A stretch of 64,000 nt of DNA, taken from Candidatus Poribacteria bacterium. GTDB lineage: Bacteria; Poribacteria; WGA-4E; WGA-3G. Below are positions 1-64,000 of this stretch, one piece after another. The translations under genes were made by a program, and so were the position numbers. The stretch lies in NCBI GenBank assembly GCA_965205015.1, contig OZ242029.1, forward strand, positions 4,960,001-5,024,000, given 5' to 3'. The notes beneath the pieces are model-generated. The model made no database searches, was not told where the DNA came from, and saw nothing but the letters and a program-made list of their open reading frames with translations. Within the stretch, counting starts at the first letter, position 1. Every line of letters starts with the position of its first letter.

Positions 1-1
1 C

Positions 2-322
2 TTCAATGAGATAGCCTTTGCAGCAACGACCGTCTATGTGTCAACAGATGCTGGCGTCTTGAGTTCACAAACCGGCGAACACTGGCGCGTGCTCACCAAT
101 AGCGTGAGAGCACACACTATTATAGATAGATTTGCAGTAGAAGGCACGAAAGTTTATGGTATCGGCGATGCAGGCATCTATCATTTGGACGCTCGTCGTC
201 AATGGAAACGGGTTGCTTCAGATGTGCCAGATGAAATCAATGCGCTCGCTATTGCTAACAATAAGCTCTATAGTGCTACCGAAGATCGGGGGATATTGCA
301 CATCTCACTTGACGAAGAATAG
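2..322 (+). CDS. 3' end of a beta-propeller repeat protein (Ycf48/BNR/WD40-like), truncated by the window edge
   Basis: Frame is open from position 2 (FNEIAFAATTVYVSTDAG...). Blade-like motifs VYVSTDAGVLSS..GEHW, VYGIGDAGIYH and LYSATEDRGILH. Confidence 0.6.
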   Translation, partial: FNEIAFAATTVYVSTDAGVLSSQTGEHWRVLTNSVRAHTIIDRFAVEGTKVYGIGDAGIYHLDARRQWKRVASDVPDEINALAIANNKLYSATEDRGILHISLDEE

Positions 323-344
323 TAGTGTTCCGAAGGAACAATAG

Positions 345-615
345 CTTTTCACAAGTATATTTAGAATCAGTTATGTCCTTTGCTTGATAAGAAACAAGTC
401 GTGATTATGGATAATGCGTCCTTCCACAAGGGATCAAAGACGGCGCGGTTGGTTGCGGAAGCAGGTGCGAGTTTGTTATTTTTAGCACCGTATTTTCCGG
501 AGTTGAACCCGATTGAGAAAGACTTCGCTAACATTCATCGACAGTATCAATACAACCCCGGAACATCTATTGAGCAAATCATAAAAGTGTATAACTAATC
601 ATCGGCTTTACTATA
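345..615 (+). mobile_element. IS630-family transposase remnant (C-terminal DDE fragment) with its right terminal repeat
   Basis: ORF 380-598 carries VVIMDNASFHK and LFLAPYFPELNPIEK (DDE_3-type motifs). The N-terminal part is missing. The element ends in TCGGCTTTACTATA (602-615). Confidence 0.85.
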
Positions 616-634
616 ATACGGCTAAAGGAGTAAC

Positions 635-1333
635 ATGATGAAATCTTTGCTGATTGGATTGGGCATTTTTCTCTTTACTTTCTCTGGTTGGACAGGAACA
701 TTTGTGGAGACCTTCGATGACAACGGAGATATTGAAAAGTGGCAAGAATTGATTATTCCTGGTGCAGAGCCGGGTTCTTGGAAGATTATTGATGGCGAAC
801 TTCATGCAACAAGTCCTGAGGGTTTCACTCGTTTCCTTGTGACCGGGGATGAAAGGTGGCAAGATTACGTCATTGAAGTTGATGTTAAGCCGCTCGAAAA
901 ACACGGGCTTGGAAATATCGCGATTGCCGCGCGGGTTAAGGGAACTTGGGCGGTAGGCGGTGCAATTGGCGATCTACCTTTCCCTGTACCTGTACCAATC
1001 GCGACTTGTTTTGTCGGAGATTTTGAGCGTAAGAAATTTAATATCCTCGGCTTTGGAGCCAGTCCATTATTAGAATTAGAGCAGTGGTCTACTCTGAAGT
1101 TGAGGGTTGATGGAAATACCTTTACCTTCTGGCTAAATAATGAGCAAATTCTGGAAACCGTAAATGAGGAAGCTGACTTACTCACAGGGGGAGTAGGTTT
1201 AGGTCTGGCTAATTATACAGCGCGCTTTGATAATATGGTAATTACTGGCAACGGTATCCCAAACAAGGGTAAATTATCAGTAGCACCTCAGGCGAAACTC
1301 GCTACGACGTGGGGACAGTTGAAGCGGTTTTAG
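635..1333 (+). CDS. Secreted DUF1080/concanavalin-like domain protein with C-terminal KLATTW tail
   Basis: Signal peptide; motifs FVETFDD, WKIIDGEL, WQDYVIEVDV and GGVGLG..ARFDN; ends SVAPQAKLATTWGQLKRF; RBS AAGGAG upstream. Confidence 0.75.
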   Translation: MMKSLLIGLGIFLFTFSGWTGTFVETFDDNGDIEKWQELIIPGAEPGSWKIIDGELHATSPEGFTRFLVTGDERWQDYVIEVDVKPLEKHGLGNIAIAARVKGTWAVGGAIGDLPFPVPVPIATCFVGDFERKKFNILGFGASPLLELEQWSTLKLRVDGNTFTFWLNNEQILETVNEEADLLTGGVGLGLANYTARFDNMVITGNGIPNKGKLSVAPQAKLATTWGQLKRF

Positions 1334-1593
1334 AGAAACAGAATGACGGATAGCCCTGCTAAAATCTCCAACCCAGACACATCATCTCCACAAATTCAGG
1401 GACGATAGCAGATTGTATATCGCTGAAATTTTGTGTGTTAGGTTTTTATTAGGTATTGTAGCAGGATACTTCTGGTGATTGGGAGTCCATAGATAATTGC
1501 AGGGAACGTATAGACGGCGACCAGCGTGAATTTTATGACATCGGATGGGAACTTGAAAACGGAGAACTTGAAAGTGAGTGGAGGTACGGTGTT

Positions 1594-1737
1594 ATGGCAG
1601 AAAGAGTGATTGTTGTCACTCGAATTGGACGGATAGGTGGCTTATGGATATTTCCTGCTCTCGGCCTGATCTTGGGTTTTTCACAAGAGATCCCCAATCT
1701 TCGGGGATTGCCTCAAGAAACGGAGGAATTACTTTGA
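1594..1737 (+). CDS. Possible 47-aa small ORF with a hydrophobic core (or part of a pseudogene)
   Basis: GGAGG lies 9 nt before ATG1594. Translation MAERVIVVTRIGRIGGLWIFPALGLILGFSQEIPNLRGLPQETEELL. Confidence 0.25.
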   Translation: MAERVIVVTRIGRIGGLWIFPALGLILGFSQEIPNLRGLPQETEELL

Positions 1738-1875
1738 CATCCCGAACGCAAAAATAGCAGTGGGCACTCGCAGTCCTCTTACTCTATCGTACAATTCATT
1801 TTTCCAATTTTAAGTGATTTTTTTTAAAACCTGCGGATTAAACCCCGTAGGTTTTATTTTTATTGGAGCGAAAAA

Positions 1876-3717
1876 ATGGATAGCAACAACACACATTCCC
1901 CTAACACAGCATCAGAAACTCGTCCGTCCGCGCTAAAGACGTTGCGCCGTTTTTTCTTTGTGTCGTGGCGAGTGAGTCCATTCGGAGCCATCGCGCAGGC
2001 ACTTTTGACACTCATCCACGGACTTATCCCTATTGGTATCCTCTGGGCAAGCCGGGGGCTGGTGAACCTCATCACAGCCATCCTTGCGCAGGAGGCAGAA
2101 CCCAGCTTAGAGACCGCAGCACCTTGGGTGATTGCACTCGTCCTTTTGGCGACGCTCAGAAATATCAGTGGCACTTATGACGGCTACCTGCGATGGAAGA
2201 TGCAGAACCGTATTAAAGTCCATCAACAGCACGCCTTGATTGAAGCTGCGACACATATCGACTTCGCCCTGTTCGATCAGCCGCAAACCTACGATCTGAT
2301 ACAACGGGCGCGACAGGCACTGGACCATCGACTCACCAATTTTCTGCGGTTTCTCACGGAGATCGGACAACTCTGCGTAACACTCGTGGGATACGGTGTT
2401 CTCCTCTGGATCGCGGATCCGCTGCTCGTGCTTGTGGTGGTGTTGCCCGCAATCCCTTCGGCTTGGTTCAAAGTTAAAACAGCCGAGAAGCGATACATCT
2501 ACGATTACCATACAACCCCCGTCCGTCGTATGATGGATTACATGATCGGTCTACTCCTCGGTTCATCATCTGCACAGGAGGTCCGACTCTATGGACTCTT
2601 TGATCGCTTTTTTGGACGCTGGCGTACAAACCATCGTCAATGGCGGAAAGAATCCGTTTCAATGATTTGGACGGAAATAAGAGCCTCTATCGGCATAACG
2701 ATCGCCGAAATCGTTGCTTATGCGATAGCAATCGGTATACTTGCGGCGCGCATTGTAGACGGTGATCTCACACTCGGAGATTACGTTGTGCTTACCGGTG
2801 CAGCGGCAACCTTTCAAGGAAATATGGAGGGCTTGCTGGGAAGCATACAAAGCATATTTGTAGACCTACCCCTGCTTCGCGACTTGCATTTCTTCTTGGC
2901 GCGCGCGGAAAAGACGCGCACACAGGCAGGCACTGAAACATTTCCGAAGCCCTTACAACAAGGCGTGGAGGTTCGTAATTTACGCTTCCGATACCCACAG
3001 GCAACCGACGATGTACTACAGGACATAAACTTTCACGTGCGTCCCGGGGAAGTCGTGAGCATCGTGGGTGTCAATGGTGCGGGAAAATCGACACTCATCA
3101 AATTGCTGCTCGGTCTCTACCAACCCGATGACGGAACAATCCGCTATGATGGCGTAGATGCGGCATCAATTGCGCCAGAACAGATTTCCCTTAACTGTGC
3201 CGCTGTTTTCCAAGATTTCACGCGGTTCCGTCGACCCGTGCGGGAGGAACTCGTGCCGGGACCGCCGGGTCTCCAGATTGACGACGATACGCTCTGGCGC
3301 GTCATCAACGCCGTTGGCATTGAGGACCGTTTTCAAACGCTTCCACACGGCTTAGATACATATCTTGACCCTTCCCTCGGCGAAGAGGGAGAGGGTGCCG
3401 AGTTATCCGGCGGAGAATGGCAAAAAGTTGCGCTTGCGCGGGCTTTGGCACGAAACCCGCAAGTCCTCGTCCTCGATGAACCGACCGCTGCCTTGGATCC
3501 GCAAGCCGAAGTTGAACTCTACCAACGTTTTGTCGAACTCGCAGCAGGTAGAATGACGTTCCTGATTTCACACCGAATCGGATCCGCCCGTCTTGCCGAT
3601 CGTATCTTGGTATTGGATGCAGGTCGTATTGTTGAAGACGGCACACATGAGACGTTGCTTGCCAAGGATGGACGCTACGCCCAATTCTTTAGAGCACAGG
3701 CGCACTGGTATCAGTAG
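1876..3717 (+). CDS. ABC exporter, fused permease/ATPase (MdlB-like, peptide-export type)
   Basis: N-terminal TM region; Walker A GVNGAGKST; signature LSGGEWQ; Walker B VLVLDEPT; H-loop ISHR. Confidence 0.93.
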   Translation: MDSNNTHSPNTASETRPSALKTLRRFFFVSWRVSPFGAIAQALLTLIHGLIPIGILWASRGLVNLITAILAQEAEPSLETAAPWVIALVLLATLRNISGTYDGYLRWKMQNRIKVHQQHALIEAATHIDFALFDQPQTYDLIQRARQALDHRLTNFLRFLTEIGQLCVTLVGYGVLLWIADPLLVLVVVLPAIPSAWFKVKTAEKRYIYDYHTTPVRRMMDYMIGLLLGSSSAQEVRLYGLFDRFFGRWRTNHRQWRKESVSMIWTEIRASIGITIAEIVAYAIAIGILAARIVDGDLTLGDYVVLTGAAATFQGNMEGLLGSIQSIFVDLPLLRDLHFFLARAEKTRTQAGTETFPKPLQQGVEVRNLRFRYPQATDDVLQDINFHVRPGEVVSIVGVNGAGKSTLIKLLLGLYQPDDGTIRYDGVDAASIAPEQISLNCAAVFQDFTRFRRPVREELVPGPPGLQIDDDTLWRVINAVGIEDRFQTLPHGLDTYLDPSLGEEGEGAELSGGEWQKVALARALARNPQVLVLDEPTAALDPQAEVELYQRFVELAAGRMTFLISHRIGSARLADRILVLDAGRIVEDGTHETLLAKDGRYAQFFRAQAHWYQ

Positions 3718-3777
3718 AAATTGCTCACAAGAATGGGACCCGTCTGTTCTGATCAAACCGTAAGGAAGAATTAAAAA

Positions 3778-5625
3778 ATGCGAAACGTTAAAGAAACATT
3801 GAAGACATGGGGATCCGTCGTTAAGGAAAGCGTCGTCGCCTATATCCGAACCTTTTCGATCACTTGGCAGAACGGTTCATTCGCACTCTTGGGTGTGTTG
3901 CTCCTCACGCTGTTGCTCGGTATTGTGCCTGCTGCTCAGTTTTTTGTGACGGAACGTTTAGTCAACGCAATCACTGCCGCTATAGGTGATGCCGACTGGT
4001 GGAAACAGGTCGTTCCGTGGTTGATAGGTTTGATCGGTTTGCAAATTCTTAGCATTTTTGTCGATCATTTACGGGAACCGCTGCGTCTTCACGTCGGCGC
4101 CAACATTGAGACATGGATGAATGAAAATATCGTACGGACATCCAATACAATAGAGCTGACTGAATTCCAGACCCCAGAATTTCAAAACGCGCTGGCGCGA
4201 GCACGTGCAATGTCGGGTATAGAACTCGATGAGATTGTCTGGTGGATTTTTGACAGCCTCCAACAATTAGTCAGTGCCGTTACCCTCGGTATCGTCCTCT
4301 GGCGTTATCATCCGTTGCTGGCACTGCTCCCTATGATCACAGGCTTCGCTTCTTGGTGGAGCGGTTCACGTTTTGCTGCCAGTGCTTACAATCTTGATGT
4401 AGAACAGACACCGCAACGACGGGAACGAGATGCATTAGAAGGAATTCTGACGGATCGCGGTGCCGGCAAAGAAATTCGGTTATACCAAGCACAGGACCTA
4501 TGGATAACGCGCTGGCGAAATTTATGGACGGCGTTAATAGATGAACAACAGGTAATTGAACGCCGCAAATTCTTCGCACACCTTGCGATCGACATCGCAC
4601 GCGGGTTGTTATACGCGTGTTCGCTCATCCTCTTACTGCTGGAAGTCTTTCGTGGTGGATTGACTGTCGGCACCTATATTGCCGCTGCTGCCGCCCTCGT
4701 TCAATTGGATGGTATTTGGAACGAGATTACCGGTTATTTTCAGTGGATAGGAAATGAGATGCGTCGTTTGTCGGGAGACCTGTACCCATTTTTAGATCGC
4801 GGCTTAGACACAATCAAAGCAAAGATAGGCGGCGAACACCCTTCAGAATCTCACACGAATCCATTCCAGACCCCTGAAGAACCCCCATATCTTCGGATAG
4901 AAAATGTTTCGTTCCTTTATCCACATACGCAAGTCCCTGTGTTAAATCACATAAACGTGACTTTGAAAAAAGGGGAGCGAGTCGCATTGGTAGGACCCAA
5001 CGGGGCAGGGAAAACGACCCTGGCACGCGTGCTGTTGGGACTCTATCGTCCACAGACAGGCACAATTCACGTAGGGGATGTCCCATTAGACGAAGAGAAT
5101 CGTCAAGCGTGGTTGACGCATTGCAGTGCTGTTTTTCAGGACTTCACCAGCTACCACCTCACCGCCCGGGAAAACATTATCTTTGGAGATTTAGAACATC
5201 CCGAACGTATGGAAGAGGCATCAATTGCGGGTGGCGCAGCTTCGGTTGTTGAAGGACTCACAGAAAGTTATGAGACAATGCTCGGTCCCACTTTTGGCGG
5301 GCGCGACCTCTCCGGCGGTGAATGGCAGCGTCTCGCAACAGCCCGGAGTTTCATGCGGGAAACCCCATGGCTTGTTGTCCTCGATGAACCGACTGCTGCG
5401 CTCGATCCACTCGCTGAACAGGCGATCTATGAACGATTTATCGAACGGAGTGCAGAACGCACATCGGTGTTAATTTCGCACCGTCTCTCCTCTGTACGCA
5501 CCTGCGATCGGATTCTTGTCATCGATAACGGGACAATTGTTGAGGATGGGGACCATGAGACGCTGTTGGCAAGGGGCGGACTTTATGCCCAGTTTTTCAG
5601 AGCACAAGCGCAATGGTATCTTTAA
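3778..5625 (+). CDS. ABC exporter, fused permease/ATPase; paralogue and likely heterodimer partner of 1876-3717
   Basis: GPNGAGKTT, LSGGEWQR, VVLDEPT, ISHR; C-terminus YAQFFRAQAxWY shared with the upstream gene. Confidence 0.93.
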   Translation: MRNVKETLKTWGSVVKESVVAYIRTFSITWQNGSFALLGVLLLTLLLGIVPAAQFFVTERLVNAITAAIGDADWWKQVVPWLIGLIGLQILSIFVDHLREPLRLHVGANIETWMNENIVRTSNTIELTEFQTPEFQNALARARAMSGIELDEIVWWIFDSLQQLVSAVTLGIVLWRYHPLLALLPMITGFASWWSGSRFAASAYNLDVEQTPQRRERDALEGILTDRGAGKEIRLYQAQDLWITRWRNLWTALIDEQQVIERRKFFAHLAIDIARGLLYACSLILLLLEVFRGGLTVGTYIAAAAALVQLDGIWNEITGYFQWIGNEMRRLSGDLYPFLDRGLDTIKAKIGGEHPSESHTNPFQTPEEPPYLRIENVSFLYPHTQVPVLNHINVTLKKGERVALVGPNGAGKTTLARVLLGLYRPQTGTIHVGDVPLDEENRQAWLTHCSAVFQDFTSYHLTARENIIFGDLEHPERMEEASIAGGAASVVEGLTESYETMLGPTFGGRDLSGGEWQRLATARSFMRETPWLVVLDEPTAALDPLAEQAIYERFIERSAERTSVLISHRLSSVRTCDRILVIDNGTIVEDGDHETLLARGGLYAQFFRAQAQWYL

Positions 5626-5692
5626 TTTTACCTTGCGGATCAGGAAAGTGAGTTAGGATTTTAACGTTTTTCGTGTTCGAGTCGAAGAAACA
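5623..5692 (+). repeat. Dispersed intergenic element (TAATTTTACCTTGCGG family) starting at the stop codon
   Basis: TAATTTTACCTTGCGGAT...TTAAYGTTTTTCGTGTTCGAGTYGAAGAAA is shared with the minus-strand copy at ~24000-24066. Confidence 0.75.
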
Positions 5693-6574
5693 CTACTCCG
5701 ATTTAAGGTTCTCCGCTAAGATTTCAATCAGTTCCGCTAAGGTTGGAAATTCGTCACGTGCTTCAGGTGGAAGATCCGCGAGGTGTGTGTCTCCGATGAA
5801 ACGATACATGTCCGCCGCGCCTGTTAAGATGTTCGGTGTCAATCCGACATGCGCAAAGGTTGCCGAAATCTCTTCCATCTCACCGATCCAGCGTCTCGCT
5901 TTCGGTGGCATGCTCGGCAGCCCTTTTTCCATCCGCTCAAAAAGTGCCGATTGACTCAACTGAAACTCCGCAGTGAGTGCCTCCGAAACCCCTAACACGG
6001 ACGCCGCTGTGAGCAATTCGGTGCAGAGCGCGGTTATCCCCTTTGTCAAAGAGGCATAGCACATTTTAATCGCAGAGGCGAGTCCTACCTCCGCACCGAG
6101 AGCCCGCACATCTAACCCATGATTGTTGAGTTCTGAAAACAGGTCAAGGTCGGGTCCGGATGCGTAGAAACGGGTCGCGCCTGGCGTCCGAGGGGGTGGA
6201 CCGATAATGGACGCATCAACGAACGTTCCACCTGCTGAGGTGATGACCTCTCCCAATTTACGCACTGTTTGTGGCGCGATGGCGTTGCAATCGGTGTATG
6301 TTAATGTCGTGTCCACCTGCTGCAGTGTTTCTGCGACGATAGACGCAGCGGATATCGCCTGTGCAGGCACCATGATTGAGAGGATAAGATCGGCTTCGGT
6401 GACGAACTGTGGATAGGTCAGCACGTCCACAATGCCTGCCTTCTCAGCAAGCTGCCGGGTGCGTTGACTCCTTCCCTCCAGACAGGTGATGACACGTAAA
6501 CCATTTTGACGAAGCACATCTCCGACGGTGTGCCCCATATCACCGGGGCTTAAAATTCCAACAGTGCTGAGCAT
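5693..6574 (-). CDS. NAD(P)-dependent oxidoreductase, beta-hydroxyacid/6-phosphogluconate dehydrogenase-like with DUF1932-type C-terminus
   Basis: VGILSPGDMG Rossmann motif; DASIIGPPP; ASAIKMCYA; KARRWIGEMEEI. Confidence 0.85.
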   Translation of the reverse strand: MLSTVGILSPGDMGHTVGDVLRQNGLRVITCLEGRSQRTRQLAEKAGIVDVLTYPQFVTEADLILSIMVPAQAISAASIVAETLQQVDTTLTYTDCNAIAPQTVRKLGEVITSAGGTFVDASIIGPPPRTPGATRFYASGPDLDLFSELNNHGLDVRALGAEVGLASAIKMCYASLTKGITALCTELLTAASVLGVSEALTAEFQLSQSALFERMEKGLPSMPPKARRWIGEMEEISATFAHVGLTPNILTGAADMYRFIGDTHLADLPPEARDEFPTLAELIEILAENLKSE

Positions 6575-6617
6575 AGATGACCTCTCCTCTCTTTTTCAAC
6601 ATAACTTACACAATATC

Positions 6618-6903
6618 TATCTTCAGGACTTACGCAAAATCAGCGGATTCGGTTTATATGACGCAATCGGTGCGGTTAGATGAAGATTAATTTTTTAATT
6701 CGGTAATATGCGGGCAGGCACAAGACCTGCCCCTACAAGGTCTTTTTTGGGATAGGTCGGTAATATGCGGACAGGCACAAGACCTGGGGAAACACCCAAG
6801 CAAAAACCCCCTACAATGTCTTTTTTGGGATAGGATTACCGAAATATTTATTTAAACTCCATGAAACCGCACCTACCGCGGAAGTGCGTCAGTCCTATAT
6901 CTT
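6618..6903. mobile_element. Nested MITE/REP composite with a 6-bp target-site duplication
   Basis: TATCTT at 6618-6623 and 6898-6903; outer TIRs CAGGACTTACGCA / TGCGTCAGTCCTA; inner 28-bp imperfect TIRs; two tandem REP-bearing units. Confidence 0.8.
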
Positions 6904-7948
6904 AAATGTGAATGCCGACGGTGTTAATTGCCTTGAATACTAATACTGCACCGAGCAGAATAACGACGGCAGCACTCATAATCGGTAGGCGTTGTAGCCA
7001 AATGCCTTCGCCCGTAAACCGCTGAATCAACGGTTTTGCCATCACCATCAGAATACCGATCGCAACCAACACGGCAGCAAGCCCGAACGAGAAAGCACAG
7101 AGGATAATTAAGCCCCACACGAGTTTGTTGAGACTAATGGCGAATAGGAGTCCAATGAGTGCATCGACGCAGGGCACGATACCCCCAGAGATACCGAGCG
7201 ATAGTAAACCCCAAAAACCTGTCCGCTCTGGAGGTGCATGACTATGCGTCCGCCCACCATGACTGTGTGTATGCGCGTGGTCATCTGAATGTCCAGGGTC
7301 ATCATCATGTGAATGGTCATGTGAGTGGTTGTCGTGTCCGTGATCGTGGTCGTCTGCATGCGAAGGGTCGTGGTCATGTGAATGATCGTGATCGTGATCG
7401 TGTGAGTGCCCGTGATCATGGTCATGCGGATGGGGTGTATGACTATGACCGCGGCTGTGCACGCCACCGCTGTAATACTGCTTCATGTTTCTGGCAAGCA
7501 GCCACGCCCCGATACCAACAATTAAGACGCCAGAGAACAGGCTCAACCACGGAACGATATCCTCCGGTGCAAACTCTTGTGCTACCAACATGACGACGCC
7601 GAGTGCTATAACACTGAAGGTATGCGTAAAGGTAACGACAAGCCCAAGGAAAACCGCGTCAATGACCCTGCCTTTAGAACCGACGAGGTAGGCAGCCACT
7701 ATGGCTTTTCCGTGTCCGGGTGTTAAAGCATGCAATCCTCCTAACACAAACGAAACAACAAGAGCAACAATTGCCAATTGAAGCGTGAGCGGTTGGTTTA
7801 TCAACTCTTTTATCCGGTCGCCTGAATGCTCATGCCCCTCATCAGCAAAAACGAATGCGCACGCCATAACACCGATAAAAATAATGCTAACTTGCAAGAC
7901 GCGCTTGCAAGTTACACTGCTAAAACAGAGATAAAGTTTCTTCAACAC
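6902..7948 (-). CDS. Nickel/cobalt transporter, RcnA-like (NicO family), with a long His/Asp-rich loop
   Basis: GGLHALTPGHGKAIVAAYL, VTFTHT and GGIVPC motifs; ~75-aa His-rich cytoplasmic loop. Confidence 0.88.
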   Translation of the reverse strand: MLKKLYLCFSSVTCKRVLQVSIIFIGVMACAFVFADEGHEHSGDRIKELINQPLTLQLAIVALVVSFVLGGLHALTPGHGKAIVAAYLVGSKGRVIDAVFLGLVVTFTHTFSVIALGVVMLVAQEFAPEDIVPWLSLFSGVLIVGIGAWLLARNMKQYYSGGVHSRGHSHTPHPHDHDHGHSHDHDHDHSHDHDPSHADDHDHGHDNHSHDHSHDDDPGHSDDHAHTHSHGGRTHSHAPPERTGFWGLLSLGISGGIVPCVDALIGLLFAISLNKLVWGLIILCAFSFGLAAVLVAIGILMVMAKPLIQRFTGEGIWLQRLPIMSAAVVILLGAVLVFKAINTVGIHI

Positions 7949-7951
7949 TTA

Positions 7952-8800
7952 TTAAATCCTTGCGAATTTCTGGAAACGTCTATCAGCGACAACTTCACTG
8001 ACATAGATATTCCCGTTTGAATCGATCCAGATACCGTGTGGGGAATCACTGAACTGTCCGGGGGCATCTCCCTTCTCGCCCCACCGTCCGATGACTTCAC
8101 CCTCAAGCGTCATGATGCTGATGCGCTGCCCACCTTCAGCGATGTGAATGATATTATCACTATCAATGAAGAGATCGTTCGGGGAACGCAGGTCTGTCCA
8201 CTCCGTCAAGTATTCGCCGTTGTTGTTAAAAATCTGACAACGAAGGTTTCCACGATCGAGAATATAGACGCGGTCGTTGTGGTCGACCGTAACATCATGC
8301 GGGAGGTTAAATTCACCAGGTCCCGTGCCGGGTGCGCCCCATGAGACGATAACCTCGCCATCGGCAGTCATTCGGTGCACTCGCGACTGTCCGTAGCCAT
8401 CAGAGACGTACATCTCCCCAGATGTTGAAAGGACAGCACGTGTCGGTTCATTAAAAGGTCCCCCCGGTGCGCCGGGTTGGTTGACAGTGCCGAACGTCTC
8501 TAACAACTCCCCATCCAGCGAAAATTTTCGCACCGTATGATCGACGGTGTCTGTGGTATAGATTTCATCGTCGGGGCTGATCCAGATCCCGTGGGGTTTC
8601 TGAAAGATATCCTTGCCCCATTCCGTTACGAAGGTGCCATCCGCCTCAAAAACGAGCATAGCGGGTTGCGGACTCCGATTATAGACATAGACCCTGTCAT
8701 TCGAGTCACACGCGACGCCGGAAACGAGCCCGAGTTGCGGAATCATCCCCCACCCTTCCACGACTTCATACTGATAATCACCTGTTCCAAAAGATGCCAT
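7952..8800 (-). CDS. NHL-repeat beta-propeller (peptidyl-alpha-hydroxyglycine lyase-like family)
   Basis: Repeated PHGIWI, YVSDGYGQSRVH and WGAPGTGPGEFNLPHD motifs. Confidence 0.85.
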   Translation of the reverse strand: MASFGTGDYQYEVVEGWGMIPQLGLVSGVACDSNDRVYVYNRSPQPAMLVFEADGTFVTEWGKDIFQKPHGIWISPDDEIYTTDTVDHTVRKFSLDGELLETFGTVNQPGAPGGPFNEPTRAVLSTSGEMYVSDGYGQSRVHRMTADGEVIVSWGAPGTGPGEFNLPHDVTVDHNDRVYILDRGNLRCQIFNNNGEYLTEWTDLRSPNDLFIDSDNIIHIAEGGQRISIMTLEGEVIGRWGEKGDAPGQFSDSPHGIWIDSNGNIYVSEVVADRRFQKFARI

Positions 8801-8811
8801 AATGATGCCTC

Positions 8812-9477
8812 CTATGCGTAATTGACCTTTGAGTGCTTAGCGACAATAGATTTCAGAATCTGTACGATACGTTCCGCTTCGAGAACACCGTTGTAGACAG
8901 GACCAAAGTCAATGTTGAGTGTCGGTTTTTCGGTCTCAATCTCGCTGACGACCCCGTGCACAAATGCCCAAGCGTCATTAACGGTATAGCATCCGAAAAT
9001 TTCTTGCTCGGGATTGGAGTTTCCTTTCCAATTGAGCCATGCAGCAGCGAGCATCTCGCCGTAGAGCTGATATTGTGGATCTGGGGCATTCACACCCCGT
9101 TTGGCTTCATGTACAATAAGATACGGTGTTCGAATTTTACCCCCAATAGAAGGGGCAAGGGCCCCATCAGCTTCGCCCTCCAATTCAAATGTTGGGTAAT
9201 GTGCTCGCAGTGGGACCCCTGCCCATGCTTGAATATGCCCTTGCTCTGCAAGGACCAACAACGGATAGATAGCACGCGCCCATAGGGTGGCTTCGTTCAT
9301 GAGTACTAGGTGGCGTCCATGCAAGAGAGATTTGAGATGGTTAAGTAACGTGATTTCTTCAGGCGCCAGAACATATGTCATTTCATCCCATTTGTCAGAC
9401 ACACCAGGGCATTCGTGCAGTATCACAAGGGCGTTGAGCGTTTCTTCGGTGAGTTGTGATAATGGATACGTTTGCAT
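8812..9477 (-). CDS. Putative PD-(D/E)xK restriction-endonuclease-like protein; paralogue of 32537-33205
   Basis: NEATL..RAIYPLL, GEADG, IVHEAKRG and QLYGEMLAA motifs. Start moved to ATG9477, which follows GGAGG. Confidence 0.6.
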   Translation of the reverse strand: MQTYPLSQLTEETLNALVILHECPGVSDKWDEMTYVLAPEEITLLNHLKSLLHGRHLVLMNEATLWARAIYPLLVLAEQGHIQAWAGVPLRAHYPTFELEGEADGALAPSIGGKIRTPYLIVHEAKRGVNAPDPQYQLYGEMLAAAWLNWKGNSNPEQEIFGCYTVNDAWAFVHGVVSEIETEKPTLNIDFGPVYNGVLEAERIVQILKSIVAKHSKVNYA

Positions 9478-9600
9478 CGCTGAAAACCTCCTTTGGGCAT
9501 GTTTCACAAGATACTTCATTTATTTTACAAGCATTTTGAGCGCACCTCATAAGGATTTCAAGTCTGATAATACCTAATTTTGGGATATATTGCAACGGTT

Positions 9601-11511
9601 TTAAAAAATCCCATTTATAAACAGAACTGCGCGTGTCAGGTCGCCTTCCTGAAAACCGGTGGCGTAGAGAATACTCGTTTCGTCAATATAGGTATACTGA
9701 TTCTTGCCGAAGAAACCTGTGATTTCAAAATTCAAGCGGAACGTCCGACTTAAGTCGTAATGTATTCCCGCCCCCCAGTCAGAGAGATTCGCACTGAAGT
9801 CGAAGAAGCGGTAATTGAAACTGTCGAGGGCATCGTTGATGAAATCCACGCGAATGAGGCTAAAATATGCAAAAGCCCGCGCTTCCCGATAATTATAGAG
9901 ACTCTGATCGCGGATCCACGTAAAGTCCAACTGGATGCGATCGTCCCACGAGTTTTCAGTCGCCCGATCATCTTGATTGAAGCGTCCGCGGAAGTCCTCA
10001 AAATCTCTTGCCCGGTAATAACTTGTATCCGTCATTCGAACGTAAGTGAGCCGATTCGACACGGCGATGCGGTAGGCTTCATTGAGATCGTAAGAGAAAA
10101 TCAAATTTGCGTGTGCGGCATCCCGAATAATCTGTTCATCAAAATCGGATTTGGTATAGAGATCGGCGTCCAAATCATCCTGATTGTCAATTTCAACATC
10201 GTGTAGGTCGCGTGTATAACGGAGTTTGAGTTCCGTCTGGAACAGTGAAGAGATCAATGACGTAGTCGGTGCGTATTTCCGAAACCGTAATTCTGCTGGA
10301 TTCAGATAGTAAAGATTCCCACGTCTGTCAATGCCTTTGAGTTGGAGCGCAACATCGGTTTCAATCTCTCGCCGAAACGGGATAAGCAACTTCTGTGTAT
10401 AAGCCCCATCTGTGGTAAACCGTTGGATACGCCGTAGCCGATAGCGGAACAGCCTTGTATCGCCATCGTAGCGTCGCGTCGGATCGTCAAGTCGTTTCGG
10501 GAGCGTCGAGGCGAAGTCCTTTAAATACTTCGCTGTATCGGCGATAAGAAGTGTTCCATCTGTTAATGCGGCTATCCGAAAAGGTGCGATAAATTCCCCA
10601 GCGGCGTCGCCATACGTGCCAAAGGCACGCTCGAACTTCCCATCAGCATTATACTTGAGTATCCGATGCCCCTTTTCATCAACAACATAGAGATTCCCAG
10701 CTTCATCCACCGTCATATCGGCGGGATGTGCGATGTGTCCTGCGCCGGGTTGGTCAAGGAGATAACGGGCAACTGTCTTGCCATTCGCATCCAGTTTGAC
10801 GATAAGTTTATTCGGGACATCGCTGTCGCACACATAGAGATTATTGTGAACGTCGATCGTTAGTAAAAATTCTCGTTTCGTGTTTCCCTGTGGAATAATC
10901 AGGGCATAATTACCATCTGCATCCAAACCGGGGGCAGCGGCTTCAAGAGGCTTTATCCGCTGGCTCAGATCTTGAATCGGATAACTTGCGACGTATGCCC
11001 CGAGGGCATCAAACTTATGGATACACGGACCGTAGTTGAAGATTTTGGGGGCCTGCGCTTCTGGTAGGCTTGCGTCTTCGGAGGTCCCGCGATCCCGCTC
11101 ATCGTGATTTGCCCCGAAACTTGTGCTTTGCTGTCTTGTATCGGCGTCGAGTTTCGGATCAAGCGCCTCCGCCGAAATCTCCACGAACATCCAGTCCATT
11201 ACATAGATACTACTATCCGCGCCGATAGCGATAGCGGTAGGGTTAATAAACCGAAACTCACGCTCCGCCGTCATCTGGATGTCAAAGACAAAAACCCCCA
11301 TTTCATTGAACTTCTGGATCCGGAAGTTATCTGTATCGGTTACATACATGGCACCGTCAGGTCCAAACGCCATGAACAAGGTTTTTGCGAATTGTGCTTC
11401 ACCGGCTCCTTTTCCCCCAAACGCATTAACAAATTTGAATTCCTGCGCGGCGTTTATGTGTATTGGAAGCAAGAGTAGCAGACAAAGCATTATATTTTTG
11501 AAATTAAACAT
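9601..11511 (-). CDS. Secreted NHL-repeat protein with a predicted C-terminal outer-membrane beta-barrel
   Basis: Signal peptide; NHL repeats (YVTDTDNFRIQKF, YVVDEKGHRILKY); the last ~210 aa show alternating amphipathic strands and end in Phe. Confidence 0.65.
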   Translation of the reverse strand: MFNFKNIMLCLLLLLPIHINAAQEFKFVNAFGGKGAGEAQFAKTLFMAFGPDGAMYVTDTDNFRIQKFNEMGVFVFDIQMTAEREFRFINPTAIAIGADSSIYVMDWMFVEISAEALDPKLDADTRQQSTSFGANHDERDRGTSEDASLPEAQAPKIFNYGPCIHKFDALGAYVASYPIQDLSQRIKPLEAAAPGLDADGNYALIIPQGNTKREFLLTIDVHNNLYVCDSDVPNKLIVKLDANGKTVARYLLDQPGAGHIAHPADMTVDEAGNLYVVDEKGHRILKYNADGKFERAFGTYGDAAGEFIAPFRIAALTDGTLLIADTAKYLKDFASTLPKRLDDPTRRYDGDTRLFRYRLRRIQRFTTDGAYTQKLLIPFRREIETDVALQLKGIDRRGNLYYLNPAELRFRKYAPTTSLISSLFQTELKLRYTRDLHDVEIDNQDDLDADLYTKSDFDEQIIRDAAHANLIFSYDLNEAYRIAVSNRLTYVRMTDTSYYRARDFEDFRGRFNQDDRATENSWDDRIQLDFTWIRDQSLYNYREARAFAYFSLIRVDFINDALDSFNYRFFDFSANLSDWGAGIHYDLSRTFRLNFEITGFFGKNQYTYIDETSILYATGFQEGDLTRAVLFINGIF

Positions 11512-11585
11512 TTGCTACTTTTATACGATCCCTAAATCTTTCTTATGCTTTATGACATAGTATCTATTCTGTAATTAGATGTTTT

Positions 11586-12002
11586 TTATTCAGAGGTATC
11601 AGGACATTTTTTTCGGATATTGTCCAAGACCCCATTGATAAATTTAGGGGAGTCCGGGGTGCTGTAGGATTTAGCAATCTCAACAGCCTCGTTGATCGAG
11701 GTTGCCGGATCAATATCGTCGAGATAGAGGATCTCATAAGCTGCACATCGCAGGATAGAGAGATCGACGACAGGCATTCGGTGGAGTTTCCAATTTTTGG
11801 ATGTGTCTTGAAGGATTGTATCAATTGCCGCCAGATGCGCAGTCGTGCCTTCAACAAGTTCCAGAGCGAAAGGTCGGAGTTCTACCGATGTGTCTTGACT
11901 TTGCCAAAACCGTTCCATAACGCTTGGTGCTGGCGCGGCGGTGAGTTGAATCTGATACAGTATTTGCATCGCAACGATGCGAGATTGTCTACGTGAAGGC
12001 AT
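11586..12002 (-). CDS. nusB: Transcription antitermination factor NusB
   Basis: RRQSRIVAMQILYQ, NWKLHRMPVVDLSILR, INEAVEIAKSY, FINGVLD. Confidence 0.97.
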   Translation of the reverse strand: MPSRRQSRIVAMQILYQIQLTAAPAPSVMERFWQSQDTSVELRPFALELVEGTTAHLAAIDTILQDTSKNWKLHRMPVVDLSILRCAAYEILYLDDIDPATSINEAVEIAKSYSTPDSPKFINGVLDNIRKKCPDTSE

Positions 12003-12070
12003 GATGCGTCCTGGCTTTCCAATTTCAAAGTGTTAACGCGTGCAGACTTTCTGCGTATACGCTACTTTGT

Positions 12071-12099
12071 ATTATACACAGTTTCGGAGGGCATGTCAA
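12071..12099 (-). promoter_or_regulatory. Consensus sigma70 promoter for nusB
   Basis: Minus strand reads TTGACA-N17-TATAAT. Confidence 0.85.
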
Positions 12100-12180
12100 A
12101 TAAAACTCCAGAGACGTTCGGTTTTCTTGCGGGTGCAATCTCCGAAACGCCTTGCTTAACCCTCGTACACGTGTTAGGAC

Positions 12181-14730
12181 CTAACCCAGAAGCGTATTAA
12201 AAAACAACTTAAACGTCCCACGGGTTTGTGCCCGGAACTGCGGTCGAAATCCGAAAAGAATGACGCGTCCCGCCCCATATTGCGCCGAGACCAGAGCCGC
12301 CTGTTCCGCGAGGTGGTCTTCACCGACAAGCCAACCGCTTTTCAAGAGAGCCCTTTCTGGATATTGAACAACGCGCTCGTATCTTTCGCTGAAGCGTGAG
12401 TGTTGAATCTCGAATGCCGGGCTATCCCAGAACAGTATGAGCGTTTCATCAGGCATACCGTACCCGAGCGGGTGATTTGTGTCAACAGTCGCTTTCAATG
12501 TCGAGCCGGGACAGAAGAACGACTTCGACGACGTCCCTTTAAGGGTATTGCTGACCTTCAAATCCAATTTCTCAATCGCAAACTCACACGCCTCGTTAAG
12601 GGCAAGTAGCGTTCCGCCTTCCTCGACGAACTGCTTAATCGCTTTGACCCCTTCCTCACCGATGCCGCTCCGGTAGGCTGGCGGCACGTCGAACTCCTTC
12701 GATTCATCTTCGTCGGCTTCGTCCTTTTCCGCTTTGCCGACGATGCTGTGGGTCGCGTCGCTGGGGAGTATGAAAACGTCAAGCCGCTGACGCAGGTCGC
12801 CACTCGTGATGTCATCGTCTTTCAACGTCTGATAGGAGAATCCGAACTGCTCGAGGACCAATCGCGTCCAACCTTCATCCATATTGCCCCCGTGGTATCG
12901 CTGGTACATACCGATGCGCAATTGCTGGACATCATGCCGGGGGACCGAAAGTTCCTGTTCTAAGGCATAGAACGTGACGCCGGAATCGAGCGTGAACTCC
13001 TCAAGTGCCTCTTTTGATTCAGCGGGGACCACAAACGCTCCGGGTGGAAATTGCGTATCGCCGACTTCAATTGCTTCATCAACCCGTATGACTTGGATGT
13101 CTCGCGCCAGCAACGCGTTGGCAAGTCTGAAGCTTTCGTTGAGTCGTCCGTCGAAGATATAGCCAAATTCTGATTCGCCAACCCGTCTCCCCGTGGGCTG
13201 CTCGGGGGTTGTGAGCAGATCGAAAATAGCGTCATCGCACGCCAAAGCATTGACAGGTTCGACATTCACCCCCATAAACTCTGCGATTGTGTCTGTCGCT
13301 GTGTCATAGGGTCGATTTGGTGTACCGTCTGGCGTGCGTGTCCAAGCGTCATCCGGGAAAAAGGTCTGTCCGAGCAAGGTTTTAATGATCGCCATTTTCG
13401 GTTGATTGAGGAAAATGGCGTATGTACCCGCCGGATAGGTTAAATCATTGACGGTGAAGGCTTGCGTTGCTTTCTGGATGTCAATGCCCTGGGCAAGCAG
13501 TTTATTAATCAGATCCACGACGGTTAAGGTATCATGCTGTATCGGACGGATGAGATATGCGTTCGGCGTCCCCGTTGCACCACGCGCCGTCTGCCGCTTC
13601 GCTTTCAGATAGGCGTTCGACAGGATGGTATCCCTGTGCCGTGCGGCTAAATCCAGCAACCCCCACGCTGCAATCTTCTGTTGCTCGACGATGTCGCGTA
13701 ATCGCCACCAACCGCCCAGCCATGGATGCGGAAAATTGGTCTGCGGTTTATAATGCGGAAACGCTCTGAGGCGTCCGGCTTGGGATTGTAATTGTCCCTT
13801 GTGGATATACAGAGGGGTCGCCAACTTGGTGTGTGCAGATTCAGTCAAGATGCTGGCGATGTTGTGATAATTCCCAATCCAGTGGAAGCCGAGGTGACTC
13901 CACGCTGGAAATTGTGCGGCATTCAGGACACCTGTCTTCCCGGCTTCCTCGAGTCTATATGCCATGTGGGCTCCGTACCAACTGATTTCCCGCCAGACGA
14001 GTGGGTCGGCGTGCGGGTGAATCGGTTCACAATAAGGCGCGAGGTAGAGGCGTGCCCCGTAACTCCCCATCTCGTGGTGGTCTTGGAACACTTGTGGGTG
14101 CCACTCCTGAAACAGTATCCGTGCGACGTATTGCGATTCAACCAGATTCAACATAAAGGCGTCCCGGTTGTTGTCGTGCCCGGCATATTTATGGTAAAGC
14201 CACGGCAGCTCACAGCCCTCGTACTCGGTATCGAGGTATTTGTTGTACCAATCCGTTGTCATGATCAGACCGTCCGGGTTCAGGCAGGGAAACATCAGGA
14301 AAATGACATTATCGAGAATGCGTTGGGTTTCGGCATCCGTTCCGGTTATCAAATCGTAGGTGAGTTCCGATGCCATCTGCGTGCTTCCGATCTCCGTGGC
14401 GTGAATTCCCATTGACTGACAGATCACGACCTTTCCCTCGCCGATCAAAGCCCTCGCTGCGTCCTCCGAGAGTCCTCGGGCGTCGCTTATTTGGGCGTTG
14501 ACGGCTTGCAGACGCGCTAAATTCGCCAGATTTTGTGGCGATGAGATGAACGCCAACAGAAACGGGTTCCCTTCAGTGGAGGGTCCCATATCAATGACTT
14601 GCAGGCAGTCGCTCTCCTGCTCTAACAGCCGCAAGTACGCAACGATTTTGTCCCAAGCGGCGATCTTACGGTCAGAGCCAAGTTGGAATCCAAAGAATGC
14701 TTCGGGGGGAGTCACTTGATTGTTCATCAT
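12181..14730 (-). CDS. M14-family zinc carboxypeptidase with C-terminal class I glutamine amidotransferase-like domain
   Basis: GIHATE, NPDG, HDNNRD and DHHEMG motifs; C-terminal DEGWTR and GRVILFGFRPQFR. Start ATG14730 follows GAGGAG. Confidence 0.88.
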   Translation of the reverse strand: MMNNQVTPPEAFFGFQLGSDRKIAAWDKIVAYLRLLEQESDCLQVIDMGPSTEGNPFLLAFISSPQNLANLARLQAVNAQISDARGLSEDAARALIGEGKVVICQSMGIHATEIGSTQMASELTYDLITGTDAETQRILDNVIFLMFPCLNPDGLIMTTDWYNKYLDTEYEGCELPWLYHKYAGHDNNRDAFMLNLVESQYVARILFQEWHPQVFQDHHEMGSYGARLYLAPYCEPIHPHADPLVWREISWYGAHMAYRLEEAGKTGVLNAAQFPAWSHLGFHWIGNYHNIASILTESAHTKLATPLYIHKGQLQSQAGRLRAFPHYKPQTNFPHPWLGGWWRLRDIVEQQKIAAWGLLDLAARHRDTILSNAYLKAKRQTARGATGTPNAYLIRPIQHDTLTVVDLINKLLAQGIDIQKATQAFTVNDLTYPAGTYAIFLNQPKMAIIKTLLGQTFFPDDAWTRTPDGTPNRPYDTATDTIAEFMGVNVEPVNALACDDAIFDLLTTPEQPTGRRVGESEFGYIFDGRLNESFRLANALLARDIQVIRVDEAIEVGDTQFPPGAFVVPAESKEALEEFTLDSGVTFYALEQELSVPRHDVQQLRIGMYQRYHGGNMDEGWTRLVLEQFGFSYQTLKDDDITSGDLRQRLDVFILPSDATHSIVGKAEKDEADEDESKEFDVPPAYRSGIGEEGVKAIKQFVEEGGTLLALNEACEFAIEKLDLKVSNTLKGTSSKSFFCPGSTLKATVDTNHPLGYGMPDETLILFWDSPAFEIQHSRFSERYERVVQYPERALLKSGWLVGEDHLAEQAALVSAQYGAGRVILFGFRPQFRAQTRGTFKLFFNTLLG

Positions 14731-14963
14731 ATCTCCTCTTTTGATGGTTGGTGCTTGAGAATACCGGCATTCAGATTGTATCACGATCCCTTGAAAAATT
14801 GAACAGAAATTCTTAACAGGACGGACGCCGTTCAGCGATCACATCTTAGTTCTATCTTGCTCTGATGTTCGGTATTGGATTCAAGATGCAGGCGTTCAGG
14901 GATTCACGTTAAACGCATAATCACACCTACCCGCAAAAATGTTCCTTAAATTTCAAATTTTAC

Positions 14964-15116
14964 TATAGTAACCTAAGTTGCCCCCTTATGGAAAATAAGC
15001 AAGAATTGTAGGGATAGGACCCCATAGAGAACCAGAATTAGAGGAAATTCCTTGTATTTTTAAACGAAAATGCCATATCCCTGTCTAAAACGTTGTAAGT
15101 CGCAATTTGGGTTATA
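14964..15116. mobile_element. Probable degenerate MITE with TA-ended imperfect TIRs
   Basis: TATAGTAACCTAAGTTGC (14964-14981) versus GCAATTTGGGTTATA (15102-15116). Confidence 0.5.
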
Positions 15117-15144
15117 AAAAAAGCGTTTACACTGCTTGAAATAC

Positions 15145-15173
15145 TTGACAATTCCGTGAAAAACTTTTAGAAT
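15145..15173 (+). promoter_or_regulatory. sigma70 promoter for the ggt-SDR operon
   Basis: TTGACA-N17-TAGAAT. Confidence 0.8.
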
Positions 15174-15208
15174 TCCGCGTATTAACCTTCAGCGAAAGGA
15201 ACAAACTT

Positions 15209-16810
15209 GTGAATTTACATAAACGGGACTATGGGACCGTCGCTGGACCCCACCCCCGCACTGCGCAAGCGGGGTTTGAAATGCTCCTTGCGGGTGGAAA
15301 CGCCGTTGATGCCGCTGTTGCCGCTGCCTTTGCAGAGGGTGTTGTGGAACCCTCTCACAACGGTATCGCGGGTTACGGGGGTTGCGTGCTTATCTATCGC
15401 AAGAAAACGGAAGATGTCATCGCGATAGACTATAACACTGCCGCTCCGGCTGCCACCTCTGAGGATATGTTTACGATTGAAGATGCTCCAGATACAGTTG
15501 CGGGGTACCGAGTCCCGGGACGCGTAAACGTTCATGGACCGTTGTCTATTGGAATACCGGGGGTCGTCGCTGGTTTGTGCTTGGCTTTAGAGGCGTTCGG
15601 AAGCCTACCACTCCCGGAAGTACTCCGACCCGCCATCAATTCTGCCCGCTACGGCTATGCGCCGAACAGTGCGAATCGCGGCGGGATGGCAGGAAATGCC
15701 GAACGATGGAAACAGGACTTCCCCGAAACGGCACGTGTTTTTCTGAAAAATGGTAGAGCACCGAAGAAAGGGGAAAAACTCACTAACCCCGAACTCGCGC
15801 GAACCTTGGAGGCGGTCGCTGAAGGCGGACATGCCGCATTCTATGAAGGTGCAATCGCTGAAACAATTGCAAACCACATTCAGGCATTAGGCGGATGCCT
15901 CACCGTGGACGACCTCAAGAACTACCGTCCTTTCATCACAGAACCCTACAAAATTCAGTATCGAGGCTACTCGGTCTATACGGCACCCCTCGGCGCAGGC
16001 GGACTGACCACCTTACAGATGCTCCGGTTGGTAGAGGCATTTGACATAGCGGCGATGTCCGTCTCTGAACGGTTTCACCTTTTCGCTGAAGCCATGAAAA
16101 TCTGTTGGCCCGAAAGACTCCGCCGATTCGGGGACCCCACTTTCGTGGACATAGATATCGAAACGGAACTCTCCGATAACTTCACCGCTGCACTCAGCGA
16201 AAAACTGAAGGCGGGACTTGAATCGCCGCAACCAGGGGAGGTCGTCTACCACGAACCGATGAACTGTACGAGTCACATCTCGACTGCGGATGCGCACGGG
16301 AATATGGTCTCCCTTACACAAACGCACGGGGGTGGATTCGGCTCAATGGTAACAGTACCAGGCACAGGACTCCTTTTCGGACACGGTGTCGGACGTTTCG
16401 ATCCCCGACCGGGAATTGCGAACTCCGTGGGCCCCGGCAAACGTCCACTTCACAACATGGCTCCGTTTCTCGCTACGCGGGACGGTAAACCCTTCGCTAC
16501 TTACGGTATCCCCGGCGGCAGAACTATCCCGAACAATCAGTTTAACATCAGCGTTAGTCTTATAGATTTACAAATCTCAATGCAGCAAGCACTCGATGCC
16601 CCACGGTTCCACTCCGATGGTGCCGAACCGATTCAAGTCGAATCTCGCGCCGGTGAAGATGTGCTCGCAGCGTTAAGAGACCTCGGACACGAGGTCACAC
16701 CAAGTGCGGGTATTGGAGGTCCAGGACACGGGGTTCGCGTCTGGAACGATGGAACGCATCATGACGGTGGGACGGATCCGCGCGGTGAAGGTAAAGTAAT
16801 GACGAAATAA
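15209..16810 (+). CDS. ggt: Gamma-glutamyltransferase family protein (no signal peptide)
   Basis: GGNAVDAAVA; nucleophile Thr in CTSHIS; GPGKRP; DPRG near the C-terminus. Confidence 0.9.
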   Translation: MNLHKRDYGTVAGPHPRTAQAGFEMLLAGGNAVDAAVAAAFAEGVVEPSHNGIAGYGGCVLIYRKKTEDVIAIDYNTAAPAATSEDMFTIEDAPDTVAGYRVPGRVNVHGPLSIGIPGVVAGLCLALEAFGSLPLPEVLRPAINSARYGYAPNSANRGGMAGNAERWKQDFPETARVFLKNGRAPKKGEKLTNPELARTLEAVAEGGHAAFYEGAIAETIANHIQALGGCLTVDDLKNYRPFITEPYKIQYRGYSVYTAPLGAGGLTTLQMLRLVEAFDIAAMSVSERFHLFAEAMKICWPERLRRFGDPTFVDIDIETELSDNFTAALSEKLKAGLESPQPGEVVYHEPMNCTSHISTADAHGNMVSLTQTHGGGFGSMVTVPGTGLLFGHGVGRFDPRPGIANSVGPGKRPLHNMAPFLATRDGKPFATYGIPGGRTIPNNQFNISVSLIDLQISMQQALDAPRFHSDGAEPIQVESRAGEDVLAALRDLGHEVTPSAGIGGPGHGVRVWNDGTHHDGGTDPRGEGKVMTK

Positions 16811-16825
16811 CAGGAGAATCTGGCA

Positions 16826-17614
16826 ATGGCTTTCTGTAACGATGCACTCGCTGGACGACATATCGTTATCTCCGGTGGGTGCGGAGCGATCGGACTCGGA
16901 ATCATCAAAAAATTAATGGCGCACGGCGCAAATGTAACGGTGAACGACATCCTGTCGGATCAACAAGCAACAGACCGACTCAGTCAGAACGGCATTGACA
17001 TATCGAAAACGAACTATGTTAAGGCAGATCTGACGGATACCAATGAAACCGATATACTGGTAGATACTGCCCGTGAACGGTTCGGACCCATCCACGTCGC
17101 GCTATGCCATATCGGTATGGTGATTCCGAAACCGTTGTTGGACTACACAGCAGAAGAGTGGGATGAGACCATGGCAGTCAATGTGCGGACAGCGTTCTTA
17201 TTGGGCAGTGCCGCATCCCGTTCAATGCTGGAAGATGGCATTAAAGGACACCTCATTTTTACGACATCTTGGGTCGCTGATGTGCCGTGGCCCGAGATTG
17301 GACCGTATAACGCAAGCAAGGCGGCGATGAAGCAGCTCATGCGTTCCTTCGCACGGGAGCTCGCCGACAAAGGGATCCGCGCCAACGCAGTCGCACCCGG
17401 GATCGTCAGCGTCGGGCTTGCAAAGCAGCAGTGGGATACGGATCCAACTTATCGCGCTCGAGCACAGAAAGCCATTCCTCTTGGCGTTATGCAACCGCTG
17501 GATTCGGTGGCAGACGCCTTTCTGTTTTTGTGCAGCACCGCTGCAGATTATATGACGGGAACAGTGCTACTCGTAGATGGCGGATGTAGCCTGTATCCAA
17601 TGGATGATGCATAA
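16826..17614 (+). CDS. Short-chain dehydrogenase/reductase
   Basis: SGGCGAIG, YNASK, NAVAPG, VDGG. Confidence 0.9.
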   Translation: MAFCNDALAGRHIVISGGCGAIGLGIIKKLMAHGANVTVNDILSDQQATDRLSQNGIDISKTNYVKADLTDTNETDILVDTARERFGPIHVALCHIGMVIPKPLLDYTAEEWDETMAVNVRTAFLLGSAASRSMLEDGIKGHLIFTTSWVADVPWPEIGPYNASKAAMKQLMRSFARELADKGIRANAVAPGIVSVGLAKQQWDTDPTYRARAQKAIPLGVMQPLDSVADAFLFLCSTAADYMTGTVLLVDGGCSLYPMDDA

Positions 17615-17680
17615 TCCGCCAAGGATAGATACAATAAATTTTCGCGTGCTTCGTAAAATGCACGCAAAGATGGAGGAATT

Positions 17681-18001
17681 ATGTCACAATTTGTAAAAGC
17701 CGCAACAACCGATCAGATTCAGCCGGGTAAATGTATTGGCGTGAAAGTCGAAGGCGTTTTCATCGGCATCTACAATGTGAAGGGTGAGTATTACGCCATG
17801 AACAACATCTGTCCACATCTCGGCGGGGTTTTGAGTTACGGCTTTTTAGATAACAACTGTGTTACGTGTCCACTTCACATGTGGGAATTTGATGTGACGA
17901 CAGGCGAATGTGTGTGGCCCGGTGAGGAAAAACTACCCACCTACCCTGTTAAAGTGGAGGGTGAAGATATCCTTGTGAATGTGGAAACACCACTCTTGTA
18001 G
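17681..18001 (+). CDS. Rieske 2Fe-2S ferredoxin (NirD/dioxygenase-ferredoxin type)
   Basis: CPH...CPLH ligand motifs; 106 aa. Confidence 0.92.
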   Translation: MSQFVKAATTDQIQPGKCIGVKVEGVFIGIYNVKGEYYAMNNICPHLGGVLSYGFLDNNCVTCPLHMWEFDVTTGECVWPGEEKLPTYPVKVEGEDILVNVETPLL

Positions 18002-18024
18002 GGGCGAGGTTACCTCGCCTCTAC
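17998..18024 (+). repeat. GTAG-type REP palindrome overlapping the stop codon
   Basis: GTAGGGGCGAGGTTACCTCGCCTCTAC; a related copy lies at ~39508-39529. Confidence 0.7.
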
Positions 18025-18079
18025 TTGGTAGAACGGCGCGGTCGTTCGATCGCGCCTGTCGAAAAGAAGGAGAAAAATT

Positions 18080-19027
18080 ATGGCATATCTGCTCACCGGT
18101 GGCATGGGGTGCATCGGTACTTACGTCATCCGCGACCTATTGACCGCCGGTGAAAAGGTAGTCGTTTACGATTTTGCTTACGACCTGACGATCCCCAAAA
18201 TGGTCCTCACGGATGAACAACTTGAAGGGTTCACCTTTGTGCAGGGCGACATCACCGACTTGCCACACGTTTTGCGCACTATTCAAGAACATGAGATTGA
18301 TCGGGTCATCCATCTCGCCTCGTGGCAGGTACCGGCGTGCAACGCGAATCCACCAGAAGCGTTAAAGGTGGTTTGCGAAGGCACGATCAACATATTGGAA
18401 GCAGCGCGCATTTTCAAGCTCAAACGGGTTGTATGGGCAAGCAGTGTCGCAGTCTTCGGCGCACCCGAGGATTACAACCACGAACAGATTCTCAATGATG
18501 CCCCCCATTACCCGAAATTCATCTACGGAGCGTGCAAATCCCTCAACGAAAGATATGCGATGCACTATTTCGATGCCTACGGTGTCGATTCGATTGGGCT
18601 CCGGTTTACTGCTGTCTATGGGGTCGGTAGAACCCGTGGCATGAGTTCATTCACAACGCAAATGATCGAAGCAGTGGCGTTAGGCAAACCACACGTCTGT
18701 CCGTTCGGTGATGATGCTGTGGATTGGCAGTATGTAGAGGATGTCTCCCGTTCGATCGTGGTCGCTTGCACCTGCCCAACAACGCAGACCCGCGTCTTCA
18801 ATGTGAAGGGCGGTATCCGACCGGTCAAAGACGGCGTGGCGTACCTCAAGACGTTGGTGCCAGATGCACAGATTACGTTGGAGCCAGGGGTATTTGGAAT
18901 CTCGTGGGATTACGACGCGACACCTATCGCTGAGGAGATGGGATTTACGCCTGACTACACGATGGAAGAAGGGATTTTGAAAACGTTTAATCGTTTCCGG
19001 GAGCGTGCGGGGTTGGCGCTGATATAA
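18080..19027 (+). CDS. NAD-dependent epimerase/dehydratase (extended SDR)
   Basis: TGGMGCIG, GDITD, ASSVAVFG, YGACK. Confidence 0.9.
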   Translation: MAYLLTGGMGCIGTYVIRDLLTAGEKVVVYDFAYDLTIPKMVLTDEQLEGFTFVQGDITDLPHVLRTIQEHEIDRVIHLASWQVPACNANPPEALKVVCEGTINILEAARIFKLKRVVWASSVAVFGAPEDYNHEQILNDAPHYPKFIYGACKSLNERYAMHYFDAYGVDSIGLRFTAVYGVGRTRGMSSFTTQMIEAVALGKPHVCPFGDDAVDWQYVEDVSRSIVVACTCPTTQTRVFNVKGGIRPVKDGVAYLKTLVPDAQITLEPGVFGISWDYDATPIAEEMGFTPDYTMEEGILKTFNRFRERAGLALI

Positions 19028-19166
19028 CTGCTACAGGGTCAAAAACGTTCATTCTATTATAGAAAAGATTATGTAAGGCGCAATGAATTACGCTTCTACG
19101 AACCGGGGTCCCACCCGTTCCTGGAAAGGGACACCGCTTTATCGTCTGTCTGTGTAGGTCGTAAAA

Positions 19167-19995
19167 AATGAAAGAATGATGATGTTGTTCAATCCTTAGC
19201 CTAATAGTACTTTTTCATCTGTGCCCAAGTGACGGCTAACTTCCCGCGGGCATCAACAGATAGCACCCGTTCCCACGGGATATTCTTTCCTCTGGAATCG
19301 GCTTGATGTATATCATCAAAGTTTGGATGTCCCCATCCACCGCTATTGTTATCCACAACAACAATTTGGGCGGTCTTGCCTTGAAATTCGGAGACATCCC
19401 ACTCTGCCCGCGCCATCGTTTCGGTGTTGTTCCCCGTCGATGTCCGCACGACTTTCCCTTTAATCTCAAGGTTAACACTACACGGCGCGGGGTCATCCTT
19501 CCAGGGGTGATTGCCGCCCCCGATGAGGAAGTTCATCGTTTTTCCGATAATCGTGAACTCGATTGAGGTGAGGGTGCCTTGCGGTCCATCGCCCTGCGTG
19601 GCACCTGGATTCTGTCCGAGTTTTTTCCCTTTATCTGGACCTTGGTACTTTTCGTATAAACCTAACCACCAATCGCCTTGATGTTCAGAGGGCTGACCGC
19701 GGTTTCGGGCCGTTGGGTTATCTCCCCAGGTAGGTTGGAAATCGAAGGCAACGTCGTCTTTCTCCCAATCCGTGAGGTCGCCCGTCTCGAAGTCATTGTT
19801 AAACGCCCGTGCCGAGGCGATGTTAAGAGGCAGAACCAAGAGTATTAGGAGGACGGAGGGAATCATGAGCGGGAATACCATTTTTTTCATGAGATGCGTC
19901 TCCTTCTGTTTGTGAAAAGTTGTATGCTTCAGGTCATTTAGACAGGAACTTGTGAACACACGTCTGAAAGTTGAACAACATCATCACTTTTCATT
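19167..19995. repeat. Inverted repeat pair bracketing the gene at 19201-19890
   Basis: TGATGATGTTGTTCAA (19177-19192) and TTGAACAACATCATCA (19971-19986) are perfect complements; an outer AATGAAA/TTTCATT match extends them. Confidence 0.85.
19201..19890 (-). CDS. Secreted beta-sandwich (carbohydrate-binding-like) protein with C-terminal KLAVTW tail
   Basis: Signal peptide from ATG19890 (AAGGAG RBS); NNDFETGDLTDW; GTLTSIEF..NFLIGGG; ends SVDARGKLAVTWAQMKKYY. Confidence 0.7.
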   Translation of the reverse strand: MKKMVFPLMIPSVLLILLVLPLNIASARAFNNDFETGDLTDWEKDDVAFDFQPTWGDNPTARNRGQPSEHQGDWWLGLYEKYQGPDKGKKLGQNPGATQGDGPQGTLTSIEFTIIGKTMNFLIGGGNHPWKDDPAPCSVNLEIKGKVVRTSTGNNTETMARAEWDVSEFQGKTAQIVVVDNNSGGWGHPNFDDIHQADSRGKNIPWERVLSVDARGKLAVTWAQMKKYY

Positions 19996-20050
19996 ATACA
20001 CTATTATGGAAATAATGTTAAGAAAAATTGTGAATTCCGGCAGGGAATGA

Positions 20051-20626
20051 CTATAACAGGTCAACAATTTGTCTTGCGAACATCAAGCCGATGACGCAGA
20101 TAATCGCTGTCAATGTCCGCTTTTCGCTTTTGAGGGCGCGTGTCCAAGAAAAATCGTGGGGAGAGGGTTCGGGATAAGAATGGAACTGGGGAACAAAGCG
20201 TGGCACACGCGTCCGGTATGCCTGATAGACGGGACCGCAGGATTCCAGCAAATACGCTTCCTCTATTGCGATAATCGGGAGGTATTGGAGGAGATAACCG
20301 ATAATAAGAACGGCGACAAGCCAATAGACGTTCGCGACCAGGCAGACACCGAGGCTGAGTAGGAAATTACCGAGATAAAGGGGGTTACGGACATATCCAT
20401 AGGGACCGGTTGTGACAAGGTCGCGGGCGGCACCAAGGGTTCTGGCACGGGTAGATGCGCCGGCATATCCAACCGCCCATATCCTGAGAACCTCGCCCGT
20501 CGCAATGAACACTGCACCAATGCTTACGGTGTACCACACAGGTTCAGCAAAATAAAGGAGCACAAGGATGAATGGGATAGGTGTGAAACTCCGGATTTTG
20601 AAGAAGAGGTTGCCGATTTTTTTAAT
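20051..20626 (-). CDS. Isoprenylcysteine carboxyl methyltransferase family membrane protein (start uncertain)
   Basis: LVTTGPYGYVRNPLYLGN and EEAYL...Y..RVPRF motifs. The frame extends upstream of GTG20563 (IGNLFFKIRSFTPIP) with no canonical start codon. Confidence 0.8.
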   Translation of the reverse strand: MKKIGNLFFKIRSFTPIPFILVLLYFAEPVWYTVSIGAVFIATGEVLRIWAVGYAGASTRARTLGAARDLVTTGPYGYVRNPLYLGNFLLSLGVCLVANVYWLVAVLIIGYLLQYLPIIAIEEAYLLESCGPVYQAYRTRVPRFVPQFHSYPEPSPHDFSWTRALKSEKRTLTAIICVIGLMFARQIVDLL

Positions 20627-20702
20627 TTTTCTTGCGGTTCGGTGAAGTCGGTGTGAACTTTTGTATGCCTCTCCGTATATCCGCCCTCCACGTTCCTACA
20701 TC

Positions 20703-21764
20703 TTACTTCGGTGTACGCCAGATCATGATACCCCCAACGGCAGCGTACATGAAGTTCGCGCCCCAACAGGCGAGAAAAGGATGAAGTTTGCCATTTTCAC
20801 TCAATCCCTCAAGTACTGCAAAGGAGAGTGCCCAATAGATAAAAGAGAGGAAGAAAGCGAGTACCAAACCCGCAAAGAAACCAGCCCTACCGAACCGGAT
20901 AGCGATAGGTGCGCCAAGCATAATAACAACGACAGCTGCGAATGGGTACGCCGTTTTGTGATACAATTTTACCTGTTCTTTGCGCGAAATCTGTCCTGCT
21001 TCCTGTTTATAGGTGATCTGTTGGCGGAGTTCTTCGATTGTCATGGCCCTCGGATCCTTTTCACTCCCGATAAAACGGGCGGGATCCTCGTGCCGCTCTA
21101 TCGCATGCGTATCAAAAGCTTCATAACCGACCTCGACGCCCCTTTCAAAGTGGCGAATGTATCCATCCGTTAATTGCCAGTGGGTAGGTGTCCACACCGC
21201 TGTCTTCGCGAACGTTACGCGAGCGAGTTTCCCATCTGTATCATATTCATAGATAGTGAGTTGTTGGATTCTACGCGCGTCCAAAGCAATCCGCTGTGAG
21301 TAAAAGATACGGTCGCCTTTGCCTTTGAAGACGATGTTCCTGCCCCGACGCGGTCTAACGTTATTTTGTAAGAGATGCGCTTCATGAAAAGCAGGCGACG
21401 CAACCCGGTTATAAAAAATAGCGAAGAGTCCACAAATAACGAGCGTTACCATCAAAACAGGCGCGAGGAGCCGGTAAACACTCAGACCGCCCGCCTTCAT
21501 CGCGGTGAACTCGTTGCTCTGGACCATCCGACCCAGCACAAAAAAGATGGCGACAAATGCAGCAACGGGCACTACCTCCATAATCCGACGCGGCGCTTGG
21601 AAGAGAACAATTTTAACAGCCGTCATATAAGCGACATCATCATCAAACTTCTTGATGTCCTTATCCAGCAAACGCACGATAATAATCAGTGCGATAAAGA
21701 ACAAAAGCCCGACAAAAAAGGCTTTCAGGTATTCGCGAAGCAGGTATCGATCTAAAATATTCAA
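20703..21764 (-). CDS. lptG: LPS export permease LptG
   Basis: ILDRYLLREY, SNEFTAMKAGGLS and WGAN motifs; follows lptF. Confidence 0.85.
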   Translation of the reverse strand: MNILDRYLLREYLKAFFVGLLFFIALIIIVRLLDKDIKKFDDDVAYMTAVKIVLFQAPRRIMEVVPVAAFVAIFFVLGRMVQSNEFTAMKAGGLSVYRLLAPVLMVTLVICGLFAIFYNRVASPAFHEAHLLQNNVRPRRGRNIVFKGKGDRIFYSQRIALDARRIQQLTIYEYDTDGKLARVTFAKTAVWTPTHWQLTDGYIRHFERGVEVGYEAFDTHAIERHEDPARFIGSEKDPRAMTIEELRQQITYKQEAGQISRKEQVKLYHKTAYPFAAVVVIMLGAPIAIRFGRAGFFAGLVLAFFLSFIYWALSFAVLEGLSENGKLHPFLACWGANFMYAAVGGIMIWRTPK

Positions 21765-21907
21765 TTTTTAATTATACCTTGCGGAATAAGGACATGGAAC
21801 TGGCAATCAAGTGCCTTTCTTAAATCCGTTCTCCACTACGTTACGGACTACAGACTTAGGATTTTGAGAAGAATTACAGGTACTGGCTGCTGACAGCCTC
21901 CCTTCGG

Positions 21908-23107
21908 TTATGATTCGACTTTCCTATTGACGACAAGCGTCAGCGTGTCGCGGGCGCGCCACGTCAGCAAGATCCCCTCGCCGATCATACGAATACTGAG
22001 AAAAACGCCCAACACGCCAATTGCTATATTGGGAAGCCACATGGCAAGGGCAGGAGATATCATGCCGTTCAAACCTGCACTTTGACCGATCTGAAGCAGT
22101 AAGTAGTAAACCAAGATGACAGTTAATCCAATACCAAACCCAATCATCTTACCGCCCTGTTTTACCATCAATCCAAGGGGCACGCCCATCAATCCGAACG
22201 CCAGACATGCGAAAGGGATAGAAAACTTTTTGTGGTACTCAACCTCCGCGACACGGAGTTTATTCCGGGTATAGTCAGGATTCTGACTGGTTTGGACGGC
22301 GGCTTCCAAAGTATTGATGAATGCCTTGAGTTGGACGATAGTCATGGACCGGGGTGTTTGGTTCCGTAAAGCCCCACGCTCCAGATCCTCGGTCAACTGC
22401 AGTGCGAGTTGTTGCTGCCGGAACTTTGTTATACGATATCCATCCGAATTATCGGTTGTCGGTTCGTATGTAAGTCCATCGTAAAGCGTGAGCACGGCTC
22501 TGCCATTTTCAAAACCGAGGGTCCCTTCTTGCGCGTGACTGAAACGAGGCCGTCCTGTCCAGATCCCATCCCATATTTTGACATCCTGCATGCGTCCACT
22601 CTTGGCATCCGTGGATTCGTACATCCAGAGTTTGCCTTCTCTCTCCAACTCCTTCATAACGGTGGCTTCTTCCAAAACGAACGTCGGATTGTGTCTTTGG
22701 ATGTCGCGTTTGAGTGTCGCGTAAGCGAGATTTGCCCTTGGTAGCGCGTAGTCCATTAATCCGAGATTAACGATGCTTAGGACCACTGCCATGCCTAAAA
22801 GCGGGAGCATCAGGTGATGGAAAGCGAGCCCGTGTGCCTTCATGGCGATGATTTCATTATCGGTAGAGAGTCTTCCAAGAGAAAGTAAAATTGCGACCAA
22901 AGCCGCCATCGGAAGAGATAACACAACCGAAGCGGGCATCACATAGATAAGCAACTCAACCAGATAAATCGGACTTATCCCCTTCTGCACAAAAAGTTTC
23001 GTCAACCGAAACAGGTCATCGAAGATGAGGATAAAGGTAAAACAGATAAGTGCTATTATGAAGGGTGGAAGAAATTCTTTAAGTATATACCGCGCTAATA
23101 TTCTCAT
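21908..23107 (-). CDS. lptF: LPS export permease LptF
   Basis: ILARYILKEF, GRLSTDNEIIAMKA, EYHKKFSIPFAC, WLPN. Confidence 0.88.
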   Translation of the reverse strand: MRILARYILKEFLPPFIIALICFTFILIFDDLFRLTKLFVQKGISPIYLVELLIYVMPASVVLSLPMAALVAILLSLGRLSTDNEIIAMKAHGLAFHHLMLPLLGMAVVLSIVNLGLMDYALPRANLAYATLKRDIQRHNPTFVLEEATVMKELEREGKLWMYESTDAKSGRMQDVKIWDGIWTGRPRFSHAQEGTLGFENGRAVLTLYDGLTYEPTTDNSDGYRITKFRQQQLALQLTEDLERGALRNQTPRSMTIVQLKAFINTLEAAVQTSQNPDYTRNKLRVAEVEYHKKFSIPFACLAFGLMGVPLGLMVKQGGKMIGFGIGLTVILVYYLLLQIGQSAGLNGMISPALAMWLPNIAIGVLGVFLSIRMIGEGILLTWRARDTLTLVVNRKVES

Positions 23108-23361
23108 TTTTTAATTATTCGCAAGACGTTAAAATAAGGGGGTCTGTTTATGAGTCGTTTTCCTTTATATCCGCCCGCGTGTTTTTGCCAACGCTGAAAT
23201 CCAATGCGAAGAAAGTCTTTGCTTGGGTATTTCTGCGTATTGTTGCAGGCTGCCGTCTTAAGATAATTTTCGTAACCGTAGCTTCCCGTAAGCGAAGTGG
23301 AGCACTGATACAGTTCTCCTCTGTTTGTTGATTTGTGCCGGAAAAACCTTCATAATTTAAT

Positions 23362-23391
23362 TTGAAATTTTGGTATGAAAGATGTTATCAT
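23362..23391 (+). promoter_or_regulatory. Extended -10 sigma70 promoter predicting a leaderless mRNA
   Basis: TTGAAA-N18-TATCAT with a TGn extension; ATG23398 starts 7 nt after the -10 box; no Shine-Dalgarno sequence. Confidence 0.55.
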
Positions 23392-23397
23392 ACCCAC

Positions 23398-23877
23398 ATG
23401 GAACTTACGCTTGAATCCATTCAACTCACAACTGATGACTTGGCGGACGTAGCCGCACGTCATACTTCTGCCCAAGAAATCTACTCTCCAACAGCCCCGA
23501 GGCGTCCGACTGCCCAATTCGGTTGGCGGGACAGATGGTGGTTAAACCAGACGGCAGCACAGCAAGTTGTCATCAATTACTGGTTTTTCGAGTCCCCCGA
23601 TGAAGCCCGCGCAGCCGCTGATGAAGGCAGATTTCGGCTTTCAGCACAAACCGTACCGAAATTAGGTGGACGCGATTCCATCTATCAACCGCCCCCAAAC
23701 GACAAACATGGACTGGGGGATGTGGTGTGGCAGGCTGGCGCGAATTTTCTGTTCGTCCAACGGACGATCGTCGTGCTGGTTGCTGAAATAGGAGGGCAGG
23801 TTCCCGAGGAAACAACCCTCCATATCGCGAAAAAAATTTCCAAGAAAATTCAGGACGCGCTGCCGTCAAAACAGTAA
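23398..23877 (+). CDS. Hypothetical protein
   Basis: Long ORF filling the space between lptF and the aldolase; plausible globular alpha/beta sequence. Confidence 0.65.
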   Translation: MELTLESIQLTTDDLADVAARHTSAQEIYSPTAPRRPTAQFGWRDRWWLNQTAAQQVVINYWFFESPDEARAAADEGRFRLSAQTVPKLGGRDSIYQPPPNDKHGLGDVVWQAGANFLFVQRTIVVLVAEIGGQVPEETTLHIAKKISKKIQDALPSKQ

Positions 23878-23879
23878 CG

Positions 23880-24067
23880 TGTTAAAAGCGTGTCAAGCCC
23901 AAAACACCAAAAACCAAGCCCGAAACGTAGTGGAGGTGTTTTTGCTTGGGGTGTTTTTGCTTGGGTATTTCTGCGTATTGATAGGGTGTTTCTGCGTATT
24001 TCTTCAACTCGAACACGAAAAACATTAAGATACAGGTTCCCGTTCCCTATCCGCAAGGTAAAATTAA
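23880..24067 (-). repeat. Composite intergenic repeat (TAATTTTACCTTGCGG end, CCCAAGCAAAAAC units and a REP)
   Basis: Shares blocks with 5623-5692, 23219-23251, 6787-6807, 50121-50140 and 21831-21851. Confidence 0.75.
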
Positions 24068-25128
24068 TACTCTTGATACCACGTTGCGGATTGCTTGGCA
24101 ATCTGAACGTTTTTCACACCCCCAAATTGGCGATGCTCAAACCACGGTAAGGCGTTCTCCGCTGCAGCGTTTGCGTTCTTGAAGTTCGTTGTTGCCTCGT
24201 TCTCCAAAAACTGCTGAACTGCTCCCGTATCAGGATAGTATTGGACAGCATCTTTCCAGATAGCTCTGCCGCAAAGGAAACCACTTGCCCCGGCACCGGT
24301 CGCCAGGTCAACGTTTTCAATGAATTCCTCAATATCCACACCGGCACTCAAAATTACCCACGGGAGTGTCGAGGTTTCATCTAACTTCTGGCAGATGTCC
24401 TTCACTTCAGCGAGTTCATACGCAGCGTCGCCTGCATAAAAACTGGTATCTTTATAATCCGTTGTGTATTTCAGATCAGCAGGAAATTCTAACTTCAGAA
24501 TGTCAACTTTGTAACTGGGATCCGTGAACTCCTCAACACTCCGAATCACAAGGTCGGGTTTCTGTTTCGCGAAGGCGACACTCTTCGTCGTCCCCTCAAG
24601 TGCATAACTGACTAATTCCAACAAAAATGGTAAATCCTGCTTTTCGCATTCGTCCCCGACATGACGCACAAAGGCTTGTTGGTGTTCAAGGGTTTCAGCG
24701 GAGGCATCAGGGTGGTAATAGGCGAGGAGTTTAATGGCATCTGCCCCGGCACGCTGTGCCTTGGCGATGCTCCAGTTTGCAATCGGATTGGAGAGCCGTT
24801 CGTTTTCAGCCACACCTTCACTGACATACCCCGATTCTTCATAGGCTAAGAGCAATGCGACATCCCGTGGAATCTCGGTGATAGAGTAGGGATGCCCGTA
24901 AATTGGGTCGGTCAGAACGGCGGTTGCATTTGGGGAAAGGATTCGAGTAATCAAAGTCTTCAGGGCTGCGACATCATCGTATTGGACATCAGCATTGTCC
25001 TTGTTGAGCGTATCTGCAAGTGCCTGTACCATGGAACCGCGCTGGTCAATCGCCATCATTTTAAAGCGACCCTTTGCATCGGCGAGTTTCATGATCCCCC
25101 GCAATTTACCAGAGGAAATATCGTTCAT
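24064..25128 (-). CDS. lacD: Tagatose-1,6-bisphosphate aldolase family (LacD/YihT class I aldolase)
   Basis: AIDQRGS, GADAIKLL, VDILKLEFP, PWVILSAGV, GASGFLCGRAIW. Confidence 0.85.
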   Translation of the reverse strand: MNDISSGKLRGIMKLADAKGRFKMMAIDQRGSMVQALADTLNKDNADVQYDDVAALKTLITRILSPNATAVLTDPIYGHPYSITEIPRDVALLLAYEESGYVSEGVAENERLSNPIANWSIAKAQRAGADAIKLLAYYHPDASAETLEHQQAFVRHVGDECEKQDLPFLLELVSYALEGTTKSVAFAKQKPDLVIRSVEEFTDPSYKVDILKLEFPADLKYTTDYKDTSFYAGDAAYELAEVKDICQKLDETSTLPWVILSAGVDIEEFIENVDLATGAGASGFLCGRAIWKDAVQYYPDTGAVQQFLENEATTNFKNANAAAENALPWFEHRQFGGVKNVQIAKQSATWYQEY

Positions 25129-25145
25129 TTAGTTCTCCTTTTTTG

Positions 25146-25247
25146 CTGGTTATCGGTTATCAGCCTTCAGGGGTCAGTTTTAAGAGGTTTTCGTTTAACA
25201 AAGGTTTCCTCCCGTTGCTGACTGCTGACTGCCGACCACTGAAGGCT
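25146..25247. repeat. Heptamer-armed hairpin element
   Basis: GGTTATC/CAG-type units, then AAGAGG..CCTC, then (GCTGACT)n arms. Confidence 0.7.
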
Positions 25248-25249
25248 AT

Positions 25250-26314
25250 TTAGTATTCACGTTCAACGAAAAAACGGATTAAAGAGAGAAACAACTGCTT
25301 TGCCCGTCTATCAGGGAGATGGGTAAAATTGTTCTGAAACCGTCCAGCGGCTTCCTGTAAGAGCGCCTGAGATCGCTGTTGGGCATAGGTAATCGACTTA
25401 TATTTTTGCATTAATCGGAGGACGCTCTCGACCTCTGCCTCGGTTTTCTCATCACGGGGACGTGCCATGATGTCAATTACATGCCGAGCTTCAGCCGAAC
25501 TGCAAGCATTGATCAGATGAATAAGCACGAGGGTCCGTTTGCCTTCACTAATATCTCCGGCAATCTCTTTTCCATACCTGCCGACGTCCCCGATCAGGTT
25601 AAGGACATCGTCCTGAATTTGAAAGGCGATTCCGAGTTCTTTGCCGAGTTCTACGAGTCCATCTATTTCTGTTTCGCTTGCGCCCCCGATGATTGCCCCC
25701 ACCCGACAGGGTGTGATACAGGTATACCATGCGGTTTTCTGTATGCACATCGTTAAGTAGTCATCTTCATCGAGGTCCCAGCGGTTATCGTTCACCCAAC
25801 TCAATTCGATGTGCTGTCCCTCAACGACTTGGTTGCTGAGTTGTATGAATTCAGATAAAATTCGGAAGGCGAGTTGATGTCCGAGAATCTCCGTGTTTCG
25901 GTGGAGCATCTCCCACATCTTGCAGTGGAGAGCGTCCCCAACGTTGATAGCCATTGGGATCCCGTGTTTTTGATGGAGACACGGCTCGCCTCTGCGGAGT
26001 TCGGAGCCATCTTCAATATCATCGTGAATCAGGAGCCAATTCTGGAGGAGTTCAAGAGAAGCAGCCGTGTTAACGGCGCGCTGTGTATCTCCGCCGAACG
26101 CCTCACACATGAGCATGCAGAGTGCCGGACGTAACCCCTTGGCGGCGCGGCGCGGGTAGTCTAACATCATCTGGTACAACTGATGGACATCCGGGTGCTT
26201 GTGGGTAGTCGGGAGAAAATCAAAAATACAGGCATCAACCTTACTTTTGACATCGCTGAGGTATGTTGTGACAAGATGCTTTGTGGGTGAGGATTCCTGT
26301 CCAGTTTTCTGCAT
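25250..26314 (-). CDS. Polyprenyl diphosphate synthase (GGPP synthase-like)
   Basis: KGLRP, LIHDDIED..LRRG, GQ, KT, FQIQDD. Confidence 0.93.
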   Translation of the reverse strand: MQKTGQESSPTKHLVTTYLSDVKSKVDACIFDFLPTTHKHPDVHQLYQMMLDYPRRAAKGLRPALCMLMCEAFGGDTQRAVNTAASLELLQNWLLIHDDIEDGSELRRGEPCLHQKHGIPMAINVGDALHCKMWEMLHRNTEILGHQLAFRILSEFIQLSNQVVEGQHIELSWVNDNRWDLDEDDYLTMCIQKTAWYTCITPCRVGAIIGGASETEIDGLVELGKELGIAFQIQDDVLNLIGDVGRYGKEIAGDISEGKRTLVLIHLINACSSAEARHVIDIMARPRDEKTEAEVESVLRLMQKYKSITYAQQRSQALLQEAAGRFQNNFTHLPDRRAKQLFLSLIRFFVEREY

Positions 26315-26529
26315 CGGTTTCCTTATGTTTTTCGCCGTCTTTTTATTTCACTCAGCCCTCCCATGATTTCGTCGGGTCCCTGAGCACGAACATCAACATT
26401 TATCAAGCGTTGGTTCGCAAGTTTTGCTTTAAAATTATAACACATTGAGGCGTGAAAATCAAATTTTTGTTGGACAGGAAATGTAGAATATTTCAACAGA
26501 AGTTGAAATCCGCCACCACCTATCACGCG

Positions 26530-26766
26530 CTACAATTCATCCAAATCGAGTGCGATGAACCGGTATCCCAAGGGTTTTATCCGATCAACCAGAGTTTCTC
26601 GCAATTGGAGGGCACGCGTAAATTGTGACTCCGAGACCTGTATCCGCAGAACTGGGGTATTGTCGAAAAGCGAGACGTTTTCAAGCGCAAATTCGCTCAG
26701 GATCTGCTTGACCTCTACCAATGCTGCGCGACTTTCGGCTTGCACCGTGTTGGAATCTTTTGACAT
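26530..26766 (-). CDS. Small protein resembling the isolated C-terminal domain of LarE
   Basis: 78 aa from ATG26766, immediately after the SDR stop; LRIQV...RETLVDRIKPLGYRFIALDL. Confidence 0.55.
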   Translation of the reverse strand: MSKDSNTVQAESRAALVEVKQILSEFALENVSLFDNTPVLRIQVSESQFTRALQLRETLVDRIKPLGYRFIALDLDEL

Positions 26767-26767
26767 T

Positions 26768-27574
26768 TTAGGACTGTCGCCTCCAGTCGCTACCCGCCAT
26801 AAATCCCCCATCAACGAAGACCATTTGTCCCGTAACAAAGTCAGAGGCATTCGAGGCGAAGAAAATTGTTAAGCCCGCAAGGTCCTCAGGTTCCCCCCAT
26901 CGCTCTGCAGGGGTGCGATTGAGAATCCACCGGTTTCGGTTGTCCTCGCGTGCGGGGGCGGTCATCTCGGTTCGGATGAAGCCGGGGGCAATGCCGTTGA
27001 CCTGAATGTTGTGCTCCGCCCATTCTACGGCGAGCAGCTTCGTTAATTGGAGGAGTCCCCCTTTCGCCGCGGTATAGGCGACACTCGTAGGGAGTCCAAT
27101 CGCTGAGGTGAGGGATAATGTGTTGATGACCTTACCTGCTTTCTGTCGCTGCATGACGTTGCCACAGGCTTTTGCGAGGAAAAACGCGCCCTTCAGATTA
27201 ATATCCGTAACGAAGTCCCAATCCGCCTCGGTAAATTCCAAGGCAGGGTTGCGTATATTGACCCCAGCATTATTGACGAGGACATCAAGTCGTCCCAGAG
27301 TCTCCACAGTTTGCGCGACGAGCGCGTCAATTTCTGTAAGATTGCTGACATCCGCCTGAATAGGGAGAACGTTTCTGCCGGTTTCATTGGCAATCCGTTC
27401 AGCGACGGGGGTTAGTGTATCTATCTCTCTACCCACAACGACGATATCTGAACCTGCCCCTGCAAGCCCTTCTGCCATTGCAAGTCCAATGCCGCGACTC
27501 GCTCCAGTGACGAGACTTACTTTACCCTCTAACCGAAATTGTTCAACGATCCCCGTAGCAGATTTTTGATTCAT
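26768..27574 (-). CDS. SDR, gluconate 5-dehydrogenase/KduD-like
   Basis: TGASRGIG, NNAG, YTAAK, RTPAERWGEPEDL. Confidence 0.9.
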   Translation of the reverse strand: MNQKSATGIVEQFRLEGKVSLVTGASRGIGLAMAEGLAGAGSDIVVVGREIDTLTPVAERIANETGRNVLPIQADVSNLTEIDALVAQTVETLGRLDVLVNNAGVNIRNPALEFTEADWDFVTDINLKGAFFLAKACGNVMQRQKAGKVINTLSLTSAIGLPTSVAYTAAKGGLLQLTKLLAVEWAEHNIQVNGIAPGFIRTEMTAPAREDNRNRWILNRTPAERWGEPEDLAGLTIFFASNASDFVTGQMVFVDGGFMAGSDWRRQS

Positions 27575-27599
27575 GTTTTACTCCAATTCCAACCTGTAA

Positions 27600-28808
27600 T
27601 TAATCGGTCAATCCATCTTGTTCTGCGAATTCAAACAGTTGCCCACCATCAATAGCCTTTATTTTGCCGCCATATTCCTCGGCAAGAGAGACAAGCAGCT
27701 CCGCACCAAGGGAAAGTTTTAAATCAATTTCAAGTGCGACAACATAGATAACGGCGTTGTTGCGGTTATGTTCACGCACAATATCAAGAATCTTCTGTGT
27801 ATTGGTCTCAATTTGTACATAAGCCCCGTCATCTACCTGCGGCAAGCCATCTGTTATCAAAACAACAACAGTCGGTTCAAACGTTAAGGCGGCTTTAATA
27901 GCAGAGAGGATGTTAGTGTCCAGATTGCCCTGAATACTTTGGGGAGTGAACCTGTCAAGATACTTCAAGACGCGCTCTATGTTTGCGGAGTTCGCCGGGA
28001 GCATTTCCTTGCTCATAGGTTTCGCTGTATCGGAAAACGCTACAATGTTCAGCTTATCGTTGTTTCCTAACATCATCACGGAATCTTTGAGAGCGTTTAT
28101 TGCCAGTGGCAATTTTTTCATCCCAGCAGCCTGCATACTTGCGGTTATATCAAGACAGTAGACGACATCTTTAGGTCCCCCGAATTCATCAAGGAAATCA
28201 ATGAGGCCGAGTCGATCTGCGGCGCCATCCTTTCCACCGCCACCGAGAAGTCCACCGTCGGAACCGCCCTGCCCATCACCACGGAATCTACCCATACCGT
28301 CGCCGCGCGCTCGGACCCTACCGGTAACAATACCGCGTCCATCCGTCCGTCCAGGCTGGGCGATCAGTCTGCTGAGATTTGACGCCTCCGCCTCCCGTAA
28401 TTGTGCGTCCGTCATAACATCTGGAATCATCTCACTCAAGGGTGCTTTGTTGACCTCTACGTCTTCGAGAACAACACGCGGACTGAGTTTCATGACCTCA
28501 TCTATTTTATTCCGAGCGGCTTCAATCTTTTTCTGCTCTGCATTTCGGGCGAGCTCCTCGTTGGGATCATACATCTTCTTAGTGAGCGGTGGTTTCGGTT
28601 TGGGTTTCCGTTTTCTGGGGGCATCGGCATCATTAATTAAGTCAACAGCGAGGGCATCCGCCTGTTCTTGACTGAGTTGATTTATTGGCAGAAACAGGTA
28701 GGTAATCGCGAAAATCATGTGTAGAATAAGCGATAATAAGATGACAGAGCGTGTGCGGTTTTTACGTCGTCTTGCATCAATGCCCCAAGTTAGCAAATGA
28801 TTTAACAT
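27600..28808 (-). CDS. Membrane-anchored vWA-domain protein
   Basis: N-terminal TM with SLILH; Pro/Lys- and Gly-rich linker; MIDAS-like DITASM and LITDG. Confidence 0.8.
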   Translation of the reverse strand: MLNHLLTWGIDARRRKNRTRSVILLSLILHMIFAITYLFLPINQLSQEQADALAVDLINDADAPRKRKPKPKPPLTKKMYDPNEELARNAEQKKIEAARNKIDEVMKLSPRVVLEDVEVNKAPLSEMIPDVMTDAQLREAEASNLSRLIAQPGRTDGRGIVTGRVRARGDGMGRFRGDGQGGSDGGLLGGGGKDGAADRLGLIDFLDEFGGPKDVVYCLDITASMQAAGMKKLPLAINALKDSVMMLGNNDKLNIVAFSDTAKPMSKEMLPANSANIERVLKYLDRFTPQSIQGNLDTNILSAIKAALTFEPTVVVLITDGLPQVDDGAYVQIETNTQKILDIVREHNRNNAVIYVVALEIDLKLSLGAELLVSLAEEYGGKIKAIDGGQLFEFAEQDGLTD

Positions 28809-28897
28809 GATAAATTCCTCCGCGTTTCGTTTCTTTTTTCATTGCATGCTTTAAAATTATAGGTTATCAAGCAACATGTTTTGGGGTTTTCGGACGC

Positions 28898-29416
28898 CTA
28901 CGTTCCTGACGCAGCTTGTTGATTTTCAAAAGCCTGGATCCATGTTCTGCCTTCAGGTGTCAGTTCATAATAGGTGTGATTTCGGTGCTTGATCCATTTC
29001 CCCTTGACGATATTTTTTCGATAGTGGATGATCCGGCCTTCAACCCGTTTTAAACCACCCAGATCCCTCAATTTACGATGTCGCTGGTGCGTCTCTTCAA
29101 GCGGAATTCTCAAAGTTTCAGCGACAACGATAGAATAGTCCATCCCCAATTCTTGATGGTGTTTGAGTATAAAGTAATCGGTCTCATCAAGTTCGGCAAA
29201 CTCAGAGGGAAGTGCAATTGAATCCGTCGGCGTCTCGGTTGTTCGAACTTCATCCCACGCGACTGTCAAGAGTCGCTCTGGTCGGAAGCCTTGCACCGCA
29301 CGACAGTCGACGTGATGGACAGTTATCGTGCTGTCTTCCTTGAAGTATCCAGTGATTGCGTCCCCTTCTTGAGGGGCACAGCACTTCGCGATTTTATAGG
29401 TGAGTTCCGCTGCCAT
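28898..29416 (-). CDS. RelA/SpoT RIS (zinc-finger)-like domain fused to a DUF2250-like winged helix
   Basis: N-terminal AKCCAPQEGDAITGY...ITVHHVDC...ERLLTVAW; C-terminal DYFILKH..DYS...KHRNHTYYELTPEG. Confidence 0.7.
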   Translation of the reverse strand: MAAELTYKIAKCCAPQEGDAITGYFKEDSTITVHHVDCRAVQGFRPERLLTVAWDEVRTTETPTDSIALPSEFAELDETDYFILKHHQELGMDYSIVVAETLRIPLEETHQRHRKLRDLGGLKRVEGRIIHYRKNIVKGKWIKHRNHTYYELTPEGRTWIQAFENQQAASGT

Positions 29417-29470
29417 ATCTTTGCACCATTGCAACACCGTCTATTAACCCAAGTTCCATTTTTTTATGGA

Positions 29471-29625
29471 TATAACCCGTTACAGGGTAGGCACGAGACC
29501 TACCCCTACAGGGTAGGCACGAGACCTGCCACAGGGTAGGCACAAGACCTACCACAGGGTAGGCACGAGACCTGCCACAGGGTAGGCACAAGACCTACCC
29601 CTACAAGGTGTCCTTTAGGGTTATA
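29471..29625. repeat. Five tandem REP-like units bounded by TATAACCC/GGGTTATA inverted repeats
   Basis: ACAGGGTAGGCACRAGACCTRCC(CCT) x5 at 29482-29602; no spacers. Confidence 0.9.
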
Positions 29626-29632
29626 GGCGTCC

Positions 29633-30907
29633 TCATTCCCGTTCCAATGCGCGATATCCGATGTCCCGCCGCGCGTGTGCATTCTCAAAATGAATGACGG
29701 AAACGCCTTTATACGCCTGTTGAATCGCATCGCGCAACCTGCCAGCCACAGCCGTGACCCCTAACACTCGACCGCCATCGGTGACAATGTTTTCACCCTT
29801 CTGCTTTGTGCCTGCATGAAAGACGGTAACGCCCTCAATCGCATCGGCATCTTCAAGCCCTGTGATCACTTTACCTGTCTGGTAGGGATCTGGATATCCA
29901 CCTGAAGCCATAACGACACACGCTGCTGCCTCGTCATGCCATTGCACATCAGCGTACTGTTCAAGCGTTCCGTCAATGCATGCGATTAGCAAAGGGACTA
30001 AATCACTTTTGAGGCGAGGTAAGAGAACTTGTATTTCAGGGTCTCCAAAACGACAGTTGAATTCCACGACTTTCGGACCGGCCTCGGTAATCATCAATCC
30101 GACGTATAGCACACCTTTGAAGGGTCTTCCAATATCTGCCATGCCGTTGACAGTCGGGTAAACGATGCGTTGCATTACATCGTCATGTAATACTGGTGTG
30201 ATAACAGGTGCTGGAGAATAAGCCCCCATTCCGCCAGTGTTTTTGCCTATGTCCCCATCATGTGACATCTTATGGTCTTGGGAGCTGACAAAAGGGAGAC
30301 AGTAGGTGCCATCGGTAAGCACTGTGAAAGAGGCTTCTTCACCGATGAGTTCCTCTTCAATGACGACACTATCGCCTGCCTCACCGAATGCCCTATCCAC
30401 CAAAATCGTTTTGACGGCTTGCCACGCCTCCTTGAAGGTGCGTCCGGGGATGACGCCTTTGCCTGCCGCGAGTCCATTTGCCTTAACGAAAACTGGGGCA
30501 TTGCGATCTTCAATGTATGCCATCGCTGCTTCGGCATCCGTAAATGTCTGGTGTTCCGCTGTCGGGATTCCGTTTTTTACCATCAGCTGCTTGGCGAAAT
30601 CTTTACTCGCTTCCAAGCGTGCTGCGCGTTTATCGGGTCCAAATGCCTTCAACCCGCGTTCACTGAAGACATCTATAATCCCGTCAGCCAATGGGGCTTC
30701 GGGTCCGACAACGGTTAGCGCAATGCCTTGGGACGCTGTCCAATCTGCCAAGTCGGTAAACCGATCGGGCATGGGGATAGATTCTGAGATTTGCGCGATG
30801 CCAGCATTACCGGGCGTGCAATAGATTTTTTCGACGAGTGGACTCTGGGCAAGTTTCCATACGAGCGTATGTTCGCGTCCGCCTTGCCCCACAACCAGAA
30901 TTTTCAT
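29633..30907 (-). CDS. purD: Phosphoribosylamine-glycine ligase
   Basis: GQGGREH, GPEAPL, GLAAGKGV, NTGGMG, EFNCRFGDPE. Confidence 0.98.
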   Translation of the reverse strand: MKILVVGQGGREHTLVWKLAQSPLVEKIYCTPGNAGIAQISESIPMPDRFTDLADWTASQGIALTVVGPEAPLADGIIDVFSERGLKAFGPDKRAARLEASKDFAKQLMVKNGIPTAEHQTFTDAEAAMAYIEDRNAPVFVKANGLAAGKGVIPGRTFKEAWQAVKTILVDRAFGEAGDSVVIEEELIGEEASFTVLTDGTYCLPFVSSQDHKMSHDGDIGKNTGGMGAYSPAPVITPVLHDDVMQRIVYPTVNGMADIGRPFKGVLYVGLMITEAGPKVVEFNCRFGDPEIQVLLPRLKSDLVPLLIACIDGTLEQYADVQWHDEAAACVVMASGGYPDPYQTGKVITGLEDADAIEGVTVFHAGTKQKGENIVTDGGRVLGVTAVAGRLRDAIQQAYKGVSVIHFENAHARRDIGYRALERE

Positions 30908-30930
30908 GCTTACATATCCTTTTTGACTGT

Positions 30931-31019
30931 ATTATAGCAGAATATGTTCGGAAAATCAAGCAATTTCGTCTGAAAGCCAACGCTTCTAATTTGACAAAGG
31001 ATGTCGTATCTGTTATAGT
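30931..31019. promoter_or_regulatory. Back-to-back sigma70 promoters (purD on minus, TA locus on plus)
   Basis: Minus strand TTGATT-N17-TATAAT (30959-30931); plus strand TTGACA-N17-TATAGT (30991-31019). Confidence 0.7.
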
Positions 31020-31078
31020 AATTTCGGTGTATCTTACAAATTCAGGTGTAACATTCACTGACAGAGAAAAAATCAATA

Positions 31079-31237
31079 ATGCGCAATACACAGCTCCGAG
31101 ACATAGAAGTTTACGAGACCTTAAATGGTCAAGTACCGTTCACTGAATGGTTTGCATCCATTCAAGATACAAAAACACAAACCAGAATTCGAGGACGACT
31201 TGATCGCCTGGAAAAAGGGAACTTTGGAGAAACAGCG
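31079..31237 (+). pseudogene. Truncated RelE/ParE-type addiction-module toxin (HI1419-like N-terminal half)
   Basis: YETLNGQVPFTEWF...RIRGRLDRLEKGNFG, after which toxin similarity stops. Confidence 0.75.
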
Positions 31238-31642
31238 ATGAGAAAGTACCGGAAATGGCGAGAAATCGTAATAGAGCAACTTGCAGCCGACTGGGATGCG
31301 GCATTTGACTATATTCAATTCGCAATGGAAGAATACCAAGTTGATGGGGATACCGCAGTGTTTCTGCTTGCCCTCCGAACGTTTGTAGAATCTCAAGGGG
31401 GTATTACTGAGCTTAGCAAAAAAACCGGCGTGAATAGAGAAATTTTCTCGAAAGTGCTTTCATCTGAGGAACCTCCGCGACTTGACATGTTCGTAACTAT
31501 TCTATCTGCCCTTGGGGGCAAACTTTCAATTAAACCGCTGGGATCCGAGGATTTTCGTGGAGAAAAGGAAGATGTGGATGCTGTGTTAGCAACATCAGAG
31601 GGTATAAAACCCGATATAGTATTCGCTAGAGATAACAAATAA
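31238..31642 (+). CDS. Addiction-module antidote HTH protein (HI1420-like), in frame with the toxin remnant
   Basis: GGAGA RBS; FLLALR..VESQGGITELSKKTG...PRLD...ILSALG. Confidence 0.8.
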   Translation: MRKYRKWREIVIEQLAADWDAAFDYIQFAMEEYQVDGDTAVFLLALRTFVESQGGITELSKKTGVNREIFSKVLSSEEPPRLDMFVTILSALGGKLSIKPLGSEDFRGEKEDVDAVLATSEGIKPDIVFARDNK

Positions 31643-31756
31643 TACCATTTCTAAGAGATTATATCGCATTGACAGATCACCTCAAAGACTGCACAGGCTA
31701 ACAGCCTATGCTACAAAGATCTCGTTTATTGAAGCATTTTCAATCAGAAATGGTAT
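31642..31756. mobile_element. MITE-like element with perfect 11-bp TIRs and an internal REP
   Basis: ATACCATTTCT (31642-31652) and AGAAATGGTAT (31746-31756); internal GCACAGGCTAACAGCCTATGCTAC. Confidence 0.7.
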
Positions 31757-31864
31757 AAGATCAGTTTTAATGCCACATAAGGACAGCCCAAGTTTTGAGC
31801 GAGATCTACGGTAAAATGCTTGCTGCTGCATGGCTCACTTAGATTGGGTAAGAGGAAACAGTCT

Positions 31865-32503
31865 ATGCGCTATTTGCGAGGTATCATTACATGGATTGAT
31901 TCATTGGAATCCGGCAGACAATTTCGGAGTTGGGCTGCAATTCTCGTCAAAATCCTTGCGGTGGTTGTTTTCGTAGGTATCAACGTATGGGGTATTGTAA
32001 CGTGCGTGGACACAATAGTCGCGAGCAAAGATTTGGAAATAACCCCACAGGCTCTTATCATCATTGGATCAATTTTGGAGGTTGGTATCACCTTTATTAT
32101 CGCCACAATCCTCGCGATGCTGTTTTGGAACAGAGCGAATAAACTCAAGCCCCTTGATAAGGACCCGAATTTCATTTTAATATCTATTGCGGTTATCATG
32201 GTCCAACTGTTTGGTGAAGTCAGTTTTCTCGTACTCATCGGGGTAGGTGTTCAAACATTGGTTGCTTCTATTTTCGGATCAGGTGCCCCGAATTTCGTGT
32301 ATATGCTCATAGACGACTTGGACGTAAATTTTGACTTTACTGTAGGTATAGTGCTGTTTTTGCTGGCTGTTCTCTGCAGCCCAGCCTTATTGATTGTCGC
32401 TTACTTCGCAGCAGAAAAGATCGATGTCAATGCCAATATAGCAGAGAGCCTCAATAACATAGAGGCGAAGTTGGTGTCTGAGGAACCTACTTCAGATTCA
32501 TAA
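31865..32503 (+). CDS. Hypothetical multi-pass membrane protein
   Basis: Four to five hydrophobic segments; GAGG RBS before ATG31865. Confidence 0.7.
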   Translation: MRYLRGIITWIDSLESGRQFRSWAAILVKILAVVVFVGINVWGIVTCVDTIVASKDLEITPQALIIIGSILEVGITFIIATILAMLFWNRANKLKPLDKDPNFILISIAVIMVQLFGEVSFLVLIGVGVQTLVASIFGSGAPNFVYMLIDDLDVNFDFTVGIVLFLLAVLCSPALLIVAYFAAEKIDVNANIAESLNNIEAKLVSEEPTSDS

Positions 32504-32536
32504 TCAATAGCCCTCGTTAGATGGAGGTTTTGAACG

Positions 32537-33205
32537 ATGTGCACGTATGTATTTTCACAACTCTCGGAAGAAACGCTCAAAACACTCGTAACGTTGAACG
32601 AAACGTACATTGCTCCAGAGAAATGGGAGAAAATGCAAATTCCCCTCACCGCAGAGGAGCACAGGCGGCTTGACGATATCAAATCAACGCTGTACCATCG
32701 GCATCTGGTCGTTATGAACGAGACGACGCTCTGGGCGCGTGCGATTTATCCGATGTTGGTACTTGCAGAACAAGGACATATTCAAGCGTGGAGTAGCGTA
32801 CCGCTGAAAGCCTCATACTTAACGTTTGAATTGGAAGGCGAAGCGGATGGTGCCCTTGCGCCTTCCCTCGGTGGACGTGTCCGCCCCCCTTATCTCATCG
32901 TGAATGAAGCAAAACGCGGTATTCATGCTCCTGATCCACAATTTCAACTCTACGGCGAAATGCTTGCCGCCGCATGGCTCAATTGGGAAAAAGACGCTAA
33001 TCCTGAACAAGAAGTTTTCGGGTGTTATACCGTCAATGACAGCTGGGCATTCGTGCGCGGTGTCGTCAGCGAGATTGAGACCGACAAACCAACGTTCACA
33101 CTTGATTTTTCGCCGGTATACAACGGAATATGGGATGCAGAACAGATCATTCAACTCCTGAAGTTTATCGTTGCGAAGCATTTGGAGGAGATAAAAAATG
33201 GCTGA
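32537..33205 (+). CDS. Putative PD-(D/E)xK nuclease-like protein; paralogue of 8812-9477
   Basis: Near-identical blocks (LWARAIYP, EGEADGALAPS, EAKRG, QLYGEMLAAAWLNW). Confidence 0.6.
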   Translation: MCTYVFSQLSEETLKTLVTLNETYIAPEKWEKMQIPLTAEEHRRLDDIKSTLYHRHLVVMNETTLWARAIYPMLVLAEQGHIQAWSSVPLKASYLTFELEGEADGALAPSLGGRVRPPYLIVNEAKRGIHAPDPQFQLYGEMLAAAWLNWEKDANPEQEVFGCYTVNDSWAFVRGVVSEIETDKPTFTLDFSPVYNGIWDAEQIIQLLKFIVAKHLEEIKNG

Positions 33206-35204
33206 ACAACATTACGAACTCGCCCATGTTTTTGCTAAGACTTCACAGCGTGTCAACGACGCACGCGGCGGCACGTCACGCGACCTCAACACCCCCTACA
33301 CTTTCCCCGGCTATACCAAAGCGGAATGGACCGAAAAAGCCGAAGCCTTACGTCAGCAGATTCGCGTGGCTAACGGTTTAATTCCAATACACGCACCGAC
33401 ACCGCTCAATGCCGAGATCTTTGGGAAAATTGAACGAGACGATTACACCATCGAAAAAGTCCACTTTGAACCGTTCCCCGGCTTCTTCACGACCGGAAAT
33501 TTGTACCGTCCATTAGGGAAACAGGGACCTTTTCCTGGGATTGTGAGTCCACACGGGCACTGGGGACGCGGGAGACTGGAGAATATCGAGCGGGGTTCAA
33601 TCCCCGGTCGTTGTATCAATTTCGCTAAGCAGGGTTACGTCATTTTTGCCTACGATATGCTCGGCTATAACGACAGTGGTAAACAGATAGAACACGGTTA
33701 CGGCGGCGCGTATGAAGAGCTGTGGGGACTCAGTGCGATGGGACTTCAGCTCCAGAACAGCATCCGTTCCATCGACTTTTTAGAGAGCCTGCCAGATGTG
33801 GATAATGAACGTATTGGGTGTACAGGCGCATCAGGCGGCGGCACACAGACCTTTATATTGACGGCAATTGATGAACGCATTAAGGTCTCGGCACCCGTCA
33901 ATATGATCTCAGCCACGATGCAAGGCGGCTGCATCTGTGAAAACGCCCCGAACCTGCGCTTAGATGTAAGCAATATTGAGATCGGCGCACTGATGGCCCC
34001 ACGTCCCCTCCTACTTGTGTCCGCGACAGGCGATTGGACAGTGAATACACCGACGGTTGAATACCCAGCCATCCGAAGCATCTATGCACACTTCGACGCA
34101 GAAGAGAGGGTACACCAAGTTCAGGTAGACGCAGAACATAACTATAATAAGGAAAGCCGCGAAGCGGTCTATGCCTGGTTTGCTAAATGGTTTTTGGGAG
34201 TAGAGGACACTTCGGCGTTTAAAGAGGTTGCATTTCAGGTTGAGCCAGATGAGGCCCTGCTGGTTTTCTCGGAACGCGATCTACCCCCGTACGCCCTGAA
34301 ACAGGACAAGTTTCTACCGGCTTGGATGAACAGATCCCAACAGGCGATCGAAAAAGTGAAGCCGACGAACGAAACAGAACTCCAAACATTTCGGGAAGAA
34401 ATGGGGAATGCGTTAGAACACGCTCTCGGATTAAACATCCCAAAAAGCACGGATGTAACGCTTGTTGAACCAGAGGACGCGTTTCCGACAACTTACCATG
34501 CGAATTTATCCGCGAGACACCTTGTCATCGGTAGAAAGGGTATGGGGGACGCCATCCCTTCCGTCCTATTTAGCTCAGAACCGCAAGTCGGACACGCTCC
34601 GGTAACGCTCATTGTTCATCCAGAGGGTAAGGCGAAGTTAATCAATCCAGAGACAGGCGAACCTTCTTCGCTGATCACGGATTTACTCGGTGCTAACCAG
34701 AAAGTATTGAGTATTGATGTTTTTGGGACGGGTGAGCATAGCGACTATGAGAGATCGGAAGATACCAACTACTTCACCACATATAACCGAACAACGGCAG
34801 CCCTACGCGTGCAAGATATTGTAACGGCACTGCACTGCTTCACAGACAGGGGCTATGTTTCAGAGGTGAACCTGATCGGGATAGGTGAAGCAGGATTGTG
34901 GAGTTTACTGGCAGCGGCATTTACGGACGTCAAAAACATCGTTGTGGATGCAGCACAATATGCGCTTGACAGTGACGCGGCGTTCTTGGAAACCTTACCG
35001 ATCCCGAGTATCCGTCGCGTAGGTGATCTTCGGACAGCCGGAACACTTGTCGCACCCCGACCGCTGACTATCCACAATACCGGTGATGTGTTTGATACAG
35101 GATGGATTGCTGAGGTCTACGGAAACATTGAGGCAAGCCAGTACTTACTTGTTGAAAAAGACAAGTTTTCCGATGAAGAGATCATTACACAGGTGATTGG
35201 GTAG
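33198..35204 (+). CDS. Acetylxylan esterase-like alpha/beta hydrolase, tandem domains
   Basis: PHGHW; nucleophile elbow GASGGG; APRPLL; the second domain has a degenerate elbow (GIGEAG). Confidence 0.8.
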   Translation: MAEQHYELAHVFAKTSQRVNDARGGTSRDLNTPYTFPGYTKAEWTEKAEALRQQIRVANGLIPIHAPTPLNAEIFGKIERDDYTIEKVHFEPFPGFFTTGNLYRPLGKQGPFPGIVSPHGHWGRGRLENIERGSIPGRCINFAKQGYVIFAYDMLGYNDSGKQIEHGYGGAYEELWGLSAMGLQLQNSIRSIDFLESLPDVDNERIGCTGASGGGTQTFILTAIDERIKVSAPVNMISATMQGGCICENAPNLRLDVSNIEIGALMAPRPLLLVSATGDWTVNTPTVEYPAIRSIYAHFDAEERVHQVQVDAEHNYNKESREAVYAWFAKWFLGVEDTSAFKEVAFQVEPDEALLVFSERDLPPYALKQDKFLPAWMNRSQQAIEKVKPTNETELQTFREEMGNALEHALGLNIPKSTDVTLVEPEDAFPTTYHANLSARHLVIGRKGMGDAIPSVLFSSEPQVGHAPVTLIVHPEGKAKLINPETGEPSSLITDLLGANQKVLSIDVFGTGEHSDYERSEDTNYFTTYNRTTAALRVQDIVTALHCFTDRGYVSEVNLIGIGEAGLWSLLAAAFTDVKNIVVDAAQYALDSDAAFLETLPIPSIRRVGDLRTAGTLVAPRPLTIHNTGDVFDTGWIAEVYGNIEASQYLLVEKDKFSDEEIITQVIG

Positions 35205-35263
35205 AGAAAAATTGGGCGGACACAAGGTCCGCCCTTACATTTGTGCGTGCGGTTCACCGACAT

Positions 35264-35327
35264 AAAAAAAAGAGCTCGGTAAGGTTGTTTGACGCTCGAT
35301 GCGGTTGGGGTGAAAGACCCTACCGAG
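35264..35327 (-). terminator. Large-loop intrinsic terminator after amtB
   Basis: Minus strand CTCGGTAGGGT..ACCTTACCGAG stem followed by a U8 tract. Confidence 0.65.
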
Positions 35328-35377
35328 TCTAAGGCAGTGAATTACCGAAACCACGCGACATCGGAAAGTGGACGCCT

Positions 35378-36751
35378 CTATGAGAGGTTGTATCCACGTT
35401 CGTTGTGTTGCGACAGATCGAGCCCTTGACGTTCCTCATCCTCTTCAACGCGTAAGCCGACCGTGGCATCCACAATTTTGAGAATAATAAACGAAAGCAC
35501 ACCACTCCAAACAATGGTAACAATGATACTGAGCAGTTGCGCCCACACCTGCGTTCCTATTGTCATACCGTCCGCTAATCCAACACCCCCTAAGCCATCG
35601 GCGACAAAAACGCCAGTCAACAAGGCACCGACAATTCCACCGATACCGTGAACACCGAATGCATCCAGGGAATCGTCATAACCGAGTTGTGTCTTCAGGC
35701 TGGTGGCACCCCAGAAACAGACAACACCGGAGACGATGCCGATAACAAGCGCGCCCATCGGTCCTACAGAGCCTGAGGCAGGGGTAATCGCGACCAATCC
35801 AGCCACTGCTCCTGTTACAATCCCCAAAGCACTCGGTTTGCCGTGTTTCGCCCATTCCACAAACATCCACGCAATAGCGGCGGTAGCAGTTGAAATCTGG
35901 GTAACGAGCATTGCCATGCCAGCGGCACCATCAGCAGCCACAGCACTACCCGCATTGAAGCCAAACCAACCCACCCAGAGCATCGAAGCCCCAACGACGG
36001 TGAGTGTCAAACTGTGTGGTGGCATCGGTGTTGTCTGGTAGCCGATCCGTTTGCCGACTAATATCGCAGCGACTAACGCTGCGATACCTGCGTTAATATG
36101 CACAACGGTTCCACCCGCGAAATCAAGCGCGCCGATAATATCGCCAAATAACGAACCATCCCCCGACCATGCCATGTGACAGAGCGGTGCGTAGACAATT
36201 ATCGACCACAGAACAGAGAAGATTAACATCGCCGAGAACTTCATCCGCTCCGCGAATGCGCCAGCGATGAGTGCGGGTGTAATAATCGCAAATGTCAACT
36301 GGAAGGTAATAAAAACGGTCTCGGGGATAGTCCCAGAAAGGGTGTCCACGCCGATACCCCGTAAAAACATGGTTCCGAGTCCACCGACAAAAGAGGTAAG
36401 CGTGACTTTCCCTGCCTCCATACCGGCGGTGTTAAAGGCAAGGCTGTAGCCACAGATAACCCAGATAATAGTAATCAACCCTGTCAATGCAAAACATTGC
36501 ATAAGCACAGAGAGGACATTTTGGACGCGCACGAGCCCGCCGTAGAAGAGCGCAAGCCCCGGAATCGTCATAAAGAGCACAAGGGCAGTTGACGTTAACA
36601 TCCAAGCAGTATCCCCTGAATCAGGGGCAGTTGCCTCTTGTGCCATCGCTAAACTTGGCAGACCACACAGCAATAAAATAACAATTAGCGTTCTAATTCG
36701 TGTATAACCAGATCGCTCCTTTGTAGATGGTGATGCACATCGTTGTTGCAT
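35378..36751 (-). CDS. amtB: Ammonium transporter, AmtB-type
   Basis: GDTAWML, FAERM, DFAGGTVVH, GWFGFNAGS, DDSLDAFGVHG. Start moved to ATG36751 (GGAGG RBS). Confidence 0.95.
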   Translation of the reverse strand: MQQRCASPSTKERSGYTRIRTLIVILLLCGLPSLAMAQEATAPDSGDTAWMLTSTALVLFMTIPGLALFYGGLVRVQNVLSVLMQCFALTGLITIIWVICGYSLAFNTAGMEAGKVTLTSFVGGLGTMFLRGIGVDTLSGTIPETVFITFQLTFAIITPALIAGAFAERMKFSAMLIFSVLWSIIVYAPLCHMAWSGDGSLFGDIIGALDFAGGTVVHINAGIAALVAAILVGKRIGYQTTPMPPHSLTLTVVGASMLWVGWFGFNAGSAVAADGAAGMAMLVTQISTATAAIAWMFVEWAKHGKPSALGIVTGAVAGLVAITPASGSVGPMGALVIGIVSGVVCFWGATSLKTQLGYDDSLDAFGVHGIGGIVGALLTGVFVADGLGGVGLADGMTIGTQVWAQLLSIIVTIVWSGVLSFIILKIVDATVGLRVEEDEERQGLDLSQHNERGYNLS

Positions 36752-37003
36752 CTGTATCCTCCATTCGATGAGTCTCGCAAGCCAAGGCTTGCTTTCAGTA
36801 CAAGCAGATGTCGCTTGTTTTTTTGTTGCTCTAAGGTAGACAACTTTGTCTACCGTTTCCATTTTTGTAGGGACAGGTAGTTGTGTCCCACTAACCGTTT
36901 CTTGAAAGAGAACCTCATTCGCAGAAGTTGTTGATTTAGCATTTTATCAGAATATCATAATAGTATCAAATTTTTAATTTTACCTTGCGGTTAAATGGTA
37001 GAT

Positions 37004-37073
37004 AAAAAAAGTGGAACGTCCACAGAACGTGAAGTAACTCAGGGATATAAGTGAAACTTCGTGTGGACGTTCC
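37004..37073 (-). terminator. Long hairpin terminator after the amt at 37128-38465
   Basis: GGAACGTCCACA / TGTGGACGTTCC 12-bp stem, inner GAAGT/ACTTC pairing, and U7 on the minus strand. Confidence 0.75.
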
Positions 37074-37127
37074 TATTCGGTTTTCAGTCTCCGTCTTATT
37101 TGGAGCGAAGACTATATCGCAATATAT

Positions 37128-38465
37128 TTAACGCATCGAGGAAACATTAAAGTCAGGATAAGCACTTGCGCCGTGTTCTTCGTAGTCCAGTCCTGTTTGT
37201 TCTTCCTCTTCACTCACCCGTAAACCTGTAACAGCCTTAATTCCGTAGAACAGAATAAAGCCAGTAACGAGGCACCATGCGAGAACGGCAACGACACCGA
37301 CGATTTGTGCCCAGAGGAGTGTAAATCCTCCACCGAAGAAAAGGCCACTTGAGCTGTCGAAAAATCCGAGGAGAATTGTACCTAAGGCACCACACGTTCC
37401 ATGTACGGAGATGGCACCGACCGGGTCATCAATGCGGAGTTTCTCAAACAACAGAACACTCAGAACAACAACAATACCACCGAGCGCGCCAATAATCGCG
37501 GCGGATACTGGATTCACAGACGCACAACCGGCAGTAATTGCTACCAATCCAGCGAGTGCACCGTTGAGCGACATACCAGCATCGGGTTTGCCAAGAAAAA
37601 TCCACGCGGTAATCATAGCAGTAATTGCACCTGCGGCAGCAGCGAGGTTCGTGGTTACGGCAATACCGGAAATTTCAGCGGCATCGGCACCCATTTGACT
37701 CCCGGGATTAAATCCGAACCAACCGAGCCATAAGATAAAGACCCCGAGTGCAGCGAGCGGGAGATTGTGCCCAGCAATCGGTCGTGGATTTCCATCGCTA
37801 TCGTATTTACCGGCACGGGGACCTAAGACAACAGCACCCGTCAGTGCGAGCCAACCACCGGTTGAGTGAACGACTGTAGATCCTGCGAAATCTGACATAC
37901 CAAAGTCTGATAGCCAACCCCCACCCCAAATCCAGTGTCCAACAACAGGGTAGATGATACCGGTGATGAAGACGCTGTAAATCAGGTAGCTTTTGAACTG
38001 TGTCCGTTCCGCCATTGCACCGGAAACGATAGTTGCGGCGGTTGCGGCGAACACCAATTGGAAGAGCCATGCGGCGTGTGTCGGGACAGAACTCCACTCT
38101 AACGAGGTAAAGGCACTCGAATCAGCGGGAACGAACCATCCGCTTGTTCCCATGAAGGCGTTACCAACACCGAACATAATGGCGAAACCGATTGCCCAAT
38201 AAGCAATTGAACCCATTGAGAAGTCCAGCAAGTTTTTCATTAGAATGTTAACAGCGTTCTTGGCACGGGTGAAGCCAGACTCCACCATAGCGAACCCTGC
38301 CTGCATAAAGAAAACCAGAAATGCAGCGACGAGCACCCACAATGTGTCTGCCATATACTTTGCGTCAGAAACCTTCTCACCTTCAATGGATCCGTTTAAG
38401 GCGAAAACGTTCAGGCTCAGCAAACATGTGAGTACCAAAACTGTTATGATAATCTTACTTTTCAT
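37128..38465 (-). CDS. amt: Ammonium transporter, Amt1-type
   Basis: FFMQAGFAMVE, SGAMAER, DFAGSTVVH, DDPVGAISVHG. Confidence 0.95.
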   Translation of the reverse strand: MKSKIIITVLVLTCLLSLNVFALNGSIEGEKVSDAKYMADTLWVLVAAFLVFFMQAGFAMVESGFTRAKNAVNILMKNLLDFSMGSIAYWAIGFAIMFGVGNAFMGTSGWFVPADSSAFTSLEWSSVPTHAAWLFQLVFAATAATIVSGAMAERTQFKSYLIYSVFITGIIYPVVGHWIWGGGWLSDFGMSDFAGSTVVHSTGGWLALTGAVVLGPRAGKYDSDGNPRPIAGHNLPLAALGVFILWLGWFGFNPGSQMGADAAEISGIAVTTNLAAAAGAITAMITAWIFLGKPDAGMSLNGALAGLVAITAGCASVNPVSAAIIGALGGIVVVLSVLLFEKLRIDDPVGAISVHGTCGALGTILLGFFDSSSGLFFGGGFTLLWAQIVGVVAVLAWCLVTGFILFYGIKAVTGLRVSEEEEQTGLDYEEHGASAYPDFNVSSMR

Positions 38466-38488
38466 GCGAAATATCTCCTTGTAGAACG

Positions 38489-38580
38489 GCAGTCAGTTAT
38501 CAGTTGTCAGCAGTCAGTGAAGAGAGACTGATATATCAAACGCCTCTTGTTACGCATAACTCATAACCAACAACTGATAG
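38489..38580. repeat. Heptamer-armed hairpin element
   Basis: (CAGTTRT)n..AAGAG..CTCTT..(AYAACYG-like)n; TATCAGTTG/CAACTGATA perfect inverted repeat. Confidence 0.75.
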
Positions 38581-38589
38581 TTTCCATCT

Positions 38590-39315
38590 TTACCAAGAAC
38601 GGACGAAAGTCATTCTGCCGGTGATCCCTGTTTCATCATCGCCTTTCTGGGTTTCAAATCCCACAAAGACGCCGAGGGTGTTATTTTCGCCATAGCCGAC
38701 ATTGGCACGGAGACCGGGGGCTAAACTACTGAGTCCGCCTTCGGTTAAATCAAGCGTCACCTCTACTTGGGGACCAACAGAGAGCGTGTCATTTAGCGAC
38801 AGCAGCACAAAATTGCGGAGGTAGAACGAATCGCCTGCTTCTTCATCAAACATAGAATTGAAGAACCCCTGTATCCATGACTCAAAGTAGATGGAACCCG
38901 CGGTGAGATAGGTAAACAACTGCGGTGCAATTAAGGAAGAAGGACCATTCGGGGCAGCGTAATCGAACCCAATACCGACCATTGGAAGGAAACTGAGGGA
39001 CAGGGAATCGCTGTCAACGACCGGAATGCCGATTCCGACGTCTAACTCACCGAATGTGTCAACGACGTAAATATCGGTGTCCAGAGAGAGATCGCCGAGG
39101 AAGCTTGGGGAATGACTGGCACCCACCCAGATCTGTGTTCCTAAACTATCTGTATCTGTCCGAAACCATCCGGAAACACCAGAAGTCTCTTCTTCTGCTG
39201 CCATCTCTTCACCCGCTTCATGCGCATCTGCATAAACCATTGAAATACTACCAACTGCAAAAATACAAACCATTACTAACAAACGAACCAACCAAAACGC
39301 ATGCGTTTTCATCAA
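38590..39315 (-). CDS. Predicted outer-membrane beta-barrel (porin-like) protein
   Basis: Signal peptide (VYA|DAH); acidic linker; alternating strands; ends TFVRSW. Confidence 0.65.
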   Translation of the reverse strand: MMKTHAFWLVRLLVMVCIFAVGSISMVYADAHEAGEEMAAEEETSGVSGWFRTDTDSLGTQIWVGASHSPSFLGDLSLDTDIYVVDTFGELDVGIGIPVVDSDSLSLSFLPMVGIGFDYAAPNGPSSLIAPQLFTYLTAGSIYFESWIQGFFNSMFDEEAGDSFYLRNFVLLSLNDTLSVGPQVEVTLDLTEGGLSSLAPGLRANVGYGENNTLGVFVGFETQKGDDETGITGRMTFVRSW

Positions 39316-39430
39316 AAACTCCTTTATACGCGTTTTGAAACGCGCCTACAAGATTACACTTTAAATTTGAGCAACGCACTCTCACGGTGCGATCATGTCA
39401 GTCTGCGGTTTTCATAGAGAAAGAGCCCGC

Positions 39431-39459
39431 TTGACTTCAGCATAAATTTGTGATATAGT
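39431..39459 (+). promoter_or_regulatory. Extended -10 sigma70 promoter facing the glycosyltransferase gene
   Basis: TTGACT-N17-TATAGT with a TGn extension. Confidence 0.6.
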
Positions 39460-39551
39460 GATTTTGCCTGTCTTTTTCGATAAAAGGGGACAGGCGTTTA
39501 TCGTAAAGACGAGGTAACCGCGCCCCTACGGTTGCACCTATTTCCGTTTAA

Positions 39552-39568
39552 AGCAAAAGGCGTGCCAA
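39552..39568 (-). promoter_or_regulatory. sigma54 (RpoN) -24/-12 promoter for the barrel-amt unit
   Basis: Minus strand TTGGCACG-CCTT-TTGCT, an exact match to TGGCACG-N4-TTGC. Confidence 0.88.
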
Positions 39569-39572
39569 TTAA

Positions 39573-39723
39573 TAGTTATCGGTCGTCAGTGCATTCGCTT
39601 CGCTCATTTTCAGTTGTCAGTAATCTAAACACCACAAGCATTTAACCGATAATAGATAATGAATAACTCTTGCTGTTAGGTAAACTTTTAAAACTGATAA
39701 CCGACAACTGATAACTGACAACT
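39573..39723. repeat. Heptamer-armed hairpin element
   Basis: AGTTATCGGTCGTCAG..CAGTTGTCAG versus AACTGATAACCGACAACTGATAACTGACAACT. Confidence 0.75.
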
Positions 39724-39732
39724 CTTAAAAAA

Positions 39733-41139
39733 ATGCTGAAATTTTCAACAAAACATTGCCCAAAAAAGATGCAAATCGTGCTTTTGAGCGGTGTTGTACT
39801 GTTCGGAACAGCACTCCGATTTTGGAACTTAGGGCAGTGGAGTTTCTGGATTGATGAGGTTTTCACCGTTCGAGACGCCCAACACCTTTCAGTCGAAAGT
39901 TGGCGAGTGATCCCAAACCCGCTTCCGTATCTTGCGGTGAAGTTATCAACCTCAATTGCTGGCAGTCGTGAGTGGGGGGCGCGTTTAATTTCGTGCCTGG
40001 TCGGCATCGCCTCCATTCCGATGGCTTTTGGGTTAGGCCGAACCCTCTTCAATTGGCGGATCGGACTCCTGAGTAGCGCATTTGTGGCATGCTCCAGTTG
40101 GCATCTGTTTTGGGCACAAAATGCGCGTTATCCAGTCTTTACCTTTTTCTTTGGTGTCCTGACAGCGTGGTTTTTTTACACATCCCTTGAACGCGATTCA
40201 ACACTTTTAACCATAGGTGCGCTCGTTTCCTGTTTCTGTTTAATCCTTTCGCACACCCTCGCCGTTGTGATCGTTCCGGCATTCGCTGCGTATGCCGTGA
40301 TGTGTCTATTAGAAAAATCTGACAGAAAGCGGTGGCTGAATCTTCTCATCTTCTTTATCCCCTTCGCGCTGCCGGTGCTTGCATTAGCACTTCCACAAGC
40401 TCGAGGTTACCTGTTCTCCGGATGGGGCCGCAACGTATGGCAGCGGAGTCCACTCTATATCGTGCTAACACTCGTCCAAGGCGTGAGTATTCCAGTCGCT
40501 GTTACCGCTTTTTTCGCTCCCATCGCGACGCGATTCAACAAAGCCACGCTCTTCTTACTCTGTTATGCGGGGGTACCGCTGATCCTTTTTCTGATCGCAT
40601 CGCAGCTCCAAAACGTCGCCGGTTATTACCTATTTTGGACGATACCTGCCTACTTTATTCTGGCAGGCGTTGCGTGTGAACGGGTTTGGCAAGTAATAGA
40701 AGGTAGGTCTGGAAGAATACTCGGTATGCTCGTGCCGTGCGTACTGCTGGTGACGCTCCTGTCGCAGGACTATCTCTATTTCAAAATCGAAAATGGTGGG
40801 AGACCGAAATGGCGGGAGGCGTTTGAAGTCGTACAAGTAGAGAAGAAACCTACCGATAAAGTGGTACTCTCAGAACCTGAGATGGGTAGGTATTATCTGC
40901 CAGAATTGACCCCGATCTACATCGGGGGGTTATTAGAGGATTCGGAAGCGTTTGAAAGGGAGTGGGAAACTTCGGGAAGAGAACGGTTATGGTTTCTTGT
41001 AGATGTGGCGAGTTTTAATGTCTTCGATGGAAATGAAAACGTCCGCAATTGGATTCGTCAACGCGGACATATCGTAAAAACACTGCCTGCCTTTTCACGG
41101 GCGAAAGACAGGACAATTCATGTGTATCTGTTGGAATAG
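39733..41139 (+). CDS. GT-C fold membrane glycosyltransferase (PMT/ArnT-like, family 39/83)
   Basis: LRFWNLG..SFWIDE, EWGARL and AQNARY motifs; many TM segments. Confidence 0.8.
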   Translation: MLKFSTKHCPKKMQIVLLSGVVLFGTALRFWNLGQWSFWIDEVFTVRDAQHLSVESWRVIPNPLPYLAVKLSTSIAGSREWGARLISCLVGIASIPMAFGLGRTLFNWRIGLLSSAFVACSSWHLFWAQNARYPVFTFFFGVLTAWFFYTSLERDSTLLTIGALVSCFCLILSHTLAVVIVPAFAAYAVMCLLEKSDRKRWLNLLIFFIPFALPVLALALPQARGYLFSGWGRNVWQRSPLYIVLTLVQGVSIPVAVTAFFAPIATRFNKATLFLLCYAGVPLILFLIASQLQNVAGYYLFWTIPAYFILAGVACERVWQVIEGRSGRILGMLVPCVLLVTLLSQDYLYFKIENGGRPKWREAFEVVQVEKKPTDKVVLSEPEMGRYYLPELTPIYIGGLLEDSEAFEREWETSGRERLWFLVDVASFNVFDGNENVRNWIRQRGHIVKTLPAFSRAKDRTIHVYLLE

Positions 41140-41281
41140 CATAACCGAAGTCTGAATCGCGGATTACACAGATGACACGAATTTTAAAAGGCGCGTTTCC
41201 TATCTGCTTGAAACGCGCCCCTATACATAGGGAGAACGATCTCTCGACCGCGATGCTTTAGCATCTGAAGGAAAAAGGGTG

Positions 41282-42022
41282 CTACCATCTACGGGTAAAA
41301 TTCATTCTACCGGTAAGTCCTGTTTGACCTTCGTCCTTTTTGGTTTCATACCCAACATATATGCCGAGTGTATTATTCTCGCCATAACCGATGTTCACAC
41401 GTCCGCCGAAATTGAGAGCCCACAATCCACCCCCCTCACCGAGACCGAGCACGGATTCAAACTGTGGACCCACCGCGACAGTTTCGTTTAAAGCGTATGT
41501 AAGGTACGTCCGGTTGTAGACTTCATCAAGGGTTTCGCTATCAAATATGGTTTTGATTGTGCTGATTGTCCAATGGAAGCCGAAGATTTTACCGGCGGGT
41601 AGGATCACAAAGATTTGTGGGTATAAGGCATAGGGGCCATCTGGACTGACATAATTGAACCCGACACCGAGCATCGGTGTTAGCAGCAGTGCCATGCTGT
41701 CATTCGCGATAACAGGGAATGAAACGCCCATATCAAACTCGCCCAAATGATCGTTCACATAGATATTAGAATCAAATGAAATACCACCGCTGAGCGGATG
41801 ACTTGCACCAACCAAAAAATAGGTGCCTAAACTATCAACATCAATTTGGAACCAGCCTGTTATCTTCGGTTTTTCTTCTGCTTTTTCACCTTCCATTTCA
41901 TGACCATCGGCGAAGGCAGTAGAGAAGTTGGTAATAGATATTATACAAATTAGTACCCCGATAGCAATTAACCGAAAGCCATTATTGATAGCCCGTGCAA
42001 GGCAGATGAAATGATTGTTCAT
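41282..42022 (-). CDS. Predicted outer-membrane beta-barrel; paralogue of 38590-39315
   Basis: Shared blocks GWF..D.DSLGT...VGASH, GEFDMG and NIGYGENNTLG; ends NFTRRW. Confidence 0.65.
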   Translation of the reverse strand: MNNHFICLARAINNGFRLIAIGVLICIISITNFSTAFADGHEMEGEKAEEKPKITGWFQIDVDSLGTYFLVGASHPLSGGISFDSNIYVNDHLGEFDMGVSFPVIANDSMALLLTPMLGVGFNYVSPDGPYALYPQIFVILPAGKIFGFHWTISTIKTIFDSETLDEVYNRTYLTYALNETVAVGPQFESVLGLGEGGGLWALNFGGRVNIGYGENNTLGIYVGYETKKDEGQTGLTGRMNFTRRW

Positions 42023-42040
42023 GAAAATCTCCTTTTTAAG

Positions 42041-42100
42041 GGGTGTCGGTTGTTAGTTAAGAGGTAAACTGTTAAACGAAAGTTCGCTTTAACCGACGCC
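42041..42100. repeat. Short heptamer-type hairpin element
   Basis: GGTGTCGGTT / AACCGACGCC arms around an AAGAGG core. Confidence 0.55.
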
Positions 42101-42106
42101 TATTTT

Positions 42107-42796
42107 TTATTCAGCTTGCCCGACCTGTTCCATAAGCCGTTCCAGCTTACTCGGATCTTTGACCCCTTTTGATGCTTCGACGCCGGAACAGAGGTCGATG
42201 CCGTGAGGTCGGATTGTTTCAATAGCGGCTTTGACGTTCTCTGGACGAATCCCACCTGCAAAGAAGACTGGCAGCGGACTTTCTGTAATGAGTTCAGCAG
42301 CGACATTCCAATCACAGGTTTTTCCCGTGCCACCGTATCTCGGTTTCTCAAGACTCACATCAACGCTATCAAAGAGTAGAAAATCCGCACCGGCATCCCG
42401 GTATGCCTGCATCTCTGTGCGTACAGCCGGTATATCTACATTTTCAGGACTTCCGGCTGGCAAATAGACAGACTTCCAGAATTCACAGGTGCCTGTGCGC
42501 TTGAGTTCCTCAACCTGCTGTGGTGCCTCCTGTCCGAGGAGTTGAACGGCAAACGGCTGAACTTGTGAAATGATTTCTTGGATGTCGGATGTTGAGCGGT
42601 TATAGAGTAGAATTACGGTAGGAATCGGACTTCCGCTGGCAATTTCGGCGGCTTGCGTCGCGGAGCGGGTCCGTTCAGAGACGGCAACATCCACCAACAC
42701 GCCGATGTAATCCGCACCAGCATCGGCGGCAAGTCGAGCATCATGGATAGAAGTGATGCCGCAGATTTTAACACTGCAGCGGGATTCTTTGGACAT
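42107..42796 (-). CDS. trpF: Phosphoribosylanthranilate isomerase
   Basis: VKICGIT, GGTGKTCDW, FAGGI.PENV, IDLCSGVE. Confidence 0.92.
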   Translation of the reverse strand: MSKESRCSVKICGITSIHDARLAADAGADYIGVLVDVAVSERTRSATQAAEIASGSPIPTVILLYNRSTSDIQEIISQVQPFAVQLLGQEAPQQVEELKRTGTCEFWKSVYLPAGSPENVDIPAVRTEMQAYRDAGADFLLFDSVDVSLEKPRYGGTGKTCDWNVAAELITESPLPVFFAGGIRPENVKAAIETIRPHGIDLCSGVEASKGVKDPSKLERLMEQVGQAE

Positions 42797-42862
42797 CTTT
42801 TAATTATACCTTTTAGTGAGATAGAGTCGGGATTACAAATCCCGCCTACGGAAGCGTCGCTT

Positions 42863-43222
42863 TTACTCTTCAAAAACGGTTTGGCGATCGGCATCTGAAT
42901 AACAGATAATCATCGTTACGGGTTGCCAACCGGTGTTGACGGCATTGTGTTTGACATTGCGCGGAATACGCAGCATCATCCCCGGCCTGAGCGGAATAAT
43001 CTCATCTCCCAATTTGTGATCGCATTCACCGGAGAGCACATAGATAAGTTCCTCACAATTTGGATGGTAGTGGGTCGGATTGCCTTCCCCCGCATTAATA
43101 TAGACGACCCCGAATGTCATCTCAGCTTCAGGATCAATTTGATCGTTACAGAGCCACTTAATGGCGCCCCACGGAAATTCAAGTGCTCCAGCATCGTTAC
43201 TGTTGGTTAAAGTTATCTCCAT
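42863..43222 (-). CDS. Cupin domain protein
   Basis: HYHPNCEELIYVLSG ... IPRNVKH. Confidence 0.88.
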   Translation of the reverse strand: MEITLTNSNDAGALEFPWGAIKWLCNDQIDPEAEMTFGVVYINAGEGNPTHYHPNCEELIYVLSGECDHKLGDEIIPLRPGMMLRIPRNVKHNAVNTGWQPVTMIICYSDADRQTVFEE

Positions 43223-43317
43223 AGCGGTTTCCTTCCTATCTTTTGAGTAAAGCTCACAATTAAGTTTACACTCTCTAATGTGGCGAGGTTAGGAAACCTC
43301 GCCAGCGAGGGTTTCAA

Positions 43318-44154
43318 TTATACATTGAAACACGCTAAACATTGCGCTGCATAAGCCTTCAACGCTATTATCGGTTTTTCATGCAGGTAACCGACGGGGG
43401 CACATATAGCCCGCACAGTGTCGATTTGCATATCAAGTGCCTGATGGGTATGTCCGAAGAGCGCATGTGTGACAAGCGGCTCCTGCAAGCACTGCGCCCC
43501 AAGGTGTTTGCTGCCCATGAAAGCCCGGAAAAAATCCCACGGTAACTCACCCCGGTATCGGATACACTCCCGAAACGGGACATGGTGCGTGACGACAATA
43601 ATACGTGATACATCCTTCCGAATAGAGGCAATCTGCGCCCCAAGAGATGCTTCAAAGCGTCGGGCGACCGCTGGATCGGTATCATTCCATTTGGCATACC
43701 GCTTATCGTTCCAGACGGCTCCCATCAACTCTTTTTCGGCGTATTGATCGTCGGAAAAATCGTAACCCTCTGGAGCGAAACTATAATCGTACCAGCCGAT
43801 AGTCCCACAGAAACCGACTTTCTCCCTGATAAAGGGTTCGTCCATCAAGGGATGAAATCCGCAGGCATGACAGAGTTCCGAAATAATTCCGCACTTCTGT
43901 TCACTCGTAACGTCAGTCGTCTCAATAGCCCAAATGTCGTGGTTACCGGGGACGAACAATTTCTCACACCTCAGATCCGCAAGGTGAAAGGCATTCAGCG
44001 TTTCGGAGAGTTGAACCAAATGCCGTGCGAGATCTCCGGCAAGCACTAAAACATCAAGTTCTGCTGCCCGAACAGCCGCAATAAGATGTGGAACCAGTGC
44101 TTTGTTCCAAGGCGTAACGTCCGTGTGTAAGTCTGAAATGAGACCAATCTTCAT
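43318..44154 (-). CDS. Calcineurin-like metallophosphoesterase
   Basis: SDLH, AGD, GNHD, THHVP, FGHTH. Confidence 0.9.
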   Translation of the reverse strand: MKIGLISDLHTDVTPWNKALVPHLIAAVRAAELDVLVLAGDLARHLVQLSETLNAFHLADLRCEKLFVPGNHDIWAIETTDVTSEQKCGIISELCHACGFHPLMDEPFIREKVGFCGTIGWYDYSFAPEGYDFSDDQYAEKELMGAVWNDKRYAKWNDTDPAVARRFEASLGAQIASIRKDVSRIIVVTHHVPFRECIRYRGELPWDFFRAFMGSKHLGAQCLQEPLVTHALFGHTHQALDMQIDTVRAICAPVGYLHEKPIIALKAYAAQCLACFNV

Positions 44155-44164
44155 TAGCAGTTTT

Positions 44165-44280
44165 TATAGTAAAGTCCACAATTACGTGAACACAAGGGCG
44201 AGGTTAGAAACCTCGCCAGCGGGACCTGGGAGGGTGCTGCGATTTCCTAAAATGCCAACTTATTTTTCGGCTTTACTATA
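44165..44280. mobile_element. IS630-derived MITE carrying a REP hairpin
   Basis: TATAGTAAAG..CTTTACTATA TIRs; the right-end 14 bp are identical to the IS630 remnant end at 602-615; internal GGCGAGGTTAGAAACCTCGCC. Confidence 0.8.
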
Positions 44281-44283
44281 AAA

Positions 44284-45732
44284 TTACATCGATTCCTCTT
44301 CCAGACTTCTGAATATCTCATCCAGAAAGATACGCACCCCACTCTCATCGTCCTGTTGGTACTGTTGAAGTTGGCGTTCCAACGCTCGGATAGAAGGGGC
44401 GTCACCGATTTTGGCAACTGCGTCGACGAGGGTGAGTTGAATCGCGGATTCAGTGCTATTTTCCAAGGCATTAATCAATCGATCTCTCGCCTTAGATCCA
44501 CCAATGCTCCCGAGTGCGGAAGCAGCGATATCCTTCGTGCTGGTGTCTCCGTTTTCAAACGCAGTAATAAGCGTATCAACAGCGGGTTCACCAATCTGAC
44601 TGAGTGCTAATCCAGCTTGGAAGCGGATGCCCGGAATTTCCACAGCATTTTCAAGAACCGCGATGAGGGCATCAATGGCAGAAACCGGTTTGAGAATTCC
44701 GAGTATAGAAAGACAAGCGCGTCGAATTTCTTGCTCGGGTTCCACTTCAATTTGGATGTATTCTTGCGCGAGTTCAGCGAGTTGCCCTTCGTTAATTTTT
44801 TGATAAAGTGCTTCGGACCTGTGTCTGAATTGCGTCCCGAAGGGTGCCTTAAGGGTGGCAGTATTCTCGGTTCTATCCACAGTGAGTAACCCCAGGATCG
44901 CAGCAGATTCTAATTGTTGTGCCTGAAGACTATCGGCTGGCAGTTGGTTGACGTCCGCGCTTTGAAACTCCTGAAAAAGGTCGTTAAGGACGCTCAATTC
45001 AACGAGGTGTTGAAGACTATTAATTGCCTCTTTCCGGAGCGAGAACTCGGTGCTATTTTTGAAGAGGTCCACGAGTGGTTCAATCGCCCGGACATCGCCT
45101 AAATCGCCGAGTGCGTCCACAGCGGCAATCTTCACACCTATGAGCTCAGTTGTTCGGAAAGTAAATTGCCTTTTAGCAAATTTGTCGAGTGTCTTCTTGT
45201 AATCATCAAGGCTATAAATTTTGCGTTCATCGACAATTTTCTCAACGATGTCCCCTACCTGAATATCGGTATTTGCCGCCGGGGTACCGGGTAAAACTTC
45301 CTTGACCCGCACAGTTCCACTGCCTTCAACGCTGAGTCCGACCTTATCCCCCTGTCTGCGGAGCGCGATCCGCAGGGGGGGTTTATCTTTTAGATAAAGA
45401 ATGAAGTTATTATCCTCATCGAGTGCCTCCTTCATTGCCCCGTTAAAGTCGCCGACCTCTCGAACAGGATATTCTGCGATGACATACGAGATGAGTTCAC
45501 CCGTCTCCAGTTGCGCTCTATCAGCGGGCCCGTTGGGGGTCGTATTCAAAACAACGACACCACTGGTTGACCAGCGGTCCTTCAGGTCGCTGTCTAACTG
45601 CTGCACCTGCATTTTCAGGTGTTCATCGTAATGCTGATTATCACACCCGAGTCCGAGCATCAGTACAAAGAGGAGTGGCACGATAAACACCGAGGGGTGA
45701 GGTTTGTTAAACCGTGTTATTTTTATTCGCAT
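44284..45732 (-). CDS. Lipoprotein with two PDZ domains and HEAT repeats
   Basis: Lipobox LGLGC; PNGPADRAQLETGELI and PGTPAANTDIQVGDIV; repeated AxALGxxG motifs. Confidence 0.78.
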   Translation of the reverse strand: MRIKITRFNKPHPSVFIVPLLFVLMLGLGCDNQHYDEHLKMQVQQLDSDLKDRWSTSGVVVLNTTPNGPADRAQLETGELISYVIAEYPVREVGDFNGAMKEALDEDNNFILYLKDKPPLRIALRRQGDKVGLSVEGSGTVRVKEVLPGTPAANTDIQVGDIVEKIVDERKIYSLDDYKKTLDKFAKRQFTFRTTELIGVKIAAVDALGDLGDVRAIEPLVDLFKNSTEFSLRKEAINSLQHLVELSVLNDLFQEFQSADVNQLPADSLQAQQLESAAILGLLTVDRTENTATLKAPFGTQFRHRSEALYQKINEGQLAELAQEYIQIEVEPEQEIRRACLSILGILKPVSAIDALIAVLENAVEIPGIRFQAGLALSQIGEPAVDTLITAFENGDTSTKDIAASALGSIGGSKARDRLINALENSTESAIQLTLVDAVAKIGDAPSIRALERQLQQYQQDDESGVRIFLDEIFRSLEEESM

Positions 45733-45781
45733 TTTTTAATTCTTCCTTAGCGGTTAAATGACGCGGGTAAGGGCTCACAAT

Positions 45782-46666
45782 TCAGTTAAGAGGGATGACG
45801 ACATCCCGGCTGCTCTGTTCTTTTAGAGCGTCTAAGAGCGGTTCGACAACTTTTTCGTCACCGAGGACTGCCAATGCCCGAATCGCATCAACACGCAGCG
45901 AGGACCCCTTATTCTGCACAATTTTGACTAATTCCGGCACAGCGCCCCCCCCAATTCTGCCGAGTGCTTCCACAGCAAGTTGGCGCACTTCAGGTTCCTC
46001 CCGATCGCGTTTCCATTTGGCAGACCCGGACTCAATTAAGGCGGCGAGTGCTGGAATTGCTTGTTCACTTCCAACCTCTCCGAGCGCCTTGACGGCATTC
46101 AAGCGAGTTTCCATTCTTCGATGATCCAAAAGTTTTACCAAAATAGGCACAATCGTCCCTGGATCCTCCTTCCCGAGATGTCCAAGTATCCAATGCGCAT
46201 TATGTCTATCGCGATTGTCGCTCGACTTAATCGCCTTTTGGAGTTGGCTGAGGAGTCGATTCCGGTCGCCTTGCTTATAGACCCGCTTCAGCGCATCAAG
46301 CGCAGCATTTTGGACATCCAAGTCATCATCACGGAGTGTCTCAAAAACGAGTCTTTCGAGGTACTTCCGCTGTTCGGCTTTATATGCGAGGAACATCTGC
46401 TCACCTCGCGCAGGGATCGACGCTTCCTGCCAATCAGTGGTATTCGGCTCGTAAAATTCTTGCGAGTTGTAGTATCCAAGCAGATAGTGTGCCTCAGCGC
46501 TATCAATCTGTTGCTGGAGCGCAAGTTTAAATTCTCGGACGGCGCGTTCCTCTTTGCGTCGTTTATCCGATTTAATCAGTTCTTTACCCTTCGCGAGGTT
46601 CTCGTTCTGAGTACCGCACCCAATTACAAAGAGTGTCAGCACAAGGGCAAGCCAGATTTTCTTCAT
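45782..46666 (-). CDS. HEAT-repeat lipoprotein with a TPR-like N-terminus
   Basis: Lipobox VIGC; AEAHYLLG; RLNAVKALGEVG; RQLAVEALGRIG. Confidence 0.78.
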   Translation of the reverse strand: MKKIWLALVLTLFVIGCGTQNENLAKGKELIKSDKRRKEERAVREFKLALQQQIDSAEAHYLLGYYNSQEFYEPNTTDWQEASIPARGEQMFLAYKAEQRKYLERLVFETLRDDDLDVQNAALDALKRVYKQGDRNRLLSQLQKAIKSSDNRDRHNAHWILGHLGKEDPGTIVPILVKLLDHRRMETRLNAVKALGEVGSEQAIPALAALIESGSAKWKRDREEPEVRQLAVEALGRIGGGAVPELVKIVQNKGSSLRVDAIRALAVLGDEKVVEPLLDALKEQSSRDVVIPLN

Positions 46667-46697
46667 AATTCATTTCTCCTATGCCACTGTCGGTCGA

Positions 46698-47243
46698 TTA
46701 GGCATCAAGAAGTTCCTGTTGTTCGCCGCCGGTTTCAGCAACTTGGTCCTCGGCTTCGCTTGTCTCTTCTTGTTCTTCGACTTCCTCTTGTTCTTCTGCA
46801 TCAAGTGCCTTCTGCAGGATAACAAGCGGCTTTTCAACGAAACCCCAATCCTTATATCTCTGGATGACATTCGTTTCCGTGGGCGTCAGCTCAATTTCAA
46901 GGGTTTTCGCGCCATTTTCTGCGGCGGCAGCCTCGGCAGCTTTCATGAGATGGTCGGCTATCCCCAACTGCCGAAAGGGTCCAGAAACAGCGAGATTCCC
47001 GACGTGAGCGACCTCAGCATCGCTGGAATTCTTGCTGACGGTAATCTGTCCGATCGGGTATCCACTCGACTCCGCAACGAGTCGATGGGTTCGACCCTCT
47101 GATTCTAAATCGGCTTGCAGCTCCTGCGTCACCTGTGTTTTGGTTTTTTCAGGAAAACAAAATGTGTGTAAATGTGCCGCATCACCTTCTTCCGCTGGGC
47201 GTACTTTGATTGCCCCAGCCACGTCAAAATCTTGATTTGCCAT
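46698..47243 (-). CDS. GNAT N-acetyltransferase with an acidic C-terminal tail
   Basis: LAVSGPFRQLGIA motif A; YKDWGF; Glu-rich tail. Confidence 0.8.
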   Translation of the reverse strand: MANQDFDVAGAIKVRPAEEGDAAHLHTFCFPEKTKTQVTQELQADLESEGRTHRLVAESSGYPIGQITVSKNSSDAEVAHVGNLAVSGPFRQLGIADHLMKAAEAAAAENGAKTLEIELTPTETNVIQRYKDWGFVEKPLVILQKALDAEEQEEVEEQEETSEAEDQVAETGGEQQELLDA

Positions 47244-47463
47244 GTTATTCTCCTTTAATCTTTATCAAGATGCCGGTATTTTCGCGCACAGCACGGCAGT
47301 ACCTTTCAATAGCCAGCATCTATACCTATTATTTTGTCTCATTGTAATACAATTTGTTGCAGATTACAATTACTTTTCTCAGGACTCACGCACAGTGAAC
47401 AGAGAAAGGCTGTATTTAATTCGGGCGAGGGGACAAAGGAGTACCCGTTGAAAGCGAAACATC

Positions 47464-49920
47464 CTAAGAAGAAATTGGTGTTTCATCTTCTTCTTCAAAC
47501 TCATCAAAATCGTCAAGATCAATAAGCAGGGGCTGGTCGACAACTTCAACTTTTGTTTCCTCAAGGGTCTCCTGCCCAATTCGCAATTGTCGTTCCGCGT
47601 CCACAACATCTCTGTTAATTTTGCCAATACACCGGTTGAGTTTCTCAACGAGGACAGTGTGGCCATGCATCGCACGGCGGATTTGGCGGAGCTGGTCGAT
47701 GACGAGTCGAAAGGTTCTGACGAAGTCGCCAGCATCTAAATCGGCATATTTTTCAAGTTGGTCAAAGGCACAGCCTTGACTCCAAGCGAGCATAGCAGTG
47801 CAGAGCCGGAGTTCTAACAGGGGTGTGATTTCAGTTACCTTATGCTTAGCCTCTAAACGCTGTATGAACGAAATTTCAGAACTGACTGTATAAAGTGCCT
47901 CTAACACACGTTCGTCTTTGAGGGGCTTAAAGTATCCATCTTTACGAGGCTCCGTGATAATCGCTACCATGAGACAGTTAATTTCGTCTTCCGTCAACTG
48001 CTCAAAAAGTCCGCTAAATAGCAATTGGGTTAATTGGAGTTCATATCCGTAGATAGAAGCAGCGGTGCTTCCACGTGGCAGAACGGATTGGTCTTCAATG
48101 TATCCGAGTTCTTCAAGCACCTTCAGACGGGCGGCTATCTGCCGCTGTGGCTGGTTCTTCATAGATTTCGTCTTCTTTTTGATTTTCTGAAGCTGCGCAT
48201 CTGCCTGGCGAATTGCCGTATATCTTCCACCACACGTGTTCAAGTGCGGACATCCGGTACAAAGACTCTTCTCGGAATTCGTTTGAATACGTTTAATTTC
48301 TTTGCGAATGGTGTCCAGCCGCTTCAAGCGCTCCTTTTTCCGCCTTTTTCCTCGCTTCTGCGATCTGATTTGCGCCATCTCTCCATACAAACGCTGAATC
48401 TGGTGTCCACGACTTCGCTTCTGGCGAAGATGTTTCCGAATTTGCTGACTTCCATCAATACCCTCGTGAATACACTCGGGTTCAGGGAGCGTCTGAAGTT
48501 TTTTCGTTTTACTATTAATCTGCCTGCTGCGCTCAGCGACCCACACGCGGTTTTGATGATTACTCAGACTCATTGTGTAAACATCGTAAATGTCATCCCC
48601 ATATTTCTCGTAAAGGTTAAGAATGCTGGAATAGGAAAGATTGAATTGACTCTCTATGGGTTCAATCTTATTAGAAACAACCCCTTGAATTTCATCGACA
48701 TCGGCGTATGTAGGTATAATTTGCGCATAGACATAACCGATGGTATCTATACCGCGTCTGCCTGCGCGCCCTGACATCTGATGATATTCCCGCGCCTTGA
48801 GGTGTCGAAATCCGAACCCATCAAATTTTTCGAGGCTGTCAAAAACCACTGAGCAGGCTGGCATATTAATGCCAACGGCGAACGTTTCTGTGGTAAAAAG
48901 GAATTGGATCAATCCGGAGGTAAATAACCTTTCAACGATCTCTTTCAGCGTCGGTAGCATACCGGCGTGATGATAGGCGATGCCACAACTCACTAATTTA
49001 CGGAACTCTGCAATCTTGTTTTCCTCGGCGATGTCGAATTGGAGGCAGAGTTCATCAAATTGCTTTAAAATCTGTGCCGTCTGTTCTTCATTCAGCAGCT
49101 GTAACTGCGATCCGAACGCCAATGATTTTGCGTTTTCTTCACACCTCCTCCGACTAAAACAGAAATAGAGGCACGGAAATTGCTTCTCTTGACGGAGATG
49201 CGGAATCAGACGTGTCTCCACGAAGCCTGCGGGAAATGCCGGAAGGTTTCTATTTTCCAATACCCCAGAATTTCGTACCCCGATATCGTGCTGAGATATT
49301 TTTCGCAGGCGGGAGATGTGTGAGGTATCCCCAATGCCGTAATCTTTAAAATAGAGGTAATGTTTTAAAGGAACCGGACGCTTTAATTCCTCGACTATCT
49401 CAATGTCGATATCCCGCACGCTTTGCATCCACTCTGTGAAAGGATTAATGTTCGGGATTGTGGCACTCAGACAGACGAATTTAATATGTTGCGGGGCGAA
49501 AATGATACTCTCTTCCCAGACTGTTCCGCGCTCAATATCATTAATATAATGGATTTCGTCAAAGATGACGTAAGAAACGTCTTGTAACCGTTCAATATCG
49601 TCAAAGATGGTATTCCGAAAAATCTCGGTCGTCATCAACAGCACTTGCGCATACGGATTTAGGACCACATCGCCTGTAACAATGCCGATTTTTTCCCCAT
49701 ATTCGGCGTAAAAATCCCGATATTTTTGATTACTGAGGGCTTTGATCGGTGCGGTGTAGATAACGCGACGGTTCTCCTTAAGACATTTTTCAACGGCGTA
49801 CTCAGCAATAACAGTTTTACCCGCCCCTGTTGGGGCAGTGACAATCACTGAAGTATCCCGATTAATCGCCGCGATCGCTTCCTCTTGAAACCGATCCAGT
49901 TGTAACCCTTTGTAAAGCAT
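47464..49920 (-). CDS. Ski2-like DExH RNA helicase (HelY family)
   Basis: APTGAGKT, PIKALSNQKY, DEIH, LSAT, HHAG, QMSGRAGRRG; DSHCT-like C-terminus. Confidence 0.92.
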   Translation of the reverse strand: MLYKGLQLDRFQEEAIAAINRDTSVIVTAPTGAGKTVIAEYAVEKCLKENRRVIYTAPIKALSNQKYRDFYAEYGEKIGIVTGDVVLNPYAQVLLMTTEIFRNTIFDDIERLQDVSYVIFDEIHYINDIERGTVWEESIIFAPQHIKFVCLSATIPNINPFTEWMQSVRDIDIEIVEELKRPVPLKHYLYFKDYGIGDTSHISRLRKISQHDIGVRNSGVLENRNLPAFPAGFVETRLIPHLRQEKQFPCLYFCFSRRRCEENAKSLAFGSQLQLLNEEQTAQILKQFDELCLQFDIAEENKIAEFRKLVSCGIAYHHAGMLPTLKEIVERLFTSGLIQFLFTTETFAVGINMPACSVVFDSLEKFDGFGFRHLKAREYHQMSGRAGRRGIDTIGYVYAQIIPTYADVDEIQGVVSNKIEPIESQFNLSYSSILNLYEKYGDDIYDVYTMSLSNHQNRVWVAERSRQINSKTKKLQTLPEPECIHEGIDGSQQIRKHLRQKRSRGHQIQRLYGEMAQIRSQKRGKRRKKERLKRLDTIRKEIKRIQTNSEKSLCTGCPHLNTCGGRYTAIRQADAQLQKIKKKTKSMKNQPQRQIAARLKVLEELGYIEDQSVLPRGSTAASIYGYELQLTQLLFSGLFEQLTEDEINCLMVAIITEPRKDGYFKPLKDERVLEALYTVSSEISFIQRLEAKHKVTEITPLLELRLCTAMLAWSQGCAFDQLEKYADLDAGDFVRTFRLVIDQLRQIRRAMHGHTVLVEKLNRCIGKINRDVVDAERQLRIGQETLEETKVEVVDQPLLIDLDDFDEFEEEDETPISS

Positions 49921-50072
49921 CCAACCCTCCCTTGCATTTCAAACCACCTCCGCACAATGGACAAGCAGTGTGAGGTGTAATGTTAAGAACAATTGTAATA
50001 GATACGTTATTTTTTGTCAAGCGAAATTTTCTCAAACCCAAGGCTATTTAGTTTTAAGGTTCTTGTGCAATT

Positions 50073-50179
50073 TATCGGAAAAGCCGGGAATCGGAGCATT
50101 AGGGGCAGGTACAAGACCTAAGGAAACACCGAAGCAAAAACCCCTACAAGAGGTCTATTTATTTTTCGGGTTTACCATA
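50073..50179. mobile_element. Degenerate MITE related to 44165-44280, carrying an interrupted REP
   Basis: Right end TATTTTTCGGGTTTACCATA matches 44261-44280 at 18/20 positions. Confidence 0.6.
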
Positions 50180-50207
50180 AATGACCCTGCGTTTCTGTCG
50201 TTTCTCC

Positions 50208-50236
50208 TTGACATCCTCCACTTTTCATGTTACTAT
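50208..50236 (+). promoter_or_regulatory. sigma70 promoter
   Basis: TTGACA-N17-TACTAT with a TGn extension. Confidence 0.7.
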
Positions 50237-50290
50237 AGGTATTAAGAGCGTTTAAACTGGGTTCCATATCAACGTTAGAGGTGAAAACTT

Positions 50291-50791
50291 ATGCAAAACG
50301 CTAAAGGGAGACGAAACCAAGGGTCGTCTATCTATGGCAAGCAGATCTTGGCGATTCTGATAAGTGTCGCGCTTTGTGGTGTTATCGCATGGGCACAAAA
50401 GCGTAATGATGAAAATAAGAAGGGCATCACCTTAGTAGATCTCGGCGTAACAGCGGCACAGAAAGCCCAACTTGAAGAATTGTGGGACCTGAAACGTCAA
50501 AAAGACATTCAGTCAATCAATGACTTGAAAACCTTAAATCGACTCGCCAAGGATTCGCTTGTAGAAGATATAGAAATTCAGAAAACCTTAGACGAATTCC
50601 GAGCGAAACGGCAGCAGATGCAAGGACAGATTGAAGAGATTGAGGAAGAATTGGTTCAGACATTACCGACTCAAGCGCAACTCCATTTAACACTGATGGG
50701 TGTGTTGGATAACGGTATCCCGCGCCGAACGAAGAAGCCACAAACCAACAAGACCCCAAACGCAGCACCTAAACCACCGTCAGAACAGTAG
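50291..50791 (+). CDS. Periplasmic helical protein, Spy/CpxP/ZraP-like
   Basis: Signal peptide; LGVTAAQKAQL and LPTQAQ resemble LTxxQ motifs; coiled-coil core. Confidence 0.55.
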   Translation: MQNAKGRRNQGSSIYGKQILAILISVALCGVIAWAQKRNDENKKGITLVDLGVTAAQKAQLEELWDLKRQKDIQSINDLKTLNRLAKDSLVEDIEIQKTLDEFRAKRQQMQGQIEEIEEELVQTLPTQAQLHLTLMGVLDNGIPRRTKKPQTNKTPNAAPKPPSEQ

Positions 50792-50805
50792 GTGCAATAA
50801 AAAAG

Positions 50806-50878
<73 letters not shown>

Positions 50879-50948
50879 ACACAAAGATTGTTTTAATTAT
50901 ATCACATATTCTCAGGGAATGCAAGAAAAATTTACCTTCTTCGGAAAA

Positions 50949-51785
50949 ATGACTCAAAAACCGCAAACAGATCCATTTTTTTCCTTCGCGAATCTTGATA
51001 GTAACGAAGTTGAACTCGCAACAGGTGCCCTGCTCATCGCGCAAAGCGAGTATCGCGAACTCAATATTGAGAATTACCTCTACCAACTTGACGAGATGGC
51101 GGCTGCGGTCCGGGAACGGATCCAAGCGGCAACGCTACCTGAGCAGCACATCACCGAATTGAATCGATATCTCTTTGAGGAAAAAGGCTTCACAGGAAAT
51201 ATCGATAATTATTACGCGCTCGGTAACAACTTCCTCAACTTTGTCCTTGATAAAAAGACAGGGATTCCAATCACGTTAGGTGTTGTCTACATCGAAGTTG
51301 GTAGACGCGCTGGGTTACCACTCGTCGGTGTAAATTTTCCAGGGCATTTCCTTGTCAGATACCAACGCGAACATTTAGACATCCTGCTTGATGTATTTGA
51401 AAACGGATCCTTTATGTGCGAAGACGCACTTCGGGCAAAACTCCAAGAAACCCACGGTGACTCGGTACCGCTGGAATCGAGTATGTTGACTGAAGCCACA
51501 GATAAAGAGATCCTTGCCCGCATTTTGCGGAATCTGACGCGCGCCTACACGCTCCTTGAAAACTACGATAAAGCCCTTACAGCCGCTGAACGCATTACGT
51601 GGTTGTTACCAAACACCGCCCCGGACTACCGCCTGCTCGGTTACCTACACTACAAAAATCATGCGTACAGCAAAGGTATCGCCGCCTTCGAGACATATCT
51701 CCGCCTCGCAGACGCTCCGCCCGATGCCACGGCAGTCGAGCGAAACATACAGCACCTCCAAAAGCTACTCTCGCGTCTGAATTAA
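50949..51785 (+). CDS. SirB1/transglutaminase-like (Transglut_core2) protein with TPR
   Basis: LFEEKGFTGN..YY, GIPITL, GVNFPGHFL, ILARILRNL. Start uncertain (50919 or 50949). Confidence 0.88.
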   Translation: MTQKPQTDPFFSFANLDSNEVELATGALLIAQSEYRELNIENYLYQLDEMAAAVRERIQAATLPEQHITELNRYLFEEKGFTGNIDNYYALGNNFLNFVLDKKTGIPITLGVVYIEVGRRAGLPLVGVNFPGHFLVRYQREHLDILLDVFENGSFMCEDALRAKLQETHGDSVPLESSMLTEATDKEILARILRNLTRAYTLLENYDKALTAAERITWLLPNTAPDYRLLGYLHYKNHAYSKGIAAFETYLRLADAPPDATAVERNIQHLQKLLSRLN

Positions 51786-52008
51786 GATTAACGCAACATC
51801 CCCACGCTTACCCAAGCAAAAGACATGACATTTTCTCGCGGACGTGATATACTGAGTTTGAACGTCCTGTTAGCGGATGCACACGTGCAGCGGATTTCCG
51901 TTTTCACGTTCGTGCCGGTCCGCATAAGGGTTAATGGCAAATATTACATCTGAATTTCAGCGGTTTCTGGAAAAATCTCAGCCCAAATTAACAATGGAGG
52001 AGATAAAC

Positions 52009-52791
52009 ATGAATTATCTGGAACGCTATTGCACTTGGGTATGTACTGTCCTGATCCTGCTCAATCTATCATTGACAGCGTTGGGACAGGCAGAAAAGGC
52101 GGAAACTCTTGTTGGACACTGGACATTTGAGAAAGGGGTCGAACAGGAAGATCTTACGGGTAACTTTGCTGATATTAAGCTCATGGGTGCTACAATCGAG
52201 GACGGTCAATTGAATGTGGATATTGGCAAGTGGGCAATCGCCAGTGGATATAATGGACCGGATATCGGAGAAAAGACGTTGGTGTCGTGGGCAATCATGG
52301 ATAATCTTGATGTCCAGAAAGGCTCAATACTCACCATCGACCGTCTCTCCGATCCGACATTCGACGCGATCGTCTTTGGGGAACGTCAGCCTCATCGTTG
52401 GATGGCAGGTAGCGGTTGGTTTCACCGCACCCAAGACCCGAAACCTGGGTTCGAGGAAAAGAAAACGGGAGAGCTGATTATGATGGCGATCTCGTACGAA
52501 GATGACGGTGGCACGGCGCGGGTACAGATATACCGGAACGGAGACAAAATTGGCGACTATACATTCGGTCAATTCGTGACCTTTGAGAACAACGATGCCG
52601 AGGCAATCTGGGGGAAGCGCCACGGAGGTTTGGGTGGAGGTCCGGGAGATCTCGACGCGCATATTGAGGATTCACGCATCTACGCTTCCGCTCTCAGTGA
52701 GGCAGAGATCAAAAACTTGCTGCCTGATACGCTTGATGTGGAAGCGCACGGTAAAATCGCGACGACCTGGGCAAGACTGAAAACAGAGTAA
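52009..52791 (+). CDS. Secreted LamG-like jelly-roll protein with C-terminal KIATTW tail
   Basis: GGAGG RBS; LVGHWTFE; IEDSRIYASALSEAEI; ends DVEAHGKIATTWARLKTE. Confidence 0.78.
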   Translation: MNYLERYCTWVCTVLILLNLSLTALGQAEKAETLVGHWTFEKGVEQEDLTGNFADIKLMGATIEDGQLNVDIGKWAIASGYNGPDIGEKTLVSWAIMDNLDVQKGSILTIDRLSDPTFDAIVFGERQPHRWMAGSGWFHRTQDPKPGFEEKKTGELIMMAISYEDDGGTARVQIYRNGDKIGDYTFGQFVTFENNDAEAIWGKRHGGLGGGPGDLDAHIEDSRIYASALSEAEIKNLLPDTLDVEAHGKIATTWARLKTE

Positions 52792-52816
52792 CATTTGAAC
52801 ATGAGTTGTATGAGAT

Positions 52817-52846
52817 GTCCCGGAGGGTTTTGAAACCCTTCGGGAC
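52817..52846. repeat. REP-like hairpin
   Basis: GTCCCGGAGGGTTTTGAAACCCTTCGGGAC. Confidence 0.6.
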
Positions 52847-52906
52847 TTCCACAAGAGAAAACTAATATTGTTTTTATACCTGTAAAGAAAAATCGAAACG
52901 CAAAGC

Positions 52907-53596
52907 ATGAAAATTTTAGGTATTGACACCTCAACCCCTATCGGAAGCATCGCCTTAATAGATGGCGATAATTTAGTCGCGGAGCATACGCTCAATATTG
53001 TCCAAGCGCACTCCTCCAGACTCATGCCTGCAATTGATAGTGTCTTGAAATGGGGCAACATCACAGTAGATGCTCTGGGCGGATGCGCTGTCGGCATCGG
53101 ACCCGGATCGTTCACCGGTATCCGCATCGGTGTCGCGACGATCAAATCCGTCTGTTATGCCCTTGATAAACCGATTGTTGCCGTCTCGACCCTGGAGGCG
53201 ATTGCGTATAATCTCCGATCGACAAACGGTGTCATCTGCCCACTTCTCGATGCCCGACGGAGTGAAATTTATGGCACTGCCTTCCACGGTGGTACCGAAT
53301 GGCAACGCCTCAGCGAAGACCTCTGTTTACCTATTGATGCGTTCCTGGATCGACTTGGTGAAGTGACGGCACAACGGCGTGTGCCTACTACTTTTAATTT
53401 TGTTGGAGATGGACTCCTGACATACGGGAAGGCTGTCCGAGAAAGACTCGGTGAGCGCGCACACTTCGCCGATCCCATTTTCAACGTTCCACGGGGAGCA
53501 ACGATTGCACACCTTGGGGCACAACGGCTGCAGCACGGAGAGCGCGATAGTTATTGGACCTTAGTGCCGAACTACGTTAGAGTTGGATTATATTAA
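52907..53596 (+). CDS. tsaB: tRNA t6A modification subunit TsaB
   Basis: ILGIDTST, HSSRLMP, GPGSFTGIRIG, DARRSEIY. Confidence 0.95.
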   Translation: MKILGIDTSTPIGSIALIDGDNLVAEHTLNIVQAHSSRLMPAIDSVLKWGNITVDALGGCAVGIGPGSFTGIRIGVATIKSVCYALDKPIVAVSTLEAIAYNLRSTNGVICPLLDARRSEIYGTAFHGGTEWQRLSEDLCLPIDAFLDRLGEVTAQRRVPTTFNFVGDGLLTYGKAVRERLGERAHFADPIFNVPRGATIAHLGAQRLQHGERDSYWTLVPNYVRVGLY

Positions 53597-53655
53597 CGCA
53601 AGTTGCCATCTATATAAAATTCCTGACAACCGGAAGGGGGAAGTGCCGCAGTTAG

Positions 53656-55086
53656 ATGAATCGCATCTTTAAAAACACGTCCTCCCTTTTTAGTGCACAC
53701 CTTATCGGCCGCCTCGGCTCACTCGTAATAACGATCTGGCTCATGCCGCGTTATTTTACTGAAAGTGAACTCGGCGGCTATTTTGTTGCGATCGCCCTCA
53801 CGAACCTTATCGCGATTCTCACGGAATTAGGACTCCAAAATCCACTTATCCGAGAGATGACGTTGCATCTGCAACAGACCCGTCACTATCTCGGTAACGC
53901 CCTCATCGTTCGCTGCATCCTCTCAATTATCGCATACGGCATCATGATTATCAGCGGTATCTATCTCTACCCCCCGATAATCGTAAAGATGATAGTGTTC
54001 CTTGGATTGGCAGAGATCGCAAATTCCTTAGCGCAATTGTATCGCTGCGTCTTTCGCGCACACGAGGAGATGAAATACGAGGCACTAACGGTAATAGCGG
54101 AGCGTGGGGCGTTTCTTGTCATCGGCGGTGGCGCGATTTTACGCGGCTATGGACTCATTCCCGTCTGTCAAGTGATGCTCGCGGCAAGCTGTATTAACCT
54201 GATTTTGAGCGTTGGACTCACCCGATTCCGCTTCACCGAACTCCGTTTCCGACCGAGTCAGGAGATCGTGAAAGTGTTGATGCAGCAGGCACTTCCGTTT
54301 GCGATTGGGAATCTTTTCAATCTGCTCTATTTTCGCGTTGATGCAATTATGCTGTCGAAATTAAGCGCAGAAGGGGTGGATGCAAACACATGGTACGGTT
54401 TGGCGTATACGATCGTTAACGCTTTTACGATTCTGCCGGGCGCGTTTATGATGGGGGCGATGTTTCCTGTCCTCTCCCGTGCGTGGGAACGCGAAAAAGG
54501 GAGATTTCCCGGGGCATACGCGTTCGGTATGCGGTGGATGGTGCTGAGCGGATTTCCGTTGGCGGTTGGACTTTCGACCCTATCTCCCGAAATTACGACG
54601 GTGTTGTTTCCGACCTACGCACCGAATGAAGTAGAAAAGGTGTCAAACGCGCTCCAATGGCTGAGTTGGGCGGGTGGACTCATCTTCATAACGACAGCGG
54701 TGCAGGCGGTGCTCCGGGCAACAGACAAACGCAGCGCTTTCTCCGTTCTCATGGGAACAACGGCACTCCTGAACATCTGTCTGAATCTATACTTAATCCC
54801 GCGTTTCAGTCATACTGGTGCGGCAATAGCGATGGTTATCAGTGAGGGATACCTACTTATCTTTGGAATCGGTTACATTTCAAGAAACATTGTCAAACTC
54901 CGAGCAACCCCTTTTATATTCCGCACGCTTTTGAAAGCAACTTTCCTTTCCGGTGTGATGGGTATCGGTTTAGTGGTGTTGAAGGGTTCTTTCTCCATTT
55001 GGGTGCTGATTCCGGTGGCAGTGCTGTTTTATGGTGGCGGGATGGCTCTTCTGGGCGAATTCCGAGAGAGACTTAGATTTGATTAG
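53656..55086 (+). CDS. Wzx/MOP-family polysaccharide flippase
   Basis: RIFKNT, ELGL..LIRE, YFRVD.IMLS, LIPRFSHTGAAIA; 12-14 TM segments. Confidence 0.85.
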   Translation: MNRIFKNTSSLFSAHLIGRLGSLVITIWLMPRYFTESELGGYFVAIALTNLIAILTELGLQNPLIREMTLHLQQTRHYLGNALIVRCILSIIAYGIMIISGIYLYPPIIVKMIVFLGLAEIANSLAQLYRCVFRAHEEMKYEALTVIAERGAFLVIGGGAILRGYGLIPVCQVMLAASCINLILSVGLTRFRFTELRFRPSQEIVKVLMQQALPFAIGNLFNLLYFRVDAIMLSKLSAEGVDANTWYGLAYTIVNAFTILPGAFMMGAMFPVLSRAWEREKGRFPGAYAFGMRWMVLSGFPLAVGLSTLSPEITTVLFPTYAPNEVEKVSNALQWLSWAGGLIFITTAVQAVLRATDKRSAFSVLMGTTALLNICLNLYLIPRFSHTGAAIAMVISEGYLLIFGIGYISRNIVKLRATPFIFRTLLKATFLSGVMGIGLVVLKGSFSIWVLIPVAVLFYGGGMALLGEFRERLRFD

Positions 55087-55220
55087 CAGTCCCTATTTCA
55101 CTATCATCACCCGTTGTGTTGCGGTGAAATCTCCCGCGACGAATTGTAAAAAGTAGATGCCACTCGAAACGGGTTCGCCTGCTTCATTCCGCCCATCCCA
55201 ATAGACGGCTTGCTCGCGTG

Positions 55221-55286
55221 TTCTGATATGCGGAGCAAGTCTCCATTTTCTATACCAGACCAACCTTTTTCCTGAAAGGGCACCAT
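55221..55286 (-). pseudogene. Fragment of a DUF5615-type PIN toxin
   Basis: QEKGWSGIENGDLLRISE resembles the GWxGxxNGxLL motif; the flanking sequence is unrelated. Confidence 0.45.
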
Positions 55287-55299
55287 GAAGAGATACCCA

Positions 55300-56571
55300 T
55301 TAAGGATACAACTCCTGCAGCACCTCAAAATAATTAGGGAACGTTTTGCTGACACAGTCTGGATCGTTAATCCGAATCCCGTTTGCCTTTAAGCCGACGA
55401 GCGCAAACGCCATTGCCATGCGGTGGTCTTCGTAGGTATCAATCGCTGCAGGGGTAACAGATGAAGGCGAAATTTCGAGTCCGTCTCGGTTTTCAACGAC
55501 AGGCACGCCTAATTTTCGGAGTTCCGTCACCATTGCATGGATTCGGTCGGTTTCTTGCCAGCGCGTGTGTTCAATGTTTCGGATGGTTACTCTGCTATCG
55601 GCAAAGGGAGCAATCGCCGCGAGGGTTAGAGCAGTATCCGAAACCGCCCGCATATCCACATCGATCCCTTTCAATTGACGCGGACCCGTAACGGTAATGC
55701 CACCGTCAGAAACAGTGACCTGACACCCCATCTGTTCTAAAATACGTACGAACTGAACATCGCCTTGCCTGGAATCCAAAGACAGATATTGGACAGTGAC
55801 ACGTCCTCCTGTGATCGCGGCAGCAGCAAAGAAGTAGGAGGCGTTGGAAGCGTCGGGTTCAATATTATAGATACGCGGCTGATACCGTTGCCCACCTTCA
55901 ATCCGAAAATACTTATAGCCAGCACTGACGACCTGCACACCAAACGCCTCCATCACTGCAAGTGTGATGTCAATATAGGGCATTTCGCGATCGCCGATAA
56001 CCTCAATCTCTACGTCATTTTTAGCATAGGGTGCGATGAGTAGTAACGCCGTCAAGAACTGACTGCTCTTACTGACATCAAGTTGGGTCTTCCCACCCGC
56101 TAACCCGTCTGCTTCAACAATGACAGGAAGATGTCCATTGTCAAATTGCGAGCGTGCGGAAACGCCAATTTGTGTTAGGGCATCCAGTAAATCGGAGATA
56201 GGGCGGCCGTGTCGCATCGGTGCATCGCCATCAATGACGAACTTTCCACGCCCTAATGACACGTAGGCGGTCAGCGAACGTGAAGTGGTTCCTGAGTTCC
56301 CGATATAAAGTTCAGCACTCGAAACCGGAATATCGCCACCGTTTCCATGCACATTAAACGTCGTTCGCTTCTCATCAGCGTCAATCTCGACCCCGAGCTT
56401 CCGCAGCGCCGTGCACATATAGCGCGTATCATCGCTGAAGAGGGCACCGGTTATGGTTGAAGCCCCGCGTGCCAACGCGGCAACTAATAATGCCCGATTG
56501 GTATAACTTTTAGAACCGGGAACCGTTATGGTGGCATCAACGGGTTTGCGAATCGGCTGTATTTCCATCAT
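55300..56571 (-). CDS. aroA: 3-phosphoshikimate 1-carboxyvinyltransferase
   Basis: PGSKSYTNR, GNSGT, SSQF, ETDRI, DHRMAMAF, KTFP. Confidence 0.97.
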   Translation of the reverse strand: MMEIQPIRKPVDATITVPGSKSYTNRALLVAALARGASTITGALFSDDTRYMCTALRKLGVEIDADEKRTTFNVHGNGGDIPVSSAELYIGNSGTTSRSLTAYVSLGRGKFVIDGDAPMRHGRPISDLLDALTQIGVSARSQFDNGHLPVIVEADGLAGGKTQLDVSKSSQFLTALLLIAPYAKNDVEIEVIGDREMPYIDITLAVMEAFGVQVVSAGYKYFRIEGGQRYQPRIYNIEPDASNASYFFAAAAITGGRVTVQYLSLDSRQGDVQFVRILEQMGCQVTVSDGGITVTGPRQLKGIDVDMRAVSDTALTLAAIAPFADSRVTIRNIEHTRWQETDRIHAMVTELRKLGVPVVENRDGLEISPSSVTPAAIDTYEDHRMAMAFALVGLKANGIRINDPDCVSKTFPNYFEVLQELYP

Positions 56572-57467
56572 TTAGCAATCCCTGCGTCCGATAATAATTG
56601 TCGGAGTTCGTCCTTCGCAGCTTCGCTAACGGGCAGCAAGGGTCCCGTTGTATGGGCATTACAGACTCCCAAAATCTCCAGACACGCCTTCATGCCGCTC
56701 ACACCCTGTCCATAGGTATACATTTTGCCGAGCCGAAGTAACAATTTCTGTAACCGGTGGACTTCATCGATGTCGCGTGCCTTTGCGGCATTATAGAGCG
56801 CGACAGATTCTTTCGGAGCGACGTTTGAAATCGAGACGACACCCCCATCGGCACCAAACAGTACCGCAGCCCCGAGCGCAGTATGCGAACCGAGCATGAC
56901 AGAGAAATCCGTCCGATCCCCGAGTAAAGCCAAGAGATTGAGGCAGTTCGTCCAATCGCCCGAACTGTCCTTAATGCCAACAATATTCTCACACGTCTCC
57001 GCGAGCTGGGCAACGATATAGGGTTTAATCGCTGTCTTGACGGTTGAAGGGATGTTGTAAATGAAAACAGGGAGTTCCGTGCTTGCAGCAACATCATAAT
57101 AGAATTCAATCAGATCTGCATCGTCGGTAGAGGGGTAGTAGTAACCGGGTGTTGCAGCGACCGCATCAACGCCGAACTGTTCAGCAATTTTGATGTTTTG
57201 GATAACGCGCTGGGTGCTTGTGTCCATCACACCACAGATCATCGGCACCCGACCGCCGATCGCTTTGACAGCGATGTCCATCGCCCGTTCGCGCTCCGTA
57301 TTCGTCAACGTGGTAAATTCACCAGAAGTCCCCAATAGATAGATGCCGTGGATACCGTTGTCAATCAAACGATTGAGTTGATTAATAAACCCGAGTTCAT
57401 CAACGCGCTCTTTTTCATCAAGTGGCGTTATCGTGGGTGAAAAAATGCCTTCAAATCGGATATTCAT
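56568..57467 (-). CDS. DapA-family aldolase/lyase
   Basis: GTSGE, YNIP, GIKDSSG; ATGA overlap with aroA. Confidence 0.88.
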   Translation of the reverse strand: MNIRFEGIFSPTITPLDEKERVDELGFINQLNRLIDNGIHGIYLLGTSGEFTTLTNTERERAMDIAVKAIGGRVPMICGVMDTSTQRVIQNIKIAEQFGVDAVAATPGYYYPSTDDADLIEFYYDVAASTELPVFIYNIPSTVKTAIKPYIVAQLAETCENIVGIKDSSGDWTNCLNLLALLGDRTDFSVMLGSHTALGAAVLFGADGGVVSISNVAPKESVALYNAAKARDIDEVHRLQKLLLRLGKMYTYGQGVSGMKACLEILGVCNAHTTGPLLPVSEAAKDELRQLLSDAGIAK

Positions 57468-57794
57468 GAATGCCTCCTATAGAGCGTAATTGCCGTCTTT
57501 CTCACGCATATGGCTTGCCAAGAATATAGTATCGAATTATGAATTTCAGTGTAGCAGATTCCGATTTAGTTGTCAAGATGATCCGAAAAACGACTCGGGC
57601 TATTTAGTCCTCGGATTTTTAGGGAGTTCGGTTGGAAAATCGCGACGACAAGAATAGTTTCTGTTTGCAAATTATGCCGAAAACGTGCTATGATACTGTC
57701 AAACCCAATCAGGTGACATACCCCGCAGCAACGGCATATCGCAAATGTTAAATAAGTAGAAGGTAGACCCGGCAGCGTCCTAAAAGGAATCACA

Positions 57795-59618
57795 ATGAAC
57801 ATCCGCGCCCAACTGACATTCAGGTACATCGGCATTGTGCTTTTAGTATTGCTCGCCATGTATTTCTATCTTGCTACGATGCTGAAAGACTCCATGAGCA
57901 ATCACATCACCAGCGAATTGGAAGTTCAGGCAGCATTAACCCGGGAATTCCTCATCGAAGAACTCCCTCCCCAGGATAACTTTACTTACGACCTCATAGA
58001 CCCGCTCGTCGATAGACTCGGAAAGGCGAATAACGCCCGTGTGACCTTCATCGACTTAGATGGTGTCGTTTGGGGTGACACAGAACGGGATGGACAGGCA
58101 CTCCGTGCAATGGACAACCACCTCACGCGTCCAGAGATCCAGGATGCCATCAAGAAGGGGAACGGGATTCGAGACCGCTATAGCAATACAACCCAGACAG
58201 GATTTCGTTATTTTGCTTTGCCAATACACCGCCCTGTAGGCACAGAAATCTCACCAGATGGAGAAGGCACTTTGATTGGTATCTGCCGCGTCGCGCTTCC
58301 GATGGCGGCCGTCAATACAGCGATTGATAATCTCCGGGGGATGGTTCTCATTGCGAGTGTGGCGGGATTAATTCTCGCAATCGTATTTAGTATCTTTAGC
58401 ACCGGTGTCATCACAAAACCGATTGAGAAATTAACTCAGGTGACACAATCGCTCGCTGCAGGCAACATAACCTCGCGCGTCCCTGTCGATTCCGGCAACG
58501 AACTCGGCCAACTTTCGCAGAACTTTAACCTCATGGCAGACAGGATACAGGAACAGATTGACGAGATATCCGAAGAACACCGGCGTTCGGCAACCATTTT
58601 GACAAACATGGGCGAAGGGGTCCTACTCGTGAACGGTGCGTCTGAAATTACCTACGCCAACCCAACAGCTATCTCTATGCTGGCGCTCCCCGATGTTTAT
58701 ATCGGCAAAGCCCTCATCGAAATCAATCGGATTCCAGAACTACAAGCACTCCTGAAAAAGGCAGAACAAACAGAAACCATCGCCTTCGCAGAAATCCAGC
58801 TGGGGAACCTGAGAGAGCCGGAGGCAGAGGTCACGGTTGTTCCGGTTTCCGCAGGTCAAGAATACGTCATCGTTATCCATGATGTCACAAAGGAACGGCA
58901 ATTAGAGCGGATTCGCGCTGACTTCGTGGCGAATGTCTCACACGAACTCCGAACGCCGCTCACAACGATCCGCGGTTACGCTGAAACCTTACTCAGTGAG
59001 AATTCCGTTCGGACAAAGACAGGCGAACAGTTTATCGTGAAAATTCTCAATCACTCCGCCCGACTGACAAGATTAGTCTCGGACCTGTTAGAACTCTCGC
59101 GGCTCGAGTTGGGTGAGGTAGAATTAAAATGCTCGCTCTGTCATCTCAATACTTTCTACGAACCAATTTTAGACGTGTTTGAACCCTTATTAGAGGAATC
59201 AGGATTGGTCTTAAAATGGGAGATTTCTGAAAAGTTCCCGGCGGTTAACATAGATCAACAACTTTTCATGCAGGTTTTTGTGAATTTGATTGACAACGCC
59301 ATCAAATACACGCCGGATGGCGGTACAATTACGGTTTCGGCAGAGATCTGCTCGAGTGAAATCATTGAAGATGCCGATACGACAGCGAAAGAAGTTATTG
59401 TGCATGTAAAAGATACGGGGATCGGCATCCCGATGGAATCTCAACTTCGCGTGTTTGAGCGGTTCTATCGTGTCGATGAAGGACGTGCCAGAGAGATGGG
59501 CGGCACCGGATTAGGTCTGGCGATTGCCAAACATATTGTCCTCAGTCACAACGGAAAAATATGGTTGGAAAGCACCCTTGGACAAGGTAGCATCTTTCAT
59601 GTCGCCCTGCCTCTATAA
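57795..59618 (+). CDS. PhoR-like sensor histidine kinase (Cache-HAMP-PAS-HisKA-HATPase)
   Basis: MDNHLTRPEI, DFVANVSHELRTPLT, NAIKY, FERFYRVD, GGTGLGLAI. Confidence 0.9.
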   Translation: MNIRAQLTFRYIGIVLLVLLAMYFYLATMLKDSMSNHITSELEVQAALTREFLIEELPPQDNFTYDLIDPLVDRLGKANNARVTFIDLDGVVWGDTERDGQALRAMDNHLTRPEIQDAIKKGNGIRDRYSNTTQTGFRYFALPIHRPVGTEISPDGEGTLIGICRVALPMAAVNTAIDNLRGMVLIASVAGLILAIVFSIFSTGVITKPIEKLTQVTQSLAAGNITSRVPVDSGNELGQLSQNFNLMADRIQEQIDEISEEHRRSATILTNMGEGVLLVNGASEITYANPTAISMLALPDVYIGKALIEINRIPELQALLKKAEQTETIAFAEIQLGNLREPEAEVTVVPVSAGQEYVIVIHDVTKERQLERIRADFVANVSHELRTPLTTIRGYAETLLSENSVRTKTGEQFIVKILNHSARLTRLVSDLLELSRLELGEVELKCSLCHLNTFYEPILDVFEPLLEESGLVLKWEISEKFPAVNIDQQLFMQVFVNLIDNAIKYTPDGGTITVSAEICSSEIIEDADTTAKEVIVHVKDTGIGIPMESQLRVFERFYRVDEGRAREMGGTGLGLAIAKHIVLSHNGKIWLESTLGQGSIFHVALPL

Positions 59619-59641
59619 AGAGGTTCTGTTAACCAATACGG

Positions 59642-60319
59642 CTAAATTTTCCATGTCTCCTGCGTGTAAGCCATCTCCCAAAAAAGGTACTCATAACGAC
59701 TACTCAGCAAGAAGTCGTTTTTCATCCGTTCTTTGGCAGAGGTGTTATACGCCGCGGTGAGATCGTTGAGCAGACGCCGCAGTGACACACCCAACGATAG
59801 GAATTCAGGAGACGCGTACATCTCAATCCACTCCTGGTAGAGCGGTTCCGGTGATCCCCCTTGTTCAGCAAGTGTCGTGCCGATCTCGGCGTAACCCCAC
59901 TGACACGGTAGAACACTGGCAACGATATTTGCTAAAGTCCCGACTTGAGCGACATCAAGCAGATGCCGGGTATACGCATGTGTCGTAGGTGCCATGGGTG
60001 CGGTCTCCATCTCAGCGGCGGAGATACCAAATTTCGCACAATACCCTCGATGCAAATCCATCTCGGTGTTCAGTGTCTCGTTGAGCAGTGTCGCAAACAT
60101 CGCCATTGTGGTTTCATCATGTGCCTTGATAACACCGTGCGCAAATACACGGCTGTAGTCCAACAGGAAGAGGTAATCCTGAATGAGGTAAAACTTAAAT
60201 TTTTCTGTGGGGAGACTTCCATCAGCAAGCCCCCGAACGAATGGATGCTTGAGGTCGGCTTCCCAAATCGGTGCAGCAACGCGTCTAAGTTCGTCGGTAA
60301 ATCGTCCATTTTGTGTCAT
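59642..60319 (-). CDS. tenA: Thiaminase II
   Basis: HPFV..L.DG.L, YLIQDY; catalytic Cys in LPCQWGY; EYLFW. Confidence 0.93.
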   Translation of the reverse strand: MTQNGRFTDELRRVAAPIWEADLKHPFVRGLADGSLPTEKFKFYLIQDYLFLLDYSRVFAHGVIKAHDETTMAMFATLLNETLNTEMDLHRGYCAKFGISAAEMETAPMAPTTHAYTRHLLDVAQVGTLANIVASVLPCQWGYAEIGTTLAEQGGSPEPLYQEWIEMYASPEFLSLGVSLRRLLNDLTAAYNTSAKERMKNDFLLSSRYEYLFWEMAYTQETWKI

Positions 60320-60394
60320 AATGTTGTTGAAACTCCTTAAAATATGCCATAATCTTTACTGTGTATCATCCCCTGACGAGCAAAGGATATCAAA

Positions 60395-61282
60395 ATGTTT
60401 GAAAAACTCGGAATCGTAACCAATATCTGGTCTGAAGAAATAGAAAACGGAGCGCGCTTCGATGAACTTATGGTAGAATTTGGCGCGAACGGATTTAAGG
60501 ATATGGAGGTCCGCGAAGGCGATTACCTGCGCACCTCCGAATTCGGGGAACTTATTGAACATCTCGAAGCCGCGATGCCTGAGTACACCGACACAGCATA
60601 CAAAACTATCTGTGACGCCGTATGGACAAAACACTCTCACGAAGCGAAGCATCCCACACTCTTTGCGGAGATTGCAGCGTTCGTTCAAAAAGCGTCTGGA
60701 CTCACCTTGAGTTATGCCATGTCCCATCCTTGGCTTTCATCGCCAAAAGACAGTGAAGCTGACACACAAGAGATTATTAGGGCGAAGAAGTTGGCATACT
60801 TACTCTGTCCAGCGCGCCCGCGGCTCCGACTCGTCGATCTCGACACGGAAGGGGACATTGACGCATCCGCAGCGATCGCCAATTTAAAGCATTATAATGC
60901 GCTTTTACCCGATTTTCCGATGATTTTTGCCGTGGAGAACGCCCGACAAACCGCTACATTGACCTTGAAGTTAGCCGTCGCGGGCGGTGCCAAACTGACT
61001 TACGACGAAACAAACACATACCGAGCAGACGGAACAACGGTGAACCCTCCTGACGAATTCTGGAGTGCTGTTAAAATGACGGATCTCACCTCGGTCCATT
61101 TCAAACAGAAAACGGAAGACGGTGTGCTCTCAGAAGTATGTGACGGCTTCGTCGACTTCCGGGCAATTGCTGAACGCTTGAAAACGCAAGACTATACCGG
61201 CGATCTGCTCCTTGAAAACACGCCGACTGCGCATTCTCTGCAAGATGCCCTACGGAGCCGAGAGTATCTGCTCAATTGCTAA
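60395..61282 (+). CDS. Sugar-phosphate isomerase/AP-endonuclease-2-like TIM barrel
   Basis: AVEN, TYD..N, VHFK, DGFVDF and LLEN metal-site pattern. Confidence 0.65.
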   Translation: MFEKLGIVTNIWSEEIENGARFDELMVEFGANGFKDMEVREGDYLRTSEFGELIEHLEAAMPEYTDTAYKTICDAVWTKHSHEAKHPTLFAEIAAFVQKASGLTLSYAMSHPWLSSPKDSEADTQEIIRAKKLAYLLCPARPRLRLVDLDTEGDIDASAAIANLKHYNALLPDFPMIFAVENARQTATLTLKLAVAGGAKLTYDETNTYRADGTTVNPPDEFWSAVKMTDLTSVHFKQKTEDGVLSEVCDGFVDFRAIAERLKTQDYTGDLLLENTPTAHSLQDALRSREYLLNC

Positions 61283-61300
61283 GTAAGACAGGTATTTTGC

Positions 61301-62110
61301 CTACATCCCCTTAAGTTTACCCCACGTGGTAGCAAGCTTGGCTTTCGGAGAAACTGGCAATATTGTAGCCAGTCCCTGTTCCCGAATCATCTCTGTCTCT
61401 TCAAAGGTAAGGGCAATACCGTTAAAAAGGGCGGCGTGCGTAATCGAAACCGCAAAAAAGCCACCGGGGAGTTTATTACACTCTAACAGACACCCCATGA
61501 GCAGCGGATACGCCTCTTGTGTCAAGTCATTTCCCTTGATAACCTTCACAGCAACTTCCTCGCCGTCCCTGTAGATAAAGGAGTCGGCATCGCGTGTGAC
61601 GACTGCAGCGACAAACTGCCACGTGTTAACCTCCATCGTTCCTGCGGGACTGATAATACTTCCGTTATCTGAGCCGTTTGCTGAGGTCTCCAAGCGGATC
61701 GCGCCAGGACCCGTGTCACCGATATCGAGAATCCAGCCGCCATTCCAGCACCACGCGCCTTTGGAGATGATACCTTTTCCATCGCCAGGTAAAGCCGGAT
61801 TCAACCATGCCACTAAGGTAAAATCGTTCTCTCCAACGTTGACGGTATCACTGTGCGGAATCTCAAGATAGTCGTCCTTACCATCAAATTTGAGGGCTGG
61901 ACCGAGATCACTATCTACCCATTCTGGGTCCCCTTCGATTGTTCCATCATTGCCGTTCCCCGAGTGATCTTTTACCGTGTTGCCTTTCCCTTCATCAAAA
62001 AGCCACGCGCCTGCCAAAGTGCCTAAATCTATTTCAGCATAACCCATCGTCCCTGAGGCAAGTAGCATCCCTACAAGAATCACGTATAGCCAATTCACAT
62101 TAACTTTCAT
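61301..62110 (-). CDS. Secreted LamG domain protein with C-terminal KLATTW tail
   Basis: AWLFDEGKG..VKDHSGNGNDG and ALKFDGKDDY; ends PVSPKAKLATTWGKLKGM. Start ATG62110 overlaps the upstream stop. Confidence 0.82.
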   Translation of the reverse strand: MKVNVNWLYVILVGMLLASGTMGYAEIDLGTLAGAWLFDEGKGNTVKDHSGNGNDGTIEGDPEWVDSDLGPALKFDGKDDYLEIPHSDTVNVGENDFTLVAWLNPALPGDGKGIISKGAWCWNGGWILDIGDTGPGAIRLETSANGSDNGSIISPAGTMEVNTWQFVAAVVTRDADSFIYRDGEEVAVKVIKGNDLTQEAYPLLMGCLLECNKLPGGFFAVSITHAALFNGIALTFEETEMIREQGLATILPVSPKAKLATTWGKLKGM

Positions 62111-63999
62111 TTTTCCTCTCCTTTTGAAAGCCGTGTAATCGTAAACCCGTTCCACACCCAACGTTTCTTTCGAGTATAAATCACTTGGGTTAGACGCTCA
62201 TTCGTGATCGTAACAGTGTATCGCCTTTCCGCAAATTCATCTGCTGAAGTGAGACGTAGTTTCTGGAATTTCTTTTCGCCGTTCGCAATGAGGTTAATAT
62301 CCACCGGTGCAATAACCCCTGCGTAGAAATAGCACGTAATTTCGTAAGTCCCATTCGGGAGCGTGAGCCTGAAAACACCATCCTCTTCACCCCAGAGGCT
62401 ATCTTGATACAGAAGAAGATTCGGTTCACCGACTGCTAAAACATCGCGTAGGTCCCGCGCAGCCTTCGGGGCTTCGGTGTGCCAATATTTGAGTTCAAAA
62501 CCACCGCCGCCGGTTTTAAATTCATCCTGAACAGATTTCGATATCCAACCGTACCGCCCATCTGTGTAATCCGTGTCCGTGTATATAGGAATCCGCCCCA
62601 GGGCAGTCTCTCCATCGCGCGGTTGCATGTCGAAGGTCATCTCAGTCGTATCCTCCCATAATTGCGAGTCCGGTGCGACGCGCTTGCGCCGATACAGCCG
62701 ATTAAAGTTGGTTGCATGGATCACCTCATAATCTTGGGTAAGATCTTCAACGTTATCATACTCTGTGCGCCAGACGAGCACATAGTCCGGTGGCACTTTC
62801 TTGTTTTTGTAGCGGAGCGGGAAGTGATCTGTGTTCGGTTCATAGTTCTGAAGATAGGCAACATCGTTCTCCAACGCCAGATACCCCTCTATATGCTCAA
62901 ACGGGAGAATGTATTTGAAATCCCATTTCGCCGAATCGGGCGTACCCCCCCACGAACTCGGACGACTCGCAAGGACCGTGTGCGGTTCTATCATCTCTGC
63001 CGATGAAAGTGCCTCTTGGGCATCTCTGTCCAGCAGATAGTAAGTTTGAACGTGATAACCGAGATGCCATAACGCTAAAACAATCAGGATACCGCTGAAG
63101 GCATAGTCAACGAATCGATGAAGACTGAAACTGAAGAATGGCAGTAGGGCGAGTAGAATGTAGATATGTATCCGATCACTGATCCACATACCCCCAGAAC
63201 GCAAACTCCACGGGGATTTGAAATAGAGGAACGTTAATATCAGCGCAATCAGCAAAAAAACGTCTGTTCGAGCGAGAATTGCGGCAGCACCTCTGGAACT
63301 TCCGTTTTCCGATGTCGACGCGGCACGGTGGGCATAAATTTTACCGATCCTGTCGATGACAGTCAGCAGAAAAGCGATTCCAAGCACAGCAAGGAGAAGG
63401 TTGCCTATCAGAACATGGTCATCCCGAAAGGAGACAATGGAACCGATGGAGAGAAAGTACTTTATTAATCCTTCAAAACTTCTATGGAAACCCCCTCCCT
63501 CTCGTTTCACCAGATAGTAGGACAGTAGGATTACATAGGCGGGGAGCATGGAACCCAAAAAGAGTAAGATAGATTTTAATTGTGCGACTAACCGCACACG
63601 CGGAGATTCTAACACCTCATAAACATAACGGAAAACACCGAGAACCGTTAGAGATACTGTCAGCAGCGCGTAGGATTGAAAGTGCGTGAGATAGACGACC
63701 GTGAGCCACACGTAAACCGTGACAAACGCCCTTGGACTGAGTTTATTCTCACATCGCCACCAACAACCGATCGCGAAAAAAAAGAGTGAGACACTTAAGG
63801 CGAAGTTATAGAATCCCATGTGCAGCAAATAGTTATAGGCAAAAATGAAACCGACGAGGCAGAAAAGTGTCTTGCTTTTTTGAATACCGTTGAGGAGATA
63901 GAGGAGAGAAAGGGGGAGAAGTCCTATGCAGAGACTAAAGAATATCTTTTCGCAGACAAGCGGGGGAAAGATATACATGAGCGCTGCCATGAAGGCATG
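62107..63999 (-). CDS. Multi-pass membrane protein (GT-C-like) with a C-terminal carbohydrate-binding-like beta-sandwich; 5' truncated
   Basis: Frame is open to the window edge; MGFYNF motif and many TM segments; C-terminal YTDGRYGW..FRLTLPNGTYEI. Confidence 0.6.
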   Translation of the reverse strand, partial: HAFMAALMYIFPPLVCEKIFFSLCIGLLPLSLLYLLNGIQKSKTLFCLVGFIFAYNYLLHMGFYNFALSVSLFFFAIGCWWRCENKLSPRAFVTVYVWLTVVYLTHFQSYALLTVSLTVLGVFRYVYEVLESPRVRLVAQLKSILLFLGSMLPAYVILLSYYLVKREGGGFHRSFEGLIKYFLSIGSIVSFRDDHVLIGNLLLAVLGIAFLLTVIDRIGKIYAHRAASTSENGSSRGAAAILARTDVFLLIALILTFLYFKSPWSLRSGGMWISDRIHIYILLALLPFFSFSLHRFVDYAFSGILIVLALWHLGYHVQTYYLLDRDAQEALSSAEMIEPHTVLASRPSSWGGTPDSAKWDFKYILPFEHIEGYLALENDVAYLQNYEPNTDHFPLRYKNKKVPPDYVLVWRTEYDNVEDLTQDYEVIHATNFNRLYRRKRVAPDSQLWEDTTEMTFDMQPRDGETALGRIPIYTDTDYTDGRYGWISKSVQDEFKTGGGGFELKYWHTEAPKAARDLRDVLAVGEPNLLLYQDSLWGEEDGVFRLTLPNGTYEITCYFYAGVIAPVDINLIANGEKKFQKLRLTSADEFAERRYTVTITNERLTQVIYTRKKRWVWNGFTITRLSKGEEK

Positions 64000-64000
64000 G

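Follow-up and report, generated by a model that had tools for sequence, protein, structure and literature searches.

The window analysed here is a stretch of 64,000 nt from Candidatus Poribacteria (GCA_965205015.1, contig OZ242029.1, positions 4,960,001-5,024,000, forward strand). It carries four genes whose products end in the same short tail, K[LI]A[TV]TW[GA]xxK, present in 4/4 ORFs and placed 2-3 residues ahead of the stop codon. All four ORFs are as described in the initial annotation, each with a hydrophobic, signal-like segment at the N-terminus; here and below, the call of a signal peptide rests on a hydrophobicity heuristic and not on SignalP. The genes are listed with their tags, which span 17 residues and are numbered from -12 to +4 relative to an invariant Trp (position 0).

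635-1333, + strand: tail protein 1, 232 aa; signal-like N-terminus, beta-sandwich of the 3-keto-disaccharide-hydrolase/DUF1080 type (PF06439, 3keto-disac_hyd, 9.8e-13), tag
1274-1324, + strand: 17-residue tag of protein 1, then 2 residues and the stop
19201-19890, - strand: tail protein 2, 229 aa; signal-like N-terminus, beta-sandwich core without a Pfam family, tag; ORF open to 19959
19213-19263, - strand: 17-residue tag of protein 2, then 3 residues and the stop
52009-52791, + strand: tail protein 3, 260 aa; signal-like N-terminus, Laminin_G_3 (PF13385, 9.4e-07), tag; ORF open from 51934
52732-52782, + strand: 17-residue tag of protein 3, then 2 residues and the stop
61301-62110, - strand: tail protein 4, 269 aa; signal-like N-terminus, Laminin_G_3 (PF13385, 5.9e-14), tag; ORF open to 62161
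61310-61360, - strand: 17-residue tag of protein 4, then 2 residues and the stop

The shared C-terminal motif is beyond chance: a strict regular expression applied to the six-frame translation of the window gives exactly 4 matches, each in an ORF longer than 220 codons, and the back-translated 30-base IUPAC pattern gives 4 matches against 0.00 expected from 100 dinucleotide-preserving shuffles. The cores had been called dissimilar, and their Pfam assignments do differ (DUF1080, none, and Laminin_G_3 twice), but all four look like beta-sandwich modules of the lectin/CBM type. The resemblance is strong for protein 4, whose model Foldseek matches strongly to the ConA/LamG jelly-roll fold, and weak for protein 2, whose model gives weak matches to CBM/MAM-like folds and whose sequence matched no family in Pfam or NCBIfam. 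Among the homologues listed for proteins 2 and 4, the tail is kept in 117/120 and 115/120, respectively. Two metatranscriptome runs contain small parts of the window region. One contig of 2,721 nt (~90.5% identity) covers 60385-63102, including the gene for protein 4; it spans genes on both strands and may stem from DNA carry-over, so it does not demonstrate transcription. A lack of cover elsewhere in the region carries no weight.

Genomic repertoire and cargo of the tag

The four copies in the window are part of a much larger set, as had been predicted. The strict DNA pattern occurs 83-99 times per genome in five relatives, while the reversed pattern, used as a control, gave 0 matches in five genomes. 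In the complete genome G005, 75 of the 83 strict-pattern matches lie in full-length ORFs and the other 8 in remnants of decayed genes. The pattern is present in 150/150 sampled Poribacteria genomes and in none of the genomes of two other phylum samples (0/151 and 0/151, one of them Bacteroidota), nor in five further single genomes from outside the Poribacteria (0/5). Judged against these two phylum samples and five genomes, the tag is specific to the phylum Poribacteria, dominant and uncultivated sponge symbionts in which about 2% of the genes bear it. A library-wide search returned 1,134 representatives at E<=0.001; among the best 150 of these, the core of the tag is found in 149, within 11 residues of the end in 142 of the 149, and no core-bearing protein is longer than 350 aa. 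A sequence search of the PDB with the tail profile gave three chance-level matches (best E 0.28), and a search of the ESM Atlas with the tail alone gave unnamed clusters (best score 0.85) and no lead. Literature searches turned up no account of the tail or of a poribacterial lectin family of this kind. Tables S8 and S9 of PMC3909097, where domain families that have signal peptides are tabulated, may bear on whether these genes had been listed earlier.

Full-length carriers in G005, also 83 in number, are 210-338 aa long, and each is one lectin/CBM-like beta-sandwich domain. Rather than being common on cytoplasmic proteins, which would have told against a sorting role, the tag goes together with an N-terminal hydrophobic, signal-like stretch in 82/83 of these carriers and in 33/33 full-length matches of the library-wide search, by the same heuristic. 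Pfam assigns the G005 carriers to Laminin_G_3 (56), Laminin_G_2 (7), 3keto-disac_hyd (4), CBM9_1 (3), F5_F8_type_C (2), CBM_4_9 (1) and LTD (1), with some left without a family, so that the tag occurs on at least six Pfam families. Carrier domains diverge to ~20% identity while the tag stays conserved. The ‘diverse cargo’ of the initial annotation is nevertheless not what is found, as the carriers are uniformly small, single lectin/CBM-like modules; no enzyme or large protein bears the tag among the G005 carriers or the library-wide matches. It is likewise lacking from LamG homologues outside the phylum (0/13 loci, and 0/12 longer homologues). Such a single class of cargo fits a docking tag for modules better than it fits a general secretion signal. 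The cargo forms a large birth-and-death family of lectin/CBM-like modules, the kind of protein expected for recognition of host glycans or capture of polysaccharides.

Conservation and predicted structure of the tail

In full, the tag reads L-[AP]-V-[ED]-[PA]-x-[GD]-K-L-[AT]-T-T-W-[GA]-x-[LI]-K and is followed by 1-9 residues, mainly R, S, A and Q; all 83 full-length copies in G005 sit at this distance from the stop codon. Near-invariant positions are V(-10), [ED](-9), P/A(-8), K(-5), T(-1), W, G/A(+1) and K(+4), with W(0) and K(+4) found in 83/83 of the G005 carriers and V(-10) and K(-5) in 81/83. Hydrophobic residues alternate at L(-12)/V(-10) and at L(-4)/T(-2)/W(0). Over the 51 nt of the tail, mean nucleotide identity is 0.59 and amino-acid identity 0.55, and third-base identity at identical tag residues is 0.28 in the 83 carriers, which is close to random; all four codons of Thr, Gly, Val and Pro are used. 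With synonymous sites randomised in this way, selection on the tag acts on the protein and not on the DNA. The constant position of the tag beside the stop codon could also be accounted for by a 3′ DNA or RNA element (recombination cassette, terminator) or by a nascent-chain arrest peptide, and arrest peptides containing Trp and Gly exist. The randomised synonymous sites, however, largely refute a DNA-level element, and an arrest peptide lacks a conserved downstream gene to regulate, which makes explanations of this kind highly improbable.

AlphaFold2 models place the tail outside the domain. In the model of protein 4 (pLDDT 83.5) the core is confident to about residue 250 and the tail has values of 50-58, and in that of protein 2 (pLDDT 67) the tail lies below 50, the range for the tail across the two models being 32-58. 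Both draw the stretch from about -5 to the C-terminus as a low-confidence helix and not as a strand. As modelled, then, the tail is not part of the domain fold and is joined to it by a short flexible linker. An integral strand of the core, which the initial annotation had named as a way for its proposal to fail, is ruled out by the occurrence of the tag on at least six Pfam families and by the unpacked tail in both models.

The same two observations weigh against a tail that acts on its own protein, be it by covering the glycan site as a lid, by mediating oligomerisation as a strand, by being recognised by a periplasmic protease for maturation or turnover, or by being modified at Thr, Lys or Trp. 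One identical lid or oligomer interface is unlikely on at least six different folds, and the tails are unpacked in the models. Features that would suit such a role are the conserved V-[ED]-[PA]-x-[GD]-K ahead of the tag core, as a candidate cleavage site, the Thr-Thr-Trp cluster together with two invariant Lys, and the GT-C-type glycosyltransferase genes encoded in the window (PMT_2 at 39733-41139). Against these stands the lack of any protease or modifying enzyme linked to tail genes in the neighbourhoods examined, and action on the carrier itself is an unlikely explanation.

The predicted helix raises a different prospect, that the tail is a short amphipathic anchor lying in the plane of a membrane leaflet or of LPS and needing no protein receptor; PBP5 and MinD have amphipathic C-terminal anchor helices. 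On a helical wheel worked out by reasoning, one face is formed by L(-4), W(0) and L/I(+3), with K(-5), K(+4) and the Arg-rich end on its flanks, and the lineages that replace T-T with A, V or L retain the hydrophobic periodicity. The helix, however, is predicted only at pLDDT 32-58, and a ten-residue anchor that is hydrophobic at three positions would hold only weakly. Lipid-binding helices usually tolerate a looser sequence than the near-invariant positions of the tag, and this strictness argues for a specific partner. An anchor without a receptor is accordingly a minor contender, if a slightly better one than action on the carrier itself.

The replacement of T-T follows lineage: Thr at -1 is found in 80/83 proteins of G005 and in only 2/12 proteins of G013 and G018. 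A concerted shift of the motif throughout a lineage is expected if one reader co-evolves with the tag.

A proposed docking tag and the search for its reader

We infer that the tail most likely serves as a docking or sorting tag recognised in trans. Its more definite form, an autonomous C-terminal peptide bound in trans by an envelope component that thereby tethers or displays the lectin heads, is somewhat short of an even chance. Carriers would be exported by Sec and then fold in the periplasm, leaving the tail exposed; a conserved envelope component would bind it in trans, and the binding would tether the lectin ‘heads’ to a common ‘socket’ for display at the envelope or on the cell surface. 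The alternation seen in L-x-V and L-x-T-x-W favours insertion of the tail, as a strand or peptide, into a groove of the partner, in a manner resembling donor-strand complementation. In this way a sponge symbiont would gain a glycan-binding repertoire that is modular and evolves fast. A bolder and more doubtful version is that about 100 interchangeable lectin heads per genome dock through the 17-residue tag onto one conserved, co-evolving envelope receptor, as plugs onto a socket. If true, this would amount to a modular, rapidly turning-over surface for glycan recognition suited to life in sponges, and the tag would define a new bacterial class of C-terminal signals, for sorting or docking, served by dedicated machinery.

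No reader of the tail was found among neighbouring genes or among sortase, exosortase and PorV-like candidates. The initial annotation had looked to co-occurring genes for the machinery, but tail genes are scattered and have no universally conserved neighbour. A PorV-like neighbour fails as a universal reader, this paralogue being present in 23/81 genomes and adjoining a tail gene at 13/23 loci, mostly in close relatives; a second PorV-like neighbour of a tail gene in G005 is without an adjoining tail gene in G001 or G072. In G005, 8/20 FG-GAP/ASPIC genes have a tail gene no more than 2.5 kb away (1.95 on average under the null), and in a narrower cross-genome check a tail gene was present at only 3/30 ASPIC loci. 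Genes with a T9SS C-terminal domain (CTD) adjoin tail genes about 6-7 times against about 7 expected, as read by eye from coordinates, so no enrichment is apparent, and one apparent pairing of a CTD gene with a tail fragment behind it (G005, near 4.835 Mb) proved to be a decayed LamG pseudogene. The proposal of a secretion or surface-docking signal withstood three attempts to refute it, and docking fits the cargo; with the machinery not found, the ‘sorting system’ part of it is still an inference.

The T9SS itself deserves consideration. Sortase (PF04203; three control genomes positive) and exosortase (PF09721; one match in the control genome set) were each found in 0/5 Poribacteria genomes, so that, of the known readers of C-terminal tags, the T9SS alone is seen in them. 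The tail might then be a minimal outer-membrane export signal for a T9SS-like apparatus, a short substitute for a CTD handled by a paralogue of the PorV-family shuttle. Five Poribacteria genomes carry 27-73 TIGR04183 CTDs each, and 12-17 PorV_fam matches each, several of them above the curated cut-off, which is passed in 5/5 genomes. They also have a SprA-like ORF of 2,220-2,320 aa and PorU-like ORFs of about 2,100 aa, though both kinds fall below the curated cut-offs, and GldM was not found in a search run without a positive control. A precedent exists in Flavobacterium, where, according to PMC12618676, distinct CTD classes are read by specialised PorV/PorP-type shuttles. Several observations speak against this reading. 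Neither TIGR04183 nor a Pfam CTD matched any of them (the four window proteins at E<=0.1, and the 83 G005 carriers), the tail is missing from the entire Bacteroidota-phylum sample, and CTD cargo in these genomes is mostly large where tail cargo consists of small lectins only. A PSSM of the tail, worth 44 bits against itself, scored at most -15.3 on 39 poribacterial CTDs, compared with -16.9 +/- 5.0 for shuffles. The tail as a relic of a CTD, suggested by a by-eye likeness to the CTD end, was likewise dropped after the PSSM gave no signal at any offset. Overall, export by a T9SS-like apparatus is improbable, about on a par with the amphipathic anchor.

Whichever reader serves the tag, short C-terminal tags have repeatedly led to whole machineries, among them sortases, exosortases and the T9SS. 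A new reader would mean a new envelope sorting or docking pathway, and a T9SS-like one would require the minimal signal known for the T9SS to be redefined. As a 44-bit motif, the tag allows the repertoire of any metagenome to be annotated, and as a peptide it can serve as bait for the reader; the T-T and A/V lineages form a natural co-variation series for a computational search.

Comparison with known systems

No described sorting family in Pfam or NCBIfam, including the PEP-CTERM and LPXTG models, matches the tail proteins. The closest parallel within the same genomes is the type A CTD of the T9SS (TIGR04183/Por_Secre_tail), which is also a C-terminal tag combined with an N-terminal Sec signal and present in many copies per genome. 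That CTD is a beta-sandwich of ~85 residues ending exactly at the stop, on mostly large, multidomain cargo, whereas the tail, far shorter as first noted, has 17 residues, is unstructured in models, is followed by 1-9 more, and shares no sequence similarity with the CTD. An extra domain of the CTD type (70-100 residues) is absent from the AlphaFold2 model of protein 4. Like the signals of PEP-CTERM/exosortase and LPXTG/sortase systems, the tail combines a short signature (here V-[ED]-[PA]), a more hydrophobic stretch and a basic end on a large set of paralogous cargo; unlike them, it has no LPXTG-type motif and, as its middle stretch is ~9 mostly polar residues, no transmembrane helix, the latter in agreement with the initial annotation. 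It differs from the beta-signal of outer-membrane beta-barrels in having no terminal aromatic residue and in following cores that are soluble jelly rolls.

Encapsulin cargo-loading peptides, the encapsulation peptides of BMCs and the PBP5 and MinD anchors are short C-terminal targeting peptides that act in the cytoplasm or at the inner membrane. They suffice for targeting and resemble the tail in having 10-20 conserved residues placed at the very C-terminus behind a flexible linker, but tail proteins carry export signals and the sequences are unrelated. Donor strands (chaperone-usher pili, type V pili, TafC) are short terminal extensions in which hydrophobic residues alternate and which lack order until the subunit is joined to another. 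The tail may be comparable: its hydrophobic residues alternate and it is unpacked at low pLDDT, but it is drawn as a helix. Chaperone-usher pili use terminal donor strands, and the type V pili of Bacteroidia use C-terminal ones. The tip adhesin TafC of haloarchaeal Tat fimbriae, as presented in PMC11821415, has a LamG head, and modelling has it join its fimbria by a donor strand that is short and terminal. Of the tail proteins of G005, 40/83 match the TafC model in its LamG part; the TafC strand is N-terminal, and the likeness to tail proteins lies in the LamG domain only. No pilin domain, acceptor subunit, usher or chaperone has been identified for the tail proteins, which sets them apart from donor-strand systems. 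Dockerin and cohesin Pfam families are absent from the 83 G005 carriers, and a dockerin is a duplicated, Ca-binding domain of ~60-70 residues found mostly on enzymes, in contrast to a 17-residue tag on binding modules only. What the dockerin-cohesin pair has in common with the tail is the idea of plug and socket, with one conserved C-terminal docking element on many modules.

Tail proteins of the window

Four secreted proteins of the window had been described in the initial annotation as dissimilar but ending in a common motif, and all four open reading frames do exist, each with a hydrophobic, signal-like N-terminus and with K[LI]A[TV]TW[GA]xxK plus 2–3 residues at the end:

635–1333 (+), tail protein 1, Pfam 3keto-disac_hyd/DUF1080
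19201–19890 (−), tail protein 2, without a Pfam family
52009–52791 (+), tail protein 3, Pfam Laminin_G_3
61301–62110 (−), tail protein 4, Pfam Laminin_G_3

No sorting-domain match in NCBIfam was found for any of the four. Across all six frames of the window, a strict regular expression for the tail (the common 17-residue C-terminal peptide) matches four sites only, each right before the stop of a long ORF, and a 30-base IUPAC back-translation gives 4 matches where 0.00 are expected (100 shuffles). The four genes are surrounded by housekeeping genes. The tail is kept in 115 of 120 listed homologues of tail protein 4, and in 117 of the 120 listed for tail protein 2.

In AlphaFold2 models, the LamG core of tail protein 4 is confident (mean pLDDT 83.5) and residues 253–269, with pLDDT 50–58, lie outside the fold. 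Tail protein 2 has a mean pLDDT of 67, falling below 50 over the last 15 residues. By Foldseek, tail protein 4 belongs with the ConA/LamG jelly rolls, one example being domain 4 of the arabinanase AbnA; that it also matches clostridial neurotoxin binding domains, in their lectin-like subdomain, shows no more than a shared general fold. The fold of tail protein 2 has weak matches to CBM- and MAM-type sandwiches. A PDB sequence search with the tail profile found no tail in solved structures. A role in cis, or in processing or modification, is quite unlikely for the tail.

Some other features of the window are of interest:

38590–39315 (−), 241 aa, signal-like N-terminus, C-terminal Trp, no Pfam family
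39733–41139, PMT_2-type GT-C glycosyltransferase gene, lying between the 241-aa protein and its paralogue
41282–42022 (−), 246 aa, the paralogue, with the same features; the two may be small outer-membrane proteins
44284–45732 (−), lipoprotein-like HEAT-repeat protein with, in addition, a PDZ domain; domains of this type bind C-terminal peptides
45782–46666 (−), lipoprotein-like HEAT-repeat protein, side by side with the preceding one
60385–63102, region of three genes covered by an RNA-library contig (n=1, ~90.5% identity)
62107–63990 (−), polytopic membrane protein of 627 aa, no Pfam family, its stop overlapping the start region of tail protein 4

A tail repertoire across Poribacteria

Genes 97–98% identical to that of tail protein 4 occur in Candidatus Poribacteria MAGs, some of them complete chromosomes of 5.1–5.8 Mb, and genome-scale counts were made in relatives as stand-ins for the window's own genome. 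The strict DNA pattern has 83–99 matches in each of five related genomes (reversed-pattern control, 0), and is present in 150 of 150 sampled Poribacteria genomes at 1–115 per genome, with 1 control match in total. The few genomes with only 1–6 strict matches nevertheless each have some 30 LamG proteins, whose tails follow a shifted version of the consensus, S-V-D-P-x-G-K-[MAL]-A-[AV]-x-W-A-x-L-K in G013 and G018 for example. In these two, Thr at −1 (counting from the invariant Trp as 0) is found in 2 of 12 proteins, compared with 80 of 83 in the complete genome G005. Such a shift is common to all paralogues within a lineage; the tail consensus changes in concert, lineage-wide. Some variants were missed by the expressions (locus L168 in G005, L166 in G001, L165 in G072), for example with Ser or Asn replacing Lys at −5, and among them is a 335-aa protein in which the W-G-x-I-R core is kept and the rest of the tail is divergent. 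Strict counts thus understate the real number per genome.

Outside Poribacteria the strict pattern was absent from the samples taken: none of 5 single genomes was positive, nor any of 151 genomes from the phylum of a Phycisphaerae MAG or of 151 from that of a Sphingobacteriales MAG. In a search of 1.84 billion representative proteins, a 31-position profile of the tail alone had 1,134 matches at E≤0.001. Among the best 150 of these, the core is present in 149, lies at most 11 residues from the end in 142 of the 149, and never occurs in a protein longer than 350 aa. Full-length proteins (200–350 aa) make up 33 of the 149, all 33 with a hydrophobic N-terminus, while the 116 shorter ones appear to be fragments of genes on short contigs.

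The DNA around all 83 strict matches in G005 was retrieved; 75 of them belong to full ORFs and the other 8 to short remnants (e.g. L086:346–477 and L128). One remnant examined in detail is a LamG gene interrupted by stops and frameshifts. It lies a short way downstream of a gene bearing a T9SS type A C-terminal domain (CTD, TIGR04183), and suggests that the family turns over by gene birth and death. Tail genes in this genome are often in tandem arrays. At L034 (about 737–744 kb) six lie within ~7 kb, interspersed with a PhyH dioxygenase and a short-chain dehydrogenase, and several other loci have 2–3.

A slightly looser expression collected the full-length carriers of G005 (n=83; 210–338 aa, median 261). 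A hydrophobic N-terminal stretch is present in 82 of them and a lipobox-like motif in 1, and the distance from tail to stop is 1–9 residues without exception, most commonly 3. Pfam assigns Laminin_G_3 (56), Laminin_G_2 (7), 3keto-disac_hyd (4), CBM9_1 (3), F5_F8_type_C (2), Pentaxin (2), CBM_4_9 (1) and LTD (1), with no sorting domain in any of the 83; NCBIfam adds the LamG part of TafC (40/83), three single matches and nothing else. From these assignments and sizes, the carriers form one functional class, lectin/CBM-like modules that are small, consist of a single beta-sandwich and represent several folds. The tail is missing from all 13 loci of LamG relatives outside Poribacteria, and from 12 of 12 longer LamG proteins.

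An alignment on the invariant Trp gives the logo L-[AP]-V-[ED]-[PA]-x-[GD]-K-L-[AT]-T-T-W-[GA]-x-[LI]-K, after which comes a short end rich in Arg. Only 28% of pairs share the third codon base where the residue is identical, which places selection on the peptide rather than the DNA; that the tail is a nucleic-acid or nascent-chain element is very improbable. The tail is a peptide that is autonomous, flexible and always C-terminal, is under strong selection, and occurs phylum-wide on exported lectin-like modules. An amphipathic anchor that needs no receptor is an unlikely account of it.

Known tag systems and gene neighbours

Five Poribacteria genomes examined for tag systems (G005, G001, G013, G018 and G072) each have 27–73 T9SS type A CTDs, mostly on ORFs of 450–4,000 aa, together with an SprA-like giant ORF (2,220–2,320 aa), 12–17 PorV-family matches, and PorU-like ORFs, three of ~2,100 aa, often beside PorV-like genes. 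GldM was not detected in a search run without a positive control. For Poribacteria, a 2014 single-cell study reported domains resembling the CTD, and no Por structural genes (PMC3909097). No exosortase or sortase was found in the five genomes, where the T9SS-like apparatus is the sole known tag reader seen. Poribacterial CTDs vary very little and terminate exactly at the stop, whereas the tail is followed by 1–9 further residues, and the tail PSSM, against which the tag itself scores 44 bits, finds nothing above chance in these CTDs. Given this lack of PSSM signal, and of exosortase and sortase, the tail is, judged by sequence, outside all known tag families. It is improbable that it serves as a minimal export signal of the T9SS type.

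In G005 the genes most often found beside tail genes come from families that are numerous in Poribacteria, namely GFO/IDH/MocA oxidoreductases, PhyH dioxygenases, and exported TPR proteins (~530 aa) paired with exported FG-GAP/ASPIC-UnbV proteins (~560 aa). Such pairs adjoin tail-lectin genes at L030, L051, L053, L054, L061 and other loci, several on the same strand. Of the 20 ASPIC genes, eight have a tail gene no more than 2.5 kb away (permutation mean 1.95; 0 of 5,000 permutations reached 8). In a narrower look at 30 genomes, one locus each, a tail gene is found at only 3 of 30 ASPIC loci, and the proximity is a lead rather than a result. A PorV-like gene beside one tail gene was rejected as a general partner, being conserved among close relatives only.

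A possible docking role

Docking is favoured over a general export signal because the tail is carried by binding modules only. One conserved envelope component, the reader, would bind the tail in trans, such that many interchangeable lectin heads could plug into a single socket and be displayed at the envelope. Binding may be by strand insertion, which the alternating L-x-V and L-x-T-x-W pattern fits; a precedent is the LamG head modelled as attached via a short terminal strand in haloarchaeal Tat-fimbriae (PMC11821415). Docking of lectin heads to a single reader is a plausible reading, held tentatively.

No curated Pfam or NCBIfam model covers the tail, and no description was found in the literature searched. 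That the tail marks a new docking or sorting pathway is possible though doubtful. While lacking the defining features of each, the tail would work in a manner similar to the known C-terminal tag systems.
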